Shown piece after piece: positions 1-64,000 of a stretch of 64,000 nucleotides of DNA (the first letter of the stretch is position 1; each line of letters begins with the position of its first letter). The stretch lies in the NCBI GenBank assembly GCA_947478465.1, contig CANJWH010000007.1, positions 10,794 through 74,793 of the forward strand. Direction: 5' to 3'. Both the position numbers and the translations under genes were made by a program. The notes under the pieces are model-generated. The model worked only from the letters and a program-made list of their open reading frames with translations, made no database searches and had not been told where the DNA came from. Source of the stretch: Bacteroidota bacterium (GTDB lineage Bacteria > Bacteroidota > Bacteroidia > SXHM01).

Positions 1-1
1 A

Positions 2-160
2 GTGGGTCAAACTGTGAAAAAGAACGAACCTCTTTTTGTTATTGAAGCTATGAAAATGGAAACCACCATTACAGCGCATGATGAGATAACCATTGACAAA
101 ATTTTCCTTCCGGGTGGAAGTTTGGTAAGCGCAGATGATTTGGTGATGAGTGTGGGGTAA
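2..160 (+). CDS. C-terminal end (partial, 5' truncated by window) of a biotin/lipoyl-attachment (biotinyl) domain protein, e.g. biotin carboxyl carrier / biotin-dependent decarboxylase subunit
   Basis: Frame-2 translation VGQTVKKNEPLFVIEAMKMETTITAHDEITIDKIFLPGGSLVSADDLVMSVG* contains the EAMKM biotinyl-lysine motif; stop TAA at 158-160. Confidence 0.7.
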   Translation: MGQTVKKNEPLFVIEAMKMETTITAHDEITIDKIFLPGGSLVSADDLVMSVG

Positions 161-280
161 CCGCACTGATGGATAAACGTCTGTTTTGGGCTTAATTTTC
201 AAGTCCTAAAATACTTGTTTTGCGATAATTAAAAATTTGTACGTTTGCACGCTCAAAAAAAACGGAAACCATAAAGAATT

Positions 281-3200
281 ATGCAGAACAAAGGCGCCAT
301 TCAACTTTTTGCCATACTATTAGCTCTCGTTTGTCTATACCAGCTATCCTTCACATGGGTGGCCCGCAGCATTGATAAAGATGCTGCAGAATATGCTGCT
401 GGAGATGTAACTAAAGAAAAGAACTACTTAGATTCAATAGCTAGTAAGGAAGTTTACAACTTAGGAATTATTCAATATACCTATCGCGAGTGCAAAGACC
501 GTGAAATTAACCTTGGTCTGGATTTGAAAGGTGGTATGAACGTTACTTTAGAAGTATCGCTTTATGACCTGTTGAAAGCACTTTCAAACAATAGTATCGA
601 CCCTGATTTTAACAAGGCACTTGATATAGCAAAGCAAAGACAAAGCACTTCAACTAAAGATTTTGTAACGCTTTTTGGCGAAGCGTTTAATGAAGTAGCT
701 CCCGGCAAACAATTGGCTTCACCAGAAATCTTCGGTTTTACATTGAAAGAAAAGATTGGTGATAAAACTGCCAATACTGATGTTTTGAAAGTGCTGAACG
801 ATGAAGCGCAAAGCGCCATCAACTCATCATTTGACGTATTGCGCTCACGTATTGACAAATTTGGTGTAACACAGCCTAACATTCAACGTCTGCAGAATTC
901 TGACCGTATTTTGGTGGAACTTCCGGGTATTAAAGAACCGGATCGCGCTCGTAAATTGTTACAAAGTTCTGCCAAACTTGAGTTCTGGGAAACATATGAA
1001 AACGCTGAACTCGCTGAATCATTTGGTAAAGCAAATGAATACCTGCGCAGCATTTCAGGCGTAGCAAAAGATTCATCTTCTTCAGCAATCGACTCATTAA
1101 AAACCGACAGCGTTCTAAAAAGCGATGCTACTCCTGCAGCTGACCCTCTAGCTGCTTTGAAAGACAGCGCTGCTGACCCACTTGCAGGTCTTACTAAAGA
1201 TACTGCAAAAGCAGACACATCAAAAGATGCGCAATTTGCTGAATTCGCAAAAGAAAACCCTTTGTTCGCAAAACTTCGTCCTAATATTTATCAGAACGAG
1301 CAACAGCAATATATGAATGCTCCCGGTCCGGTTGTAGGTTATGCTGCAATCCGCGACACTGCAGAGGTGAATAAATTCTTAGCTATTCCACAGGTGAAAG
1401 GCTTGTTTCCTAACAACTCAAAATTCCTTTGGACTGTAAAAGCTTTTGATGCTGAAGGAACAACATTACAATTGGTTGCCATAAAAATTAACAGCCGAGA
1501 CAATAAAGCCCCATTAGAAGGTGATGTAATTGTTAGTGCAAGCCAAGGGTTTGGACAGTTTGGTGGAAAACCTGAGATTTCAATGAGTATGAATAACGTG
1601 GGCGCTGCGGGTTGGAAAAAACTCACAGGAGCAAACATTGATCGTTCTATTGCTATTGTTCTTGATAATTATGTTTATTCATTCCCAACTGTAAATGGAG
1701 AAATTGCAGGTGGTCGTTCTTCTATCACCGGTAATTTCACTATTAATGAGGCAAAAGATTTGGCGACAATTCTGCAAGCAGGTAAATTACCTGCTCCTGC
1801 TCGTATTGTTGAGGAGTCTATTGTTGGTCCTTCATTAGGTGCTGAAGCAATCAGCAACAGTTTGATTTCTTTTATCGTGGCCTTCATTGTAATTCTGCTT
1901 TTCATGGGCTTATATTATATGAAAGCAGGTTGGGTGGCTAATGTTGCTCTGTTTGCCAACGTATTCTTTATAATGGGTGTGCTTGCCTCGTTGGGTGCTG
2001 TATTAACGCTTCCTGGAATTGCGGGTATCATTCTTACTATAGGTCTTTCGGTGGATGCCAACATTCTGTTGTTTGAGCGTATCCGTGAAGAAATTCGTGC
2101 AGGTAAAGGAATGCGCCTTGCTATTGATGATGGTTTCAAACATGCTATGTCTTCTATTCTTGACTCTAACATTACGCTTCTTATCCTTGCGATAGTGTTG
2201 GGTATTTTCGGAAGCGGACCTATTCAGGGTTTTGCGGTTACATTGGGTATAGGTATCATCACTTCATTGTTTTCGGCAGTGTTGATTACCCGCATTATTT
2301 TGGAAGCATTGACTGAAAATGGCAAAACTGTTTCTTTCTCAAATCCTATTTCAGACAAAATCTACAGTGGCATTCACTTTGACTTTGTGAAAAACCGCAA
2401 ATACTATTACATCTTTTCTTCACTTATTATTGCAGCTGGTTTGGTAGCTTTTGCAACGAAAGGTTTGCACTACGGTGTAGATTTCAAAGGTGGCCGCTCA
2501 TATGTGGTGCAAATGGATAAAGCGCTTTCAAGCGATGATCTTATTAAAAACCTAAGCAAATCTTTTGGCGATGCTCCTGAGGTAAAAACCGTTGGAACAG
2601 ACAACCGTTTCAAAATCACAACCACTTACCTGATTACAGACAGCGCTAAAAATGCCGACAACATGGTGGTTGAGAAACTATATGAAGGACTAACTCCGCT
2701 TTATAGCGCAGCTCCTGATTTTGAAACATTTAAATCTACCAATCTGGTTTCTTCGCAAAAGGTAGGACCAACCATTGCTAATGATATCAAAACAGGCGCA
2801 GTTTGGGCAGTATTGATTTCATGTGGATTGATGTTCCTTTATATCTTCCTGCGTTTCAAAAAATGGCAGTACGGTTTGGGTGCAACAGTGGCTTTATTCC
2901 ACGATGTGCTTATTGTTCTTTCGTTCTATGCTATTCTTAATGGTGTTATTCCAATTGCATTGGAGATTGACCAACACTTTATTGCAGCTATTCTAACGGT
3001 AATGGGATACACAATGACAGAGTCGGTAGTTGTATTTGACCGTATTCGTGAATACCTTGGTCAGCACAAAACCAAAATTGTAGACGATAAAGTGGTTATA
3101 AATGATGCCTTGAACGCAACACTGAGCAGAACTATCAATACTACATTAACGGTGTTCTTCGTTCTAGTGGTTATCTTCATCTTTGGTGGTGAGGTTATCC

Positions 3201-3316
3201 GCGGGTTTGTATTTGCGTTGTTGATTGGCCGTATAATCGGAACCTATTCCTCACTGTGCATTTCTACACCTATTGTAATTGACTTCCAGCGCAACAAGGA
3301 AGTTGAGGCGAAATAA
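281..3316 (+). CDS. secDF: protein translocase subunit SecDF (fused SecD-SecF)
   Basis: 1011 aa; N-terminal TM then large periplasmic domain and two RND-like 6-TM bundles; typical Bacteroidetes fused SecDF length and N-terminus (MQNKG..LFAILLAL..LSFTWVA). Confidence 0.9.
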   Translation: MQNKGAIQLFAILLALVCLYQLSFTWVARSIDKDAAEYAAGDVTKEKNYLDSIASKEVYNLGIIQYTYRECKDREINLGLDLKGGMNVTLEVSLYDLLKALSNNSIDPDFNKALDIAKQRQSTSTKDFVTLFGEAFNEVAPGKQLASPEIFGFTLKEKIGDKTANTDVLKVLNDEAQSAINSSFDVLRSRIDKFGVTQPNIQRLQNSDRILVELPGIKEPDRARKLLQSSAKLEFWETYENAELAESFGKANEYLRSISGVAKDSSSSAIDSLKTDSVLKSDATPAADPLAALKDSAADPLAGLTKDTAKADTSKDAQFAEFAKENPLFAKLRPNIYQNEQQQYMNAPGPVVGYAAIRDTAEVNKFLAIPQVKGLFPNNSKFLWTVKAFDAEGTTLQLVAIKINSRDNKAPLEGDVIVSASQGFGQFGGKPEISMSMNNVGAAGWKKLTGANIDRSIAIVLDNYVYSFPTVNGEIAGGRSSITGNFTINEAKDLATILQAGKLPAPARIVEESIVGPSLGAEAISNSLISFIVAFIVILLFMGLYYMKAGWVANVALFANVFFIMGVLASLGAVLTLPGIAGIILTIGLSVDANILLFERIREEIRAGKGMRLAIDDGFKHAMSSILDSNITLLILAIVLGIFGSGPIQGFAVTLGIGIITSLFSAVLITRIILEALTENGKTVSFSNPISDKIYSGIHFDFVKNRKYYYIFSSLIIAAGLVAFATKGLHYGVDFKGGRSYVVQMDKALSSDDLIKNLSKSFGDAPEVKTVGTDNRFKITTTYLITDSAKNADNMVVEKLYEGLTPLYSAAPDFETFKSTNLVSSQKVGPTIANDIKTGAVWAVLISCGLMFLYIFLRFKKWQYGLGATVALFHDVLIVLSFYAILNGVIPIALEIDQHFIAAILTVMGYTMTESVVVFDRIREYLGQHKTKIVDDKVVINDALNATLSRTINTTLTVFFVLVVIFIFGGEVIRGFVFALLIGRIIGTYSSLCISTPIVIDFQRNKEVEAK

Positions 3317-3332
3317 ATTGATTGCGAAATTT

Positions 3333-3377
3333 GAATTTTAAATTGCGGATTGAATACCAATCCGCAATTTAAAATTC
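3333..3377. repeat. perfect 20 bp inverted repeat (hairpin, 5 nt loop) between secDF and tatA; possible terminator/protein-binding palindrome
   Basis: gaattttaaattgcggattg-aatac-caatccgcaatttaaaattc; arms extend imperfectly; no flanking U-tract. Confidence 0.5.
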
Positions 3378-3400
3378 GCAATCCGAAATAAATAAGCAGC

Positions 3401-3742
3401 ATGACTTTACTTTTCTTAGATATTGGCGGTGGTGAGTTAGTCCTCATTCTGCTGGTAGTAGTCATGTTTTTCGGGGCCGATAAAATTCCCGAAATGGCTC
3501 GCGGTCTTGGTAAAGGCATGCGACAGTTTAAAGATGCTACCGGAAGCATTCAGCGCGAGATTGAAAAAAGCATAAATGAAGCCGAACGCAATGTTCGCGA
3601 GAACGAGCCCCAAAAATCTGTAGAAGATAAAAAAGCAGAGGAGCCTAAAACACCTGTAGCTAAGCCGCCCGAAAACTCGGTAGCGCAAAAACCGGCTGAC
3701 GGGCCCATCTTTCCCGAAGACAAGCAAGCACCCAAAGAGTAA
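3401..3742 (+). CDS. tatA: Sec-independent (twin-arginine) translocase subunit TatA/E
   Basis: 113 aa; N-terminal TM + amphipathic helix motif GGELVLILLVVVMFFGADKIPEMARGLGKGMRQFKDA typical of TatA; acidic/proline-rich tail. Confidence 0.8.
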   Translation: MTLLFLDIGGGELVLILLVVVMFFGADKIPEMARGLGKGMRQFKDATGSIQREIEKSINEAERNVRENEPQKSVEDKKAEEPKTPVAKPPENSVAQKPADGPIFPEDKQAPKE

Positions 3743-3760
3743 GAAAAATATAAAACATTA

Positions 3761-3792
3761 AAAATCCTGCCTTTAAAGCAGGATTTTTTTTT
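3761..3792 (+). terminator. rho-independent terminator of tatA
   Basis: aaaatcctgcctttaaagcaggat followed by T9 run. Confidence 0.75.
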
Positions 3793-3807
3793 GAAATAGT
3801 AGCATTT

Positions 3808-3933
3808 CTCTACCTAACGGTCTTGTTTCTCTACCCAACTATCTTAATTCTCTACCCAACGGTCTTGTTTCTCTACCCAATAATCTTAATCCTTTACTCA
3901 ATAATCATGATTCGTTACCCAATAATCTAATTT
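3808..3933. repeat. 6 x 21 bp degenerate tandem direct repeat (CTCTACCCAAYNRTCTTRWTT), organised as two 42 bp higher-order units then decaying copies
   Basis: Direct reading: ctctacctaacggtcttgttt / ctctacccaactatcttaatt / ctctacccaacggtcttgttt / ctctacccaataatcttaatc / ctttactcaataatcatgatt / cgttacccaataatctaattt. Confidence 0.85.
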
Positions 3934-3936
3934 CTA

Positions 3937-3968
3937 GACTGAAATTAAAAATTCAGTCTGCTTTTTAT
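3937..3968 (+). terminator. terminator-like hairpin immediately after the 21 bp repeat array
   Basis: agactgaa-attaaaaa-ttcagtct followed by gcttttta. Confidence 0.5.
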
Positions 3969-4160
3969 CTGTTTCGGATAAATCAATTGACATGAACTGT
4001 TGTAGAATTAGTTTTTTTTGTAGTTAACCGAAAAAAAGGGGGGTGTTAATAAAATAAGTATAAAAATATTTGACTCTGGGGTGTAAAAAGACATACTTTC
4101 GCGCCCGAAAATGATTTTTATTTTACATACCCCCTAATTTATAACCCCAAATCACAAAAA

Positions 4161-6350
4161 ATGTCAGTTCTAAGATTTAAAGCCCTCGAAAGCGTTTACA
4201 CCCGCAGACCTTTAGAGGTAGATGCCCCGTCTGATAAGATATCAGACTTTTATGCAAGCAGCGTATTCGGTAAAAAAGCCATGCGCGAATTTTTACCGGA
4301 TGAGGTTTACAAACTTGTTCAGGAAGCTATTGAAAAAGGCATACAGCTAGACCGCAAAATTGCTGACCACGTAGCAATGGGCATGAAGTCATGGGCAATG
4401 ACCAAAGGAGTAACACATTACACTCACTGGTTTCAACCATTAACAGGCACAACTGCAGAAAAACATGATTCCTTTTTTCAGCCAACTCTTGATGGTGCTG
4501 CACTGGAAGTATTTGATGGCGGACAATTGGTGCAGCAAGAGCCTGATGCATCCAGTTTCCCCAGTGGAGGTATCCGTAACACCTTTGAGGCGCGCGGTTA
4601 CACTGCGTGGGACCCAACCTCAGCGGCTTTCATCATGGGAAAAACGCTTTGCATCCCTACTATATTTGTTTCCTATACAGGCGAAGCGCTTGACCATAAA
4701 GCTCCTTTATTAAAAGCACTTCACGCAATGGACAAAGCCGCGGTAGAGGTTTGCCAGTATTTTGATAAAAATGTTACCAAAGTAACTGCTACTCTTGGTT
4801 GGGAACAGGAATACTTTCTGGTGGATGCTGCTTTATATACAGCCCGCCCCGACCTTATGTTGACAGGAAGAACTGTTTTTGGACATTCTTCAGCAAAAGA
4901 CCAACAACTGGAAGACCACTATTTCGGTTCTATACCTGAAAGAGTAAATGCATTTATGCGCGATTTCGAAATTGAATCATTGAAACTCGGTATTCCGGTA
5001 AAAACCCGTCACAACGAAGTTGCGCCAAACCAATTTGAGTGCGCACCTATATTTGAAGAAACCAATTTGGCGGTTGACCACAACCTTTTATTAATGGATG
5101 TGATGGAAAAAGTAGCACGCAAACACAACTTCCGTGTGCTCTTTCATGAAAAGCCTTTCGCGGGAATTAATGGTTCAGGTAAGCACAACAACTGGAGCAT
5201 GGCTACTAATACAGGCAAGAACCTTTTGAGCCCGGGAAAAACTCCAAAGAAAAATTTACAATTCCTCACCTTTTTTGTGAATACTATTAAAGCCGTTCAC
5301 GAACATGCAGATTTGCTGCGCGCTTCTATTGCTCATGCAGGAAACGACCACCGTCTTGGAGCGAATGAAGCACCACCAGCAATTATTTCTGCTTTCATCG
5401 GTTCACAATTAGATGCAGTGTTGAATGAACTGGAAGAAAAAGTTCACAACGGCAAAATGTCTCCAGATGAAAAAACAGAACTTAAACTTAACATCGGCAA
5501 AATTCCGGAGATTCTTCTGGATAACACCGACCGTAACAGAACATCACCATTTGCTTTCACAGGAAATAAGTTTGAATTCCGTGCTGTAGGGTCTTCGCAA
5601 AACTGCGCAGGACCAATGATGGTATTGAATACCATTGTTGCAAATCAACTAACCGACTTCAAAATTGAAGTGGATAAAATAATTGATAAAGGAGTTGATA
5701 AAGAAGAAGCCATTCTGCAAGTGTTACGTCAATATATTATTGAGTCTAAAAACGTGCGCTTTGAAGGCAATGGCTATAGCGATGCATGGGTAAAAGAAGC
5801 TGAGAAACGTGGTTTGAGTAATATCAAAACTACACCTCAGGCGCTGGATGCTTATGTAAGCGCGAAAAGCAAAAAGCTTTTCAATCGCTTTGATATCCAC
5901 AGCGAGCGCGAAATCACCGCCCGCCACGATATTTATTTAGAGATGTATAGTAAGAAGATTCAAATTGAATCACGTGTAATGGGCGATATCGCCTTAAATC
6001 ACATTATCCCTACTGCAATTCAATATCAAAACCTTCTTATTACTAATGTAAGCGGATTAAAAGGGATTTTTTCCGCAGAGGAATTTAAGAAACTAACACC
6101 TGTGCAGGTTGAGACCATTAAAGAAGTATCTGAACATATTTTAGCTATTAAAAACGGAGTGGAGGCAATGATAGAAGCCCGCAAAAAAGCCAATAAAGTA
6201 GAGGGTGCCCGCGCTCACGCTATAGCATATTGCGAAAAAGTGGTTCCGTTTTTTGAAACCATCCGTTACCATGTAGATAAATTGGAGTTGCTGGTGGATG
6301 ACGAGTACTGGCCATTACCAAAATACCGCGAGTTGCTCTTCAATCGATAG
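4161..6350 (+). CDS. glnN: glutamine synthetase type III (GS III)
   Basis: 729 aa, length and N-terminus (MSVLRFKALESVY...HYTHWFQPLTG) characteristic of Bacteroides-type GS III. Confidence 0.9.
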   Translation: MSVLRFKALESVYTRRPLEVDAPSDKISDFYASSVFGKKAMREFLPDEVYKLVQEAIEKGIQLDRKIADHVAMGMKSWAMTKGVTHYTHWFQPLTGTTAEKHDSFFQPTLDGAALEVFDGGQLVQQEPDASSFPSGGIRNTFEARGYTAWDPTSAAFIMGKTLCIPTIFVSYTGEALDHKAPLLKALHAMDKAAVEVCQYFDKNVTKVTATLGWEQEYFLVDAALYTARPDLMLTGRTVFGHSSAKDQQLEDHYFGSIPERVNAFMRDFEIESLKLGIPVKTRHNEVAPNQFECAPIFEETNLAVDHNLLLMDVMEKVARKHNFRVLFHEKPFAGINGSGKHNNWSMATNTGKNLLSPGKTPKKNLQFLTFFVNTIKAVHEHADLLRASIAHAGNDHRLGANEAPPAIISAFIGSQLDAVLNELEEKVHNGKMSPDEKTELKLNIGKIPEILLDNTDRNRTSPFAFTGNKFEFRAVGSSQNCAGPMMVLNTIVANQLTDFKIEVDKIIDKGVDKEEAILQVLRQYIIESKNVRFEGNGYSDAWVKEAEKRGLSNIKTTPQALDAYVSAKSKKLFNRFDIHSEREITARHDIYLEMYSKKIQIESRVMGDIALNHIIPTAIQYQNLLITNVSGLKGIFSAEEFKKLTPVQVETIKEVSEHILAIKNGVEAMIEARKKANKVEGARAHAIAYCEKVVPFFETIRYHVDKLELLVDDEYWPLPKYRELLFNR

Positions 6351-6366
6351 TAATTGATGTCATGGA

Positions 6367-6400
6367 AAAGCCTTTCTGCTTCGTGCAGAAAGGCTTTTTC
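6367..6400 (+). terminator. rho-independent terminator of GS III gene
   Basis: aaaagcctttctgc-ttcg-tgcagaaaggcttttt. Confidence 0.8.
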
Positions 6401-6551
6401 ATTAATGAGCATCATTAATTTTTATTTTTTTCCTTGCAGAATAAATATTTTTCTACTTTTGGTCGGTCAAAAAAATGATTTAAGCATTGTATATTGATAA
6501 TTTATTTATTTTAGCACCCCAACAAAAAAAGACAACACAAAAAATTAACCT

Positions 6552-8543
6552 ATGAAAATTTTCAAAATCTTTACTCTCTTAGCCCTTGCGGTATCGGTTT
6601 CCTTCTCAGCGTTTGCTCAAAAGAGCAACGACAAAAGCAAAGCTGACCAGGCTTTTGATGTGATGGAATATTATGTTGCCATTGACCTTTACAAGAAGGA
6701 ATACAAATCGGCAAAAGATAAAGCCCGCAAAGCTGAAATTATTTTCAAGGTGGCAGAATGTTATCGCCTTACCAATAACCTTAAACAGGCTGAAACTTGG
6801 TATAAAAAAGCTGTAAAGATTAAATATCCTGATCCTATTGCTGTGCTTTATTTGGCAGATGCAATGAAAATCAATGAAAAATATTCTGACGCTATTGTTG
6901 AGTATAACAACTATGCAGCAAAAGTTCCAACTGATCCGCGCGCGGCTAAGGGCGCAGAATCTTGTGCGCTTGCTCAGAAATGGATTGATAACCCTACACG
7001 TTATGAAGTAAAAAACGAAGCGCAAATCAATGGTAAAAACAATGATTTCTCTCCTTCATATGCAAGTAAAAACAACAAAGAAATTCTCTTTACATCTTCA
7101 AGAGACGGTGCAGAAGGCGATGATGTTGACGGATGGACAGGACAAAGTTTTACCGATATTTTTTCATCTAAAATTGACAACAAAGGCAAATGGAGCAACC
7201 CAACACCTTTGGATGTAATTATTAACTCAGCTGATAATGAAGGTTCTGCTGTTTATGATGCAGATTTCAAAACACTTTACTTCACACGCTGCACACGAAA
7301 AAAGAAAGAAGCAATGGGCTGCGAAATTTACAGTGCTGAATCAAAAGGAAGCACATGGTCTGAGCCTGCATTGTTGCCATTAAAACCAGACTCAGTTGTT
7401 GCAACTGTTGGTCACCCGGCAATCAGCCTTGATGGAACTGTATTAGTATTTGCTTCTGATATCCCAGGTGGATTAGGAGGAAGAGATATTTGGGTTTCAA
7501 CTTACGATAAAGAGAAAAAACGTTGGACTAAACCTGTAAACGCTGGAAGCACTATCAATACACCTGCTGATGAGATGTTCCCTTTTATTCACGCTGACGG
7601 AACTTTATATTTTGCTTCAAGCGGACACATCGGAATGGGTGGTTTAGATATTTTTAAAGCTGATAAAGTATCTGCAACATCATGGGCAAACGTTACAAAC
7701 ATGCGTTACCCAATAAACTCTGCAGGTGATGATTTTGCAATCGTTTTTGAACGTGAAGCTGAAAAAGGTTATTTCACTTCAAACCGTAACGGTGGAAAAG
7801 GTGCTGATGATATTTATTCTTTCATACTTCCGCAACTTCAATTCACTTTGCAAGGTGTTGTAAAAGATTACAAAACCAAAAAACCGGTTGATGGTGCTAC
7901 TGTAACTATTGTTGGAACAGACGGTTCTTCAAAAGAGGTTAAAACAGACGCTTCAGGTTTCTATAAAGTTGACTTGATGCCAGCTACATCATATGTGTTG
8001 ACTGCAGGAAAACTTGGCGCATACCTTAACAAAACAGGAAAAACTACAACTGTAGGTTTTGAAGAAGATAAAGCGCTGGTTCACGATTTTGAACTGGATC
8101 CAATTGCAAAACCAATCGATCTTCCGAACATTTATTACGATTTGGCTAAATGGGAACTTCGTCCAGAGTCGAAAGTTGCTTTGGATGGTTTGATTGAAGT
8201 ATTGAATGACAATCCAACTATTGTTATTGAGTTAGGTTCACACACCGATATCCGTTCAAGTGATGCTTACAACTTAACACTGTCGCAAAAACGTGCACAG
8301 TCAGTTGTTGACTATCTTATTGAAAGCGGAATTGCAGCTGACAGATTGGTTGCTAAAGGTTATGGTGAAACTACTCCACGTGTTATTCCTTTTGATATAT
8401 CATTCATGAAAGCAGGTGATGTAATTACTGAGGCTTACATCAACAAACTTCCTACAGAAGAACAAAAAGAAGAAGCACACCAGATGAACCGTAGAACCGA
8501 GTTCAGAGTATTGCGCAGCGATTATGTTCCTAAACAAAACTAA
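6552..8543 (+). CDS. OmpA-family outer membrane protein with N-terminal TPR-like region, WD40-like (TolB/PD40) repeats and C-terminal OmpA peptidoglycan-binding domain
   Basis: 663 aa; signal peptide; C-terminal NIYYDLAKWELRPESK...SHTDIRSSDAYNLTLSQKRAQSVVDYL...GYGETTP OmpA motif. Confidence 0.85.
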   Translation: MKIFKIFTLLALAVSVSFSAFAQKSNDKSKADQAFDVMEYYVAIDLYKKEYKSAKDKARKAEIIFKVAECYRLTNNLKQAETWYKKAVKIKYPDPIAVLYLADAMKINEKYSDAIVEYNNYAAKVPTDPRAAKGAESCALAQKWIDNPTRYEVKNEAQINGKNNDFSPSYASKNNKEILFTSSRDGAEGDDVDGWTGQSFTDIFSSKIDNKGKWSNPTPLDVIINSADNEGSAVYDADFKTLYFTRCTRKKKEAMGCEIYSAESKGSTWSEPALLPLKPDSVVATVGHPAISLDGTVLVFASDIPGGLGGRDIWVSTYDKEKKRWTKPVNAGSTINTPADEMFPFIHADGTLYFASSGHIGMGGLDIFKADKVSATSWANVTNMRYPINSAGDDFAIVFEREAEKGYFTSNRNGGKGADDIYSFILPQLQFTLQGVVKDYKTKKPVDGATVTIVGTDGSSKEVKTDASGFYKVDLMPATSYVLTAGKLGAYLNKTGKTTTVGFEEDKALVHDFELDPIAKPIDLPNIYYDLAKWELRPESKVALDGLIEVLNDNPTIVIELGSHTDIRSSDAYNLTLSQKRAQSVVDYLIESGIAADRLVAKGYGETTPRVIPFDISFMKAGDVITEAYINKLPTEEQKEEAHQMNRRTEFRVLRSDYVPKQN

Positions 8544-8565
8544 TTTCTAATAGCTGAAAAAATAA

Positions 8566-8597
8566 AAAGCCCTCCGAATTTCGGGGGGCTTTTTTTA
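8566..8597 (+). terminator. rho-independent terminator
   Basis: aaagccctccgaa-tttcggggggctttttttatt. Confidence 0.85.
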
Positions 8598-8618
8598 TTT
8601 CCTTTGCACAATTAAATT

Positions 8619-9767
8619 ATGACCACACCAAATAAATACAACCAGCGCGGAGTTTCAGCAGACAAGGAAGATGTCCATAAGGCAATTGCCCAATTAGATA
8701 AAGGTTTATTTCCTAAAGCATTCTGCAAAATTGTTCCTGATTATCTTGGTAATGATGAAAATTACTGTGTGGTAATGCATGCAGATGGTGCAGGTACAAA
8801 ATCATCATTGGCATATATTTATTGGAAAGAAACAGGCGATATTTCTGTTTGGCGAGGCATTGCTCAGGATGCTGTTGTGATGAACACAGATGATTTATTA
8901 TGCGTTGGTGCATTGGATAATATTCTGCTTTCGTCTACTATTGGCAGAAATAAATTCCTCATTCCCGGTGAAGTGGTATCTGAGATTATTAAAGGAACAG
9001 AAGAAACGCTTACAACACTTCGCAAATACGGAATGAATATTATTTCTACTGGTGGCGAAACTGCTGACGTTGGAGATTTGGTAAAAACCATAATTGTTGA
9101 CTCAACAGTTGTGTGTCGGATGAAACGCAGCGATGTTATTTCTAATCACAGAATTCAGGCAGGTGATGTTATTGTGGGTATAGCTTCTTATGGGCAAGCA
9201 TCTTACGAAAATGAATATAATGGAGGCATGGGCAGCAATGGTCTGACTTCTGCAAGGCATGATGTTTTTAGTCATGAGTATGCTAAAAAATATCCGGAGA
9301 GTTTTGATAATTCATTGCCTGATAATATTGTTTATTCAGGTAAAATGAAATTGGAAGAATCGGGTAAAATGGTTCTTTCTCCAACACGAACTTATGCTCC
9401 TGTAGTCAAAAAAATATTTGATACTGTTTTAAGAGAAAACATACATGGTATGGTGCATTGCAGCGGAGGCGCGCAAACCAAAGTGCTGCATTTTGTGGAT
9501 AATCTGCATATTGTTAAAGACAATCTTTTGCCAACACCACCGTTGTTTAAACTTATACAGGAACAGAGCGGAACATCATGGCAGGAAATGTATAAAGTGT
9601 TTAACATGGGTCATCGTATGGAGATTTATGTTGCACCTGAAAATGCACAATCAATAATTGATGTTGCCCAATCATTTCACATTGAAGCGCAGGTTGTAGG
9701 CAGATGTGAAGAAGGAAAAGGCAAAAGCCTGACGATAAATAGCGAATACGGAGTTTTCGAATACTAA
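8619..9767 (+). CDS. AIR synthase-related (PurM-like) protein
   Basis: 382 aa; N-terminal PurM-like domain (GVSADKEDVHKAI...HADGAGTK) and C-terminal PurM-like domain. Confidence 0.65.
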   Translation: MTTPNKYNQRGVSADKEDVHKAIAQLDKGLFPKAFCKIVPDYLGNDENYCVVMHADGAGTKSSLAYIYWKETGDISVWRGIAQDAVVMNTDDLLCVGALDNILLSSTIGRNKFLIPGEVVSEIIKGTEETLTTLRKYGMNIISTGGETADVGDLVKTIIVDSTVVCRMKRSDVISNHRIQAGDVIVGIASYGQASYENEYNGGMGSNGLTSARHDVFSHEYAKKYPESFDNSLPDNIVYSGKMKLEESGKMVLSPTRTYAPVVKKIFDTVLRENIHGMVHCSGGAQTKVLHFVDNLHIVKDNLLPTPPLFKLIQEQSGTSWQEMYKVFNMGHRMEIYVAPENAQSIIDVAQSFHIEAQVVGRCEEGKGKSLTINSEYGVFEY

Positions 9768-9775
9768 AATACAGA

Positions 9776-10759
9776 ATGAAAAAAAACATTGCCATCATCA
9801 TGGGCGGAGACTCTTCGGAGTCGGTGATATCACTTAAAAGTGCAGATGTTGTTCAGAAATATCTGGACAAAGAAAAATATGCACCTTACAAGGTTTTAAT
9901 CAGCAAACAGAAATGGGCTGTTGTTGAGGGTGAACAAGAGTTTGCGTTGGATAAAAACGATTTCAGTTCAATTCTCAACGGTCAAAAAATAAAATTTGAC
10001 GCAGTGTTCAACGCTATTCACGGTACTCCCGGTGAAGATGGAAAATTGCAAGGCTATTTTGAATTGCTAAATATTCCTTATTCGTCTTCTGGTGTGTTGG
10101 GTTCGGCACTTACGTTCAGCAAAGGAACATGCAATGCTGTTATTAAAGCATGGGGATTGGCAAACACTGCAAAGTCTGTTATAGTAAGAAAAGGTGAAGA
10201 TGTTAATGATGCAGAAATTATTTCCAATCTTGGATTACCTTGTTTTGTAAAACCTAATAATGGAGGCAGTAGTTTTGGCGCATCAAAAGTTAAAGAAGCA
10301 GGGCAATTAAAATCTGCTTTAGCTAAGGCATTTGAACACGATCCGGAAGCTATCGTTGAGGAATTTCTTCCCGGAACAGAAGTAACCTGCGGGGTATTTC
10401 GATATGCTGGAAAAACAACAGTTCTGCCCATTACCGAGATTGTTCCTAAAAATGAATTCTTTGATTTTGAAGCAAAATATAAAGGTGCTTCGGAAGAGGT
10501 AACTCCAGCGCGAATTTCTAAAGATCTTACAGACGAAATTCAGCGCATCACAGGAACAGTGTTTGAAAAGCTTGGACTAAAAGGTATGTCTCGCATTGAC
10601 TTTATTATAAAAAAAAACGTCCCTTATCTGGTAGAGGTAAATACAACTCCAGGTTTAAGTGAACAAAGTATTGTTCCTCAACAGGCTCGTTCGGTTGGTA
10701 TTTCGTTGACCGACTTATTCGGAATGATGATAGAGGAAAGTCTCAATTCTAATATATAA
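9776..10759 (+). CDS. ddl: D-alanine--D-alanine ligase
   Basis: 327 aa; MKKNIAIIMGGDSSE..., HGTPGEDGKLQGYFELLNIPY, ATP-grasp C-terminal region. Confidence 0.9.
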   Translation: MKKNIAIIMGGDSSESVISLKSADVVQKYLDKEKYAPYKVLISKQKWAVVEGEQEFALDKNDFSSILNGQKIKFDAVFNAIHGTPGEDGKLQGYFELLNIPYSSSGVLGSALTFSKGTCNAVIKAWGLANTAKSVIVRKGEDVNDAEIISNLGLPCFVKPNNGGSSFGASKVKEAGQLKSALAKAFEHDPEAIVEEFLPGTEVTCGVFRYAGKTTVLPITEIVPKNEFFDFEAKYKGASEEVTPARISKDLTDEIQRITGTVFEKLGLKGMSRIDFIIKKNVPYLVEVNTTPGLSEQSIVPQQARSVGISLTDLFGMMIEESLNSNI

Positions 10760-10762
10760 ACA

Positions 10763-11167
10763 ATGAATTACTGGCTTGTAAAATCAGAACCCAATGCCTA
10801 TTCGTGGGATGAATTGATTAAAGATGGTTCAACTGCTTGGACGGGTGTACGCAACTATGCCGCCCGAAATCACATGCGTGCAATGAAAAAGGGGGATCAC
10901 GTTTTCTTTTATCATAGTAACGAGGGCAAAGAGATTGTTGGGCTAACAAAAGTTGTAAAAGAGTTTTATCCCGACCCAACAGCCTCAGGCGAGGACTGGA
11001 GTGTAGTAGAACTTGCACCCCTTAAAACGTTTAAGAAAACAATTACCCTTTCTCAGATAAAATCCGAAAATCGTTTAAAAAACATGTGGTTGGTAAAACA
11101 GGGCAGGTTGTCGGTAATGCCTGTTACTGCTGATGAATACGACTGTATACTTGGATTAAGCAAGTAG
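10763..11167 (+). CDS. EVE (PUA-like) domain protein
   Basis: 134 aa; MNYWLVKSEPNAYSWDELIKDG...VGLTKVVKEFYPDP matches EVE domain consensus. Confidence 0.85.
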   Translation: MNYWLVKSEPNAYSWDELIKDGSTAWTGVRNYAARNHMRAMKKGDHVFFYHSNEGKEIVGLTKVVKEFYPDPTASGEDWSVVELAPLKTFKKTITLSQIKSENRLKNMWLVKQGRLSVMPVTADEYDCILGLSK

Positions 11168-11261
11168 CCTGACTTGTATAATTTTATGAATTAATAATTG
11201 TCGATTACACATCAGCAATTATCAATTAAATCCTACCTTCGCCAGCCAAATTAATTTAAGG

Positions 11262-13577
11262 ATGAAGAATTCAGTTAAAGTTTTGTTGCTATTGCTTTTA
11301 AGCACTTTGGGGGCGTTTGCCCAAACCGGCACTCTGCGTGGTTTTGTGTATGAAAAAGCATCGGGCGAGCCGGTTATTTTTACTAACGTATTTCTTAAAG
11401 GAACTTCTATAGGTTCGGCTACAGATGTAAACGGTTTTTACCAGATTATGAAAGTGCCGGTTGGTGATTACAAACTTGCAGTTACAGGTATTGGTTATGA
11501 TACAATTTTCAAAAGCATCACCGTAAAAGCCAACGAAATCACAACAGATAAATTATACATGGAAAAAACTGCAGTGAAACTCAACACTGTTGATATTTCT
11601 GCAGAAAAAGAAGAAAAGAAAACAGAGGTTAAGATTTCAATCAACAAAATTACCCCGCGCGAAATGAAGATGGTTCCTTCCGTTGGTGGCGAACCTGATT
11701 TTGCTCAGGTGTTGCAAATTCAACCGGGAGTAATTTTTACAGGTGACCAGGGAGGGCAGCTCTACATCCGTGGAGGTTCACCTGTGCAGAATAAAGTTTT
11801 GCTCGATGGAATGGTAATTTATAATCCCTTTCACAGCATAGGGTTGTTTTCGGTTTTTGATACCGATATTATTCGCAATGCCGATGTTTATACTGGTGGC
11901 TTTACTGCAGAATATGGCGGGCGTATTTCATCAATCATGGACATAACAACCAAAAACGGTAATAACAAACGCATTTCAGGAAAAATTTCTGCAAGCCCTT
12001 TTGGTGCCAATGCAATTCTGGAGGGTCCAATTATAAAACCTAAGCAGGAAGGTGGCGGAGGTTTATCGTTTATCTTTTCAGGAAAAACTTCTTATCTGCA
12101 ACAATCTTCAAAATTATTTTATCCCTATATCAATAATAAAAACGGATTGCCTTTTAACTACACCGATTTGTATGGAAAAATTTCTGCAACAGGTGGAAAC
12201 GGCAGCAAATTCAACCTGTTTGGATTTAATTTTACGGACAATGTAAAATACCAGGCATTGTCAGATTTAAAATGGAATCAATATGGAGTTGGAAGTAATT
12301 TCATTTTAGTGCCCGGAGGTTCAACAACACTTATTCAGGGAAACTTTGCTTATTCAAACTATAAAATTTCATTAGGCGAGCAAGATCAGAAACCACGCGA
12401 AAGCAGCATTAATGGATTTAATCTGGGATTGGCCTTTGTATATTATTCAGGAAAAAATGAATTAAAATACGGATTGGAAGTTTTGGGTTTCAAAACAGAT
12501 TTTACTTTTTATAATTCTGCAAATCGTAAAATTGAACAGCAGGAAAATACTACCGAGTTTGCTGCTTATGTGAAATACCGTGCTAATGTTGGAAAATTGG
12601 TGCTTGAGCCTAGCTTTCGTTTCCATTATTACGCTTCACTTTCCACTCCATCATTTGAGCCAAGGTTGGGTGCCAAATACAACATTACCAACTGGCTCAG
12701 GATAAAATATGCAGGAGGTTTTTATTCACAAAATCTGCTGAGTGCTAATTCAGACAGAGATGTGGTGAATTTGTTTTATGGTTTTCTTTCAGGACCCGAT
12801 AACCTTCCAAAACAATTTCAAGGTCAGGATGTAAAGCATAAACTGCAAAAGTCCATTCACAATATTGCGGGCTTTGAAGTTGATTTAACTAAACGCATTA
12901 GCCTGAATATTGAAGGATATATAAAACTGTTTACGCAACTCACCAACATTAACCGCGACAAAATATTTGATGATAACGCAGCTAATGCAGACGTTCCAGA
13001 TATTTTGAAAAAAGATTACATCATTGAAAAAGGTAAAGCAATGGGTATTGATTTCCTTTTAAAATATGACTACAAACGTTTCTATTTCTGGGGTGTTTAT
13101 TCATTAGCAAAGAATACACGCACAGACGAGTTAAGAACTTATGCACCGGTGTTTGACCGCAGACATAATGTAAACATAGTAGCAGCCTATAAATTAGGCA
13201 AAACATTAAGTTGGGAGTTAAGTGTTCGCTGGAATCTTGGTTCAGGATTTCCGTTTACCAAAACACAAGGCTATTACCCTAACCTGAATTTTTCTGGCGG
13301 AATAACAACCAATTATACCACAGCAAATAATACAGACAATGCATCACTAGGAATTGTTTACGGTGATATAAATACAGGAAGACTTTCATACTACCACCGC
13401 TTTGACCTTTCTGTGAAGAAAACGGTAACATTCACTAAAAATACAACGCTTGAGTTTAATCTTAGCGTAACCAATGTTTATAACAGAGAGAACGTGTTTT
13501 ATTTCGACAGGATTAAATACCAGCGAGTAAATCAGTTGCCAATCTTGCCAAGTCTTGGTATTGCTTTTAGATTTTAG
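11262..13577 (+). CDS. TonB-dependent receptor with N-terminal carboxypeptidase-regulatory-like (CarbD) domain and plug domain
   Basis: 771 aa; signal peptide, CarbD-like GFVYEKASGEPV...DVNGFYQI, plug region, C-terminal ...GIAFRF terminal Phe. Confidence 0.85.
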   Translation: MKNSVKVLLLLLLSTLGAFAQTGTLRGFVYEKASGEPVIFTNVFLKGTSIGSATDVNGFYQIMKVPVGDYKLAVTGIGYDTIFKSITVKANEITTDKLYMEKTAVKLNTVDISAEKEEKKTEVKISINKITPREMKMVPSVGGEPDFAQVLQIQPGVIFTGDQGGQLYIRGGSPVQNKVLLDGMVIYNPFHSIGLFSVFDTDIIRNADVYTGGFTAEYGGRISSIMDITTKNGNNKRISGKISASPFGANAILEGPIIKPKQEGGGGLSFIFSGKTSYLQQSSKLFYPYINNKNGLPFNYTDLYGKISATGGNGSKFNLFGFNFTDNVKYQALSDLKWNQYGVGSNFILVPGGSTTLIQGNFAYSNYKISLGEQDQKPRESSINGFNLGLAFVYYSGKNELKYGLEVLGFKTDFTFYNSANRKIEQQENTTEFAAYVKYRANVGKLVLEPSFRFHYYASLSTPSFEPRLGAKYNITNWLRIKYAGGFYSQNLLSANSDRDVVNLFYGFLSGPDNLPKQFQGQDVKHKLQKSIHNIAGFEVDLTKRISLNIEGYIKLFTQLTNINRDKIFDDNAANADVPDILKKDYIIEKGKAMGIDFLLKYDYKRFYFWGVYSLAKNTRTDELRTYAPVFDRRHNVNIVAAYKLGKTLSWELSVRWNLGSGFPFTKTQGYYPNLNFSGGITTNYTTANNTDNASLGIVYGDINTGRLSYYHRFDLSVKKTVTFTKNTTLEFNLSVTNVYNRENVFYFDRIKYQRVNQLPILPSLGIAFRF

Positions 13578-13580
13578 TCT

Positions 13581-14225
13581 ATGGATTTTCTGCCAGAAGA
13601 AATCGAGAAGTTTGTGGAGGAACACACCCGTCCTGAATCTGAAGTTCTCAAACAGCTTAACCGCGAAACTTACGCAAAGGTGTTGATGCCTCGTATGCTT
13701 TCAGGCCATGTGCAGGGGCAGGTGCTGCGTATGCTTAGCCTGATGATCAAGCCGAAATATATTCTGGAAGTGGGAACGTTTACGGGCTATTCAGGCATTT
13801 GTCTATCAGAAGGTTTGTCGGAAGGCGGTAAACTAATTACCATTGATGTGAATGCGGAATTGGAAGATATGGTTCGTAAATATTTTAAACTGGCAGGAGC
13901 AGATAATAAAATTGATTACCGCATAGGAAACGCCATGCAGATAATTCCTGCTCTAAGTGAAAAGTTTGACCTTGTATTTATTGATGCCGATAAAGAAAAT
14001 TATTCAAACTATTACGACTTAGTATTCGATAAAGTGAATACCGGAGGCTATATCATTGCTGATAATGTTCTGTGGAGCGGTAAAGTAACAGAGCCTAAAG
14101 AGAAGATGGATAAGGATACCAGAGCCATTGTTTCTTACTCAGAAAAAATTCATGCCGACAGCCGTGTTGAAAATGTTTTATTTCCTGTGCGTGATGGTTT
14201 GCTTGTTGCAAGAAAAATCATTTAA
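13581..14225 (+). CDS. class I SAM-dependent O-methyltransferase (family 3, caffeoyl-CoA OMT-like)
   Basis: 214 aa; ILEVGTFTGYSGICLSEGL..ITIDVN motif I, DLVFIDADKENY. Confidence 0.85.
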   Translation: MDFLPEEIEKFVEEHTRPESEVLKQLNRETYAKVLMPRMLSGHVQGQVLRMLSLMIKPKYILEVGTFTGYSGICLSEGLSEGGKLITIDVNAELEDMVRKYFKLAGADNKIDYRIGNAMQIIPALSEKFDLVFIDADKENYSNYYDLVFDKVNTGGYIIADNVLWSGKVTEPKEKMDKDTRAIVSYSEKIHADSRVENVLFPVRDGLLVARKII

Positions 14226-14307
14226 TTTGCCTGCATCTAATTAAATCTCGCCTATAGAAAATTTCTACTAAATACTTTGCCGAAAAAAGTTTTTTAGAAA
14301 TTTCTCC

Positions 14308-15426
14308 TTGAAAAAAATTATCGTTTCAGTAACTAATGACCTCAGCACTGATCAGCGTGTTGACCGTGTTTGCAATACCTTGCAACGAAACGGCTTTGAT
14401 GTGTTATTGATTGGTAGAGAATTGAAAAACAGTAAGCCTTTAAACCTTCGTGCATATCAAACACACCGCATGAAATTGTGGTTTGAAAAAGGTTTTCTCT
14501 TTTATGCTTCGTTCAACATCAGTTTGTTCTTTTTTCTTTTATTTGCAAAGGCAGATATATTACTGGCAAATGATTTAGATACTCTGCCTGCAAATTTCTT
14601 TTGTTCCAATATTAAATCTCAACAACTTGTTTACGACAGCCATGAATACTTTACGGGCGTTCCTGAAATTCAAGACCGACCTTTTGTTAAGAAAACCTGG
14701 AAGAGTATTGAACGGTTTATTCTGCCAAAAATTAAACATGCTTATACCGTAAATGAATCCATTGCTAAACTTTATAAAGATGAATACAACATTGACTTCG
14801 GGGTTGTAAGAAATTTTCCTTTAAGAAGAGCTGTTGTAAAATTTAAAACCCGCAGAGAACTTCATTTGCCTGAGGATAAAAAAATAATAATCCTGCAAGG
14901 TTCAGGAATAAATGTGGATAGAGGAGGAGAGGAGGCTGTTAAGGCAATGGAGTTTTTAGATAATGCAGTTTTATTGATTATCGGAAGCGGTGATGTTATT
15001 GATAGATTGAAAGAAATGAGTGAAATGCCTGGAATAAAAGGAAAAGTAATTTTCAAGGGAAAGCTTGCATATTCTGAAATGATGGAATTCACCGCAAATG
15101 CGGATGTGGGAATTTCGTTTGATAAAGACACAAACATCAACTATCGTTTCAGTCTTCCCAATAAGATCTTTGACTACATACAATGTGGAGTTCCTGTTCT
15201 TGCCTCTCGTTTGCCGGAAATTGAAAAAGTTATAACCGCTTATCGTGTTGGTGATTTTATTGATAATCATGAACCCAAACATATTGCTGCAAAGTTGAAC
15301 GAAATGCTTGCAGATGATATCAAACTGAATGTGTGGAAGGCCAATGCTTCTGAAGCTTCAAGAATTTTAAATTGGGAAAACGAAGAAAAAAACGTAATTA
15401 ATATTTTTTCAAATCTTGGCGGGTAA
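14308..15426 (+). CDS. glycosyltransferase family 4 (GT-B, group 1); TTG start
   Basis: 372 aa; C-terminal GT1 motif region (EGFGLP-like VPVLASRLPEIEKV). Confidence 0.75.
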   Translation: MKKIIVSVTNDLSTDQRVDRVCNTLQRNGFDVLLIGRELKNSKPLNLRAYQTHRMKLWFEKGFLFYASFNISLFFFLLFAKADILLANDLDTLPANFFCSNIKSQQLVYDSHEYFTGVPEIQDRPFVKKTWKSIERFILPKIKHAYTVNESIAKLYKDEYNIDFGVVRNFPLRRAVVKFKTRRELHLPEDKKIIILQGSGINVDRGGEEAVKAMEFLDNAVLLIIGSGDVIDRLKEMSEMPGIKGKVIFKGKLAYSEMMEFTANADVGISFDKDTNINYRFSLPNKIFDYIQCGVPVLASRLPEIEKVITAYRVGDFIDNHEPKHIAAKLNEMLADDIKLNVWKANASEASRILNWENEEKNVINIFSNLGG

Positions 15427-16558
15427 ACATTTACATATTGTATCCTTTGATATTCCACTGCCTGCAAATTATGGCGGTGCAATTGATGTGTTTTACAAAA
15501 TCAAAGCCTTTGCTGCAGAAGGAATTAAAATTCACCTTCATTGCTACGAGTATGGAAGAAAGCCGGTTAAAGAACTTGAAGAGTATTGCGTAAGCGTTAA
15601 TTATTACAAACGCAAAACAACACGGCAGCACTTATTAAGCATAAAGCCATATATTGTTGTTACACGTAATTCAGATGAATTAATTGATAATCTGTTGAAG
15701 GATAAGCACCCGATTTTGTTCGAGGGCCTTCATTGTTGTTACTACTTAGATGATAAGCGACTTGCAGGAAGAACAAAGATTGTCCGCACACATAATATAG
15801 AGCACGATTACTATTTAAATCTTGCGCGTGTGGAGCGCGATGTTTTTAAGAAATATTATTTCTATAACGAATCATATAAACTCCAACGTTTTGAAAAAGT
15901 ATTGAACCACGCCAATGCTATTGCGGCTATTTCAAAGAATGATTTTGATTATTTTGCTGAGAAATACAGAAATGTTAATCATGTCAGCGCTTTTCATCCT
16001 AACGAAAAGGTGGAAATAAAATCCGGTAAATGGGAATTTGTATTGTACCATGGAAGTCTTGAAGTAGGCGAAAACAATGAGGCTGCACTATTTCTTGTTA
16101 ATCAGGTTTTCAGTGATTTGGAAATTCCGCTTGTAATTGCAGGTAATAAACCTTCCAAAGAATTGAAAGAAGCTGTTGCCAGATACAAGCATATTACTTT
16201 AAAGAGCGATATCTCAACTACTGAGATCTATCAACTCATTGCTGATGCACAGATTAATATTCTTCCTACGTTTCAATCAACCGGAATTAAATTGAAACTG
16301 CTTGCAGCGCTTTACAGTGGCAGGCATTGTATCGTTAATTCATTTATGGTTGAGAATACCGGATTGGAAGAGATTTGCAGTATTGCCAATACTTCACTTG
16401 AAATGCAGGAAACTGTGAAGGAATTATTTACTCAGCAATTTACACAGAGTGAAATTGATAAACGAAAGGAGATACTCCTCAGCGGTTTCGGAAATCGTGA
16501 AAATATATTGAAGTTGATTAAGGTTATCTATCTTCCTCAACCTGCTGTTGCGGATTGA
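15416..16558 (+). CDS. glycosyltransferase (GT-B, mannosyltransferase-like); TTG start overlapping upstream GT by 11 bp
   Basis: 380 aa; N-terminal HIVSFDIPLPANYGGAIDVFYKIKAF typical of GT-B N-domain. Confidence 0.65.
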   Translation: MAGKHLHIVSFDIPLPANYGGAIDVFYKIKAFAAEGIKIHLHCYEYGRKPVKELEEYCVSVNYYKRKTTRQHLLSIKPYIVVTRNSDELIDNLLKDKHPILFEGLHCCYYLDDKRLAGRTKIVRTHNIEHDYYLNLARVERDVFKKYYFYNESYKLQRFEKVLNHANAIAAISKNDFDYFAEKYRNVNHVSAFHPNEKVEIKSGKWEFVLYHGSLEVGENNEAALFLVNQVFSDLEIPLVIAGNKPSKELKEAVARYKHITLKSDISTTEIYQLIADAQINILPTFQSTGIKLKLLAALYSGRHCIVNSFMVENTGLEEICSIANTSLEMQETVKELFTQQFTQSEIDKRKEILLSGFGNRENILKLIKVIYLPQPAVAD

Positions 16559-17252
16559 TTTGCTGGCGCTGCGGCATTTCAATTATGATGCCATGTTCAC
16601 ACTTTAATGTGCGAGCTGAAAAACGTTTAAAAAACGAATAGTTATGCGTTGCCATAATTACTGCTTTCCCGTTCTTACTGATTTCAATCATAAGTTGAAG
16701 AATTCCTAAGGATGTATCAGGGTCAAGGTTGCCGGTTGGCTCATCGGCAAGGATTAAATCAGGGTCATTTAGCAGAGCACGGGCAATGGAAACCCTTTGC
16801 TGCTCGCCACCAGAAAGCTGGTGTGTCATCTTTTTTTCTCTTCCGGAAAGCCCTGTTCTCTCAAGCACTTCTTTAATTTTTAAATCCATTTTAGTTTTGT
16901 CTTCCCAGCCGGTGGCTTTCATCACAAATATCAAGTTGTCATAAACATTTCTGTCTGAAAGCAACTGAAAATCCTGAAACACAATTCCAAGTTTTCTTCG
17001 CAAAAAAGGAACTTCTTCTTCCTTGATATTTTCTAATTGGTAACCCGCAACAGTAGCATTTCCTTTAAGTAAGGGAAGATCTGCATACAGTGTGCGCATA
17101 AAACTGCTTTTTCCGCTGCCGGTGCGCCCTATAAGGTAGACAAACTCTCCTTTGTGAATATTGAGAGAAATATCACTCAACACTAAATTATTGCGCTGGA
17201 GTACTGAAACGTTTGAAAGTTCAACTATCGGTTCTTGCTTATGCTCTGTCAT
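16524..17252 (-). CDS. ftsE: cell-division ABC transporter ATP-binding protein FtsE
   Basis: 242 aa; Walker [10 protein letters not shown], signature LSGGEQQR, Walker [13 protein letters not shown]; 3' end overlaps convergent GT gene by 35 bp. Confidence 0.85.
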
Positions 17253-17460
17253 GAGTTTTTATTATTGCGCCAAATTAAGAATTATCAGATTTCTAAATCA
17301 TACAATAAATCATAAAATGATGCGTTACTCTTTATGAGAACTAAACTCATTAATCATGTTTATTGCAATTTTTTTATTCGTTTCTATGTTGTTGGCTCAT
17401 ATTGTTGACTATTTGCGAGAAGAGCAAAAACATCATTAAAGACAAATATTAGTCTACTTA

Positions 17461-18345
17461 TTATTCAAAAGCTGACAATACAGGTTTACCTCTCCAGCAA
17501 TCAGGAGTAGTAATATTCAATATTTTTGCCAATGTGGGAGCTGTGAAATATGTTTTCACTTTTTCAGTTATTTCAAATCCTTTTTTAATTCCCGATCCTG
17601 AAATTATCCAAGGGATTTCTTTTTCTGCAATGCTGCTTCCACCATGCCCTTTTCTTATTCCACCGTGATCGGCAGTAATCAGGATTACAGTATTCTCAAA
17701 CATACCTGCTTCTTTTAAAGCTTTTATAATGGCACCTGTTATTGAATCTGCTTTGGCGATTGATTTATAGTATTCAGGTGTGAAATGACCGATGGCATGA
17801 CCGGCATGGTCAACGTGATCGAAGTGCAGGAATAGAAAATCAGGTTGTTTGTTCTTAATGCATTCAATTGCTTTATCAGCCGTTTCATTTTCGTCTTTTG
17901 TATCCTGTAATACGGTGAATGCATTTGTTTCCGTTAGGCGCGCAAAGCCGTCCCAGTCATGATAGCAGGTAATGTTTGCGTTTGCTTTTTGATTTCTCAT
18001 CACACCAAAGATGGTTGGAAAGAGCTTGCCCTTTTCGCATCCGCAGAATGAACGGTTCTTTATTTTATTTACTTCCCATCTGTTTGAATGAATGCTGTGG
18101 CATCTGGGCGGAGCTCCCATAATCATAGAAGCCCAGTTGGGACTGCTTGATGTTGGCATAACAGCATGAGCATGTAATGTCCATGCTCCGTTTTTCATCA
18201 GTTCATTAAAAATAGGAGTTTCGGAATTTCTTACTCCTGCTGCGCTCATGCCGTCAAAACCAAGAACAACAACATGTTTTGTTTCTTGTGCAAACGAAAT
18301 AACACAAATGAATTGAACTAGCAGAATCGAAATCAGTTGTTTCAT
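17461..18345 (-). CDS. type I phosphodiesterase / nucleotide pyrophosphatase (NPP, alkaline-phosphatase superfamily) family protein, secreted
   Basis: 294 aa; signal peptide; VVVLGFDGM, TSSSPNWASMIMG, DHVDHAGHAIG, ITADHGG motifs. Confidence 0.7.
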   Translation of the reverse strand: MKQLISILLVQFICVISFAQETKHVVVLGFDGMSAAGVRNSETPIFNELMKNGAWTLHAHAVMPTSSSPNWASMIMGAPPRCHSIHSNRWEVNKIKNRSFCGCEKGKLFPTIFGVMRNQKANANITCYHDWDGFARLTETNAFTVLQDTKDENETADKAIECIKNKQPDFLFLHFDHVDHAGHAIGHFTPEYYKSIAKADSITGAIIKALKEAGMFENTVILITADHGGIRKGHGGSSIAEKEIPWIISGSGIKKGFEITEKVKTYFTAPTLAKILNITTPDCWRGKPVLSAFE

Positions 18346-18354
18346 ACAAGTATG

Positions 18355-19536
18355 TTATTTTGTCATTGTGATTTTTCCGGTGTATATGTTTTCCATTGAA
18401 ATAGCAAGGTTCATATAGCCTGAAACGTAACCATTTTTTTCATCCACATTCAAATCACTTAACCAAAGTTTAGCAGCTGCATCAGTAAGTTTCTTGTTAG
18501 TCTTGATTGTAATGCTGTTTCCCGGCCTGCCAATATCAAAAACAATGTTTTCAAAATCCAGATTTACTGCATCTTCAGGAATGCCTTTTATGCGTTTAAA
18601 TCCATCGTGACGCCATTTGTCAATGATATTATGTTCAATAAAAATCTCTTTATTCTTATTGTCAGTTTTAAAAACAAAGGGGAAAGAAATTATTCCGCTT
18701 CTGGGTTTTTTTACCCAGTTTTTCTGGCGCTGACTTACATCACGTAAATAGCCGTAAATCAATGAGATTTTATTTTCAATAGTATCTTTCTCAGGACTTA
18801 AATCCAGCCACCACAGCCATTCATACGGATGAATTTCGGGATGACAACTGTGATTGCAATCCAGAACAAAAGCGCCATACATGCCCATCGTTGGATGTTC
18901 ATGCATAAAGTTTTCATGTGCTAAAAGACTTGCACCGGGAAACACGGGATATAAATGTTGGTCCAATAATTTGAAATGTTTTTCTGAAGGAGTGCACTCG
19001 CAATGTATCCGGTATTTATCAATAGTTTCGGGTGTAGGATAAATAAACGGAGGTTTAGTAAAATCTTTTTGTCGTGCAGCTCTTTTTGTTTTCATCTGCG
19101 CCTGATAGGCGCTGAAAAAAATATCCATGTATTTCTTTGTGTGCGGTATAAGATTGTAATTTATATCGTGTTCACGGTAATGAGGTTTTTCATCAGGGTT
19201 GTTTATATTGATAACGGTGCCAACTACTTTTATTTTCTTGCTGTTAATAGAGCGCCAATTCCATCCAAACCAATGAATAATACGACTGCCGATAACACGA
19301 TGACGTTGCTTTTGTCTTTGCAGTATGGAGTCAACGCTGAAGCATTGAATTAAATCTGTCAGTTCTTCGGTAACTGCAATTTTTTCGCGCAATTCTTTTG
19401 CAGGAAGAAAGTAAGTGAGAAGAGCCGGGTCGGTTGCGTCTTTAAATGTTGCGGGAAGCAGAACAGATACCGGTGATTGTGCATGGAGAGAAAATGCGGC
19501 AAGTGCAAGAACAACAATTGTAAACGTTTTTTTCAT
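18355..19536 (-). CDS. secreted hypothetical protein, His/Cys-rich (possible metal-binding)
   Basis: 393 aa; signal peptide MKKTFTIVVLALAAFSLHAQ; motifs HWFGWNW, HENFMHEHPTMGMYGAF, CNHSCHPEIHPYEW. Confidence 0.5.
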   Translation of the reverse strand: MKKTFTIVVLALAAFSLHAQSPVSVLLPATFKDATDPALLTYFLPAKELREKIAVTEELTDLIQCFSVDSILQRQKQRHRVIGSRIIHWFGWNWRSINSKKIKVVGTVININNPDEKPHYREHDINYNLIPHTKKYMDIFFSAYQAQMKTKRAARQKDFTKPPFIYPTPETIDKYRIHCECTPSEKHFKLLDQHLYPVFPGASLLAHENFMHEHPTMGMYGAFVLDCNHSCHPEIHPYEWLWWLDLSPEKDTIENKISLIYGYLRDVSQRQKNWVKKPRSGIISFPFVFKTDNKNKEIFIEHNIIDKWRHDGFKRIKGIPEDAVNLDFENIVFDIGRPGNSITIKTNKKLTDAAAKLWLSDLNVDEKNGYVSGYMNLAISMENIYTGKITMTK

Positions 19537-19586
19537 AGTGTAAAAACGGTTTAAAGGAAATGGTTTATAAATGTAGAAACAAATTT

Positions 19587-20894
19587 TCAGCGCGGTTTAA
19601 CAAAAAGATAATAAGCCGCGAAAGAAATACTCATTAAACCAAAGAAGATAGCAGCAAGCATAGGATTGTAAAACGACATGCTGATGATTGCAACTACCGC
19701 AATAACCAATGCAATGGTTGGAAACACCGGATAGAACGGTGCTTTAAAAGGCCGCTCAAGCTCAGGCATTTTTCTTTTTAATTGAAAATAAGAGATCATG
19801 GAAAGGATGTAAAGCGAGAGTGCGCCAAATGTTGCAATGGTGATGATATCGCCAGTTTTGCCGGTGAAGAGTGCGATGATGCCAATCCCCATGTTGAAGA
19901 TAAGTGCAACTGCGGGTGTTTTAAATTTCCGATTTATTTTTCCAAGAAATGAAGGAGCATTTCCTGATTTGCCAAATTCATAGGTTGCCCTGCCTGCTGC
20001 AAGCAACAAGCCATTGAAGGATGCGATAAAACCAAACAATCCAATCCATATGAGCAGATGAAAAAATACATCACCAACTGCAGGAATATGTTTGATGGCT
20101 AAAGGTAAAGGTGAGTCGGAAATGTTTCCATCGGCATCAAATACTACTGCTTCCCAGCCGGCAACACCAACGGCAGAGCTGAATGTAAGCGTGGCAAGAA
20201 CTGCAAGTGTAAACATGGCAGATGCAAAACCAATGGTTATATTTTTCTGCGGGTTGATGGTTTCTTCTGCAACGTTAGCAATGCCTTCCAGTCCAAGAAA
20301 GAACCAGATGGCAAAAGGAATAGCCATGAACACGCCTTCCATTCCGTTGGGAAAAGAGTTGATGGTAAGATTCTCGAATTTAAAATGTGGCAGCGTAAAG
20401 CCGGAGAAGATGAGCAACTCAACAACGGCAACAATGGTGATGAACAACTCAAAAGATGCTGATGCTTTTACTCCAATAATATTTAAAGCTGTGAAAACGA
20501 AATAACAGAAGATGGCAATTCCTAACACAGGCAACTCCGGAAAAAGCAAATGAAAATAAGCCCCAATTCCAAATGCAATGGCAGGCGGGGCAAAAACAAA
20601 TTCTATAATCTGTGCCATGCCGGCTACAAAACCGAGGTGTCTGCCTAATGCCTTATCGGCATAATCAAATGCGCCACCTGCTTTAGGAATAGCACAGGCA
20701 AGCTCGGTATAACACAAAGAGAATGTTATGTACATCAGCATGATGAATAAGGTTGCTATTCCCAGACCAAGCGTTCCTCCTTTTTCCAGACCAAGGTTCC
20801 AGCCAAAATACATTCCTGAAATAACATAGCCAACACCAAGCCCCCAGAGCATGATTGGACCCAGAGAGCGTTCAAGTTTTGCTGATTGTTCCAT
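19587..20894 (-). CDS. APC-superfamily amino acid/ethanolamine permease
   Basis: 435 aa, ~12 TM; GPIMLWGLGVGYVISGMYFGWN, CYTELACAIPKAGGAFDYA typical of EAT/APC permeases. Confidence 0.8.
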   Translation of the reverse strand: MEQSAKLERSLGPIMLWGLGVGYVISGMYFGWNLGLEKGGTLGLGIATLFIMLMYITFSLCYTELACAIPKAGGAFDYADKALGRHLGFVAGMAQIIEFVFAPPAIAFGIGAYFHLLFPELPVLGIAIFCYFVFTALNIIGVKASASFELFITIVAVVELLIFSGFTLPHFKFENLTINSFPNGMEGVFMAIPFAIWFFLGLEGIANVAEETINPQKNITIGFASAMFTLAVLATLTFSSAVGVAGWEAVVFDADGNISDSPLPLAIKHIPAVGDVFFHLLIWIGLFGFIASFNGLLLAAGRATYEFGKSGNAPSFLGKINRKFKTPAVALIFNMGIGIIALFTGKTGDIITIATFGALSLYILSMISYFQLKRKMPELERPFKAPFYPVFPTIALVIAVVAIISMSFYNPMLAAIFFGLMSISFAAYYLFVKPR

Positions 20895-20904
20895 GTTTTT
20901 AGAA

Positions 20905-23325
20905 TTAAAACGGATACCCGATTCCTAAATTAAAGATTACGCGTTTCATTGTAATCGGTTCGCTTACGCCAATCCAGCGTTGATTGTTTGCTTCCGGTTT
21001 TCCGGGATTGTAAATAGGGTAGGCTGCATCCATACGAACGATTAGGAAATTAAAGTCAAGTCGTGCGCCCACACCTGCGCCCAATGCAATCTCTTTGTAA
21101 AAACGTTTGATATCCATTTCAGCACCGGGGCGTTGCAGATCTTTATGAATTAGCCAGATGTTTCCTGCATCGGCAAACACAGCCATCTTGAAATACTTGT
21201 AAATATCAAAACGATACTCCACGTTCATCTCTAATTTCATATTACCAAACTGGTCAATGGAAGTTTGCAGTTGTTCAGGAAGTGAACCCGGACCAAGGTT
21301 TCGCGCTCTCCATGCACGGATACCGTTTGCACCGCCACCAAAAAAACTGGCTTCATAAGGCAATACTGAAAGATTTCCGTAAGGTGTTCCGCGCCCTGCT
21401 GCCAGACGCATAACAAAGGTGCTGCGCGAATTAATAGCAATGTAGCGCCTGATATCGAAATCAAATTTTATGTATTGCGCATAAGGAATATTGAAAACAC
21501 GGTAGCTTCCGTTTACGTCTTGCTGTGCGCCTGTTAAGCGACTGACAACCCAAGGAATATTTCCGGAGAACTCAAGGGTTGCTCTGAAATAGGTGAAGTT
21601 CTTTACCTTGTTTACTTCCTGATTATTGAAGACGTAGGAATAAACTCCTGAACTGGTAATGTGAGAAATAAAAGTATTGCGCAGAAGCCGGTCGTTGATA
21701 CCATTTATCCTTTCCAGAAAAGCTGCGCTTTCATTGTAAATGTTTACAAAGTTAATTTCAATAGGGTTGGCAGTCCAGCGTTTTTGTGCGGTTTCGCGCC
21801 AATCATAACCAAAGGTGGTGCGGAAAATGGTGCGCGTAAAATCGGGACGTTGCTGAAAATCGTACGCCAGTTTAATCTTTGTTTGCGGACGGAAATATTT
21901 GGAGACTTTTATATAGCGTGCAGCAGGAAACAAAAAGCGGGGAATGGTAAGCGAAGCCTCAGGACTTATCTGCAGGGTATTGAAGATAGGTGTCTTTTTA
22001 GAATCATCAGCATTAAAAACAACCTGTGATTCCAAACCGCCTTTTATACGCATCTCAAATGTTTCTGCGCCTCTGAAAATGTTTTTGTTCTGATAAACCA
22101 GATCAGCAAAAACTCCGGGAAAGCCGCCAGTGTTGGTTCCCTGTGCCTCAAACGAAAACGACTGACGTGGAGCCGGGGTTAGCTGCACATAGCAATCCAG
22201 TTTGTCGTTTGCTTTTTCCTCAAACTGTATGTTTATGAATTTGTAAACCTTTAAACCGGAGAGCTGTTTGTAGGTATTGTCAAGGCTTTTGGCAACATAC
22301 ATTTCTCCGTCTTTAAAGAAAACAGAACTCATCAAAAGTTTAGGATCAATGGTCCATTTTCGGTGATAGGTAAGTGAATACTTGTTATACACCAGTGTAT
22401 CGTAAGTAACAACAGAAGTGCTTTTAGGATAATACTCGGTGTTCAGATACACCTTGCCGATTTTGTAAGGACGAAATTCTTTAGGGCTGTTAGTTGTATC
22501 CGGCCGGCCGAAATCTTTTTCAGAGTTGCTTCTTATCATCAGCGTTACTTCAACCTCCCGATTGCCAATGGTAGTGTCGGCCTGAAAAACAATGTTGTCG
22601 GTAGTGAAAAAGTAATAGCCGCGGTTTTTAAGTTCTTTGGCAATGCGCTCACGTTCTTTCTGAAGAATGTCAACATCATAATTCATTCCCGGTTTTAACA
22701 ACGTGTTTAGTTTATCTGCGCTGGCTATTATCTGGTTCAGGTCGGGGTTGTAAATAGTGTAAACAATGTTGCGAACCGTGTAGGGCAAATGCGGTTTTAT
22801 GTAATAAGTAACCTTTGCTTTCTTGCGTTTATATTCAACGCTGTCGCTAATCTCGGCATTAAAGAAGCCTTTGTTCTTGAGGTAAATTTCAAATTGCTTG
22901 TGGGTACTTTGAGTAAGCGTGGAATCCAGGACTACCGGAGCTTCACCAATGCCCAACATCCATTCGCCAAAGCTTCTGCGTGCGTCTTTCGGCTCTTTGT
23001 TTTTGGCAACACGTTTTTCGTTTTTTCTGTCCTGCTTTTCTTTCAGTTCTTTTTTGCGGGCTTCCACTTTGTTAAGGTCAACCAGATTATAAACCCACAG
23101 GTGGAAACGCACAAAGCCTACAATTCTGCGGTTGGGTTTCTGGCGTATGTATTTGGTCAAATCTTCTTTATTGACCTTTCCGCTGTCGACCTCAATTTTG
23201 TTTTTTACCAGCAGGTATTCTTTGTCGCCAAGTTTGCGGGTGGCTCCGCAGGAAGCTACAAGTAAGCAGTAGGCAGTAAGCAGTAAGCAGTATGTAAAAC
23301 GTAAAAGAGTTTTTTCCTTCTCCAA
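20905..23325 (-). CDS. Omp85-family (BamA/TamA-like) outer membrane protein with POTRA repeats and surface-antigen beta-barrel; lipoprotein-type signal
   Basis: 806 aa; N-terminal ..LLVASCG lipobox; C-terminal ...NLGIGYPF terminal Phe; D15 barrel-like C-terminal half. Confidence 0.7.
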   Translation of the reverse strand: MEKEKTLLRFTYCLLLTAYCLLVASCGATRKLGDKEYLLVKNKIEVDSGKVNKEDLTKYIRQKPNRRIVGFVRFHLWVYNLVDLNKVEARKKELKEKQDRKNEKRVAKNKEPKDARRSFGEWMLGIGEAPVVLDSTLTQSTHKQFEIYLKNKGFFNAEISDSVEYKRKKAKVTYYIKPHLPYTVRNIVYTIYNPDLNQIIASADKLNTLLKPGMNYDVDILQKERERIAKELKNRGYYFFTTDNIVFQADTTIGNREVEVTLMIRSNSEKDFGRPDTTNSPKEFRPYKIGKVYLNTEYYPKSTSVVTYDTLVYNKYSLTYHRKWTIDPKLLMSSVFFKDGEMYVAKSLDNTYKQLSGLKVYKFINIQFEEKANDKLDCYVQLTPAPRQSFSFEAQGTNTGGFPGVFADLVYQNKNIFRGAETFEMRIKGGLESQVVFNADDSKKTPIFNTLQISPEASLTIPRFLFPAARYIKVSKYFRPQTKIKLAYDFQQRPDFTRTIFRTTFGYDWRETAQKRWTANPIEINFVNIYNESAAFLERINGINDRLLRNTFISHITSSGVYSYVFNNQEVNKVKNFTYFRATLEFSGNIPWVVSRLTGAQQDVNGSYRVFNIPYAQYIKFDFDIRRYIAINSRSTFVMRLAAGRGTPYGNLSVLPYEASFFGGGANGIRAWRARNLGPGSLPEQLQTSIDQFGNMKLEMNVEYRFDIYKYFKMAVFADAGNIWLIHKDLQRPGAEMDIKRFYKEIALGAGVGARLDFNFLIVRMDAAYPIYNPGKPEANNQRWIGVSEPITMKRVIFNLGIGYPF

Positions 23326-23415
23326 TTTCTATTCTCTAATTTCTAACTTCTAATCTCCAGCCTCCAACTTCTAAATCTGCAATCAACAATCAGCCCAAAA
23401 GTATAGCTTTGCGCT

Positions 23416-24183
23416 GTGCTAACCAATTCACAAATTAAACACATCCTTTCGTTGAAGCAGAAGAAATTCCGCACCGAACATCAACAGTTCGTTGTTGAAG
23501 GCGTGAAGGTGGTGAAGGAGTTACTCGCATCGCCTTACAAGGTAGATGCGGTGTATGCTCTGGGCGAAATTGCAGATGAACTTGCAGCAGTGTCTTCCGT
23601 TGTTCCAACCATCATTACCGAAATGCAATTGCAGAAGATGAGCAATCTGGATACACCTAATAATGTGCTGGCCCTGGCTTCCATTCCGCAATCATCATTC
23701 AACTTTCTACAGGTTAAAGACAAACTATCACTTGCGTTAGATACCATCAACGACCCCGGAAACCTTGGCACCATTATCCGCACGGCAGCATGGTTTGGTA
23801 TGGATACCATCATCTGTTCACCCAACACAACCGATGCCTGGAGCCCGAAAGCAGTGCAGGCTACCATGGGTGCATTGTTCAGAACAAACGTTGTGTATGC
23901 CGATTTGAAAAAAGTAGTGGAAGAATACAACAGTGCTCATGTTCCTGTGTATGCTACCACGCTTGACGGAACGGATATTTACAAAACAACCTTATCACCA
24001 AACGGATTGATTGTTATTGGCAGCGAAAGTCATGGTGTATCGCCTGACTTGCTTGCTCTGATTAATAAAAATCTTCTTATTCCTTCTTTCTCATCAGGTG
24101 CTGCAGAATCGCTGAATGCTGCGGTGGCTGCGGGGGTGGTTTGCTCGGAGTTTATGAGGAAGTCCGTAGTCGGTAGTCGGTAG
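23416..24183 (+). CDS. TrmH/SpoU-family RNA 2'-O-methyltransferase
   Basis: 255 aa; LDTINDPGNLGTIIRTAAWFG and C-terminal IVIGSESHGVS motifs; stop codon lies inside a palindromic element. Confidence 0.85.
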   Translation: MLTNSQIKHILSLKQKKFRTEHQQFVVEGVKVVKELLASPYKVDAVYALGEIADELAAVSSVVPTIITEMQLQKMSNLDTPNNVLALASIPQSSFNFLQVKDKLSLALDTINDPGNLGTIIRTAAWFGMDTIICSPNTTDAWSPKAVQATMGALFRTNVVYADLKKVVEEYNSAHVPVYATTLDGTDIYKTTLSPNGLIVIGSESHGVSPDLLALINKNLLIPSFSSGAAESLNAAVAAGVVCSEFMRKSVVGSR

Positions 24184-24225
24184 TCCGTGGACAATGGACT
24201 ACGGTCTATGGACTCTTCTTCCTAC
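24165..24225. repeat. palindromic element (divergent REP-like) spanning trmH stop; shared bidirectional terminator for convergent genes
   Basis: agtccgtagtcggtagtcggtagtccgtgg-acaa-tggactacggtctatggact; core cgtagtc/gactacg as in REP-like family. Confidence 0.5.
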
Positions 24226-25586
24226 TCTTTCACAAACTTTTTACTCACCACTTCTGTGCCGTTGGTAAGGCTGAGGAAATAAATGCCGGAGTTGAGTTGA
24301 CTTACATCAATTGACAATGGATAATTGATAATGGATAGTTGCTGAACAAGCTGCCCTTGTGCGTTTATAATATTTAATTGTGCGTTCTTTAGGTTTAGGT
24401 CGGTATTAATTGTTAAGGTTTTGGTTGCGGGGTTGGGGAAGAGGTTGAGATTTGTTTTTGTATCAGCTTCTCTAATACTTAACATATAATCATAATAATA
24501 GGCAGTAGTGTAAATATTTTCAAGATTGTCACCGTTTTGAAACAACTCAGTCAGGATATAATTGTTGTCGTCAAATTCATAGGTACGTTTATTTGCAATA
24601 TGCCATACCTCGTCAGTCATGTATTCAGATAAAATACCTGTATTGTTATTGTTTGAATCATAAGTGTAGGTTGCTCGGTTGTCTGACACCCAAATTGTAT
24701 CATAGAATGATTCTGATAAACCAGTTAGTTGATTATTGTTTGAGTCGTAAGTGTTAATAAACCGATGATTGTCTCTCCAAATTGAATCGGACCAGAATTG
24801 ATATAACTCAATTGTTTTATTATTGTTGTTATCATAGCTGAAGATATATCTGTCGCCATTGAGCCAGCTTGTATCGTTCCACATATAGTTGATATAGCCT
24901 GTTGTGTTATTGTTTCCATCATAGGTGTATGTGGACATACTGTTATTTACCCATGCATTATTTATCCATTCCTGACCAGTTGAACTTATTAAGTTGTTGT
25001 TAATGTCATAGTTTGATAATCCTAAGGTGCTGTTTATCCACTCTGTTCCGGTAGATGTTTTAGTTAACATACTTAGCATGTTTCCATTTATATCATAAGT
25101 AATATAAACCTGAGAACCGCTGAACATTGAATCAGACCCTGAAATCCATTCTGTGAATACTACATTATTGTTTGTGTCATATGCGATATTGTATTCACTG
25201 TCTGTTCTCCAGCTTTCATTGAACCAGGTTTGTGATATTTTATTCAAAAGATTGCCGTTAAGACTGTGGTCATAAAGATCGAGGGTTGAATTTACCCAAA
25301 CACTATCTTGCCACATTTCGCGAAAATCCATTGCAAGATGCTGGTTTGAATCGTAGCTTAGGCTTTGTTTTGATGTGTTAACCCAATTGTTATTTTGCCA
25401 CATAAACTCTATATGGGTAATCAGTTTCCCCTCAGTGTTGTATTGATAAATGGTTTTTGAAGCGTAATTCCAATCGTTTGATGTAGAGTTCCAATTCCAT
25501 TGATAGGTGCTGTCTAGCAGGCTTTCTTGTGCAAAACTATTGGAGGTAAACAGTATGGCAAGTAGAAGTAGAATATGCTTTTTCAT
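24222..25586 (-). CDS. T9SS (Por) C-terminal sorting domain cargo protein with ~11 YD-like repeats (YxYDxNNN...W, ~29 aa period)
   Basis: 454 aa; signal peptide; repeats IFSYDNNNNKTIE, YTYDSNNNNTGIL etc.; C-terminal LNLFPNPATKTLTINTDL...GIYFLSLTNGTEVVSKKFVKE. Confidence 0.85.
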   Translation of the reverse strand: MKKHILLLLAILFTSNSFAQESLLDSTYQWNWNSTSNDWNYASKTIYQYNTEGKLITHIEFMWQNNNWVNTSKQSLSYDSNQHLAMDFREMWQDSVWVNSTLDLYDHSLNGNLLNKISQTWFNESWRTDSEYNIAYDTNNNVVFTEWISGSDSMFSGSQVYITYDINGNMLSMLTKTSTGTEWINSTLGLSNYDINNNLISSTGQEWINNAWVNNSMSTYTYDGNNNTTGYINYMWNDTSWLNGDRYIFSYDNNNNKTIELYQFWSDSIWRDNHRFINTYDSNNNQLTGLSESFYDTIWVSDNRATYTYDSNNNNTGILSEYMTDEVWHIANKRTYEFDDNNYILTELFQNGDNLENIYTTAYYYDYMLSIREADTKTNLNLFPNPATKTLTINTDLNLKNAQLNIINAQGQLVQQLSIINYPLSIDVSQLNSGIYFLSLTNGTEVVSKKFVKE

Positions 25587-25663
25587 TTGTGTTTTTTACA
25601 AATGTCAGACTTTGCAGTACTGCTGTTACACTAAATTTTGGCATTATTATACACTTCCAAAAA

Positions 25664-25793
25664 CAAAAACACCCCACTTCTCAGCAGGGTGTTTTTACTA
25701 TTGTCATTGCGATTTTTTTTCATGCAAAGTTCGCAAAGGCTCATCTCTAACCTTTGCGCTCTTTGCGTGAAAGGCTGCTCTTTCCTTCCTACT
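25664..25793. repeat. copy 1 of duplicated ~130 bp intergenic element (hairpin AAAAACACCC..GGGTGTTTTT + TCGCAAAGG/CCTTTGCGA inverted repeat + CTTTGCG direct repeats)
   Basis: Near-identical to 27784-27938; spurious + strand ORFs run through both copies. Confidence 0.85.
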
Positions 25794-27753
25794 CTTTCAC
25801 AAACTTTTTACTCACTACTTCTGTGCCGTTGGTAAGGCTCAGGAAATAAATGCCGGAGTTGAGTTGGCTGATGTCAATTGACAATGGATAATTGATAATG
25901 GATAGTTGCTGAACAAGCTGCCCTTGTGCATTTAGAATAGTCAGTTTTGTGTTCTTTAAGTCAGTATTAAGTGTTAAGGTGTTGGTGGCGGGGTTGGGGT
26001 ATATTGTTAAATCATTGATACTGTTTTCAGAAATTCCATTAATACATGGAGGCCAAAACTTTATAATAAGTTCTATTATTTGTGAAGTAGCACTGCAGTC
26101 AATGCTGTTATGTACAACAACTGAATAGGCACCCGAAATCAACGGACAGTAGGTTTGTTCAATCGCATCAATAATTGGTTCGCCATTCAAATACCATTGA
26201 TACGAATAAAAATGACTGACATATAATTCATCACCAATCTGAATGACAGGGTTCAATACCGCCTGATACGTTTGAACGGTATTTGATAAAAACCAGCAAC
26301 TGTCATTAACCTGCACGCTTACTGAAAATACTCCGCTGGTGTCTACAGTTATGCTTTGTGTTGTATCACCTGTTGACCAGAGGTATGCATCAAAGCCATC
26401 TTCTGCTGTAAGCACAATACTATCACCATTACAAAACAATGTATTCCCTGATACAGCAACTGTTGGAACAACAGCAAAGTCAGCACAAGTTGGCGGTGGT
26501 TCAATTAACAGCGAATCTGAGGTGAATACTCCAACTGTATCATTGCCTTTGCGGTAAGCCACAAGGTTTTCATACGTACCATATTCAAAGAACCCAAAAG
26601 AAAAACTTGTTTGACCTAAACCTTCCTTAATAACCATGTTTGATATTGGTCCGTTGTACTGTCTGAAAATAACTTCAGGGATTGTATCAATAATAGTTAA
26701 GCCATACGAATCACCAGTCTGCGTTTGTCCGAAATATTTGGTAAACAAACCCAACGTATCGTATTCTGTTTTTGTAATATCGTAGAATTCTGCTCCAAAC
26801 CCGCCTGATGAATAAACAATATCCTCGGTTCCTGCATAAGTCTTTATTACACTATCAAGGCTGAAAAACTGATTGCAATAGTTATTGCCGAAATGTCTGA
26901 CAGAATCAATAAAAACTATATCCCTGTTAATTATACCATAATATACTCCACCTGATGTAATAGGATTACCATGAAACCAGGTCGTTTTTCCATAACCTTG
27001 AATATGATAAATAAGGGTATCGGCATTTTGGGTTTTCTGAGTAACCTCATATTTATTCTTATAATAGGACACATCAAATATTCCGGAATTAGATGTTTCA
27101 CCCCAGTATTCAAACATGTCACCCACATCAAAATTGAAAAAGTCTTTCATAGTTGGAGGACTAAATCCTAATTGCTGTGTTTCAATACCTGAAAGATAAT
27201 AATGTTGCCCTGAGCCTAATGAAAAAGGAAATTGCAACAGCCCATTATTTTTTGAAAGTATAAGAGTATCGCCACTTGAAAGTGCGATTGTTTTTATTGA
27301 ATCGGTATTGCCAAGAACATTAGCGAAGGAAAGCGAAATAACTTGAGCAGTAACAGATGGCAGAGTGCTGAACTGCCATGTTTCATTCAAGGAAGCATAA
27401 GTTTGTATTATCCAGTCAGCAGTATCAGAAAAAGTAACTGTTCCGTTTGGTGAAACAATCATTTCCTTTTGTAAGAACTGTGGCTGATTATATTTTCCGT
27501 AACAGGTATCGCAATTGATAGGTCCGCCAACAATGGTTGTACAATTTTCGCAGGCTACACGGTTTAGAAAAAATATACTATCACTATTGAGGGATGAAGA
27601 AGAATCTACTTTAATGGTGTAAACGGGAAGTGTAGAATTCTCTAATGTAAAATGATATGATTCATAGGAGTTAACAGGCTGCCATTGAGCAGAACATTCC
27701 GCAACGAAACAGAATGTACTAATCAAGAGAAGAAGTTTTTTCATTCGCAGCAT
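25789..27753 (-). CDS. T9SS C-terminal sorting domain cargo protein (Ig-like/beta-rich secreted protein)
   Basis: 654 aa; signal peptide; C-terminal NPATNTLTLNTDLKNTKLTILNAQGQLVQQLSIINYPLSIDISQLNSGIYFLSLTNGTEVVSKKFVKE; last ~200 nt near-identical to 24222-24420. Confidence 0.85.
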   Translation of the reverse strand: MLRMKKLLLLISTFCFVAECSAQWQPVNSYESYHFTLENSTLPVYTIKVDSSSSLNSDSIFFLNRVACENCTTIVGGPINCDTCYGKYNQPQFLQKEMIVSPNGTVTFSDTADWIIQTYASLNETWQFSTLPSVTAQVISLSFANVLGNTDSIKTIALSSGDTLILSKNNGLLQFPFSLGSGQHYYLSGIETQQLGFSPPTMKDFFNFDVGDMFEYWGETSNSGIFDVSYYKNKYEVTQKTQNADTLIYHIQGYGKTTWFHGNPITSGGVYYGIINRDIVFIDSVRHFGNNYCNQFFSLDSVIKTYAGTEDIVYSSGGFGAEFYDITKTEYDTLGLFTKYFGQTQTGDSYGLTIIDTIPEVIFRQYNGPISNMVIKEGLGQTSFSFGFFEYGTYENLVAYRKGNDTVGVFTSDSLLIEPPPTCADFAVVPTVAVSGNTLFCNGDSIVLTAEDGFDAYLWSTGDTTQSITVDTSGVFSVSVQVNDSCWFLSNTVQTYQAVLNPVIQIGDELYVSHFYSYQWYLNGEPIIDAIEQTYCPLISGAYSVVVHNSIDCSATSQIIELIIKFWPPCINGISENSINDLTIYPNPATNTLTLNTDLKNTKLTILNAQGQLVQQLSIINYPLSIDISQLNSGIYFLSLTNGTEVVSKKFVKE

Positions 27754-27783
27754 ATTTCCCTCAAAGCTACTAAATCCCTTCTA

Positions 27784-27938
27784 ACAAAAACACCCCACTT
27801 CTCAGCAGGGTGTTTTTACTATTGTCATTGCGATTTTTTTTCATGCAAAGATCGCAAAGGCTCATCTCTAACCTTTGCGAACTTTGCGAAAATCTTTGCG
27901 CCCTTTGCGTGAAAGGCTGCTCCTACCAGCACACCATA
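27784..27938. repeat. copy 2 of duplicated intergenic element (with 4 CTTTGCG repeats)
   Basis: acaaaaacaccccacttctcagcagggtgtttttactattgtcattgcgattttttttcatgcaaag.tcgcaaaggctcatctctaacctttgcg shared with copy 1. Confidence 0.85.
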
Positions 27939-28156
27939 CTCACCACCTCACTCAGCGGGCCAACACCTTTTGAGTTTACTGCATAGAAATAGAAGTAATA
28001 AGTAACATCGTGTTTCAGGTTTTGGAAATGATTTACACGCTGGTCGGTAAAATCAAGTTGTACACTGGCGGGTAAGTGGTTTTGCAATGGCTGGTGTATG
28101 GTTTACATACTATTCTTCTACTTAAAACCGAGGGGGAATTACGGTGAGGGTAACTT

Positions 28157-28340
28157 GAGTTACGTTTGAAGTTTGGGAGTTATGTTTGAAGTTTTGGAGT
28201 TACGTTTGAAGTTTTGGAGTTATGTTTGAAGTTATGGAGTTACGTTTGAAGTTATGGAGTTACGTTTGAAGTTTTGGAGTTATGTTTGAAGTTATGGAGT
28301 TACGTTTGAAGTTTTGGAGTTTCGTTTGAAGTTTTGGAGT
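28157..28340. repeat. 9 x 20 bp tandem repeat GAGTTAYGTTTGAAGTTWTG
   Basis: Perfect 20 bp phasing from 28157; units alternate C/T at position 7 and T/A at 17. Confidence 0.9.
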
Positions 28341-28660
28341 TTCGTTTGTGCTCACCTCATCTCCGTTTGTGCTACCTGAGTTCAATTTGGTTGAACCATA
28401 GCTCAGTTTGTGCTCTCCTCATCTCCGTTTGTGCTGCCTGAGTTCCGTTTGATTGAACCGAAACACGTTTGTACTCACCTCATCTCCGTTTGTGCTGCCT
28501 GGGTTCGGTTTGGTTGAACCGAAACAAGTTTGTACTCACCTCATCTCCGTTTGTGCTGCCTGGGTTCCGTTTGGTTGAACCGTAACTCTGTTTGGCCTTA
28601 CCTCATCTCCGTTTGTACTCACCTGAGTTCCGTTTATGCTCAGCTGAGTTCCGGTTGACT
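28340..28660. repeat. 5 x ~61 bp tandem repeat (CTCACCTCATCTCCGTTTGTGCTGCCTGRGTTCCGTTTGGTTGAACCGAAACANGTTTGTA); contains the progenitor of the adjacent 20-mer
   Basis: Anchor ctcacctcatctccgtttgt recurs at 28351, 28413, 28474, 28535, 28597 (periods 61-62). Confidence 0.9.
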
Positions 28661-28875
28661 TTGCTGCTTTAAAGGTTGTGCATTCCTTATGTGTTCTATG
28701 TGTCTATGTGGTAAAAAAACTCCGCGCCTTTGCGCCTCAGCGGCAAAAGAAATCCAGCCCTCTTATGGAATTACTCCCCCCTTTGCATCTTATAATCGGA
28801 GCACACAATAAAAATAAAAGTTCTCCGTTATCATACTAAGGTCTCACCATTTATTCATCTTAAACAAAACAAACC

Positions 28876-29703
28876 ATGAAAATCAATTTAATCAGCGAGT
28901 GGGGTAATGTTGTTTCAAACGTGCGCAACAACATAGTTTTTGAAAACCGTAACCAGGCCTATGGAGCCTATTTCATACGCAGGGAGTATCCGCGCACTAT
29001 GTTCTTTTCGCTTTTTGTTACGGTATCGGTTATTGTACTGGGTGTAGCAGGGTTAAAGTTGTCGAGTTATTTGTCTGCGAAGATTGTGGAGGTAATTGTG
29101 CCCGTAACCAACACACCCATTGAAATCATTACACCCGTTGATTTAAAGCCCCTGGAAACACCTCCGGTAAAAGTAGAGCCTATGAAAACTCCTCCACCAC
29201 CAAAAGGAACCGAGTTTACCGCACCCGTGGTTAGTGATGACAAAGAAAAGGTTGAAGAAAAGCCTTTTTCTCAGGAAGAAATAAAACCCGGAAGAGTAGA
29301 CGGTGTGGATACAACCGATGTGGAATTTATCCCTGAAACACCTAAAGGTAACGGACCTATAGTAGCTGTTGATACAGTTGAAAAAGTGTTGGACTTCGTT
29401 GATGTCAATCCTTCCTTTCCCGGAGGAGAAGCAAAGATGTATGAGTTCATTTCTCAGAAAACAAAATACCCGTCACAGGAAAAAGAGAACGGAATTTCAG
29501 GAACGGTGTATGTTAGTTTTACAGTTGATAAAGCCGGCAAAATAAAAGATGTTGTTATAGACCGAGGTGTAACCCACGGCCCCAATCTTGCAAAAGAGGC
29601 GCAACGTGTAATAAGCCTTATGCCCGAATGGAAACCCGGTATCTACAAAGGACAAACGGTAGCAGTACGTTACCGTATGCCAATCAGTTTTGTGTTGAGG
29701 TAA
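28876..29703 (+). CDS. tonB: energy transducer TonB (C-terminal TonB domain)
   Basis: 275 aa; N-terminal TM, Pro-rich linker, C-terminal FPGGEAKMYEFI...GTVYVSFTVDKAGKIKDV...PISF TonB-C fold. Confidence 0.8.
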   Translation: MKINLISEWGNVVSNVRNNIVFENRNQAYGAYFIRREYPRTMFFSLFVTVSVIVLGVAGLKLSSYLSAKIVEVIVPVTNTPIEIITPVDLKPLETPPVKVEPMKTPPPPKGTEFTAPVVSDDKEKVEEKPFSQEEIKPGRVDGVDTTDVEFIPETPKGNGPIVAVDTVEKVLDFVDVNPSFPGGEAKMYEFISQKTKYPSQEKENGISGTVYVSFTVDKAGKIKDVVIDRGVTHGPNLAKEAQRVISLMPEWKPGIYKGQTVAVRYRMPISFVLR

Positions 29704-29707
29704 TTAA

Positions 29708-30769
29708 TCACGAAAAATAATCCAGGTCGGTACCAAGAGGGAGGTTCATGAGGTAATCAACTCCCTCTTTCACCGTTTTTCCGCTGAAAAGACATTTGTA
29801 AATAGTCTCTGTCATTGGCGCACGCGTTTTAGCGCTGTGTATAAAAGCATTAGTAACCTTTACGGTGTTCACACCTTCGGCAACCTCGTCCATGCTGCTC
29901 AATATGTCTTCAATCTTTTCGCCTTTTGCCAAACGATAGCCAACCGTAAAGTTGCGGCTCTTTTCGCTTGAACACGTTGCAATCAAATCACCCACTCCTG
30001 CCAACCCAAAAAAGGCTTTGGGTTCACCGCCCATCAGTTTGCCGATGTGAACCATCTCTACCATTCCACGGCTTATTAATAAAGCGCGTGCGTTTTCACC
30101 ATATCCTAATCCGCTCAGCGCTCCTGATGCAATGGCAATTACGTTTTTCAATACGCCAGCCAGTTCCACACCTGTAATATCGTGATTGCCGAATACCTGA
30201 AATCGTGAACTGCGCAGAGCGCGTTGTCCTTCGCGTATCACTTCATCAAAGCGGCTTGCAATAACCGATGCTGCCGGTTGCCCCAATGCTATTTCGCTCG
30301 CCAGGTTAGGTCCTGCAAGGCAACCTACACGCATTACTTCTGTTTCCTGCAAAATAATTTCGCTCATGGTGCGCACCATCTTGCGATTGAGAAATGTTTT
30401 TTCTGTCAGTGTTTCTCCTTGTTTCAGGCGCACATCCAATCCTTTTGTTCCATGAATCAAAATGTGGTCGGGGCGCAGATAAGGAGAAAACGTCCGTATC
30501 ATTTCACTGAAACTGGAAGAAGAAACCACCGGAAAAATCAAGGTGCAGGAAGAGGTTATTTCTTCAATGCTGGTGGTAGGCTTAATCCTTGCGTTTATTT
30601 TTTGTCCGCGGTTTACGCGGCTTGTTGAGATGCTTTCAATTACTTCCGGTCTGCGACTGTAAAGAATTACATCACGGTTTTCGGCCAGCAGATTGGCAAT
30701 GGCAGTGCCAAATACACCGGCACCGATTACACCAACCGGTAGTTTATCAGATGTATTTTGCGAGTCCAT
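29708..30769 (-). CDS. gpsA: NAD(P)H-dependent glycerol-3-phosphate dehydrogenase
   Basis: 353 aa; GVIGAGVFGTAIA Rossmann motif, GPNLASEIA, VAEGVNT motifs. Confidence 0.9.
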   Translation of the reverse strand: MDSQNTSDKLPVGVIGAGVFGTAIANLLAENRDVILYSRRPEVIESISTSRVNRGQKINARIKPTTSIEEITSSCTLIFPVVSSSSFSEMIRTFSPYLRPDHILIHGTKGLDVRLKQGETLTEKTFLNRKMVRTMSEIILQETEVMRVGCLAGPNLASEIALGQPAASVIASRFDEVIREGQRALRSSRFQVFGNHDITGVELAGVLKNVIAIASGALSGLGYGENARALLISRGMVEMVHIGKLMGGEPKAFFGLAGVGDLIATCSSEKSRNFTVGYRLAKGEKIEDILSSMDEVAEGVNTVKVTNAFIHSAKTRAPMTETIYKCLFSGKTVKEGVDYLMNLPLGTDLDYFS

Positions 30770-32441
30770 ATCCTTCTATTCGGTTGTGGTAAAAAAATAA
30801 AAGATTAAAATCTTCCGACATGATAAAGCCGTCTTTCGTTTTATACAAAGGACGCTTGGCATCATACATTCCCAGATTTTTTATTCCTGTCTCAATCACT
30901 TTATCAATCTCGGGAATCTCCAGTTCGTGATACAAATGAACTTCACCATTGGCTGCCATCTCGCGCAGGCGGTCAAGCAGGCGCGAAACACCGTTGGTAA
31001 ATTCAAGATACGTTAGTTTCTGATCTTCTTCCGGCAAACGAAGCACCGCATAAATATCTAATTTTTTGTGGCGTTTACGAATTAATTCAAACGCCACAAA
31101 AGCAACCACATGACTTGCAAAAACACGGCTCTCGGAATGAAAACGTTTTACAATCTCATCGCCCAGCATCTTGGTGTATTCAGCATCACGCTGCGAGTCG
31201 CGGGTAAAAACTCCGTTGGTCATAAAGTAGCGGCTGATGTCAATCTTCTCGTTGTTTTTGCCGATGCTGTTTCCATCCTGATCAACAGGATTTCCAAACA
31301 GGTCAATGCACTTACCAAACGAGATAGACATCTCCGATGATTTGGTAAAAAACTTAATCATGAACTTGGCCAGCTTATAGGATGTTGAGTAATCATCGTT
31401 CTCGCGGAAGTAGTGTTGCTGACCAACCTGCTTCAGATGCTCGTCAATAAGGCTGGGAGCTTCCAGTACAAAGTTGTAGTTGAATACCACCGGAATAACA
31501 AATATTTTGGTTGCTTTTTCCTGGTCTTTTAAAAAGTGCAGACGCTGCGCTTCCATGGCAGTTCCAAGCAAACCAAGTTTCAATTTTTTTTCAATAGCAC
31601 CGGAGCGCGAACGGGTTCCTCCCGGAAAAAACAAACTGTTGCAACCGCGCAGCATTCCAATAGTAGAATAGGTCTTCAGCGTTTCCAGATAAATCATATT
31701 CTTTTTTCTGCGGTCAACTTTATAAGCTCCCAGGCGGCTCATAAAGAATGCAAGAATTCCAATTCCGAAAAGATTTAAACCTGCACCGTAAAGAAACGGA
31801 CGCAAACCAAGGGATTGAATAGCCCAACCAATTAAAATAGAATCAAGGTTACTGAAATGCGTTGGAACCATAACCAGCGTTCCTTTCTTTGCAAGTGTGC
31901 GGATATGGTCTAAATCACCCTGCAACCTTATCTTTTCGTGAAGATTGTGACGCGTTTTCCAGAAACGTGAAATTCCTTTGCCTTCTGAGGCATTCAGCAA
32001 ACGTGCAAAACCAAACGTAGTAGCTTCCTTTGCAAAATTATAAGCTGTGGGATTGAAAAAACCTGCTATCTCTTCGGTATAGCGGTCAATAATACTTTCA
32101 AGAATTTGGTCTTCATTTAGGTCAGGAGTTTTTTCATTCTCCGGACTTAATTTCAACAACTTCTTTTTTACCCCTTCCCAAAACGGTCCTTCGTCTTTTT
32201 TATCTGCTGCCCAGGCATTTGTTTTTACACGAATGCGCTCCATGTAATAGGTCTTAGCTAATTCTTCGTTTAAGCCTTGTGTAGTTTTGGTCTGCTCTTT
32301 TACTGCAATAAACGCAGCTTCTTTAACCTGCTTTAGAAATTCGTCACGGTCTTGCGTAAGCTTATAAATAGGCCATGTATTTACATCAGGAAACAGCGGC
32401 TCATAAAGCCATCCTTTTCGTGTATGTTTTTGTTCAGACAA
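30747..32441 (-). CDS. glycerol-3-phosphate / lysophospholipid acyltransferase (PlsB/PlsC-like, HXXXXD family); TTG start; 3' end overlaps gpsA by 23 nt
   Basis: 564 aa; PTHFSNLD (HX4D) and FFPGGTRSRSG motifs. Confidence 0.75.
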   Translation of the reverse strand: MSEQKHTRKGWLYEPLFPDVNTWPIYKLTQDRDEFLKQVKEAAFIAVKEQTKTTQGLNEELAKTYYMERIRVKTNAWAADKKDEGPFWEGVKKKLLKLSPENEKTPDLNEDQILESIIDRYTEEIAGFFNPTAYNFAKEATTFGFARLLNASEGKGISRFWKTRHNLHEKIRLQGDLDHIRTLAKKGTLVMVPTHFSNLDSILIGWAIQSLGLRPFLYGAGLNLFGIGILAFFMSRLGAYKVDRRKKNMIYLETLKTYSTIGMLRGCNSLFFPGGTRSRSGAIEKKLKLGLLGTAMEAQRLHFLKDQEKATKIFVIPVVFNYNFVLEAPSLIDEHLKQVGQQHYFRENDDYSTSYKLAKFMIKFFTKSSEMSISFGKCIDLFGNPVDQDGNSIGKNNEKIDISRYFMTNGVFTRDSQRDAEYTKMLGDEIVKRFHSESRVFASHVVAFVAFELIRKRHKKLDIYAVLRLPEEDQKLTYLEFTNGVSRLLDRLREMAANGEVHLYHELEIPEIDKVIETGIKNLGMYDAKRPLYKTKDGFIMSEDFNLLFFYHNRIEGYGLAKYI

Positions 32442-32467
32442 GGAAGTTGATTAAGGTAATTGGTTGA

Positions 32468-32884
32468 TTAGGGTAATTAAGGTAATTGGGTAAAATTATT
32501 ACTATTCTTCTTTACGTCTTTTCAGGTATGCAATGTAACCATTCAATAGTTTTAAAATTAAATCGTAATCAGTTTCAAATTCTTTAAATATCATTTCATC
32601 AATGTATCCTTGGTCAAGAGCGCAAATCAAATGGTCTAAAGTTTCGGTTAATGAACCTCTTGCCTGTCTGCAAAACTGTATGTTTTCCTGATAATGAAAT
32701 CGCCCTTTACCCTCTGCAATGTTTGCTGTTACTGAACGTGATGATCTTATGATTTGGTCGGTGAGTTTATAGTTTTCTTCTTTAGGAAATTGTTTGGTCA
32801 GCAAAGAAATTTTATTTCTGAATTTTCTGCCTTCCTTCCAAACTTCCAATCCCCTGAAATCTTCCATTACTCAATTACCCTAAT
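32468..32884. mobile_element. putative MITE-like cassette: four-helix-bundle protein gene bounded by perfect 11 bp terminal inverted repeats TTAGGGTAATT (32468-32478) / AATTACCCTAA (32874-32884)
   Basis: IRs read directly; surrounding ggtaatt/taattgg direct repeats. Confidence 0.35.
32502..32867 (-). CDS. four-helix-bundle protein (23S rRNA intervening-sequence protein family)
   Basis: 121 aa; ...EGKGRFHYQENIQFCRQARGSLTETLDHL... matches the four-helix-bundle family. Confidence 0.85.
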   Translation of the reverse strand: MEDFRGLEVWKEGRKFRNKISLLTKQFPKEENYKLTDQIIRSSRSVTANIAEGKGRFHYQENIQFCRQARGSLTETLDHLICALDQGYIDEMIFKEFETDYDLILKLLNGYIAYLKRRKEE

Positions 32885-32896
32885 AACCTAATCTAC

Positions 32897-33400
32897 TTAA
32901 TTAACTTTTTTTATCTTAAAAGACCATGTAATTAAAAAACGCGAAACTTCAGTTCCGTCAGGCATGGTGCCAACGCTTTCAATTGTTACCGAAACTTTTT
33001 CTTTTGTTGCAATTGCCTGATCAATTGCCGCAAAAATTTTTGAGCCTTCTGTGCAAGTGAAGGTAGTTAGTTTATCTGCTTTTTTCGAGAACCCTCCTTC
33101 AACTTTAACAACCAACATTCCCATGTTGGCATTACAGTTTTCTATTGCCAGCAAAGCTAAAACACCTGTTGACATTTCGGCTGCCATTGCCTGTGCTGCA
33201 AAATAAATACTCTGAAAAGGGTTTTGGCTTCTCCATCCGAAAGGCAGCGTTACTTCACAATTATCAACATCTAATTTTTTAATGTTCAGTCCGCAGAAAA
33301 AGGCTGCGGGAAGTTTTATCAGAAGAAAAAGATTAAACAGGGAATAGCTTAGAAATTGTTTGCGTTTTTTCTCTGCTTTTTGGTTTAGTGTAATAGACAT
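32897..33400 (-). CDS. hotdog-fold thioesterase-like protein (DUF4442/YiiD C-terminal-like)
   Basis: 167 aa; single N-terminal TM-like segment then hotdog-like core. Confidence 0.5.
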   Translation of the reverse strand: MSITLNQKAEKKRKQFLSYSLFNLFLLIKLPAAFFCGLNIKKLDVDNCEVTLPFGWRSQNPFQSIYFAAQAMAAEMSTGVLALLAIENCNANMGMLVVKVEGGFSKKADKLTTFTCTEGSKIFAAIDQAIATKEKVSVTIESVGTMPDGTEVSRFLITWSFKIKKVN

Positions 33401-33413
33401 AATTCTTATTTGT

Positions 33414-33478
33414 TTGTCGTGCTAAGCGTAGTCGAAGTATCTATTATTAAGCACCTCAACTACGCTCGGTGTGACAAG
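33414..33478. repeat. REP-like palindromic element (two inverted ~24 bp units, core AGCGTAGTCGA)
   Basis: ttgtcgtgctaagcgtagtcgaag ... cctcaactacgctcggtgtgacaag. Confidence 0.7.
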
Positions 33479-33492
33479 ATTAAACAATATTT

Positions 33493-34587
33493 CTAAATCG
33501 TCATTCCTTCTTTTAATCGTTCAGCATTCTCAGCATTTTGCAGGGCATTCATCATATCCTGAATATCGCCATTCATAAAAGCAGGAAGGCTGTGAATAGT
33601 CATTCCAATTCTATGGTCGGTAACTCGGCTTTGAGGATAATTGTACGTACGGATTTTTGCAGAACGGTCACCTGTTGAAACCATGGTCTTACGCTTTTTA
33701 GCAATAGCATCATTGTGTTTCTGCAATTCCATTTCATAAAGCTTGGTGCGAAGCATAGCCATCGCACGTTCCCTGTTCTTCAACTGACTGCGCTCCACCT
33801 GACATACCACCACAATACCTGTAGGCTTGTGGGTAAGCATCACTTTTGTTTCAACTTTATTTACGTTCTGTCCGCCTGCACCACCCGAACGAGCGGTTTG
33901 CATATCAATATCAGCAGGATTTAACTGCACATCAACTTCTGTTGCTTCCGGCAAAACTGCTACGGTAGCGGCAGAGGTATGAACCCTTCCCTGTGCTTCA
34001 GTGGCAGGTACCCGTTGCACACGGTGAACACCTGATTCGTATTTCATTTGTCCGTAAACACCATCTCCGCTTACAAACATGATTACCTCTTTGTAGCCTC
34101 CGGCAGTTCCATCCGAACAATCAATCAATTCTACTTTCCATCCGCGCTCTTCGCAGTAGCGGGTATACATGCGATACAATTCTCCGGCAAAAAGACTGGC
34201 TTCATCACCCCCTGTTCCTGCACGTATCTCGATAGTGGCATTTTTATCGTCTTCAGGGTCTTTGGGTATCATCATCAGGCGCACTTCTTCTTCTAACTGA
34301 AGCTTGCGCTCTTCCATTTCGGTCAGTTCCAGTTTAGCAAGGTCAAGAAATTCAGGGTCTTTCTCGTTACTTAGAATTTCTTTTGCGTTAGCAATGTTTT
34401 TCAGAAGTAAATCATACTCTTTGTAAGCATTGGCAATAGGTTCCAGGTCGCGGTAGTCTCTGTTCAGCTTCACGTAACGGGTCATATCGCCCACTACATT
34501 CGGGTCGCCCAGCTGAATGCCAATATCTTCCCAACGTTTATAAATATCTCTTAATTTCTCCAGCATTTTTTCTTCAATGAGGCGCAA
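33493..34587 (-). CDS. prfA: peptide chain release factor 1
   Basis: 364 aa; PAT tripeptide ([14 protein letters not shown]) and GGQ motif ([14 protein letters not shown]). Confidence 0.9.
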
Positions 34588-34661
34588 AGATAATTTTTTA
34601 CTGCTTTGTGCGTTAGTGAGGATAGAACAACAACAAATGAAATAATTACCTTTGCCAGCCT

Positions 34662-35519
34662 ATGAATTTTTTCTCTTTCATATTCAGTAAAAATTTTGTG
34701 AAGCATCTTGGCATTGCGCTGGGTGTTTTTATTGCATTGATTTTGGTTATTGTCTTTGCATTGAATGCCTATACAGAGCATGGAGAAACCATTGCCGTCC
34801 CTGATCTTTCAGGCTTAAAAAAAGAAAACCTGGAATCAACTCTAACTCCGCTTGATTTAAAGTATGCTGTTATTGATTCGGTTTACGATAATAAAAGACC
34901 GAAAGGCTCCATTGTTGATCAAACACCTGTACCCGGTTTTCATGTAAAAGCAGGAAGAACGGTTTATGTTACTATTGTTGCCTTGCAGCCCCATAGGGTT
35001 AAAATGCCTAATCTGGTTGACTTAACCTTGCGTCAGGCAACACAGCGGTTGGAAACCTATGGATTGAAGGTTGGCAAAACATCTTATCAGCCCGATATTG
35101 CCAAAAATGTTGTGTTGAAACAATTGTGGAAAGGAAGGAAAATTCACCCTGACAGCCTTATAATTAAAGGTTCTTCTATTGAACTTGTTCTTGGTGACGG
35201 GCTGAATGATTCTGAAATACCGATGCCGTACTTTATTAATCTTACTCCTGAGCAAGCCGAAGAAGCTATTAAATCAGGTGCATTGATACAGGGGGCATTT
35301 ATATATGATACCGATCTAAAAGACACGCTTAAAGCGCGTGTTTATAAACAACGTCCTGCTTACTCTTCTAATTCAGTCATTAAAATAGGCGACCCTGTTG
35401 ATTTGTGGTTTACTGAAAACGAAGATAAAATTGAATACGACCCTTCTCTTCACAACAACCCGATTGATGATGGTGAAGAAATGAAAGAAGGAAGCGATGA
35501 TGATAACTATGATGAGTAA
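34662..35519 (+). CDS. PASTA domain-containing membrane protein
   Basis: 285 aa; N-terminal TM, three PASTA-like repeats (VPDLSGL..., MPNLVDLTLRQA...), acidic tail. Confidence 0.75.
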   Translation: MNFFSFIFSKNFVKHLGIALGVFIALILVIVFALNAYTEHGETIAVPDLSGLKKENLESTLTPLDLKYAVIDSVYDNKRPKGSIVDQTPVPGFHVKAGRTVYVTIVALQPHRVKMPNLVDLTLRQATQRLETYGLKVGKTSYQPDIAKNVVLKQLWKGRKIHPDSLIIKGSSIELVLGDGLNDSEIPMPYFINLTPEQAEEAIKSGALIQGAFIYDTDLKDTLKARVYKQRPAYSSNSVIKIGDPVDLWFTENEDKIEYDPSLHNNPIDDGEEMKEGSDDDNYDE

Positions 35520-37806
35520 AAAAAATCTATTCCTGTTTCTTTTGGTCTTTGCTCTGCCCTTTGCGTTGTTTTCGCAAGAACTTTTGCTTGACCTGGAGGT
35601 AAATCCTGTTTTGTTCAGCAAGCATAATGCTGCTGAAAAAAGCATCATGAACAATCAGGAATATTTTATTCTTGATACCCTCAACCTTCCTTTTATTGAC
35701 GATTTCTCAACTAATAAATTGAAACGCTATTACAATTGGGAATATGCATTACCAACAGATTCAATGGCTATTCGCTGGACATTGAATGGCGATACACTTG
35801 CTACGGTTAATGTTTCTGAGGATACAACATTTCATTATTACTACAGGCTTGATTCAATATTGAACGATACTCTGTTTATTAATATTGCAAATGGACGACT
35901 TGACAGTGCAGTAGCACTTACACCTTATGAAGTAGTTTTTCATAATGGTTACAATCCATTTATTCCCAATGATACAGTGTATTATTGGCCAACTGAAGAG
36001 TCTTATACTTTCTATGATTCTACAGGTTCAGTTTTACTGAATACTTCTGCAACAGCTACTTTTTTAACTCTTGAAAATAGTAATGACACTGTTAAAGTAT
36101 ATCAGCCTGATGCAAACACTTTGTGGATTGATAATTATGCGTTCATAAATTCTACTTATCCCTATTATCCACCTTCGGTTGGTGTAGCAACACTCGATGG
36201 AGTTGACGAAACAGGAATGCCTTATAATTTTGAAACAGGACTGCCTTACGGAGTTGCAGATCATCTTACCTCAAAACCAATTAATCTTGGCGCTTATGTG
36301 CCTGCTGATTCGGTATACCTCAGTTTTTATTATCAGCCACAGGGCAGGGGAAATGCACCGGAACAAAATGATTCGCTTATCCTGCAATTCAGAACATCAA
36401 CTATTGACTGGACAAATATCTGGAATGCTGAAGGAAATGAATTACCGGCCGACAGTATGTTCAAGCAGGTAATGATAGGAGTAAAAGATACCGCATGGTT
36501 TGAGAACAGTTTCCAGTTTCGTTTCCGCAACTATGCAACACTTTCAGGTAATGTTGATCACTGGCATATTGACTATGTACGTTTAAGTAATGCCCGCAAT
36601 TTTGTTGATACAGTTTATGAAGATGTTGCATACGTATATCCCGCTTATTCATTGCTGAACAAATTTCAGGCTATGCCCTGGAGTCATTTTTTGGTTGACC
36701 CTGCTTCATTTATGAATGATACATTATTTCTTTCTTTTCATAATAATTTGAATGCTGTAAAAAATACAGGTTACCGTTGGAAAGTTTTTGATGAATCAAA
36801 CACGGAGATTTTTGACAAAAACGGTGGAAGCAAAAATTACAGTGCAAATGTTTTCTGTCAAAATGCAGGAACGCAGTGTGATAATACTGACCCATTGCCA
36901 ATGTCTCCTGACTTTGCTTTTACCTTTCCCGACAATGGAAACGACAGTGCAGAATTTGAAATTGTAGCTTCTCTTGCCACCAATCCCGATAACATAAAAG
37001 ATAACGACACGCTTCACTATACTCAGGTGTTTCATAATTATTACGCTTACGATGACGGCACCGCAGAAAACGGCTACGGCTTGGAAGTTCAATCACCAAC
37101 CGGACTTTCAATGGCTGCATATCGGTTTAATATGATTAAGCAGGATACGTTGCGTGGTGTGCGTTTTTATTTTAATCCGCAGTTGGAAGATGTTTCGCAA
37201 AAGCTTTTTTCATTGATGGTTTGGACAGGTGATTCGTTACCTGAAACAATGGTTTATCAAAATGATTCTCTTTCTCCTGAATATTCACCTGGTTTAAATT
37301 ACTTCAGAACGTATACTATTAACGATACTGTGTTATTGCTTCCGGCAGGTAATTTCTTTGTAGGCTGGATGCAACTTTCTAATTACAGAATGAATGTGGG
37401 TTTTGACCGTAACCAGACTGCCAATGAAAATATGTTTTACAACATTTTGGGTAGCGGCTGGTTGCAATCGCAATTGCCTGGCGCATGGATGATTCGTCCT
37501 GTGTTTAGCAGCGATACACTTCCGGGTGATGTTTTCTCAATTGAAGAAAATGAAGTGATGACAGATTTCAACGTATTCCCGAATCCGGCATCGGATGAAG
37601 TGTATATTGTGGCAACTAATGAGACAGGAAATAGCAACGATTATTTGCTGAATATTTTTAATAGTACAGGAAGTGTCGTGAAACAGGTTTCGTATTTACC
37701 GCGCTCGGTTAATATTTCTGAGATGGCACCGGGTTTTTATTTTATCACTATTCAAAACAAAGAAACACAGGAACAGAAAACATACAAGCTTGTTATAAGC
37801 AGATAG
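35497..37806 (+). CDS. T9SS C-terminal sorting domain cargo protein (large secreted hypothetical); true start probably the internal Met at 35512
   Basis: 769 aa; signal peptide; C-terminal VFPNPASDEVYIVATN...LLNIFNSTGSVVKQV...GFYFITIQNKETQEQKTYKLVISR. Confidence 0.8.
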   Translation: MMITMMSKKNLFLFLLVFALPFALFSQELLLDLEVNPVLFSKHNAAEKSIMNNQEYFILDTLNLPFIDDFSTNKLKRYYNWEYALPTDSMAIRWTLNGDTLATVNVSEDTTFHYYYRLDSILNDTLFINIANGRLDSAVALTPYEVVFHNGYNPFIPNDTVYYWPTEESYTFYDSTGSVLLNTSATATFLTLENSNDTVKVYQPDANTLWIDNYAFINSTYPYYPPSVGVATLDGVDETGMPYNFETGLPYGVADHLTSKPINLGAYVPADSVYLSFYYQPQGRGNAPEQNDSLILQFRTSTIDWTNIWNAEGNELPADSMFKQVMIGVKDTAWFENSFQFRFRNYATLSGNVDHWHIDYVRLSNARNFVDTVYEDVAYVYPAYSLLNKFQAMPWSHFLVDPASFMNDTLFLSFHNNLNAVKNTGYRWKVFDESNTEIFDKNGGSKNYSANVFCQNAGTQCDNTDPLPMSPDFAFTFPDNGNDSAEFEIVASLATNPDNIKDNDTLHYTQVFHNYYAYDDGTAENGYGLEVQSPTGLSMAAYRFNMIKQDTLRGVRFYFNPQLEDVSQKLFSLMVWTGDSLPETMVYQNDSLSPEYSPGLNYFRTYTINDTVLLLPAGNFFVGWMQLSNYRMNVGFDRNQTANENMFYNILGSGWLQSQLPGAWMIRPVFSSDTLPGDVFSIEENEVMTDFNVFPNPASDEVYIVATNETGNSNDYLLNIFNSTGSVVKQVSYLPRSVNISEMAPGFYFITIQNKETQEQKTYKLVISR

Positions 37807-37814
37807 TTCTTGTT

Positions 37815-37877
37815 GTGTCACATCGAGCGTAGTCGAGGTGCAATTATAATGCTGCCTCGACTACGCTCGGCATGACA
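37815..37877. repeat. REP-like palindromic element (inverted pair of TGTCAYNYCGAGCGTAGTCGAGG)
   Basis: tgtcacatcgagcgtagtcgagg-tgcaattataatgctg-cctcgactacgctcggcatgaca. Confidence 0.8.
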
Positions 37878-37897
37878 ATTAAGCCCATAAATAATAT

Positions 37898-38941
37898 ATG
37901 ATAAATCAAACTGACGATATTGAACTAAACGAAGACGAACAGGATGAACTTTTTGAGCATCACCGTCTGAAAGCCGACAAGGGTCAGGAGCCTTTACGCA
38001 TTGATAAGTTCCTGATGAACCGTCTTGAAAGCACTTCGCGAAACAAAATTCAGAATTCGGCTGAAGCTGGTAATATTCTGGTGAATGATGTTGCCGTAAA
38101 ATCTAATTACAAAGTAAAGCCGGGTGATGTTATCAGCATTGTGCTGGCGCATCCCCCACGCGACCGAACCATTATTCCTGAAAATATTCCGCTGAATATT
38201 GTTTATGAAGATGATGATGTGGTTGTGTTGAACAAACCTGCAGGTCTGGTAGTGCATCCCGGTTACGGAAATTATTCCGGTACCTTGGTAAATGCTTTGG
38301 TATATCATTTCAAAGATCTGCCCAATCAAAATCAGGAAACTCCGCGTCCGGGTTTGGTGCATCGTTTGGACAAAGACACCTCAGGAATTATGATTGTGGC
38401 AAAGAATGAATTTGCTATGACACATCTTGCTGGACAGTTTTTTGACCGCACTACAAAACGAGTTTATAATGCACTTGTTTGGGGTGATTTTGAAGAAGAT
38501 ACAGGAACAATTGAGGGCCACATAGGGCGCAGCCTGAAAGACCGAAAGATAATGGCTGTTTTCCCTGAAGGAGATTATGGTAAACACGCTGTTACACACT
38601 GGAAAGTTCTGGAACGTTTTGGATATGTAACGTTGATTGAATGTAAACTGGAAACAGGTCGTACACACCAGATACGAGCACATTTGCAACACATCAAACA
38701 TCCATTATTTAATGATGTAACCTATGGTGGTGATAGCATTTTGAAAGGAACAACATTTCAGAAATACCGCCAGTTTATTGAAAACTGTTTTACATTGATG
38801 CCACGCCATGCGCTTCATGCAAAGTCATTAGGCTTTGTTCACCCGGTAACAAAAAAGGAATTGTTTTTTGATTCTGAAATTGCTTCTGATATGCAAGCTG
38901 TAATTGACAAGTGGAGGCACTATATTAAGTACGAAAAATGA
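37898..38941 (+). CDS. rluD: RluA-family 23S rRNA pseudouridine synthase (RluD-like) with N-terminal S4 domain
   Basis: 347 aa; catalytic HRLDKDTSGIMIVAKN motif. Confidence 0.85.
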   Translation: MINQTDDIELNEDEQDELFEHHRLKADKGQEPLRIDKFLMNRLESTSRNKIQNSAEAGNILVNDVAVKSNYKVKPGDVISIVLAHPPRDRTIIPENIPLNIVYEDDDVVVLNKPAGLVVHPGYGNYSGTLVNALVYHFKDLPNQNQETPRPGLVHRLDKDTSGIMIVAKNEFAMTHLAGQFFDRTTKRVYNALVWGDFEEDTGTIEGHIGRSLKDRKIMAVFPEGDYGKHAVTHWKVLERFGYVTLIECKLETGRTHQIRAHLQHIKHPLFNDVTYGGDSILKGTTFQKYRQFIENCFTLMPRHALHAKSLGFVHPVTKKELFFDSEIASDMQAVIDKWRHYIKYEK

Positions 38942-38964
38942 TTTATTAAGCACCGTAAATTTAT

Positions 38965-39384
38965 TTGCGAATGCAACTATCCTATCCTCCCAAAATACTC
39001 ATCGCTTGGGGCGAAGCCATCAGCGGCAACAAGCCTATAAAAGAATGGCTGCTGGCAAATGGTTATAAAGAACTCGGTCTTTTTGTTCATGCACTGAATA
39101 ATCAACAGGAGGCGCGTGACTGGCTGATGAAAAATAAATTTCAGCATTTAATGGCTTTGATACGCGGAACAGAAGGTGAAGATAAAGCTGTAAAATGGTT
39201 AGAACAATACAATCTTGAGCCACTTGCAAAAACTGCGCTTGCAGGCGATGGAAATCAAGCTGCGCTGAACTGGTTGATAGAAAATAATCACCGAGAGTTA
39301 GCTGTTATTGCTCAGAAAATAAAGATTGTAAAAGATGATATTGAGCGAAGAAACAATGATGTTCATTCTATAAGTCCGGATTGA
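38965..39384 (+). CDS. small hypothetical protein composed of four ~25 aa repeats (xxWLxxNxxxxLxxxxxAxxG)
   Basis: 139 aa; IKEWLLANGYKELGLF / RDWLMKNKFQHLMALI / VKWLEQYNLEPLAKTA / LNWLIENNHRELAVIA. Confidence 0.5.
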   Translation: MRMQLSYPPKILIAWGEAISGNKPIKEWLLANGYKELGLFVHALNNQQEARDWLMKNKFQHLMALIRGTEGEDKAVKWLEQYNLEPLAKTALAGDGNQAALNWLIENNHRELAVIAQKIKIVKDDIERRNNDVHSISPD

Positions 39385-39429
39385 GTATGGGGGATTTTTA
39401 CAAAACAACGTTTATAGTAATTTTACCCG

Positions 39430-42400
39430 GTGCTGAAATCGCTCCCGATTTTTCTTCTTTTGCTTTTGCCTGTTGCTCTGATTGCACAAACAGGCAGCAA
39501 ACGCACTTTTGAAGTCAGTGCTGCAAAAGACAGCATACGACTTGATACACTTAGTATTATTCCTTCCACATTTAAAGTCGAATTCGCCAACGGCTTTAAG
39601 TTAGATACTACGCTTTATAAGTTAGACTGGGGCAGTGCAACGTTAATTCTCCTCAGAAAAAAATGGCAAGCAAATATTCCTGAAACGCCAGCCATTAAAG
39701 TAGAATACGAAGTGTTTCCCTACAACTTCAGTAAAGAATATTACAACAAAAGCATTGATAGTTTATTAAAGCCTCAAGCTAAAGGTATTCCTAATCCCTT
39801 TGCTGTAACTATTGATAAAAATCCGGCTGACGATATTTTCAGCATGAGCACGTTGAATAAGAATGGTAGTATTTCACGCGGATTAACAGTTGGCAATAAT
39901 CAGGATGTTGCCATCAGTTCAAGTTTAAACTTGCAGTTATCAGGAAACATCAGCGATAACATCGGCATTCTTGCTGCGATTACGGATAATAATATTCCAA
40001 TTCAGCCCGAAGGTAACACCCAGCAGTTGCAAGATTTTGATCAGGTGTACATTCAGATTTTTAGTGACAGTACACGATTGACTGCCGGAGATTTTCAACT
40101 CCGAAAACCGGAAGGATATTTTATGAATTTCTACAAACGCGCACAGGGGTTGAGTGTTACACATGCTTTCGGTTTGGTTAACTCAACAGACCCGAATAAG
40201 AAAATACCCAAAATGAGAGTTACAGGAAGCGGTGCTATATCGCGCGGAAAATTTGCACGAAATATTATTCAGGGAATTGAAAGTAATCAGGGGCCTTACA
40301 AAATGCGCGGAAATGAAAATGAGATTTTCATTATTGTTCTTGCAGGAACAGAGAAGGTTTATATTGACGGGCAATTGATGACTCGCGGACAGGAAAATGA
40401 TTACGTGATTGATTACAATACTTCTGAGGTTACGTTTACTCCCAAACAAATTATTACAAAGGACAGACGTATAATTGTTGAGTTCCAGTATTCAGATAAA
40501 AATTATGCACGTTCGCTTTTTCATTTTGGTGACGAGTTTGAATACAATAAACTGAAACTGCGATTCAACTTTTATTCAGAACAGGACAGCAAGAATCAGC
40601 CGTTGCTGCAAAGTCTTGATGATACGCGTAAACAAATTCTTTCTGATGTAGGAGATAGTCTTCAACTTGCTGTAGTTTCTTCTGCAGATACATCAACGTT
40701 TAACAACGAACAGGTTTTTTATCTTGTAAAAGATACCACCATTGCCTATAAAGGAAACACACAAACATACGACAGTATTTTTGTGTATTCTACAAACCCT
40801 GCAAAAGCTAAATATCAGTTACGCTTTTCGGATGTAGGACAAGGTAATGGAAATTACAGGCAAGTAGCAAGTAGCGCAAATGGAAAGGTTTTTCAATGGT
40901 TTCAACCTGATACTGCCACAGGTGCCTTGCAGGGTAATTACGAACCTGTTGAAATTCTGATTGCTCCGAAGTTGAATCAGATGTTTACGTTTGGAGGTGA
41001 TTATGTCTTTTCTGAAAATGCAAAACTGACATTGGAAGGTGCAATGACTAACACAGACCTTAATCGTTTTTCATCAAGAAACAGTAATGATGATGTGGGT
41101 TATGCAGGTCGCCTTGTTTATGATCATATAATTCCGCTGGGCAAAAAGGATTCACTAACTGACAAGCGCTGGAAAATTATAACAGGACTGAGTTATGAAT
41201 ATACCAACAAGAACTTTCGATATATAGAGCGTTTCAGAAATGTTGAGTTTGACCGCGACTGGAATTTGCGCGACCAGAAAACAGTGGAAGAGCAACACAT
41301 CACTGGCGGCAAATTTGGTTTCAGAAAATATGGAATAGGGGAGATGGTGTATGGAGTGAATTCATTTATCAATGGAAATACGTTTATTGCACTGCAAAAT
41401 ACCTTAACAGCCAATCTTGCTTACCGAGGTTTTAAATTGGATTTTCGTGGAAGTTTAATCAACTCAAAAGGAACAGAAAAGGATTTTACATACAAGAAAT
41501 ACATAGGAACACTTTCAAAAACCATCCGCTGGTTTATGCTTGGAATTAGAGATGAACTGGAAGATAACCGCAGTTTTATTAATGCGGGTGATTCGCTCCT
41601 CAGAACAAGTTTCTACTTCAATGATCGTACATTTTTTGTTCAGAATTCAGATACATCAAGAAATAAATTCAACATCAGTTACAGGCGCAGAATGGAGAAA
41701 CTTCCTTTGAGTAATGACCTTGAACGTGCAACGCTTGGAGAAAATATTTCATTCACAACAGAATTGGGCAAAACACAAAACAGCTTATTTAAAAGCAGTG
41801 TCACTTATCGCAAACTCACAATTTTAGATTCTCTGTTGACTACACAGCGCGCTGACAATAGCCTTATCAGTCGTTTGGAATATACTTTTGGGTTGTTCAA
41901 GAGTGCTGTTACTTCCACTACGTTTTATGAAATTGGTTCAGGGCTGGAGGCAAAGAAATCATTTTCATACATAAGCGTTACCAATGGACAAGGGCCCTAC
42001 ATCTGGATTGATTATAATGATAATGGTATCAAGGAACTAAACGAGTTTGAGATAAATCCTTTTCCCAACACAACCGACACAACTTACCTGCGTGTGTTTG
42101 TGCCCACCAACGACTATGTAAAAACTCATTCAAACGCATTTAATGAAGTATTTAACATTAACCCTTCATTAGTATGGGGAAGCAAAACAGGGCTGCGTAA
42201 ATTTCTTTCTCGGTTTGCCAATCAGTTCATTTATCGCATCGACCGCAAAACGCAACGTGAAGCAATTGAGAAAATCTTTAATCCGTTTGTCAGCGCAGTT
42301 TCCGACACAAGTCTGCTAACACTTAACTCTTCATTCCGGAATACTTTTTTCTTTAACCGCAGCAGTTCTAAATTCGGTGTTGACTATAGCTGGCAGGATA

Positions 42401-42969
42401 ACCGAAGTAAAACATTGCTTACAAATGGTTTTGAATCCCGTACCAATAAAAGTCATGGTATCCGCAGCCGCTGGAATATCACACGGAAGTTTACGCTCAA
42501 TGTAACTTACAACAACGGAACAAAAACAAGTACATCGGAATATTTCAACGCCAATAATTTCATCATCAACTACAATGAAACAGAACCGAAACTTTCGTTT
42601 CAGCCAAGTGCGGCATTTCGGGTAAGTGTGCAGTTTAAATATGTTGAGAAAATGAATAACATTGACTATGGAGGACAGAAAACATTTATCCGCAATCTGG
42701 GAACAGAAGCTAAGATCAATATCCTTTCAAAAGGAAGTATTCTCGCCAACTTTAATTACATCATCAATAATTTTAATGGAGAACAAAACAGTCCTCTCGG
42801 ATTTGAAATGCTGGAAGGTTTAAAGACAGGGCAGAATTTTACATGGGCAGTTTCAGGACAAACCAAACTTAATAAAAATATGCAGTTGAATATTCAATAC
42901 ACAGGCCGAAAATCAGAAGGTTCAAAAACGGTACATACAGGTAATGTGCAGGTAAGAGCGTTTTTCTGA
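39430..42969 (+). CDS. large conserved outer-membrane beta-barrel-like hypothetical protein (GTG start)
   Basis: 1179 aa; signal peptide; beta-strand-rich alternating pattern; C-terminal ...VQVRAFF terminal Phe typical of OMP barrels. Confidence 0.55.
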   Translation: MLKSLPIFLLLLLPVALIAQTGSKRTFEVSAAKDSIRLDTLSIIPSTFKVEFANGFKLDTTLYKLDWGSATLILLRKKWQANIPETPAIKVEYEVFPYNFSKEYYNKSIDSLLKPQAKGIPNPFAVTIDKNPADDIFSMSTLNKNGSISRGLTVGNNQDVAISSSLNLQLSGNISDNIGILAAITDNNIPIQPEGNTQQLQDFDQVYIQIFSDSTRLTAGDFQLRKPEGYFMNFYKRAQGLSVTHAFGLVNSTDPNKKIPKMRVTGSGAISRGKFARNIIQGIESNQGPYKMRGNENEIFIIVLAGTEKVYIDGQLMTRGQENDYVIDYNTSEVTFTPKQIITKDRRIIVEFQYSDKNYARSLFHFGDEFEYNKLKLRFNFYSEQDSKNQPLLQSLDDTRKQILSDVGDSLQLAVVSSADTSTFNNEQVFYLVKDTTIAYKGNTQTYDSIFVYSTNPAKAKYQLRFSDVGQGNGNYRQVASSANGKVFQWFQPDTATGALQGNYEPVEILIAPKLNQMFTFGGDYVFSENAKLTLEGAMTNTDLNRFSSRNSNDDVGYAGRLVYDHIIPLGKKDSLTDKRWKIITGLSYEYTNKNFRYIERFRNVEFDRDWNLRDQKTVEEQHITGGKFGFRKYGIGEMVYGVNSFINGNTFIALQNTLTANLAYRGFKLDFRGSLINSKGTEKDFTYKKYIGTLSKTIRWFMLGIRDELEDNRSFINAGDSLLRTSFYFNDRTFFVQNSDTSRNKFNISYRRRMEKLPLSNDLERATLGENISFTTELGKTQNSLFKSSVTYRKLTILDSLLTTQRADNSLISRLEYTFGLFKSAVTSTTFYEIGSGLEAKKSFSYISVTNGQGPYIWIDYNDNGIKELNEFEINPFPNTTDTTYLRVFVPTNDYVKTHSNAFNEVFNINPSLVWGSKTGLRKFLSRFANQFIYRIDRKTQREAIEKIFNPFVSAVSDTSLLTLNSSFRNTFFFNRSSSKFGVDYSWQDNRSKTLLTNGFESRTNKSHGIRSRWNITRKFTLNVTYNNGTKTSTSEYFNANNFIINYNETEPKLSFQPSAAFRVSVQFKYVEKMNNIDYGGQKTFIRNLGTEAKINILSKGSILANFNYIINNFNGEQNSPLGFEMLEGLKTGQNFTWAVSGQTKLNKNMQLNIQYTGRKSEGSKTVHTGNVQVRAFF

Positions 42970-43017
42970 GGCTGAAATTCGTTTCTTTGCATTCCTCAAT
43001 TATTTGATATTTCAAGA

Positions 43018-44805
43018 ATGAAAAAACTCTTTACAACGTTATGCATTATACCTCTTGCATTCTGCATTTCACTTGCGCAACACATCACCCACGGTCCTGT
43101 AACAGGAGCGCTTACTGCAAACAGTGCACGCATGTATGTGCGTACCGATGCTGCAATGCCTTATACTATTGAAGTTTCTGACCATCCTAATTTCAGTACG
43201 TTGTTGAGTTTCCCGGACAGCACACTTCCTGAATTGGATAACTCACGCATTATTACTGTTTCGGGTTTACAGCCTTATACCAAGTATTATTACCGTGTAA
43301 TCATAGATGGTTTTGAAGAGGAACGCTCGGGCTCTTTTACAACATTCCCAGAAGAAGGAACAAAAGGTAATTATGTTCTTACTACCGGCTCGTGTCAGGA
43401 AACTTCTAATATGGATGTGTTTGACCGTATGCTGGAACTGGAACCAATTATGATGTTGCATACAGGTGACTTTACTTATCCTTCTTATCAGATGAATCAG
43501 GATTACCCAGAAAATTATACGCGTGCACAGGAAAGCTGGCGCAGGCGTTACAATGAAGACCGTATGAAAGATATGTTGCTGTATGTGCCAATTGATTACG
43601 TTGCGGATGATGATGATAACTACAACGGCAATTGTGCGCATTACCGCACCGGACTTACCTTAGACACTTCTTCAGGTGAAGTAGTAAACGGTTTTACGCT
43701 TTCTCCAGTTCCTGCTCATGCGCGTGAGAACTGGTTCCGTTCGTATGTTGAATATTTTCCAGGATACGAAATGGTGGATACATCGGAAGGACTTTACCAC
43801 AGTTTTAAAATGGGGAATGCAGAGTTTTTCTTTATGGATACGCGCGCTACAGCAAGTCCTGCCCCCGAAGCATACAGTTATGATTCTGTTGCCAATAATT
43901 GGACATTTGCACCCGATACCAATCACCGTATTATCAGCGTTAATCAAATGAACTGGCTTAAAAATTCGTTGGTTGCCTCAACTGCGGATTGGAAGTTTCT
44001 GGTTGGCGGTGTGCCCTTCAACAAGTCATTGCGCAGGCTTATAAATTTCGGATTGGCAGCACAAGGTTTTACTTTTGATTTGAATGGTGAGCGCGGTTCA
44101 GGCTTTCGTCTTGCTGCCGGCTTTTCTGATTATTGGGCAGGATATCCGCATCAACAGGAGGAACTGCTAAATTTTCTTGCAAGCAACAATATTAAAGATG
44201 TAATCTCCATCAGTGGCGATACACACCATAATGTTATGGACGATGGCACCAACTCGGGAATTCCAGAAATGAATGCAAGTGGTTTGAGTGTTGCCAATCT
44301 TCAGTTAGCCTACTGGATTGATTATTACGGGCAGCAACTGGGGCAACCGCATGTGGGTGATTCACTTTGGAATGGTGGCGGTAACGGTGTAGACAATATG
44401 AACTTTAATGATGCTTTTGGTAAGATTGAAATTTTTGAAGATGACTCAGTGCAACTTTGTATTATTGATTATGAAGGAACCACTATTTCCTGCATGACCA
44501 TTGTTAATTCTACTATTGCCTCGGTGGATGAAGCACAAAGCACTTCCACTAAGTTTGACATTCTGGTTTACCCAAATCCTTCTGATAATCTGTTCACGAT
44601 TAAACTCCCTGAAAATTATCTGCTATGCGGAAAAGAGAAATGCCGTATCACGGATATACCCGGCAAACTAGTTTCGGTGATTGATCTGGAGAAAGACAAA
44701 GGGGCAAATACTTTTACTGTTTCCGTGCAATCATCACCGGGAATTTATTTGCTAGACTTTAACGCAGGAAAAAATAAAGTGCAAAAGAAATTACTGGTGA
44801 AGTAA
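43018..44805 (+). CDS. PhoD-like alkaline phosphatase/metallophosphatase with T9SS C-terminal sorting domain
   Basis: 595 aa; signal peptide; N-terminal FN3-like then metallophos core (HTGDFTYP, GDTHHN); C-terminal ILVYPNPSDNLFTIKL...GIYLLDFNAGKNKVQKKLLVK. Confidence 0.7.
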   Translation: MKKLFTTLCIIPLAFCISLAQHITHGPVTGALTANSARMYVRTDAAMPYTIEVSDHPNFSTLLSFPDSTLPELDNSRIITVSGLQPYTKYYYRVIIDGFEEERSGSFTTFPEEGTKGNYVLTTGSCQETSNMDVFDRMLELEPIMMLHTGDFTYPSYQMNQDYPENYTRAQESWRRRYNEDRMKDMLLYVPIDYVADDDDNYNGNCAHYRTGLTLDTSSGEVVNGFTLSPVPAHARENWFRSYVEYFPGYEMVDTSEGLYHSFKMGNAEFFFMDTRATASPAPEAYSYDSVANNWTFAPDTNHRIISVNQMNWLKNSLVASTADWKFLVGGVPFNKSLRRLINFGLAAQGFTFDLNGERGSGFRLAAGFSDYWAGYPHQQEELLNFLASNNIKDVISISGDTHHNVMDDGTNSGIPEMNASGLSVANLQLAYWIDYYGQQLGQPHVGDSLWNGGGNGVDNMNFNDAFGKIEIFEDDSVQLCIIDYEGTTISCMTIVNSTIASVDEAQSTSTKFDILVYPNPSDNLFTIKLPENYLLCGKEKCRITDIPGKLVSVIDLEKDKGANTFTVSVQSSPGIYLLDFNAGKNKVQKKLLVK

Positions 44806-44814
44806 TGACAGAAC

Positions 44815-46671
44815 ATGCTTAACAGTTTCAAGTTCTTATTAAGAATGCTGCTATTCTGGCTGATTGTTTTTTCCGTCAACCGGCTGGTGTTTATTTTTGC
44901 AACGTTGCATTTAGTTCCAGGCATTCCTTACTCTGAAGTATTCTATGCAATAGTTTCAGGTTTGAAACTTGACCTTTCAACTGTATCATATTTTGTAGTT
45001 GTTTTATTTCTTTTTGCTTTTATCTACAGTATTACAGAAGCCTTGTTTTGGGTTAAACTCATCCATGTAATCAGTTATTTCCTTATCGTAGCAAACAACC
45101 TTGTGAGCTTTGGCGAAATTAGCCTGTATCAGGAATGGCACACTAAGGTTAATATACAAGCTCTACTACACCTGTTGAATCCTGAAGAAGTGATTAAATA
45201 TACTCCTCTGGGATTGGTATTTCTTTTTCTTATTCCTATGGTGTTGTTTACGTTTCTTTACATAAAAGCATATCAGAAATTTGTTAAGCCTTTTCTTATA
45301 ACAACTAAAACTACCCGAATATTAAAGAGGATTACATATAGCCTGCTTTATATCCCTTTAGTTGCTGTTCTTTTTGTTTTTGTGCGTGGAGGTTTTCAGC
45401 GGTTTCCAATATCTGAAAGCGATGCAATTTATTCTAAACATCAACCCCTTAATGATGCAGCGGTTAATTCTATCCGCTACCTGACAAAAGATATTATTGA
45501 ATATAATCACAACATGAATTCAAACCCCTATCGTCACATGGATGATGAGAAGGCGAGAGTGCTCCTCAAAGATTTGTATTCCGTTTCTAAGGACACCACC
45601 GAAATAATACTGAATACACAACGACCAAACATTGTTATAATCGTACTTGAAAGCTGGAGTGCAAATCTTTCAAAGTCCTTTGGTGGTGATGATTTTACTC
45701 CATTTTTTGATAGTCTTGCTAATGAAGGAATAAAGTTCACTAATTTTTTTCCTGCAGGATATGTTTCTGACCAGGGCTTTCCTGCTATTCTCAGTTCTTA
45801 TCCTTCTTCGTTTAAAATCTCTGTTATCAATCAACCTAAAAAAATACCTTCACTTCCTTGCATAACAGATGATATTAAAAAAGCTGGCTACCACAATACT
45901 TTTGTGTATGCAGGAGACTTGAACTTCGGAAATTTTAAGGCTTATGTTTATGACAAAGATTTTGATGTGGTGAAGCAGGAAATTGATTTTGATAAATCAT
46001 TGAAACGCGGATCTCTGGGTATTCATGACCAGCCTATGGCTCCTGAAATTGCAGCCTTATTAAATCAATCACCATCGCCTTTTTTTGCTTGCTGGTACAC
46101 ATTAAGTTCACATGCGCCTTATGATTTTCCGCGCATAAAAAATGTCCAGCATGAAAGTGATTATGAACAATCTGTTCGGTATACTGATGAGGCTCTTCGT
46201 AAGTTTTTTAATCAGGTGAGAAATGAATCATGGTTTAATAACACCCTGTTTGTTATGGTAGCCGATCATAGCCATGCAAGCCGCAAAAATTTTGATCTGG
46301 TTAATAAGGAATATCATCGCATCCCCATGGTTTTTTATGGTAACGCACTAAAGCCTGAATGGAGGAAAAAAGAAATTAAATCTGCATTTTCACACTTAGA
46401 CATAACAACTACTTTGTTAAAGCAATTAGGCTTAAGTTCCGAAAACTACACTTGGGGAAAAGATATGTTCAATCCCACTACTCCGCATTTTGCCTATTAC
46501 TGTTATTACTACGGGGCGGGCATGGTTACAGACAGCGTGTATGTTAGTCTTCACCGCGAGCTGAATGACCCTATTGACACGAAAGGAAAAACGACTGAAG
46601 GAATCAATAAACTAACAGAGCAGCTAAAAGCTTTTCAGCAGGTTTTTTATGATGATTTTCTGGCGAGGTAA
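44815..46671 (+). CDS. LTA-synthase/sulfatase-family membrane protein (phosphoglycerol/phosphoethanolamine transferase-like)
   Basis: 618 aa; 5 N-terminal TM helices then sulfatase domain (VIIVLESWSANLSKSFGG...HSHASRK). Confidence 0.75.
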   Translation: MLNSFKFLLRMLLFWLIVFSVNRLVFIFATLHLVPGIPYSEVFYAIVSGLKLDLSTVSYFVVVLFLFAFIYSITEALFWVKLIHVISYFLIVANNLVSFGEISLYQEWHTKVNIQALLHLLNPEEVIKYTPLGLVFLFLIPMVLFTFLYIKAYQKFVKPFLITTKTTRILKRITYSLLYIPLVAVLFVFVRGGFQRFPISESDAIYSKHQPLNDAAVNSIRYLTKDIIEYNHNMNSNPYRHMDDEKARVLLKDLYSVSKDTTEIILNTQRPNIVIIVLESWSANLSKSFGGDDFTPFFDSLANEGIKFTNFFPAGYVSDQGFPAILSSYPSSFKISVINQPKKIPSLPCITDDIKKAGYHNTFVYAGDLNFGNFKAYVYDKDFDVVKQEIDFDKSLKRGSLGIHDQPMAPEIAALLNQSPSPFFACWYTLSSHAPYDFPRIKNVQHESDYEQSVRYTDEALRKFFNQVRNESWFNNTLFVMVADHSHASRKNFDLVNKEYHRIPMVFYGNALKPEWRKKEIKSAFSHLDITTTLLKQLGLSSENYTWGKDMFNPTTPHFAYYCYYYGAGMVTDSVYVSLHRELNDPIDTKGKTTEGINKLTEQLKAFQQVFYDDFLAR

Positions 46672-46683
46672 CTCAAACTGATT

Positions 46684-47247
46684 TTAAAAACTCACCAACT
46701 TCTCTACCGCCCTTGCACGGTGACTGATTTTGTTTTTCTCTTCCAGAGTCATTTCGGCAAAGGTTTTGTCAAAACCTGCGGGTTTAAAAACAGGGTCGTA
46801 ACCAAACCCATCTGCGCCATGGACTTCCCGCGTTATTTCTCCATCTACCACGCCTTCAAAAAAATATTCCTTCTCATCCAGTATAAGCGATATAACTGTG
46901 CGGAACTTTGCTGCACGGTTATCTTTATCCTGCATTTCGTGCAGCAGTTTATTTACATTATCAGCAAACGAACATTTTTCACCGGCATAGCGGGCTGAAT
47001 AAACACCGGGAGCTCCATTCAGGGCTTCAACTTCTAAGCCGGTATCATCGGCAAAGCAATTCAGTCCTGTGCGCTCAAAAACAAAACGCGATTTAAGAGC
47101 AGCATTGCCCTCAAGCGTATCGGCCGTTTCGGGAATATCAGCATGAATGCCTGCTTCGGCAAGTGTAATCAGTTGAAATTGTCCGGTCAGAAGTTGTGCT
47201 ACTTCTTCCAGTTTGTGTTTGTTATTCGTGGCAAAAATTAATTTCAT
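46684..47247 (-). CDS. rdgB: non-canonical purine NTP pyrophosphatase (RdgB/HAM1); likely start at internal Met (MKLIFATNN), ORF extends to 47280
   Basis: [15 protein letters not shown]...[23 protein letters not shown] motifs. Confidence 0.85.
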
Positions 47248-47351
47248 TTTATCAGTGTTAATCTGCTCAATCCGCATCATCTACGTTCTATTCTGCGCTA
47301 TTTCATAAATCGCAATATTACCCTAAATTTGCCACCTTATAAAAACAGCAG

Positions 47352-48464
47352 ATGAAGAAAGCACTGATAACAGGCGTAACAGGACAGGACGGAGCCTATC
47401 TCTCCGAATTTTTATTGAATAAAGGCTACGAAGTTCACGGAATAAAAAGGCGCAGTTCGCTTTTTAATACCGACCGTATTGACCATATCTATGAAGACCC
47501 GCATCAGAAAGGCGCGCGCTTTAAACTGCACTATGGCGATTTGAGTGACTCAAGTAATATTATCCGCATCATACAGGAAGTAAAACCTGACGAGATTTAT
47601 AACCTTGGCGCCATGTCGCATGTAAAGGTGAGCTTTGAATCACCTGAATATACTGCTGATGTGGATGGACTGGGCGCATTGCGCGTGCTGGAAGCAGTCC
47701 GCTTATTGGGCCTGGAAAAAACAACACGCATTTATCAGGCTTCTACTTCGGAATTGTATGGTCTGGTGCAGGAAGTTCCGCAAAGCGAAACAACACCTTT
47801 TTACCCGCGCTCGCCTTACGGTGTTGCCAAATTATACGGCTACTGGATAACAGTAAATTATCGCGAAGCCTATGGAATGTTTGCGGCTAACGGCATCTTG
47901 TTCAACCACGAAAGTCCGATAAGAGGCGAAACATTTGTGTCGCGTAAAATTACAAGAGCGGTATCGCGTATTGCACTGGGCTTACAGGAAAAATTGTATA
48001 TCGGAAACCTGGATGCCAAGCGCGATTGGGGACATGCAAAAGATTATGTAGAAGCCATGTGGCTGATGATGCAGCAGGATGTTGCCGAAGACTTTGTTAT
48101 TGCAACCGGTGTAACTACCATGGTTCGTGACTTTATTACGCTTGCTTTCCGCCATGTGGGTATTGAAATAGAATACAAAGGCAAGGGAGTAAAAGAAACT
48201 GCTGTGGTAGTTTCATCTTCTAATCCTGATTATTATGTAAAACCCGGAACTGAAGTGTTGGCGGTGGATGAAAAATATTTCCGTCCTTCGGAAGTGGAGT
48301 TATTGATTGGTAATCCAACCAAGGCAAAAACAAAACTTGGCTGGAAACCTAAACACGATTTACACTCGCTTATCAATGACATGATGGAATCTGATTTGGA
48401 GATAATGCGCAAAGAAAAAAGCCTTGCCAACAGCGGTTACAAAGTGAAGAACTATTACGAATAA
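47352..48464 (+). CDS. gmd: GDP-mannose 4,6-dehydratase
   Basis: 370 aa; [36 protein letters not shown]; YxxxK catalytic [10 protein letters not shown]. Confidence 0.92.
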
Positions 48465-48525
48465 CCCTCGAGATATTAGTTAAAATAAACTCTGCGCTCT
48501 TTGCGCCTTTGCGAGAAACAACAAA

Positions 48526-49476
48526 TTGAGAAAAGAAGGAAAAATATACATAGCAGGTCATCGCGGAATGGTAGGTTCTGCCATTTACAGAAAACTGAAA
48601 ACAGAAGGTTTTTCAAATTTTATTTTTCGCACTTCTGCTGAATTAGACCTGCGCAATCAACAGGAAGTAAAGGATTTTTTTGCTGCCGAAAAGCCGGACT
48701 ATGTTTTTCTTGCTGCCGCTAAAGTAGGAGGTATACAAGCCAACAATGTTTATCGTGCAGATTTCATTTACGAGAACCTGATGATTGAATGCAATGTCAT
48801 TCATGCAGCTTATGCAAATAAAGTGGAGAAGTTGATGTTTCTTGGTTCTTCCTGCATCTACCCGAAGCTGGCACCACAACCGCTGAAAGAAGATTACCTG
48901 CTTACAGGCGTATTGGAACAAACCAACGAGCCTTATGCAATAGCAAAAATTGCCGGAATAAAACTCTGCGACTCATACCGCAAACAATACGGTTGTAATT
49001 TTATTTCGGTAATGCCAACCAATTTGTATGGCCCTAATGATAATTATGATTTAGAGAAATCACATGTGCTTCCGGCACTCATTCGCAAATTTCACGAAGC
49101 GAAAGTTGCAGGAAAAACGGAAGTGGAAATATGGGGAAGCGGAACACCTTTGCGTGAATTTTTGCATGTAGATGATTTAGCTGATGCCTGTTATTACCTG
49201 ATGCAGAGCTACAATGAAGAAGGCTTGGTAAACATTGGTACAGGCACCGACCTTTCTATTAAAGACCTTGCCCTATTGGTAAAAAAGATAGTGGGCTTTA
49301 ACGGTGAGTTGAAATTTAACGCATCAAAACCAGATGGCACTCCCCGCAAGCTGATGGACGTAAGCAAGCTTCACTCCTTTGGTTGGAATCACAAGATAGA
49401 TTTAGAGCAGGGGATATCAATGGTTTACAGCGACCCTGAAACCATCAGAAAATTTCAGGAAGCAACTATAGCCTGA
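48526..49476 (+). CDS. fcl: GDP-L-fucose synthase (GDP-4-keto-6-deoxymannose 3,5-epimerase/4-reductase); TTG start
   Basis: 316 aa; [31 protein letters not shown] motifs. Confidence 0.9.
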
Positions 49477-49483
49477 TAACCGG

Positions 49484-51130
49484 ATGAAGAGCCGGTTGAC
49501 ACAAAAAATACTTGTTTATCTTCTTGTTTCTGTCCTGCTGGTATTAGTTTATCCGCTCGACCTTCATTTCCCCACAGGCAACCAGTGCATCTATTTTTTC
49601 TGGGGAATAAAGAATGCCGGTTTTGGTTTTCTGGAACACGATTTTCTTGCAACACAAGCTGATCCCTTTCCTTTGTTTTCATGGTTGGTGCAGTATTCGT
49701 CCAGTCTTTTCGATTCCAATAGTTTTTTGTTCTGGTATTGGCTGCTTAACCTGGTTTATGTAATTGCATTTTTCGAAATAGCAGAAGATGTAAGCAAACA
49801 ACTTTCGTTAAAGCTGAATAAAGTGCTTTTTACTTTGCTTTTCCTTTTTGCTAATTCTACATTCATCTGGGGCTTCTTCTTTTCCCGTTTCTTCAACCTT
49901 GATTTACGCTGGGCATGGGACTCGGGCTTTGCAGAACAGGGAATTCTGAGAGGCTATTTTCAGCCTTCTGTTTTTGGAGTTTTTATTTTGTTGTCGGTTG
50001 CTTTGTTTGCGAAAAGAAGATTTGTGCCGGCATTTGTTTCGGCAGCAATTGCAGCTTGTTTTCACGCAAATTATCTGCTCGTCAGTGCGGTATTCATAAG
50101 CGTTTATCTTTTGTTTTTAGTAAAAGAAAAGAACTACAAAACAGCAATCATTGGCGGTGTTGTTTCGCTCGCGATTGTGCTTCCTTACCTGCTTTATGTT
50201 TTCAAAAATTTCGGCACAGCCTTTCCCGAAACAGTTGAATATATTCGCAATAACATAAAAGGACATATACACTTTGATTACAAGGTGTGGATGAATTCGG
50301 AGGCGTTTTTGCAAATGACTTTAATTGTCTTTGCGATGTGGCTGGTCAGAGCAACTGCTTTGTTGTTTCCGATGTCAATCGGGTTGGCAGTTCTTATTTT
50401 ACTTACCTTAACCACGTATACTTCAGGTAGCATTTTTCTGTTGAATTTAACTCCCTGGAGAATATCGGTGGTGCTTGTTCCGGTTGCGGTTGCCGTTGTT
50501 ATGGAACGCCTTTCATCCATCACAAATGTTAAACTGAATAATTTGATTATTTCAATTGTTCTTACAGCAACGCTGTCAGCTTTATATTTCCGCATTTTTG
50601 GAAACAGCTCAGGTGATTTTATCTTAAAATGGAGAATACTAACTCTTTTAGTCTTTGTTGCAACGTTTGGTGTTATATTGCTTTTTGAGAAGTACCTCCC
50701 ACATCTTAATCTCAAAAGTATTACTCCATTAGCTGCACTGCTTCTTATTGTTTGCCTTGGCTTATCAGGAATTCTCCTTCATAAAAACGACAGGAAAAGT
50801 GAAAAGGAATTAATGGAATTTGTCAGCAAGAATAGTTCTCAGGAGCAGCACTATCTTATTCCACCGGAACTGACAGATTTCAGGCTTGCAACAGGAGCGC
50901 CTGTTTTTGTTGATAGCACAATTTATCACAGTAACGCATTACCTGAATGGGATAAGCGGATAAAAATTGCCAATCGTTTTTTTGCTGCAAGCGATACTGT
51001 TTTGTTAGATTCATTGGTCAGAAATTGCGGTATTACTCATATCATTGCAAAAGAGGATTTTGATTTTAATAAGAGCAACGAAGTTTACCGTAACAAGCGA
51101 TACGCTATTTTTGAAGTAAGTGAACAGTAA
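49484..51130 (+). CDS. uncharacterised polytopic integral membrane protein (~12 TM) with C-terminal soluble domain; candidate GT-C-like glycosyltransferase/polymerase of the glycan locus
   Basis: 548 aa; many hydrophobic helices; position between fcl and wzm; overlaps wzm start by 11 nt. Confidence 0.4.
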   Translation: MKSRLTQKILVYLLVSVLLVLVYPLDLHFPTGNQCIYFFWGIKNAGFGFLEHDFLATQADPFPLFSWLVQYSSSLFDSNSFLFWYWLLNLVYVIAFFEIAEDVSKQLSLKLNKVLFTLLFLFANSTFIWGFFFSRFFNLDLRWAWDSGFAEQGILRGYFQPSVFGVFILLSVALFAKRRFVPAFVSAAIAACFHANYLLVSAVFISVYLLFLVKEKNYKTAIIGGVVSLAIVLPYLLYVFKNFGTAFPETVEYIRNNIKGHIHFDYKVWMNSEAFLQMTLIVFAMWLVRATALLFPMSIGLAVLILLTLTTYTSGSIFLLNLTPWRISVVLVPVAVAVVMERLSSITNVKLNNLIISIVLTATLSALYFRIFGNSSGDFILKWRILTLLVFVATFGVILLFEKYLPHLNLKSITPLAALLLIVCLGLSGILLHKNDRKSEKELMEFVSKNSSQEQHYLIPPELTDFRLATGAPVFVDSTIYHSNALPEWDKRIKIANRFFAASDTVLLDSLVRNCGITHIIAKEDFDFNKSNEVYRNKRYAIFEVSEQ

Positions 51131-51953
51131 AGACCACACATTTGTAATTGATGCGAACAGCAGAAAGCCTCTTAATCTGAAAGAGATATGGGAGTTTCGC
51201 GAGTTGCTTTACTTCTTCGCCTGGCGCGACATTAAGGTAAAGTATAAGCAGACCTTTTTGGGCGTTACTTGGGCTTTTATTCAGCCTTTTCTGATGATGC
51301 TGGTATTAAATATCTTTTTCGGACAGATGTTGCATTTTCCTTCAGAGACCTTGCCGTATTCGGTCTTTGCATTTACGGGTTTAATTATCTGGAATATTTT
51401 TTCAAGCGGAACTATTAATTCCAGTAACAGCATGCTGACAAACGCAGTTATTATAAAGAAGAACTATTTTCCACGCATTATTCTTCCGCTAGCTGCTGTT
51501 ATTGTTTCTCTTTTTGATTTTCTGGTTTCTTTTATTCTGTTCGGTGGCTTGCTTATCTGGTTTCGGGTATTGCCGGATGTATTACGGTTCATTGCATTTT
51601 TTCCGTTTGCAGTTTTAATTGCATTAATTACAACGGTTGGAACAGGAGTAATCATCGGTGCCATGAGCATCCGTTTTCGCGACTTCCGGATTGTTATGCC
51701 TTTTCTTATTCAGCTTTTACTTTTCATCACTCCGGTTATCTATCCTATTTCAGCTATCTCTAATAAAACATTGTATCACGTGCTTGCCTTAAATCCTATG
51801 GCCGGTGCAATAAGTCTTGCACGTGCTGCACTAACACATAATCCTGTTGACTGGATAATAATCGGAATAAGTTCAGGTATGGCAGTTTTTATTTTTATAC
51901 TTGGTATGCTGATTTTTAAAAAGAACGAAACACTTATTTCAGATTTAGCATAA
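51120..51953 (+). CDS. wzm: ABC-2 type polysaccharide/O-antigen export permease (Wzm)
   Basis: 277 aa, 6 TM; RELLYFFAWRDIKVKYKQTFLGVTWAFIQPF ABC-2 signature. Confidence 0.85.
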   Translation: MNSKDHTFVIDANSRKPLNLKEIWEFRELLYFFAWRDIKVKYKQTFLGVTWAFIQPFLMMLVLNIFFGQMLHFPSETLPYSVFAFTGLIIWNIFSSGTINSSNSMLTNAVIIKKNYFPRIILPLAAVIVSLFDFLVSFILFGGLLIWFRVLPDVLRFIAFFPFAVLIALITTVGTGVIIGAMSIRFRDFRIVMPFLIQLLLFITPVIYPISAISNKTLYHVLALNPMAGAISLARAALTHNPVDWIIIGISSGMAVFIFILGMLIFKKNETLISDLA

Positions 51954-51958
51954 ATAAG

Positions 51959-53167
51959 ATGAAGACCATTCTGGAAGTAAATAGTGTTTCAAAAAAATAT
52001 TCGCTCAGCGGAATTAATCCTGCTTACCAGACATTGAGCGGTTCAATGACCAATTTTTTTAGAGGAGGAAAAAGTAATGAACGCGAATTCTGGGCATTGA
52101 AAGATGTAAGTTTTGAAGTAAAGGAAGGTGACACACTTGGTATTATTGGCAGAAATGGAGCGGGCAAAACAACTTTGTTAAAAATTATTTCACGCATTAC
52201 ATCCCCCACAAGCGGAAGAATAACTGGAAGAGGAAAAGTAACCAGTCTGCTGGAAGTAGGAACCGGTTTTCATCTTGAACTAACTGGAAGAGAAAACATT
52301 TACATGAATGGTTCTATTCTTGGTTTGAAGAAGAAAGAAATAGATGCCAAACTCGAAGAGATAGTAGAGTTTTCGGGAGTAGGGGAGTTTATAGATAACC
52401 CGTTGAAATTCTATTCGAGTGGAATGCAATTAAGACTTGCCTTTTCCATTGGTGCACATCTTGAACCGGAGATTTTGGCAATTGATGAAGTTCTTGCCGT
52501 TGGCGATTCGCTCTTTCAACAGAAGTGCATTGAAAAGATGACTTCCATTGTAAAAAGCGGAAGAACCATACTTTTTGTCTCCCATAATATGCAGGCTTTG
52601 AAATCTATTTGCAACAAAGCAATAGTGCTTGATACAGGTAAAAAAATATTTGAAGGAACAGCAGAAGCTGCCGTTGATTATTACAATACCGAACATCGGT
52701 TACAGGGACAAACCATTAACCTGCTTGATTTGCCAAGGGGCAAATATGCAGGTGAACTGATTTTCAGAGAACTTAAATTTGCTACACCGACATTTCAATA
52801 CGGAGAAGATATTTCGTTTTCTGTTTTACTGAAAACAATAAACCCATCGGCAAGAAAAGACAATGTAATTTTCGGAGCAAACGTGATTGACCGTTTTGGA
52901 AATAATATTTATCACATCAGTAACATCCTCACCAATCAACCGTTTATTCATGGTTCGGATAGCGATGAATATCAATTCTCAATAAAAAGTAACTTGCGCC
53001 CCGGACAATACAGGCTTACACTTTGTCTTACGGTTAATGATGTGGTTCAGGATTTTTTTACTGAATTAATTGATTTTATAATTGAAGAAGGAAACCCTTA
53101 TGGTTTTTCAAAAACAGGATTTATTCAAGGGATGGTGTTTACGGGGTTTGAGATATGGAAGAAGTAG
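51959..53167 (+). CDS. wzt: polysaccharide/O-antigen export ABC ATP-binding protein (Wzt) with C-terminal substrate-binding extension
   Basis: 402 aa; Walker A GRNGAGKTTLLK, signature YSSGMQLRL, Walker B ILAIDEV; ~150 aa C-terminal extra domain. Confidence 0.85.
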   Translation: MKTILEVNSVSKKYSLSGINPAYQTLSGSMTNFFRGGKSNEREFWALKDVSFEVKEGDTLGIIGRNGAGKTTLLKIISRITSPTSGRITGRGKVTSLLEVGTGFHLELTGRENIYMNGSILGLKKKEIDAKLEEIVEFSGVGEFIDNPLKFYSSGMQLRLAFSIGAHLEPEILAIDEVLAVGDSLFQQKCIEKMTSIVKSGRTILFVSHNMQALKSICNKAIVLDTGKKIFEGTAEAAVDYYNTEHRLQGQTINLLDLPRGKYAGELIFRELKFATPTFQYGEDISFSVLLKTINPSARKDNVIFGANVIDRFGNNIYHISNILTNQPFIHGSDSDEYQFSIKSNLRPGQYRLTLCLTVNDVVQDFFTELIDFIIEEGNPYGFSKTGFIQGMVFTGFEIWKK

Positions 53168-53308
53168 ATAGTTGCCTCATAGGTATATATTTATTGAATA
53201 TCTTATAATAAAAATAAAATTTTACCAAACTAAAATTATCTGTAAAAGCTAATAAAGTTGGATAAATAAAATTAGTACTATTGTAAAAATAATACTAGAT
53301 AGAGAATT

Positions 53309-54196
53309 ATGAATATTTATAAAAAGGAGCAAATAAATCGATTAGTAACTGGTTTTATTAATGACGCAACCAATCCTAAAATTTTAGTTAAAATATTTAC
53401 TAAGCCATGGAAAATTCCGGTTACACTTTATAATTTCTCAAAGAGAGTAATCGGAATTAATAAGAATGTTGTCTTCAAACCGGAAACAGCAGGAGAACAA
53501 CTGATGAGAGAACTTCTTACTGTTGATGCAATAGTAACACTTACAAAGAATAATTGCACCGTAAGTAAAGAAATAAAAATGATGAATGAAGTTTTCCCCG
53601 AATCTCCAGTAAATAAAGAAGATTTAAATCAATTGGCAGAGTTACTTAATCAGCATGGTTCAGATAAGGTTAGTTTTAATTATCATATTGCGTATTCTGC
53701 CCTTCTAAAAGGTAAAAAGAATAACGCTATTAATACACTGGAAATCGGACTGGGTACCAATAATATTGATGTTTTGTCTAATATGGGGGTTAACGGAAAA
53801 CCCGGAGCTTCACTCAGAGCCTTTAGAGATATGTATCCCAATGCTCAGGTTTTTGGCGCGGATATAGACAAACGGGTTCTTTTTTCTGAAGATAGAATAA
53901 AAACATTTTTTGTTGATCAAACCAGTCCTGCTATTCTCTCAGATTTTAAAAAGCAATTGGGAGGTATTAAATTTGATTTAATAATTGATGATGGGCTGCA
54001 CAATGCACAGGCAAATCTTAATACGTTAAATTTTGCACTTGATTTATTAGCAGATGATGGTGTTTTTGTAATTGAGGATATAGCAAAAACTGATTTTAAA
54101 TACTATCAGATCGTTGAGGCAATCTTAAAAAATAAATTCTCGGTTGATTTTATTCAAACCAACAACAATCATATCTGTGTATTTCGTAAAAAATAG
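53309..54196 (+). CDS. putative class I SAM-dependent methyltransferase
   Basis: 295 aa; TLEIGLGT (motif I-like), VFGADID, FDLIIDDGLH; AT-rich gene. Confidence 0.5.
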   Translation: MNIYKKEQINRLVTGFINDATNPKILVKIFTKPWKIPVTLYNFSKRVIGINKNVVFKPETAGEQLMRELLTVDAIVTLTKNNCTVSKEIKMMNEVFPESPVNKEDLNQLAELLNQHGSDKVSFNYHIAYSALLKGKKNNAINTLEIGLGTNNIDVLSNMGVNGKPGASLRAFRDMYPNAQVFGADIDKRVLFSEDRIKTFFVDQTSPAILSDFKKQLGGIKFDLIIDDGLHNAQANLNTLNFALDLLADDGVFVIEDIAKTDFKYYQIVEAILKNKFSVDFIQTNNNHICVFRKK

Positions 54197-54217
54197 ATAA
54201 ACATTTATATTTTAATT

Positions 54218-55102
54218 ATGGCTATTCCCATTTTCTTTGTTCATAAGACAGATAGCTCGTATTTAAAATATGCATTAAAGCAGACCTGGAAATTTAATCC
54301 CGATTCTCCGATTTATCTTTTAGGAGATGAAAGCAATAATAAATATCCGTTTGTAACTCATCTTAATATCTCGGACTACTCTGCAAGCGCTGAAGCGTTT
54401 AAAAAGGTTTACCGCCACATGTCGGCAACTAATATTGATTATGAACTGTTTTGTTTTCTGCGTTGGTTTTATATCAGGGATTTTGTAGTTCAGAATAATA
54501 TCGAATCTTTTATTTGTCTTGACTCGGATGTGCTTGTATTCTCTGATTTAACTGAAGCATTAAACCCTTTTCAGCATCTTTCAATTGCAAATGAAGGAAA
54601 AGCTATGCCGGCATTTACTTATTTCGGTAACAGTAAAGCTATTTTCGATTTTTGTGAGTTTACAATTAATCAATATACAGTCCCGTCTTATATAAAAAGA
54701 CTTGATCTGGAGTGGGAAGCACAGAAGCCCAGGAATTGGGGCGGTATATGCGATATGGTAATCTTTCTTTTTTACTTTACTGAATTTCCGAATAATCTGG
54801 GTAAGTTAGATGCGATTATTAACGATTCAACCTTTGACAGGCATATACGCGGAAATGATGGTTTTGAAATGGATGGAGACCATAAAAAATTTATCTGGAA
54901 ACGTAAACAGCCTTTTGGTTATCACTTACAATCAAAAAAGTGGATTCGCTTTCATGGAATACATTATCAGGGGCATTCAAAAACGTTAATGTATAAACAC
55001 TATTCCGGAGGTGGGTATTATTTGCAGCGGTTAAGTGAATTTATAAAAGAACTTAGAGATAAATATCAGTTAAGGACCAGAATAAAAAAAATACTTAAGT
55101 AA
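54218..55102 (+). CDS. hypothetical GT-A-like (GT8-like) glycosyltransferase with DXD motif
   Basis: 294 aa; IPIFFVHKTDSSYLKY N-terminus, FICLDSDVLVFSDL DXD motif. Confidence 0.45.
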   Translation: MAIPIFFVHKTDSSYLKYALKQTWKFNPDSPIYLLGDESNNKYPFVTHLNISDYSASAEAFKKVYRHMSATNIDYELFCFLRWFYIRDFVVQNNIESFICLDSDVLVFSDLTEALNPFQHLSIANEGKAMPAFTYFGNSKAIFDFCEFTINQYTVPSYIKRLDLEWEAQKPRNWGGICDMVIFLFYFTEFPNNLGKLDAIINDSTFDRHIRGNDGFEMDGDHKKFIWKRKQPFGYHLQSKKWIRFHGIHYQGHSKTLMYKHYSGGGYYLQRLSEFIKELRDKYQLRTRIKKILK

Positions 55103-55758
55103 TGAGTAAATTTAATCCGCTTGATTTCATTAAAAATATTTTTAATTTATTAAAAATATTTACTATGAGGAAGGATATTAATTGGAGCTTTTTAACAAAA
55201 ATAATTAAGAATTCTGATTTAAATAGTGAAGCTAAAATTTATGGGCATTGCAATATAAATTATGTTACTATAGGCAGGGGGTCATATGTAAGCATAAATG
55301 CAAGAATTTCACATACAACCATTGGGAAATTCTGCTCCATTGGGCCAAATTTAGTTTGCGGATGGGGGATTCATCCGTTAAATGGTGTTTCTACATCTCC
55401 GGTATTTTTTTCAACCTTAAAACAACCGGGATTTACATTTTCTGAAACGGATAAAATTGAAGAAAGAAAACCAATAGTTATTGGGAATGATGTTTTTATT
55501 GGTGTAAATGTTACTATACTGGACGGAGTAACAATTGGCGATGGTGCAGTAATTGGTGCAGGTGCCGTTGTTAGTAAAGATATTCCTCCTTATGCAATTG
55601 CGGTTGGGTGTCCTATTAAAATAATCAAGTATAGATTTGATGAAAATACCATTAGAGAATTATTGGAACTAAAATGGTGGGATAAGGATGATGTTTATTT
55701 AAAAAAAATGAGTTCCGTTTTTTTTGATGTAAAAGGAATAATAAATGGATTTGATTGA
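55102..55758 (+). CDS. hexapeptide-repeat (LbH) acetyltransferase, CatB/xenobiotic acetyltransferase-like O-acetyltransferase
   Basis: 218 aa; VIGNDVFIGVNVTILDGVTIGDGAVIGAGAVVSKDIPPYAIAVGCPIK. Confidence 0.8.
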   Translation: MSKFNPLDFIKNIFNLLKIFTMRKDINWSFLTKIIKNSDLNSEAKIYGHCNINYVTIGRGSYVSINARISHTTIGKFCSIGPNLVCGWGIHPLNGVSTSPVFFSTLKQPGFTFSETDKIEERKPIVIGNDVFIGVNVTILDGVTIGDGAVIGAGAVVSKDIPPYAIAVGCPIKIIKYRFDENTIRELLELKWWDKDDVYLKKMSSVFFDVKGIINGFD

Positions 55759-56049
55759 TTACTGTTTTATTTTCTTATAGAAAGTATAGATAAATTCAAT
55801 TGTTCATTATGCTTAAGTACATTTAAATGATATTATTCGAAAATCTGGTTATTCATTATTTTGCCGACATCACTGATTTCATTTTCCTCATAATAAAGTT
55901 GAAAAAATAACATGTCACAAACCAGCCATAATTTAGATTCTGATAATCTTCCTGGTTTAGTTAAGGGATTTGGAATAAGTCGAATATTTTTCTAATTGCT
56001 GTAAATAAAATCACAATATTCCTTTAATGTTTCAAAGCTGCTGAAGTAA

Positions 56050-56343
56050 TTATATCTTGCACCAGCCTTTCCCCGGATAGTAATTAGAATTTTGAAAAAT
56101 GTTCGTCAACCACTTTGCTATTGCAAAACAGCAATACATCAGAATCAAGACAAAGGGAATGATCAAATTAAACCATTTGCTATGAACCAAAGCGAGAAAT
56201 AATATTACTCAAATCTCATTGGAGTGAATGACATTTTTACATAATGTTAAGAAAATGACTTGCACTGGCTGAGTAATCTGCAATATCAACATTTGTTATA
56301 AATTCATACTTGTTATTTGTCTGCACAACTATCAGATAAATGA
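56050..56343 (-). pseudogene. decayed, inverted fragment of a paralogue of the 54218-55102 GT-A-like gene
   Basis: Minus-strand translation IIYLIVVQTNNKYEFITNVDIADYSASASHFLNIM* aligns with IYLLGDESNNKYPFVTHLNISDYSASAEAF of the 54218 product; downstream frames give YYFSLWFI (cf. FCFLRWFYI) and FQNSNYYPGKGW (cf. FQHLSIANEGKAM) with stops/frameshifts. Confidence 0.5.
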
Positions 56344-56429
56344 TTTACACCGATTAAAATTTCAAGATTGTTTTAGTGTTTATTTTAAGTAAACATTGTC
56401 GCAAAAATACACAATTAACAGAGGGGTTT

Positions 56430-57236
56430 TCATTGCTTTCTATATGCGAATATGTTGAGTTGCATATCCATCCCCTCTTGCAATTTATTTTCGGTGTAGG
56501 GCTTTGCTGAACTAAATTGCGTTTGAATTTGGTATCTGAAGTTATTTTCTTTTAATATCGAAATTAATAAATCCAGGTTTTGTTCTTTATCAAGAAAGGA
56601 ATGATATTCAATAAAGATATTTTTTACATTTTTCAAATAATTTTTGCATTCAGCTAATACCCTTGTTTCTGCTCCTTCAATATCAATTTTAAGAAAATCT
56701 ATATCTGTTTCTTTTATAAAATTACTTAATAGCCTGGTTTTTATTTTTATTGTGTTATCTTTCTTGGTTTCTTCTTTCAGGATGATTTTACCTGCGTCTG
56801 CTTTTTCAGAATAAAAATCTACGGTGGTTATTTCATCCCATAATGCACAATTAAATAATTCTACATCAGATAATTTGAATTCGTTTACATTTGATTTTAA
56901 GATTTCAAAAATGTAAGGGTCTGCTTCGATACCTTTTATCTTTGAATTAGGAAAAATCGTTTTAAAATATAAAATGCTTAGCCCGCAATTTGATCCGCAA
57001 TCAACAATATTAGGCCTATTATTATTTGAGTTGAATTTATATATCTCGCCTTCAAAAATTTCTTTATAGCTATAGTAAAATGATAAAGAATCCGCTATCT
57101 TAAAATTATTTCTTGCAATTTTAATATTCAATGGTTTATGTCTTTCAATATTCAGAAGTTCCGAATAATTTCCTTTTTCAATTGGTGCAATCTTGTATCC
57201 AAGAGAGGCAATAATCTTTTTAATTATATTTTTCAT
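56430..57236 (-). CDS. FkbM-family methyltransferase
   Basis: 268 aa; NIVDCGSNCGLSILYF FkbM motif. Confidence 0.8.
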   Translation of the reverse strand: MKNIIKKIIASLGYKIAPIEKGNYSELLNIERHKPLNIKIARNNFKIADSLSFYYSYKEIFEGEIYKFNSNNNRPNIVDCGSNCGLSILYFKTIFPNSKIKGIEADPYIFEILKSNVNEFKLSDVELFNCALWDEITTVDFYSEKADAGKIILKEETKKDNTIKIKTRLLSNFIKETDIDFLKIDIEGAETRVLAECKNYLKNVKNIFIEYHSFLDKEQNLDLLISILKENNFRYQIQTQFSSAKPYTENKLQEGMDMQLNIFAYRKQ

Positions 57237-58470
57237 TTAATAGTTCTTTATATAGAGTTAAATAGGAGATTGCCTGCTTCTGTTGATTAAAATTTATATA
57301 AGCTTTATTCCTTATTAATTCATTTGAAAATTTATATTTATTACTCAAAAATTCATCAATAGCTTTTGCAAGACCTGATGCTGAATTTTCATCAGCTAAA
57401 ATGCCATTTTCGCCTGTTTTAATGCATTCACCTATGCCACCTGCCCTAAAGCCAATTAAGGGGATTCCACATGATAAAGCCTCAAGCATAGTATTAGGCA
57501 AATTATCTTCAAGTGATGGCAGTATAAATGCATCAGCAGCGTTGTAGGCAGCTACCATCTTTTCATCATCACTGATGTGCCCGGTGTAGTGAACGTTAAG
57601 TGTATCTTTAGAATCTTTTTTTGTTCCGACTGCAAGCAAAAGAATATCTTTACGATTAAGCATTACTAAAGCTTTTTTTAAAAGATTAAATCCTTTGCGT
57701 TCTTCAAATAATTTGTCGCTGATAAAAAGAAGTACTTTCTTATTAGTTGTAATTTTAAAATAGCTTCTGGCTTTGTCCTTCTTTTGGTTTTTAAAAATCT
57801 CTGTATCTAATCCATTAGGTATGTGGTAATGATTGAATTTGCCCAATAGTGAACTTTGTGAAGATTGATCAAGTAGCCATTTTGAGGGTGTAACAACAGT
57901 TAGTTTTACATCAATTAATGATTTGATCTTTATTGAAAGATTCTTTTTTATGTAATCTACCATGTTTGTATTATCTGCCCATACTGGACAGTTATTACAA
58001 TCACTTTTAAAAGTAGTACAATCTTGAGCATAATGGCACCCCCCTGTAAAAGGATTTTGATCATGGAGTGTCCATACTATTTTCTTTGTGTTATCTTTGA
58101 AAAAACTTGGGTAGTCAATAAATTCAGAAACCCAGTGTAGATTAATTATATCAGCTTTGCGGTAGATTTCATTTTGAGTAATATCAAAATCACTTTCTGC
58201 AAATGAGAACATGGTTTTATTCTTTGCAATAGATGAAGTTATTAACTTATTTTTTTCAGACTTGGTTCGATAGAGTTTTAATCTTTTTAAAATTTTGAGA
58301 AAAAGATTTAATACAGGCTTTGCAAATTCGTGGCTATTTGCCAGTTCTGATTTTATATCTAGGTATAAGATGTGTGAATCTATTCCTTGTTTGAGTAATC
58401 CTAAATGCAGCCTTGTAGCTGCGATGCCAGCACCTCCTGAACTTGATGTAGAAATATGAAGAATCTTCAA
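57220..58470 (-). CDS. glycosyltransferase family 4 (GT-B group 1); TTG start
   Basis: 416 aa; MKILHISTSSSGGAGIAA N-terminus; C-terminal PSLEDNLPNTMLEALSCGIPLIGFRAGGIGE. Confidence 0.8.
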   Translation of the reverse strand: MKILHISTSSSGGAGIAATRLHLGLLKQGIDSHILYLDIKSELANSHEFAKPVLNLFLKILKRLKLYRTKSEKNKLITSSIAKNKTMFSFAESDFDITQNEIYRKADIINLHWVSEFIDYPSFFKDNTKKIVWTLHDQNPFTGGCHYAQDCTTFKSDCNNCPVWADNTNMVDYIKKNLSIKIKSLIDVKLTVVTPSKWLLDQSSQSSLLGKFNHYHIPNGLDTEIFKNQKKDKARSYFKITTNKKVLLFISDKLFEERKGFNLLKKALVMLNRKDILLLAVGTKKDSKDTLNVHYTGHISDDEKMVAAYNAADAFILPSLEDNLPNTMLEALSCGIPLIGFRAGGIGECIKTGENGILADENSASGLAKAIDEFLSNKYKFSNELIRNKAYINFNQQKQAISYLTLYKELLNEKYN

Positions 58471-58669
58471 AATTGTAAAAAAATATTATTTTATATATAA
58501 CAAGAAGCAAAATATTTAGTTAGTTCCTTTTCAAATTTTGACTTCTTGCTATCATTTCTTTTAATTGATATTAAGTTTTGAAAAGTTGATTTTTTAGTGG
58601 TAAATTCTTTTAATTCAATAAATTTCTCAATTAACAATGTCCATAATTTATCAACCATCATTATAGATA

Positions 58670-59620
58670 TTATTTTATTTGGTTAGTTAATGCTTTATAG
58701 ATAGGATATATAAGTTGAATGAATTTCTTTTTTATTTCATGTAACCTATAATCAAGGTTGCCCTTAAATCCTACTAATTTCCAAGAATAATAATCATCTG
58801 CCGTATTATTAATTATTATTTTTTCAGGGTGTTTAATAATTCCTATGTCGTAGACAGGAATTTCTGCTAAAAACGAGTTCTTTTCAATAGTATGAGTTGC
58901 ATTTACTCCAAATCCAATGTTACTAATCAGATTTAAATTGGGTATAATACAAATTCCGTTATTTTTCCAAACAGAATACATCCATTGATAATCCCAGGTG
59001 CTGATTTCTCTAATAAAGGTTTTTGATAATTTTTCTAAGTTATAGTCAGCAATTGGCTTTAGATTGAAAATCGATTGATTTTTTCTGAAGCTTTCAAAAT
59101 CGTCCATATTGATAAGATATTTTCCCCATGCTCTTTTCCATGTTGCCCAACCCCATATTCCGGGGTAAACGGAGAAGTAGTAGGATGATGATCCTCGTTT
59201 AATTCCGTCCTGAAAATTTGCACCTCCGATATGCATGATTCTTTCATTATCCCTGTATTTCTCCAAAAGCGTTTGGCAAAAGGTGAAAAAATTTTGATTA
59301 GGTAAGCAATCATCTTCCAGAATTATTCCTTCTTCCACATTATTAAAAAACCAGGTAATTGCTGAACTTACCGCATCCCGGCATCCAAGGTTTTTATCAA
59401 GGAACATGGTTTTTACTTCGCAGTTCCAATCAATCTTTTTTAAAATGCTGCGCGCTTGTTCACATCGTTCTGCTTCGCCTTCTTTGTTTTCTCTTGGTCC
59501 GTCTGCAGCAATAAACAATTGCTTGGGTTCAGCCTTGCGTATTTCTTCAAATACCCTGAAGGTAACATCAGGCCGGTTAAAAATGAGAAAAAGCACAGGG
59601 GTTTTAAGACTACTACTCAC
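58670..59620 (-). CDS. hypothetical GT-A-like glycosyltransferase (HlpA-like nucleotide-sugar transferase fold)
   Basis: 316 aa; FLIFNRPDVTFRVFEEI..LFIAADGPRE...ILEDDCLP DXD-like motif. Confidence 0.4.
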   Translation of the reverse strand: MSSSLKTPVLFLIFNRPDVTFRVFEEIRKAEPKQLFIAADGPRENKEGEAERCEQARSILKKIDWNCEVKTMFLDKNLGCRDAVSSAITWFFNNVEEGIILEDDCLPNQNFFTFCQTLLEKYRDNERIMHIGGANFQDGIKRGSSSYYFSVYPGIWGWATWKRAWGKYLINMDDFESFRKNQSIFNLKPIADYNLEKLSKTFIREISTWDYQWMYSVWKNNGICIIPNLNLISNIGFGVNATHTIEKNSFLAEIPVYDIGIIKHPEKIIINNTADDYYSWKLVGFKGNLDYRLHEIKKKFIQLIYPIYKALTNQIK

Positions 59621-60474
59621 TTTATGGAATATAATTGACTGATTTCTGAATTGCTAAGTTTAATAAAATAATGAGGAAATAAAATTTTCAAAACCACAGG
59701 GTACAAATGCTCCACTTTTAATTTATAGGTAATTTTAAAAATGTTTGCTAAAGTAAATACATTTAGTCTTATAAATTTATAAGCATCTGAGTATTTTTTT
59801 TCGTTAAACTGTTCCAATATGGTTGCAATTTCCTGTTCACGTTTATCTCCTCCTGTTCCTGATTTGTGTGCATCATGTATTCTGTAAACCGATAAGGGAT
59901 TGTTTTCAAAAATAAAGTCAACTCCTGCTTTTTTAGCTCGCAGAAACCACTCCCAGTCAAAAACATAACTGAATTTAGTGTTTAAACGGCCTGTTTTATC
60001 CCATGCCTTACGTGTCCAGAATGTGCTGGGTTGTACTATGTAATCAACTATAGAAAGTTTTTGATTTTTATAGTTTTTTTGAATCTCGCTTGTTACAAAC
60101 AGATTTTCATTCTCCCGGTATCTGACTACATTGCCAAATATTAATTCTGCTTTAGCAGGATTGATTTTATTGCTGATTATTTCTAATGTTTTTTCTGCAA
60201 AATAATCATCTGAGTTCAGCCAGCAAAGAATATCACCCGTAGCTTTTTCAAAACCTTTATTTATGGCCTCTGCCTGTCCATTATCTTTTTCACTTACCCA
60301 ATAAGCAAGCCGGTGCTCATATTTTTTTATAATGTCAACAGAGCCATCTGTGCTTCCTCCGTCAATTATTATATACTCAAGGTTGGGGTAGTTTTGGTTT
60401 AAAACCGACAGAATAGTTTCTTCCAGATACTGAGCCTGATTATAGGATGGTGTAATTACAGAAATCTTCTTCAT
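59617..60474 (-). CDS. glycosyltransferase family 2
   Basis: 285 aa; ISVITPSYNQAQYLEETILSVLNQNYPNLEYIIIDGGSTDGS. Confidence 0.85.
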   Translation of the reverse strand: MKKISVITPSYNQAQYLEETILSVLNQNYPNLEYIIIDGGSTDGSVDIIKKYEHRLAYWVSEKDNGQAEAINKGFEKATGDILCWLNSDDYFAEKTLEIISNKINPAKAELIFGNVVRYRENENLFVTSEIQKNYKNQKLSIVDYIVQPSTFWTRKAWDKTGRLNTKFSYVFDWEWFLRAKKAGVDFIFENNPLSVYRIHDAHKSGTGGDKREQEIATILEQFNEKKYSDAYKFIRLNVFTLANIFKITYKLKVEHLYPVVLKILFPHYFIKLSNSEISQLYSIK

Positions 60475-60539
60475 TCAGTACTATTGAATAAACTCAGAGT
60501 GTAAAGATGAAATTTAGCTTACTCCGTAAAAAAAATAAA

Positions 60540-60588
60540 AAAGCAGCTACGCATTACTGCGTAACTGCTTTTTCGCTCTCAGCTCAAA
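60540..60588 (-). terminator. rho-independent terminator of the FN3-like hypothetical gene (minus strand)
   Basis: minus strand aaaagcagttacgcagtaatgcgtagctgc followed by ttttttatttttt. Confidence 0.7.
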
Positions 60589-60589
60589 C

Positions 60590-61255
60590 CTATCTTGTTC
60601 TTTCCTGAGCTATGTCACTCATTGCTCCGTATCCGAGGGGGCCAAGTGCCCTTACCCGAAACTGATAAATGTGACCACTGACGAGATTTGCCGCCAAAAA
60701 CCGGGATGCCGTAACGGATGCAAGATGTTTCCATTCTCCGTTTCCTGCAGTCGGTGTTGGCATTCCGGGAGTTATTCCCGTATTGCCGTCACCGGTGTAT
60801 CCCAGATCTTTATACTCAAGCTCATAAACTCTGGATGCATTGATACGATTCCAACTCAAATCTATTTCTCCTGCAGAAAGAGTGGCTATTGCCACCAGGT
60901 TCTGCACCTGAGTCATCTCGGTTTTTGGACCGCGCTGCTTCTTTATTTCGAAACCTGAACTTAAAATCATATCAGCATCTCCATTGCTTACGCTTTGAAT
61001 ATGGGCAGCAAGTTGTTTGATCAGTATCCTCAGCTCCTTAGCTCTCAGATTTCTGGCGATTATCAGATTGCGGTCAAAGGCACCTGCTGCTGTTATAGCA
61101 TTGCTCAGGGCGGTAATGGCCGCAAAAAAGGTCACCAGGTCTGGAATGGGGCCGGGGAAGTTTGCATTACCGGTCAGTTTACTATGAATAAGTATTGCTT
61201 TTTGAAGCAGCTTATCATAATTCTGTCCGGAAACTCCAATTTTTACAGTTGCCAT
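60590..61255 (-). CDS. hypothetical protein, alpha-helical N-terminal half plus C-terminal fibronectin type III-like domain; GC-richer than surroundings
   Basis: 221 aa; C-terminal EIDLSWNRINASRVYELEYKD...GHIYQFRVRALGPLGYG FN3 signature. Confidence 0.5.
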   Translation of the reverse strand: MATVKIGVSGQNYDKLLQKAILIHSKLTGNANFPGPIPDLVTFFAAITALSNAITAAGAFDRNLIIARNLRAKELRILIKQLAAHIQSVSNGDADMILSSGFEIKKQRGPKTEMTQVQNLVAIATLSAGEIDLSWNRINASRVYELEYKDLGYTGDGNTGITPGMPTPTAGNGEWKHLASVTASRFLAANLVSGHIYQFRVRALGPLGYGAMSDIAQERTR

Positions 61256-61257
61256 TT

Positions 61258-61383
61258 TTACTGGATATTAGTTGCCGGGTTGCGCCCGGTGTCGCCTTTC
61301 CCTGCCTTGTGCAGGGCTTCGTACGCATCATCCCAATCCTCGTGCCAATTATGTATGTACTTTGTTAAGATTTTGTTAAGCAT
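61258..61383 (-). CDS. small upstream ORF (41 aa; 46 aa from alternative ATG at 61398) ending 2 nt before the start codon of the FN3-like gene; may instead be the frameshifted true N-terminus
   Basis: Translation MLNKILTKYIHNWHEDWDDAYEALHKAGKGDTGRNPATNIQ*; GC-rich segment with two short hairpins (ccggg..cccgg, ccctgc..gcaggg). Confidence 0.3.
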   Translation of the reverse strand: MLNKILTKYIHNWHEDWDDAYEALHKAGKGDTGRNPATNIQ

Positions 61384-61796
61384 TTTACTTAGAAGCATAA
61401 TAGTTGGACAAAGACCTGTTACAGTAAAATAAAATTCTGCAAAATGATTCTAAAAAATGCAGCGTTAATTGTGTTTTTGCTTTTTATGATCATTCATTGC
61501 GATGTTTATAATGCAGAAAGCATTTTTACTGTTGATTATTTCCTGATTACTATCCGTGCAACACTTTTTAAAATTATGAATTAACGTTTTATGAATATGA
61601 AACGTTTTTTTTAAAATATACCAGCACGTTTTATTAGTATAAAAAGTGTTTTTGTAATAATAATTTTGCTTTTGCTGAAACAATGAAGTGGTTTTATAAT
61701 CATAAAATTGCGTTTAATTATCGCTATTGTCCTTTTTTATGATGTAGTATTTTAATGATTGAATAATCATTATGCCTGTAAATTAAATAGATTTGC

Positions 61797-62945
61797 GTGT
61801 TTTCATTCATGCTGATGCACATTCCATTTAATAAAGTCTACCTTACCGGTAAAGAAGAATCCTATGTAGCCAATGCGTTGAAGGGTGATAAATTAACTGG
61901 TGGCGGAAATCATACAGCATGGTGTAAAGAAAACCTGACCAAGCGGTATGGATTCGATAATCTCCACTTAACCACTTCGTGCACTGCTGCTCTTGAAACG
62001 GCTGCTTTACTGCTCAACCTGCAAGCAGGAGATGAAGTCATTATACCTTCTTATACTTTTGTTTCCACAGCCAACGCTTTTGCATTACGCGGAGCAAAAA
62101 TTGTTTTTGCCGATTCGGCTGCTGCTAATCCGAATATAGATGCTGATACTATTGAGCCATTAATTTCAAAACGCACTAAAGCTATTGTGCCTGTCCACTA
62201 CGGTGGTGTTGCCTGCGATATGAATAAAATTTCGGATCTGGCAAAAAAGCATAATTTTATGGTAGTGGAAGATGCGGCACATTCCATAGATGCATATTTC
62301 TATAACAGGCCACTGGGCTCGCTGGGTGATATGGCTGCCTTTTCGTTTCACGAAACCAAAAATATTACCTGCGGTGAGGGCGGAGCATTGTTAATGAATA
62401 ACCGGTTGTTTAATGAGCGTACAGAAATTATTTTGGATAAAGGAACCAATAGAAAAATTTTTGCCGAAGGCAAGACCGACAAATATGAATGGGTGGGATT
62501 AGGCTCGTCTTACCGCATGGCCGAAACATCTGCTGCATTTTTACGGGCGCAACTGGAAGAGCTGGATGGTATTCAGAAAATAAGAATGGAATTATGGAAC
62601 GCTTATTACAGTGCTTTAACTGATGCCGGACTGCAAGAGTTTTTTTCATTACCCGTATTGCCACATTATGCCAAACACAATGCATCTGTTTTTTATGTGG
62701 TTTGCAACTCGCGTGCACTAAGAGATAAGCTGATCAGCGGGCTGGCAGCAAAAGGTATTGCATCGGCATTTCATTATCAGCCTTTGCATAGCAGTCCTTT
62801 TTACAGTGCTATGCAACAAAAACCTGTAGTTTTGCCTAATTCCGAAAAATTCGGTAACTGTTTACTGCGTTTGCCTCTGCATGCCAACCTCAGTAAAGAT
62901 AATATTCATTATGTAACAGAACTGATTATAAAAATCCTGAACTAA
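61797..62945 (+). CDS. DegT/DnrJ/EryC1/StrS-family PLP-dependent sugar aminotransferase
   Basis: 382 aa; SCTAALETAALLL, IIPSYTFVSTANAF, FSFHETKNITCGEGGAL (PLP-lysine region). Confidence 0.85.
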   Translation: MFSFMLMHIPFNKVYLTGKEESYVANALKGDKLTGGGNHTAWCKENLTKRYGFDNLHLTTSCTAALETAALLLNLQAGDEVIIPSYTFVSTANAFALRGAKIVFADSAAANPNIDADTIEPLISKRTKAIVPVHYGGVACDMNKISDLAKKHNFMVVEDAAHSIDAYFYNRPLGSLGDMAAFSFHETKNITCGEGGALLMNNRLFNERTEIILDKGTNRKIFAEGKTDKYEWVGLGSSYRMAETSAAFLRAQLEELDGIQKIRMELWNAYYSALTDAGLQEFFSLPVLPHYAKHNASVFYVVCNSRALRDKLISGLAAKGIASAFHYQPLHSSPFYSAMQQKPVVLPNSEKFGNCLLRLPLHANLSKDNIHYVTELIIKILN

Positions 62946-62963
62946 TTTAATCCGCAATTACCT

Positions 62964-63611
62964 ATGATAAGCCTGTTGAAAGAAGTATTAAGACTGAATA
63001 AACGTTTTGTTTCAGAGCACTATGCTGCCGCAAAACTGAAAGAAAACACGGTGAAAAAAATTGACGCAATCACTGCACAGCGTAATGAAATTAACCTGGA
63101 AATAGGAGCAGGAGAGAAGAAAGGTAAAAACGGCTGGATTACCCTGGATATGTATGCCGGCTGCGATATTCAATGGGATTTGATAAACGGAATTCCATTT
63201 CCTGATAACAGTATCAGCAAAATTTATTCATCTCATCTGTTTGAACATTTAACATTTAAAGAAACTGCCGGACTGATGAAGGAATGTTTAAGAGTTTTGA
63301 AACCCGAAGGTCAGTTTTTGATTTGTGTACCCAACTCGCGATTATATATTGAGGCGTATATGAAAAATGATACTGATTTCAGAAAAGAGCATCCGTTTTT
63401 TCAACCGGCATGGAACAATACCACCAAGATGGATTTGATCAATTACATTGCCTATATGGACGGGCATCATAAATATATGTTTGATGAAGAGAACCTGCTT
63501 GCTGTGCTCGAAAAAAATGGTTTCAGAAATGCGAAATTCAGAAACTTTGACCCGGAAATTGATTTACTGTCAAGAGACCACGAGTCGCTTTATGCTGAAG
63601 GGGTAAAATAG
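62964..63611 (+). CDS. class I SAM-dependent methyltransferase (Methyltransf_11-like)
   Basis: 215 aa; LEIGAGEKKGKNGWITLD motif I, LRVLKPEGQFLICVP. Confidence 0.6.
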   Translation: MISLLKEVLRLNKRFVSEHYAAAKLKENTVKKIDAITAQRNEINLEIGAGEKKGKNGWITLDMYAGCDIQWDLINGIPFPDNSISKIYSSHLFEHLTFKETAGLMKECLRVLKPEGQFLICVPNSRLYIEAYMKNDTDFRKEHPFFQPAWNNTTKMDLINYIAYMDGHHKYMFDEENLLAVLEKNGFRNAKFRNFDPEIDLLSRDHESLYAEGVK

Positions 63612-63629
63612 ATTTTATTGTATGAGGGT

Positions 63630-63745
63630 GATGTCACTTCGAGCCTAGTCGAGAAGTGATTGTATATATTAGTTTGGTTTAGTTTTGTGTTCTCGACTAC
63701 GCTCGAACTGACAGATGGTGTGTCACTTCGAGCGTAGTCGAGAAG
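63630..63745. repeat. cluster of three REP-like units (forward, inverted, forward) TGTCACTTCGAGCGTAGTCGAGAAG
   Basis: gatgtcacttcgagcctagtcgagaag ... ttctcgactacgctcgaactgacag ... gtgtcacttcgagcgtagtcgagaag. Confidence 0.85.
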
Positions 63746-63747
63746 CT

Positions 63748-64000
63748 TCATTTCTTATCCTGTAGTGTATAGTTCGTTAAGTTCATGCAAGCGGCAAACT
63801 CCTTTAGCTTCTCCCAATTCTGTTCTATTATTGCTTCTTTCTTTTTCATTGACCAATCTTTAATCTGTTTCTCTCTTGCAATTGCCTGATTGTATTCACT
63901 GAAACTCTCATAGTAAACAAGTGTCAGAGGTCTTCGCGAAAAGGTGTATGCTTCTTTATCTGTTCCTTCATTATGATACCTCAATCGTGTCTCTATGTTG
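63748..64000 (-). CDS. GIY-YIG nuclease family protein (small standalone URI-domain protein), N-terminus beyond window end
   Basis: ...NIETRLRYHNEGTDKEAYTFSRRPLTLVYYESFSEYNQAIAREKQIKDWSMKKKEAII matches C-terminal half of GIY-YIG domain; frame stays open to position 64000. Confidence 0.75.
   Translation of the reverse strand, partial: NIETRLRYHNEGTDKEAYTFSRRPLTLVYYESFSEYNQAIAREKQIKDWSMKKKEAIIEQNWEKLKEFAACMNLTNYTLQDKK

Follow-up and report, generated by a model that had tools for sequence, protein, structure and literature searches.

Positions 28157-28666 of the 64,000-nucleotide stretch of Bacteroidota DNA analyzed here (the window) form a single in-phase tandem array of 510 bp, built from 25 abutting units of 20-21 bp with a mean period of 20.4 bp. 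The most plausible reading assigns it to a known kind of bacterial repeat rather than to a new RNA gene or protein-binding system. It is probably a young, lineage-specific, non-coding higher-order minisatellite (VNTR) in unconstrained DNA. Support for a minisatellite comes from (i) its satellite-like anatomy, with centres that are homogeneous and edges that are degenerate, along with chimeric units and a higher-order organization; (ii) the occurrence of 510- and 449-bp alleles that differ by a clean recombination of copies 3 and 4; (iii) the lack of conservation, the array being absent from some related loci (L006, L015, L229) and replaced in others (L009, L016, L023); (iv) its position in decayed DNA, abutting a gene remnant of 48 codons; (v) the presence of arrays in other gaps of the window and in distant Bacteroidota loci; and (vi) the negative outcome of RNA, MITE and replicon tests.

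Structure of the array

TRF reported a 20-bp unit with 9.6 copies at 28157-28348 (93% matches, score 321) and a 61-bp unit with 4.7 copies at 28344-28635 (87% matches, score 407). Both registers were reproduced by a second repeat search of the window. For dissection into units, the array sequence was cut at each GTTTG-like anchor. The GTTTG spacing was 20-21 bp across the array, and two homogenised domains were distinguished, with the following parts:

28117-28156 (+): two degenerate left-edge units, in-register copies at 63% and 77% identity
28157-28336 (+): domain A, nine units of exactly 20 bp (GAGTTAYGTTTGAAGTTWTG), with TAnnTTTG in eight of the nine (TRF, unit dissection, motif scan)
28337-28582 (+): four higher-order copies of 61-62 bp each (TRF, unit dissection)
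28583-28666 (+): diverged fifth higher-order copy and degenerate terminal unit (unit dissection)

Within domain A, the autocorrelation at lag 20 was 0.93. The 61-mer is a trimer composed of B (21 bp, ..GTTTGTRCTCACCT), C (20 bp, CATCTCCGTTTGTGCTGCCT) and D (20 bp, GRGTTCCGTTTGGTTGAACC), and the junction unit at 28337-28357 is a chimera of the 5′ half of A and the 3′ half of B. The higher-order copies share 82-95% mutual identity; copies 3 and 4 are 95% identical, and the fifth copy reaches 70-77% against the others. Sub-units A-D match one another at only 9-11 of 20 positions.

A preliminary description of this DNA had listed nine units of 20 bp and five of 61 bp, which was right though incomplete, as the full array comprises 25 units. 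Its view of the array as hierarchical was borne out. It had also proposed that the 20-mer derives from an internal segment of the 61-mer, corresponding to D; A matches D and B equally well (11/20 each), with the common positions largely confined to the shared core and GAGTT, and this derivation was not upheld. We agree with its exclusion of CRISPR for want of spacers: the units abut, with no unique spacers between repeats, and the sole match to a CRISPR-DR family of Rfam was sub-threshold (20 bits, gathering score 40) and located outside the array.

All nine matches to the domain-A 20-mer and all four matches to the 20-nt C sub-unit fell within the array, and neither sequence was matched in 100 shuffles. 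Neither period (20 or 61 bp) is divisible by 3, and no ORF crossing the array exceeds 42 aa, the longest one lacking a Pfam match; the array is therefore non-coding. Its + strand is rich in G+T, with a GC skew of up to +0.64. The palindrome GGTTGAACC recurs at 61-bp intervals, in the D units; neither it nor the GGTAAAAAAA motif was enriched elsewhere in the window. A heptamer sub-structure of the 20-mer was considered and rejected (autocorrelation at lags 8 and 12, none at 7).

The gap and its gene remnant

The array lies within a divergent gap of 1122 bp (27754-28875). The features in and next to this gap are:

25789-27753 (-): protein of 654 aa to the left of the gap, carrying a T9SS C-terminal sorting domain (Pfam PF18962)
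27762-27769 (-): -7 box TAGCTTTG, located 16 nt ahead of the start codon (ATG) of the gene for the 654-aa T9SS cargo protein (motif scan with the general consensus given below)
27783-27888 (-): spacer that accompanies the T9SS paralogues and was duplicated together with them, at 97% identity to 25662-25767 (blastn)
27926-28069 (-): pseudogene remnant, the last 48 codons of an uncharacterised fn3-like protein of ~232-235 aa (phmmer, tblastn, weak fn3 Pfam match)
28683-28755 (+): two elements of the form 'word-word-GGTAAAAA', in the stretch that separates the array from the conserved tonB block (read from the sequence)
28762-28875 (+): block upstream of tonB (promoter/leader), kept in all relatives with or without an array (blastn breakpoints)
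28876-29703 (+): right neighbour, a TonB-family protein of 275 aa (Pfam PF03544)

A T9SS paralogue of the 654-aa gene is encoded at 24222-25586. Pfam confirmed the flanks named earlier: the left side has two proteins with T9SS C-terminal domains, and the right side has a TonB_C protein. The duplicated spacer follows each paralogue and holds a terminator-like hairpin (27786-27817) as well as a hairpin with the CTTTGCG word (27845-27887). On the other side of the array, TRF detected an 8-bp repeat with 2.7 copies at 28688-28710.

The gap had been called gene-free and devoid of ORFs of 60 aa or more. Neither statement held strictly: the 3′ remnant of a truncated gene abuts the array, and a 75-aa ORF starting with TTG (27685-27912, +) overlaps the left edge of the gap. 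The ORF of the remnant itself is just 54 aa long (27923-28087, -). In a phmmer search of 1.84 billion representatives, it was 83% identical to P0131, to which it aligned at residues 188-235, and P0136, P0139, P0186, P0194, P0201 and P0262 aligned to it likewise by their C-termini; the tblastn E-value of the remnant was 7e-24. A word-indexed homologue search with the 54-aa remnant gave no match, the family being found by exhaustive phmmer. The P0131-like family had no Pfam match above threshold and no NCBIfam or PHROG assignment. At full length, the gene would continue through 28070-28630 with the 187 missing codons (561 bp), a stretch now taken up by the array. The left flank of the array was also considered as a possible third T9SS paralogue in decay; neither of the two paralogues matched the gap in tblastn, and the remnant belongs to a different family.

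Copy-number alleles

The TonB protein of the window is encoded, residue for residue, on contigs of several metagenome assemblies and in the NCBI MAG GCA_947471795.1. The 510-bp array was identical in four of these loci (L001, L002, L004 and L018), which stem from different samples and two projects; L001 is 100% identical to the window over 20.8 kb. Three other samples (L003, L005 and L228) carry an allele of 449 bp, exactly one 61-bp unit shorter, which defines one further feature:

28460-28582 (+): copy-number-variable segment (L003, L005 and L228 compared with the window, L001, L002, L004 and L018)

In the 449-bp allele, one recombinant copy replaces copies 3 and 4, with the crossover inside their 40-bp identical stretch. 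L003 and L005 otherwise show no difference from the window over 7.5 and 5 kb, respectively, and L228 additionally has a TAT-to-TAG change in codon 29 of tonB. As the 510- and 449-bp alleles were the two seen, the locus is not hypermutable, which counts against the minisatellite. Among the three options offered in the preliminary description (protein-binding iterons, a repetitive ncRNA, or a contingency/satellite locus), the last fits best with this 61-bp copy-number difference between otherwise SNP-free assemblies.

All sources of the array are short-read metagenome assemblies, the 449-bp allele is limited to MEGAHIT k141 contigs, and one scaffold (L019) contains 100 Ns within domain A, with flanks that abut exactly. 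That the array or its copy number is an artefact of short-read assembly is nevertheless hardly credible: every 141-mer is made unique by the unit variants, the identical 510-bp array was recovered from different samples and two projects, and the same 449-bp junction occurs in three samples, one of which has an independent tonB SNP. Because the unit variants make long k-mers unique, the 61-bp polymorphism is probably real.

We infer the following course for the origin of the minisatellite. Replication slippage or unequal homologous exchange would first have multiplied a unit of ~20 bp into head-to-tail copies, and these would have diverged afterwards. A block of three units (61 bp) may then have been amplified ~5× on one side, and a single unit 9× on the other, with copy number still shifting in 61-bp steps through exchange between adjacent 61-mers. 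The site of growth would be the truncated 5′ side of a pseudogenised fn3-like gene, in an island of gene gain and gene loss upstream of tonB. We further infer that the array has no sequence-specific function; any effect would be indirect, with the array setting how far the tonB control region lies from the DNA upstream of it and shaping the local geometry in between. Taken as a minisatellite, it is of use chiefly as a strain marker (four or five copies of the 61-mer) for an uncultured, freshwater-type population of Bacteroidia.

The locus in related genomes

Relatives were chosen by TonB homology as a graded series, and their contigs were compared with the window. Homology breakpoints and the relatives' gene maps delimited a hypervariable region that includes the array:

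24160-28730 (no strand): hypervariable island of 4.6 kb, from the stop codon of the SpoU methylase to the tonB block

In blastn comparisons with L006, L009, L015, L016, L020, L022 and L023, homology to the window ends just past the stop codon of the SpoU-methylase gene (~24160) and resumes at 28685-28762. Between SpoU and tonB, the relatives were organized as follows:

L006-8 (95% DNA and 97% TonB identity): 177 bp, no genes, no array
L020 (91% TonB identity): other genes, no array
L009-14 (85-89% DNA identity): 454-aa gene, and a gap of 923 bp whose array has 13 units, each exactly 21 bp long (core CTAACTAG, higher-order periods of 42/84 bp)
L015 (83% TonB identity): 263 bp, no array
L016-17 (70% TonB identity): no extra gene, 742-bp gap with a CCGCT-core array (21 bp × 4.2)
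L023-24 (70% TonB identity): three other genes and an array of 41 bp × 6.5
L229 (55% TonB identity): 254 bp, no array

Island and array are thus both absent from the closest relative, L006. The short, empty SpoU-tonB gap is probably ancestral; the island and the arrays would be derived and turn over within a few per cent divergence. Within ~5% divergence, the locus varies between empty and 4.6 kb of secreted-protein genes plus a 0.5-kb array, an example of the rapid turnover of non-coding DNA next to a conserved housekeeping gene.

The arrays of the relatives and their flanks did not resemble the window's array in blastn comparisons, and they lack the TAnnTTTG motif. L009 retains only residues 2-25 of the P0131-like family on the minus strand, 50 bp from its own array; in that lineage the array therefore lies upstream of the start of the gene. 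In four lineages, arrays with periods of about two helical turns, or multiples thereof, occupy the same spot. Such recurrence could reflect selection for a periodic structure, and it is a point against the minisatellite.

Conserved core and promoter-like boxes

The GTTTG core (unit positions 8-12) was kept in 24-25 of the 25 units, closely followed in conservation by positions 2, 5 and 16. At the other positions, the similarity among sub-units A-D is close to that expected by chance. The five columns with the highest conservation lie next to one another, for which a combinatorial estimate (20 of 15504 ways) gives p ~0.001. This constancy amid diverged filler is not predicted by simple neutral decay and counts against the minisatellite. 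In the units, 5′ and 3′ halves seem to have been combined in mosaic fashion, with the joint at the core. Exchange may preferentially take place in the register of the core, a drive-like explanation; another option is that selection acts on the core as a binding or promoter-like site.

The sigma-A promoter consensus of Bacteroidota consists of TTG/TTTG at -33 and TAnnTTTG at -7, spaced ~19 nt (17-23) apart. A motif scan with this consensus found eight perfect -7 boxes in domain A, all on the + strand and facing tonB, and most of the remaining units read T[C]nnTTTG. The eight boxes are a further point against the minisatellite. Upstream of these boxes, no TTTG was present at 16-23 nt and no TTG at 17-22 nt; a single box has a TTG at 23 nt. 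A separate scan of the gap detected neither a sigma-70 promoter nor an intrinsic terminator, in a model that does not cover Bacteroidota promoters.

It is conceivable, if rather doubtful, that the array is a cis-regulatory element, in which phased sigma-A -7-like boxes or transcription factor sites would be aimed at tonB and copy number would tune expression (a contingency promoter array). Besides the boxes themselves, the conservation of the core far above the filler, the co-orientation of all units toward tonB, whose start is 210 bp away, and the 61-bp polymorphism point in this direction. The tonB block conserved among the relatives contains no canonical -7 box (motif scan), and tandem minisatellite elements with promoter activity have been described in P. 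gingivalis (PMC4596501). Against such a role, no -33 element is suitably spaced from the boxes, and relatives without an array, or with motif-free arrays, retain the same tonB and leader. The motif was spotted post hoc, and it amounts to one independent event because the units are copies. Furthermore, with 20.4 bp per unit and a helix of 10.5 bp, the cores drift by ~20 degrees per unit, so that across the array they do not all lie on one face of the helix. No regulator gene is adjacent.

We consider it unlikely, yet worth stating, that arrays of about two turns are selected as such in this lineage, and perhaps across Bacteroidota. A constant short core (here GTTTG, similar to a -7 box) at 20-22-bp spacing with free filler would then provide an architectural platform, or one for RNA polymerase or nucleoid proteins, upstream of tonB; at least four lineages would each have rebuilt it at this spot, independently and from unrelated sequences. 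If the core and the recurrent periodicity of ~2 turns do reflect selection, they would represent an unrecognised class of structural or promoter-like repeats in Bacteroidota, and the locus offers natural alleles for testing this idea. The recurrence of sequence-unrelated arrays of about two turns at one locus is the main residual curiosity.

Replicon, RNA and mobile-element readings

Plasmid iterons (R6K, pPS10, RK2, F, P1) are direct repeats of ~20 bp in 3-9 copies with a conserved core. The array resembles them in the length of its direct repeats (within the 17-22 bp of iterons), their spacing of about two helical turns, and the conserved core with a variable remainder; the palindrome found in the D units every 61 bp would also suit iterons, or a partition centromere, that an integrated plasmid or element had left behind. 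Such an origin is extremely improbable. In contrast to iterons, the array has no adjacent rep gene, no AT-rich unwinding element and no DnaA boxes, its 25 units far exceed a typical iteron set, and it sits in a chromosomal island of secreted-protein genes. Up to 10 kb to the left and right, the gene maps of the window and the related loci contained no gene of the rep, par, integrase or mobilisation kind, the neighbourhood encoding an amino-acid permease, Omp85, SpoU, T9SS cargo, TonB, GpsA and an acyltransferase. Parti­tion centromeres of the sopC/parC type have parA/parB-type genes next to them, which the array does not. DnaA boxes occurred at chance level in the window and not at all in the gap, and blastn of 27889-28760 against plasmids and phages gave no match. 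The iteron option of the preliminary description thus found no support (no rep/par gene, no DnaA-box cluster). An oriC was likewise dismissed, as DnaA boxes were not enriched.

A repetitive ncRNA encoded by the array is very unlikely. The candidate would be a CA-rich transcript of the minus strand, running through the remnant to the hairpin at 27786-27817 and acting as a protein or RNA sponge. The strong strand asymmetry, with a G+T-rich + strand, and the terminator-like hairpin located downstream on the minus strand would fit such a transcript, and low predicted structure would be in line with a sponge that works by single-strand binding. However, the hairpin is accounted for by the duplication of the paralogues, the motif scan gave no promoter motif for it on the minus strand, and the array is not conserved even in the relative with 95% identity. 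Rfam 15 gave no match at gathering score in the window, and only chance-level matches at E ≤10 for 27700-28900. RNA folding of 28100-28700 was no better than for dinucleotide shuffles on either strand (z = +2.17 for the + strand, +0.89 for the - strand). The ncRNA suggested earlier, when read as a structured one, thus finds no backing in Rfam or in folding.

It is quite unlikely that a non-autonomous mobile element similar to the BrickBuilt/PgRS MITEs of P. gingivalis entered the DNA between the T9SS genes and tonB, with the array as its minisatellite core. In that species, spacer-less arrays of 22, 23 and 41 nt are known, two of them inside MITEs (PMC4596501). BrickBuilt contains a spacer-less tandem array of 23 nt with up to 22.8 copies, is always intergenic and spans up to 991 nt; several of its copies adjoin T9SS-CTD genes, others the gene of a TonB-dependent receptor and haem-uptake genes (hmuY) (PMC4596501). 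BrickBuilt and PgRS/MITE464 thus share with the present array the phylum, the spacer-less arrangement (their units are 23 or 41 nt, with up to ~23 copies), the intergenic position, a similar total size and the proximity to T9SS-CTD genes (PMC4596501). In addition, the flank words CCTTTGCG and CGCAAAGG resemble the ends of IS5-type inverted repeats. Unlike BrickBuilt, the array is not bracketed by IS5-like terminal inverted repeats (GAGACCTTTGCA...TGCAAAGGTCTC) enclosing leader, array and tail: a search of 27754-28875 for terminal inverted repeats returned matches between A/T runs only. The CTTTGCG hairpin belongs to the spacer that was duplicated with the T9SS paralogues, and the apparent 'leader' on the left flank is the gene remnant and not the leader of a MITE. 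There is no common leader or tail, and the sequences are unrelated to those of BrickBuilt/PgRS. Nor was a second copy found in the collections searched. The array units had none in the 64-kb window or the related loci, the A and C units had no match in viral contigs, and the plasmids and phages were negative as stated above. In the JGI metagenomes, the exact domain-A dimer had no match, and none of the matches listed for the periodic CGTTTG pattern (at least 120) was related to the array.

Comparison with known repeats

The minisatellite agrees best with bacterial minisatellite or VNTR loci, such as those used in MLVA typing and the mycobacterial MIRU-VNTR. Like these, it consists of non-coding, intergenic units of tens of bp (at least 10 bp) arranged head to tail without spacers; its copy number differs between near-identical strains, according to short-read data, and it is absent or different in related species. 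It departs from them in its two-level organization, its constant 5-bp core and unrelated filler, in occurring at a single locus in the collections searched, and in being known from metagenome assemblies alone. Eukaryotic higher-order satellites and core minisatellites (e.g. the Jeffreys core) comprise monomers amplified as multimers, with a short core in diverged units. The array shares with them the amplified multimers, the homogeneous centre and degenerate edges, and the core common to diverged units, but it is bacterial and only 0.5 kb long.

Heptamer arrays have been reported from intergenic regions of Flavobacteriia and other Bacteroidetes; they are missing from the same gap in close relatives, and a link to gene rearrangement was suggested by the author (PMC4679880). 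Our array is likewise a long intergenic direct repeat that is missing from the same region in close relatives. It differs from the heptamer arrays in its unit of 20-21 bp, compared to 7 bp, and in having no internal 7-bp periodicity. A general enrichment of tandem repeats has been noted for prokaryotic intergenic DNA (PMC12418385).

Two further repeats were present in long gaps of the window itself, namely six units of exactly 21 bp between two terminator-like hairpins (3804-3936) and tracts of 7 and 21 bp (23261-23382). Repeat periods were also surveyed in 80 distant loci (870 kb), all from Bacteroidota, with a TonB identity of at most 40% among the matches listed. Outside long ORFs, 49 tandem arrays were detected, whose smallest periods cluster at 7, 11, 14 and 21-23 bp; 13 of the 15 arrays with a period of 18-30 bp fell at 21-23 bp. 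The earlier remark that such arrays are unusual in bacterial chromosomes was hence overstated, given the 22-, 23- and 41-nt arrays of P. gingivalis (PMC4596501) and the common periods of 21-22 bp in the surveyed loci. Arrays inside ORFs mostly had periods that are multiples of 3.

Presence/absence islands

Comparison with the related loci L006, L009, L015, L016, L020, L023, and L229 showed that the stretch from the SpoU methylase gene to tonB (window 24160-28730) is a hypervariable island. Three lineages have an empty interval of 177-263 bp, others carry differing sets of T9SS-cargo and hypothetical genes, and both edges of the island are sharp homology breakpoints. A second, small presence/absence island was noted at window 32436-32904, with the following gene:

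32502-32867, '23S rRNA-intervening sequence protein' gene (121 aa)

This gene is found in the window and in the near-identical locus L018. It is missing from L006, L009, L015, L016, L020, L022, and L023, in all of which the alignment to the window jumps over 32436-32904.

Truncated remnants of an uncharacterised family of ~235-aa fn3-like proteins (P0131, P0194, and others) were also detected, both in the window and in L009:

window 27926-28069 (-), C-terminal 48 aa
L009 5297-5368 (-), N-terminal residues 2-25

Judged from sequence similarity, a 221-aa ORF at window 60590-61255 may be a distant paralogue of this family (tblastn E = 0.005, plus a weak fn3 match).

Conservation and variation at tonB

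A block of ~115 bp immediately 5′ of tonB (window 28762-28875) is kept by every relative, even where TonB identity falls to 55%. This block contains a potential stem (ACGGAG...CTCCGT), lacks a canonical TAnnTTTG box (the Bacteroidota -7 promoter consensus), and has no match in Rfam; it could represent a leader or regulatory RNA.

Two further observations concern tonB in near-identical loci. In L228 (ERZ27263780), which carries the 449-bp allele of the main array, codon 29 of tonB is changed from TAT to the nonsense codon TAG, and the gene caller therefore returned a 234-aa product (P0006). L018 is identical to the window across ~12.8 kb except for two patches, located by comparison with window 28750-29500 and 22750-23500. 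The first covers central tonB, so that the TonB of L018 is just 93% identical to the window protein. The second lies in the Omp85 5′ region. These patches suggest recombination imports or diversifying selection on TonB.

Short repeats and tandem tracts

Recurrent elements were noted in which a 7-8-nt word, present two or three times, is followed by GGTAAAAAAA or has inverted copies ahead of it, which form a hairpin:

window 27829-27912
window 25662-25767
window 28683-28755
L023 5776-5870
gaps of L009, L016, and L015

Their architecture is constant across loci while the words vary (CTTTGCG, CTATGTG, CTTAGTG, and CACAGAG; roughly CTNNGYG). Their polarity (hairpin, then A-run) does not match an intrinsic terminator.

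A second tandem array, at window 3804-3936, consists of six units of exactly 21 bp with the core TACCCAAY, and its alternating filler creates a 42-bp higher order. It is flanked by two terminator-like hairpins (3764-3793 and 3935-3967), with a 113-aa ORF upstream. Heptamer-based tracts occupy the divergent Omp85/SpoU gap (window 23261-23395), comprising AGTAAGC x 4.6 and ~11 units of the TTCTCCA/ATTTCTA type. L018 has a divergent counterpart of the segment 23250-23500 here, with 73 mismatches per 250 bp. A further tract was noted:

window 24161-24185, AGTCGGT x 3.6, at the SpoU stop

Tandem-repeat periods were surveyed in 80 distant genomes (L025-L104), all of them Bacteroidota. Inside ORFs, periods were mostly multiples of 3; outside long ORFs, periods of 7, 11, 14, and 21-23 bp were markedly favoured, together with the multiples 44 and 66.

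Follow-up and report, generated by a model that had tools for sequence, protein, structure and literature searches.

Hairpin units at three sites

The window analysed here, a 64,000-nucleotide stretch of DNA from a Bacteroidota bacterium (GCA_947478465.1, CANJWH010000007.1:10794-74793), carries seven copies of an oriented unit about 29 nt long. A release-factor gene (33493-34587, minus strand) and a DUF4442 gene (32897-33400, minus strand) are 92 nt apart, and site 1 lies in the space between them; its left arm is a degenerate copy, TTGTCGTGCTAAGCGTAGTCGAAGTATCT, with a broken stem and tag (unit 1, 33415-33443, plus strand), and the right arm reads TGTCA-CAC-CGAGCGTAGTTGAG-GTG (unit 2, 33448-33476, minus strand). 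Site 2 lies between the gene of a T9SS-tail protein (stop at 37806) and an RluD-like gene (start at 37898), with TGTCA-CAT-CGAGCGTAGTCGAG-GTG as its left arm (unit 3, 37816-37844, plus strand) and TGTCA-TGC-CGAGCGTAGTCGAG-GCA as its right arm (unit 4, 37849-37877, minus strand). At site 3 are found TGTCA-CTT-CGAGCCTAGTCGAG-AAG (unit 5, 63632-63660, plus strand), TGTCA-GTT-CGAGCGTAGTCGAG-AAC (unit 6, 63685-63713, minus strand) and TGTCA-CTT-CGAGCGTAGTCGAG-AAG (unit 7, 63721-63749, plus strand), the last of which lies directly downstream of a minus-strand gene for an Ssn-like GIY-YIG nuclease and overlaps its stop codon. The core CGAGCGTAGTCGAG recurs unchanged; TGTCA is kept in six of the seven, and a C stands at position 25 or 26 in five. 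Written as a single-stranded oligonucleotide the unit is TGTCACTTCGAGCGTAGTCGAGAAG, and the class to which the window's copies belong was labelled CGAGCGNAGYCGAG-type.

The preliminary description had counted seven units at these three sites, arranged as inverted pairs or, at site 3, as forward-inverted-forward, and both the count and the arrangement were borne out by the sequence and by R1, a covariance model trained on units from other genomes. With filters off, R1 returned exactly seven matches and nothing else in the 64 kb, scoring 21 (E = 3.7e-3), 34.2 (E = 1.2e-6), 29.3, 40.3, 29.7, 39.3 and 41.7 bits for units 1 to 7; E-values ran from 1.3e-8 to 3.7e-3, and the next best match had E = 1. 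The 15-mer core, with up to three mismatches allowed, was matched six times against 0.24 expected, and none of 100 shuffles reached six. An element overlapping the trmH stop (24165-24225), proposed earlier as a divergent relative, gave no R1 match even at E <= 10; it has only the 8-mer CGTAGTCG in common with the units, has neither the TGTCA tag nor the covarying stem, and was rejected as a family member in favour of a separate hairpin.

The general picture of REP- or REPIN-like extragenic hairpin units, placed at gene 3' ends in inverted pairs, is supported. The claim that every copy is placed after one gene's stop codon and before the following gene is true of sites 1 and 2 and fails at site 3, where the nuclease gene had been overlooked. 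The extragenic bias extends to the units of other genomes, for only 20 of 112 fall inside ORFs, in sequence that is 83% coding (p ~1e-50), and 92 fall outside. Among 80 intergenic units, the flanking genes are oriented ++ in 25 cases, -- in 22, +- in 27 and -+ in 6, so that only 6 of 80 lie between divergent genes. Single units and tandem units are common.

A covarying unit structure

Each unit forms a small hairpin of its own, which can be written T-GTCA-xyz-C-GA-G-CGTAGT-C-GA-G-z'y'x'. It consists of an unpaired 5' tag, (T/C)GTCA, an outer stem of 4-5 bp whose sequence is free but complementary, an invariant tandem G.A step (CGAG opposite CGAG), and a GNA-type mini-loop, CGTAGT, closed by a G-C pair. 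Nine positions are stacked in the stem if the two G.A pairs are included, and the loop comprises GNA plus one base. This structure is demonstrated by covariation, since the outer stem shows strict Watson-Crick covariation across more than 12 phyla. Other genomes supplied 145 distinct units, and in 136, 139 and 144 of these the bases at positions 5-7 form Watson-Crick pairs with those at 22-24, using more than 16 different kinds of complementary triplet. In the alignment termed A2, pairing extends to 91.6% of cells, compared with 73.1% after shuffling, and 226 double-sided changes were counted against 52.5 in shuffles, a figure reached by 0 of 500; when the partners are slid, pairing falls to 27-47%. 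The inner pairs covary as well, at 9-22 (CG to UA) and at 12-19 (GC to CG), while G10 and A11 never vary, and the bases opposite them, G20 and A21, are conserved at 90% or more. The tag bases G2, T3, C4 and A5 are each present in at least 90% of 148 units, and the base at position 0 is most often T (110 of 145 units), then C (27), with A and G in 4 each. An A4-T25 pair occurs in 89 of 145 units but in few of the window's copies, position 26 is C in 95 of 145, and the consensus of the tail is TCT.

In the window pairs the xyz triplets are unlike between the two arms, and each arm retains its own complement, which argues for selection on the unit and not on the long hairpin alone. The inverted pairs form long hairpins of -23.9 and -29 kcal/mol with z about -8 (for the site-2 pair as single-stranded DNA, -23.9 kcal/mol and z -8.4). 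Single units give -1.5 to -5.1 kcal/mol by nearest-neighbour DNA folding, with z non-significant for most, in an energy model that gives no credit to sheared G.A pairs or GNA loops.

These very stable long hairpins invite the reading that the units are host RNA elements, either 3'-end stabilisers or factor-independent terminators, with the link to a GIY-YIG gene being secondary. E. coli REPs do act as 3'-end stabilisers or terminators, all copies immediately follow the stop codons of genes that are co-directional or convergent, and many repeats of the related CGTC type were suggested to be transcribed (Di Nocera et al., BMC Genomics 2013; PMC3733652). What the covariation maintains, however, is the small hairpin within each arm, and this even where pairing between the arms suffers. 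The mismatch-type cells of the outer stem comprise 3 G.T and 6 A.C in 435, and so few G.U-type pairs would be uncommon in an RNA helix under selection and agree with pairing in DNA. Units are also found in either orientation, comparison with Rfam gave no match, and Neisseria SsnA fails to bind RNA (Chenal et al., Nat Commun 2025; PMC11893778). The terminator role in the preliminary description fares no better in its classical form, as no T/U run follows the hairpins (ATTAAGCCC; on the minus strand, ACAAATAAG) and no terminator-like site was called at 33415-33476 or 37816-37877. An RNA element is thus improbable as the primary explanation, although the hairpins may have a secondary effect on mRNA 3' ends.

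A GIY-YIG gene between inverted units

The gene at the end of the window (63748-64000, minus strand) is represented by its stop codon and C-terminal 83 codons and runs off the window; same-species contigs show that it extends to ~64060. Pfam GIY-YIG (PF01541), the protein's sole domain, is matched with E = 8.4e-10 by the part in the window and with E = 2.1e-16 by the whole gene product, and an HMM of Ssn-like homologues has this gene as its single match in the window (E = 6e-33). The protein is 47% identical to the unit-flanked GIY-YIG protein of L044 and 98% identical to an intact homologue, P0001. Beyond the window end, an in-frame TAG takes the place of the tyrosine of the YIG motif, and it was found in three contigs from three samples that are identical across 600 compared bases. 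The codon lost is that of a catalytic tyrosine, and the ssn-like gene, of which no second copy was observed in the source organism, is probably a pseudogene. A fourth unit, the partner of unit 7, lies in the same-species contigs L205-L207 at the window-equivalent position 64087-64115 (minus strand), so that this unit and unit 7 bracket the gene. A unit-ssn-unit cassette spans 63632 to ~64115, with unit 5 as its distal unit and its gene apparently inactivated by a nonsense codon.

The cassette with the intact gene (P0001) occupies a second locus, between surA-like and moxR genes, and is 96-97% identical, with homology that begins at the tag of the first unit and stops at the last shared unit; units 5 and 6 both fall within this block. 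The gap between the surA-like and moxR genes is 539 nt long where filled and 6-7 nt in relatives whose MoxR is 96-97% identical, an insertion of ~540 bp that contains the GIY-YIG gene and units only; comparison of the filled and empty sites revealed no evident target-site duplication. A gene-less pair shows the same kind of polymorphism: the site-2 pair is present in L214 (RluD 90% identical) and absent from two 77% relatives, L215 and L216, in which the flanking genes are 1 nt apart. Insertion and absence are therefore seen both for the cassette and for a pair, and the L214 orthologue of unit 4 carries a compensatory change, TGC/GCA to TGT/ACA.

The dispersal of the family, and its tie to the nuclease gene, are equally supported by other genomes, where the association was observed from both directions. 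A search by DNA pattern found GIY-YIG genes directly adjoining units in L007, L034, L044 and L101. Starting instead from the protein, a [CT]GTCA-tagged hairpin lies within 300 nt at 70 of 80 metagenome loci, and 46 of the 80 are flanked on both sides, with a plus unit upstream and a minus unit downstream. Of 46 core-type units, 38 are no more than 300 nt from the gene, in a zone that makes up ~13% of the sequence. For some GIY-YIG homologues, 49-64% identical, the flanking repeats are the canonical Neisseria-type NTS, TGTCATTCCCGCGAAAGCGGGAATCCA. The associated protein is a single-domain GIY-YIG nuclease of ~100 aa; UPF0213 (1ZG2) matches it weakly (E = 1e-3). Within 300 nt of units lie 143 ORFs, and the families with more than one representative among them are housekeeping ones and GIY-YIG.

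That gene association bears directly on the earlier proposal of a RAYT partner, in which REP/BIME hairpins are moved by an IS200/IS605-like Y1 tyrosine transposase (tnpA-REP) encoded elsewhere. The outline is the same, with small hairpin units in inverted pairs lying outside genes at their 3' ends, and the unit even contains the tetranucleotide GTAG. Here, however, GTAG is in the loop rather than at an unpaired 5' end, and the conserved unpaired tag is (T/C)GTCA. The unit-flanked gene is GIY-YIG, in the source organism as at 46-70 of the 80 other loci, and Y1_Tnp is missing from the top 25 listed of 155 neighbour families, which take in all those adjoining two or more units. No IS200-like ORF was found in the window, albeit at low sensitivity, and the 2013 survey saw no tyrosine transposase gene flanked by CGTC-type repeats (PMC3733652). 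The RAYT reading is very unlikely and largely refuted. A role as terminal inverted repeats of a DDE-type insertion sequence, with the GIY-YIG gene as passenger, is just as unlikely, for although the pairs have inverted ends with the tag outward and vary in presence among related genomes, the cassette neither contains nor adjoins a transposase gene, the surA-like/moxR site shows no evident target-site duplication, and the frequent single and tandem units fit poorly with an element bounded by such repeats.

Relation to NTS/SRM-Ssn and CGTC-tagged repeats

The preliminary description held that no such family was characterised for this lineage, which proved incorrect in that the family has already been described and is not lineage-specific. 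It was reported in Bacteroidetes, among other phyla, as the superfamily of CGTC/TGTC-tagged REPs (PMC3733652), and it fits the NTS/SRM-Ssn system of Neisseria and others (PMC11893778). With the latter the units share an oriented hairpin repeat of ~28 nt with an unpaired 5' (C/T)GTCA tag, a T(T)CC-like stem start and a TC(Y) tail (NTS, CGTCATTCCCGCGMAVGCGGGAATCYRG, compared with TGTCATCCCGAGCGTAGTCGAGGGATCTC), inverted units around a single-domain GIY-YIG gene for 94-108 aa, and occurrence in many phyla with dispersed gene-less copies. In the GIY-YIG alignment, whose first sequence has 94 aa, Y6, Y17 and E64 are invariant, and they coincide with the catalytic residues reported for a protein of 94 aa in the Ssn clade (CDD cd10448, GIY-YIG_unchar_3; PMC11893778). 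The differences lie in the unit interior, CGAG-CGTAGT-CGAG with its tandem G.A and GNA-type mini-loop where NTS has a perfect 8-bp stem, and in the host, here an uncultured Bacteroidota whose local gene copy carries a nonsense codon. The published SRM pattern, HGTCWYN(0-2)YYVSBRHN(0-5)WNVSBRGN(0-2)RNCYNB, was devised by the authors for searching, on the basis of 29 genomes, and does not define the system biologically; it matches two NTS sequences used as a control, nothing in the window and none of the seven units taken singly, and of 80 related GIY-YIG loci only 16 have a match to it no more than 300 nt from the gene. Since the units fail this pattern, membership rests on the architecture and the gene association.

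The CGTC-tagged REPs, which comprise four published families, CGTC-1 to CGTC-4, and were compared here at the level of the superfamily, share a terminal CGTC/TGTC tag outside the pairing, a short stem-loop with an unpaired tail of ~3 nt, mostly inverted dimers downstream of ORFs with unidirectional or convergent neighbours, a range that includes Bacteroidetes, Spirochaetes, Proteobacteria and other phyla, and no association with a transposase. They were described with stems of 8-9 bp that open with two A-T pairs, loops of 4-5 nt and a tail of CCA (PMC3733652), whereas the stem of the window units is broken by G.A pairs, their tail is TCT/C, and the first A-T pair is often missing.

Two other systems are comparable in outline. 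REP/REPIN-RAYT of E. coli and Pseudomonas likewise has a low- or single-copy nuclease gene between inverted hairpin units, many dispersed extragenic gene-less pairs, and recognition of the folded single strand, but its enzyme is an HUH/Y1 transposase with a covalent intermediate and not a GIY-YIG hydrolase, its tag is GTAG and not TGTC/CGTC, and the window element is not a member of that family. GIY-YIG homing endonucleases (phage T4 Seg, I-TevI) are also small mobile selfish cassettes inserted between genes, but they possess a DNA-binding domain besides the nuclease and cleave double-stranded DNA at a single cognate site, whereas the protein here is a bare catalytic domain whose sites, by analogy, would be multi-copy hairpins in single-stranded DNA.

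The best explanation, with a probability of about 0.8 for the reading as a whole, is that the units are Ssn-related motifs, equivalent to CGTC/TGTC-tagged REPs, which fold on single-stranded DNA and are the cognate sites of the small GIY-YIG Ssn nuclease. The Ssn-family nuclease gene sits between two inverted units as a unit-ssn-unit cassette, and the pairs at 33415-33476 and 37816-37877 would be gene-less, non-autonomous, REPIN-like derivatives that entered narrow spaces between genes, at gene 3' ends. By itself, a GIY-YIG hydrolase is unable to join DNA. Neisseria SsnA binds and cuts NTS as single-stranded DNA only, neither double-stranded DNA nor RNA, with the cytosine right after the palindrome critical for binding, and its homologues cut their own flanking repeats (PMC11893778). 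From this analogy we infer that the Ssn-like nuclease cleaves the units as single-stranded DNA: it would bind folded units solely in single-stranded DNA, as at replication forks or in incoming transforming or conjugating DNA, and would introduce its nick a few bases to the 5' side of the tag. The stems at sites 1 and 2 are CAC, CAT and TGC, as against CTT and GTT in the cassette units, and a changed stem sequence abolishes the activity of Neisseria SsnA (PMC11893778), so the pairs at these two sites may not be substrates of the local ssn-like gene.

Hairpin units in the window

The repeat sequences reported at three sites in the preliminary description are present there, and the unit can be written as [CT]GTCA-N3-YGAGCGNAGYCGAR-N3. 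Across the whole window its 15-base core, TCGAGCGTAGTCGAG, occurs 6 times with at most 3 mismatches against an expectation of 0.24, a count reached in 0 of 100 shuffles, and a repeat finder recovered the same families and arm pairs (D10, D14, I17 and I22). A covariance model of the unit (R1), trained only on units of other genomes, gives exactly seven matches in an unfiltered search of the whole window, with E values from 1.3e-8 to 3.7e-3; the next match has E = 1. Two of the seven make up site 1 (33415-33443, plus strand; 33448-33476, minus) and two site 2 (37816-37844, plus; 37849-37877, minus), while site 3 holds three (63632-63660, plus; 63685-63713, minus; 63721-63749, plus). Site 1 takes up most of a 92-nt interval that separates two minus-strand genes, one for a release factor and one for a DUF4442 protein; site 2 lies in a 91-nt gap between two plus-strand genes, the first encoding a T9SS-tail protein and the second an RluD-like one. 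A terminator scan gave no T-run or terminator-like call after either of these two sites.

The divergent relative proposed over the stop of the trmH-like gene (24165-24225) has no R1 match and shares only CGTAGTCG with the unit. The element there (24160-24225) is a separate hairpin over the stop of a SpoU/TrmH-like gene, between convergent genes, with three GTAGTCG repeats in its 5' arm and a DNA fold of -11.6 kcal/mol (z -2.9). At the gathering threshold Rfam has 0 matches in the whole window, permissive Rfam scans of site 3 and of L101, one of the stretches compared, yielded nothing but microRNA-like chance matches that scored far under the threshold, and the unit class is covered by no Rfam family. 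The window has a G+C content of ~39% and carries type-IX-secretion sorting domains and other typical Bacteroidota genes; no tRNA or tmRNA genes were found in it, and proteins identical to its own are encoded both by metagenome contigs and by the MAG GCA_947471795.1.

The window also holds repeats of other kinds. Adjoining site 1 is a 23S_rRNA_IVP-family gene (PF05635; 32502-32867, minus strand) set between 38-nt imperfect inverted repeats (32444-32481 and 32870-32907, 79% complementary), a second small gene between inverted repeats. The ~1.1 kb non-coding stretch from a T9SS-tail gene (25789-27753, minus) to a TonB-like gene (28876-29703, plus) contains two adjoining tandem arrays at 28157-28657, the first of GAGTTACGTTTGAAGTTTTG x 9.6 (93% matches) and the second of a 61-nt unit x 4.7 (87% matches), with no ORF of at least 60 aa over them. 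Directly after the ORF at 281-3316 comes a 36-nt inverted repeat (3317-3393, 83% complementary, 5-nt loop), and ~400 nt beyond it the 21-nt unit TTTCTCTACCCAACGGTCTTG is repeated in tandem about 6 times (3804-3936). Two neighbouring T9SS-tail genes are surrounded by direct repeats of 182 nt (24213-24394 and 25780-25961, 91%) and 106 nt (25662-25767 and 27783-27888, 97%), the latter including the hairpin AAAAACACCCCACTTCTCAGCAGGGTGTTTTT; these look as if gene ends, together with their terminator-like downstream regions, had been duplicated locally.

Fold of the unit across genomes

The pattern GTCANNNCGAGCGTAGTCGAG was scanned over one genome per species, a collection of 596 billion bases on both strands, and was found in at least 119 stretches; the calculated chance expectation for its 18 specified bases is ~17 matches. 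Among the matches listed are Acidobacteriota, Verrucomicrobiota, Clostridia, Bacteroidota, Alphaproteobacteria, Chloroflexota, Spirochaetota, two candidate-phyla-radiation groups and others. The three free bases of the pattern are complementary to the three bases after the core in 136, 139 and 144 of 145 distinct units, through more than 16 different triplet pairs and with wobble pairs nearly nil. When variant cores were included in a second alignment, 91.6% of cells were paired, compared with 73.1% in shuffles, and 226 double-sided changes were counted against 52.5, a number reached in 0 of 500 shuffles; sliding the partners out of register abolished the pairing signal. Compensatory changes are found at the inner pairs C9-G22 and G12-C19 as well; in this alignment G10 and A11 never vary, and the bases opposite them, G20 and A21, hardly do (conserved in at least 90%).

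From this pairing and these compensatory changes it follows that the unit folds as T-GTCA-[xyz-C]-GA-[G-C]-GNA-[G]-(T)-[C]-GA-[G-z'y'x']-TCT, with a tandem G.A step and a C-GNA-G mini-loop, both of which are unusually stable in DNA. Nearest-neighbour DNA folding predicts weak and uninformative energies for single units, since the model credits neither the G.A step nor the GNA mini-loop. The arms of the window pairs have different stems (CAT/GTG with TGC/GCA; CTT/AAG with GTT/AAC), and because each arm retains its own complement despite this, the unit itself is the object of selection. That the pairing is strictly Watson-Crick and shows no strand asymmetry suggests that DNA, not RNA, is the molecule that folds. 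The units are placed at gene 3' ends, as the preliminary description noted, and they may have a side effect on mRNA 3' ends. Only 20 of 112 units lie inside ORFs, compared with 83% coding sequence, so that the class is strongly extragenic, and with 6 of 80 units between divergent genes, divergent promoter regions are avoided.

A GIY-YIG nuclease gene between units

Site 3 stands at the window's edge, and the same-species contigs L205-L207, identical to the window over its last 437 bases, carry a fourth unit 338 nt past the last one in the window. Between these two units lies a minus-strand gene, MTLFKLLYVYILKCSDNTY*TGVTNNIETRLRYHNEG...AIAREKQIKDWSMKKKEAIIEQNWEKLKEF...DKK, which makes site 3 the downstream half of a cassette, unit-ssn-unit, that extends from 63632 to ~64115, ssn being the gene of a small GIY-YIG nuclease. 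The part of the gene inside the window (63748-63999) had gone unnoticed, and the annotation is corrected here: it matches Pfam GIY-YIG with E 8.4e-10 and an HMM of homologues with E 6e-33, as the sole match of that HMM in the window. The N-terminal motifs lie past the window's end and are interrupted by a stop: each of the three contigs has TAG where the YIG motif should have its tyrosine. As TAG is an ordinary stop in the source genome (e.g., in the ORF ending at 37806), this copy of ssn is probably dead, to judge from its sequence.

The same association is seen elsewhere. Four loci derived from the pattern have a GIY-YIG gene of ~95-108 aa whose start or end is no more than some tens of bases from a unit and which has inverted units on both sides, and PF01541 is the only Pfam domain in these proteins. 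Apart from GIY-YIG, the ORFs adjoining units found through DNA alone are unrelated housekeeping genes, and GIY-YIG is the joint most frequent family among them. A search from the protein side yielded 80 metagenome loci encoding homologues, with a core-type unit at most 300 nt from the gene in 20, usually a plus unit 24-54 nt before the start and a minus unit 17-85 nt after the stop. Any [CT]GTCA-tagged hairpin within that distance is found in 70 of the 80, and 46 have tagged hairpins on both sides, plus upstream and minus downstream. The hairpin interiors at these loci fall into several classes, including NTS-type, CTGAACTTG-type, tandem-G.A-type and TTGCGAG-type, one being the exact Neisseria-type TGTCATTCCCGCGAAAGCGGGAATCCA. 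A RAYT partner, an IS200/IS605-like Y1 transposase, had been proposed for the repeats; the gene they flank encodes a GIY-YIG protein, and no Y1 transposase is among the families listed beside units.

Units are also arranged in other ways. Dense arrays are found in the compared stretches L072 (4815-6562), L044 (5700-5845 and 6238-6320), L058 (6157-6266) and L070 (56-705). An Acidobacteriota MAG has an array of units with 30-nt loop insertions, about one per 160 nt, a Spirochaetes MAG has head-to-tail tandem units at 27-nt spacing next to a GIY-YIG gene, and in a Clostridia MAG tandem units are spaced at 40 nt; a Spirosomataceae genome contains units in a 187-nt composite repeat. In L028 (1230-1350) the flanks of a unit pair form a larger palindrome around it. 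In L101 (2000-2440) arm complementarity runs past the units (TCTCACGTAA and TTACGTGAGA) around the GIY-YIG gene, which, from the sequence, looks as if it sits in the loop of a former long hairpin.

Two published systems bear on these repeats. In CGTC-tagged REPs, as defined by Di Nocera et al. 2013 (PMC3733652), a tag that often reads TGTC precedes a short stem-loop with a short tail; most of these REPs form inverted dimers, they lie 3' of ORFs and they are known from Proteobacteria, Chlorobi, Bacteroidetes, Spirochaetes and Thermotogae, and the authors emphasise the lack of an associated transposase. In Neisseria, Chenal et al. 2025 described the repeat NTS, CGTCATTCCCGCGMAVGCGGGAATCYRG, which together with related motifs (SRM) brackets ssnA, a 94-aa single-domain GIY-YIG gene of family cd10448 (PMC11893778). 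SsnA binds and cuts its repeat, a few bases upstream, only as single-stranded DNA and is inactive on duplex DNA and RNA, its homologues cleave their own repeats, and the system modulates natural transformation (PMC11893778). The residues mutated in SsnA correspond to Y6, Y17 and E64, which are invariant in our GIY-YIG alignment; a search of solved structures gave only a distant UPF0213 relative, 1ZG2, with a weak match (E 1e-3).

The window units share with SRM and NTS the tag, the style of the outer stem, the tail and the flanking arrangement, but the published degenerate search pattern, which does match NTS, matches 0 of the 7, and only 16 of the 80 related GIY-YIG loci have a match to it 300 nt or less from the gene. 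Judged by architecture and gene association, the tandem-G.A class is an SRM member outside the published operational motif; its core string was not found in the searchable literature. The REP-like reading of the window thus holds in outline, the repeats being real, whereas the RAYT link, the trmH relative and the idea of an uncharacterised family find no support: the repeats belong to the SRM/CGTC-REP-Ssn system already described, not to a RAYT system. This joins two published descriptions, one of CGTC-tagged REPs that lack a transposase (2013) and one of Ssn nucleases and the repeats beside their genes (2025), and extends both by a hairpin class with a tandem G.A core, conserved in more than 12 phyla and invisible to the published search pattern.

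Gain, loss and possible mobility

The conceptual translation of the window gene shares 98% identity with an intact database protein, P0001, whose gene has a SurA-like rotamase gene on one side and moxR on the other and is flanked by the same units as the window cassette. The two loci are 96-97% identical over a block that opens with the TGTCA tag of the upstream unit and closes with the last common unit; the flanks beyond it are unrelated. The rotamase-moxR gap is 539 nt when filled and 6-7 nt in contigs whose MoxR is 96-97% identical, and comparison of the filled and empty sites gave no convincing target-site duplication. The pair at site 2 is at the same place in a relative with a 90% identical RluD, where a stem has undergone a compensatory change (TGC/GCA to TGT/ACA). 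In two relatives with RluD 77% identical, the genes flanking site 2 are 1 nt apart, and R1 has no match in 15-17 kb of either. The same-species contigs L120-L124 are 100% identical to the window at sites 1 and 2 and are therefore uninformative on polymorphism. Since filled and empty loci exist for both the cassette and the site-2 pair, these elements are gained or lost over short evolutionary times.

The movement of Ssn cassettes is put forward in the Ssn paper only as a hypothesis (PMC11893778). The evidence here consists of one cassette in two contexts with edges at units, one clean pair of filled and empty loci, and one gene-less insertion, a pair that two related species carry and others lack. 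We suggest that an Ssn-like enzyme of the source lineage would cut units of the window class, that gene-less inverted pairs would be non-autonomous derivatives of the cassette, and that spread would start from nicks made in folded single strands and be completed by host recombination or repair, as a GIY-YIG hydrolase by itself cannot join DNA. In its fullest form, this reading makes the unit-ssn-unit cassette a mobile element, active and autonomous, that relies on a bare GIY-YIG ssDNA nuclease and is of a type still to be demonstrated in bacteria, with gene-less inverted pairs as non-autonomous derivatives or landing sites; the tandem-G.A class (CGAG-CGNAGY-CGAG) would be a major SRM class that spans phyla and escapes the published pattern. 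We hold this reading tentatively, with a probability of roughly one in three. Nick-induced, recombination-dependent copying between units would be a possible route for such an element.

What is new here is the hairpin class missed by the published motif, the probably inactivated ssn cassette and the filled and empty sites, which offer concrete material for mobility tests of cassettes and pairs. The new pairings of Ssn and repeat are candidate site-specific ssDNA-cutting tools, and if the tandem-G.A class is indeed a major one across phyla, the real extent of Ssn systems would have been substantially underestimated.
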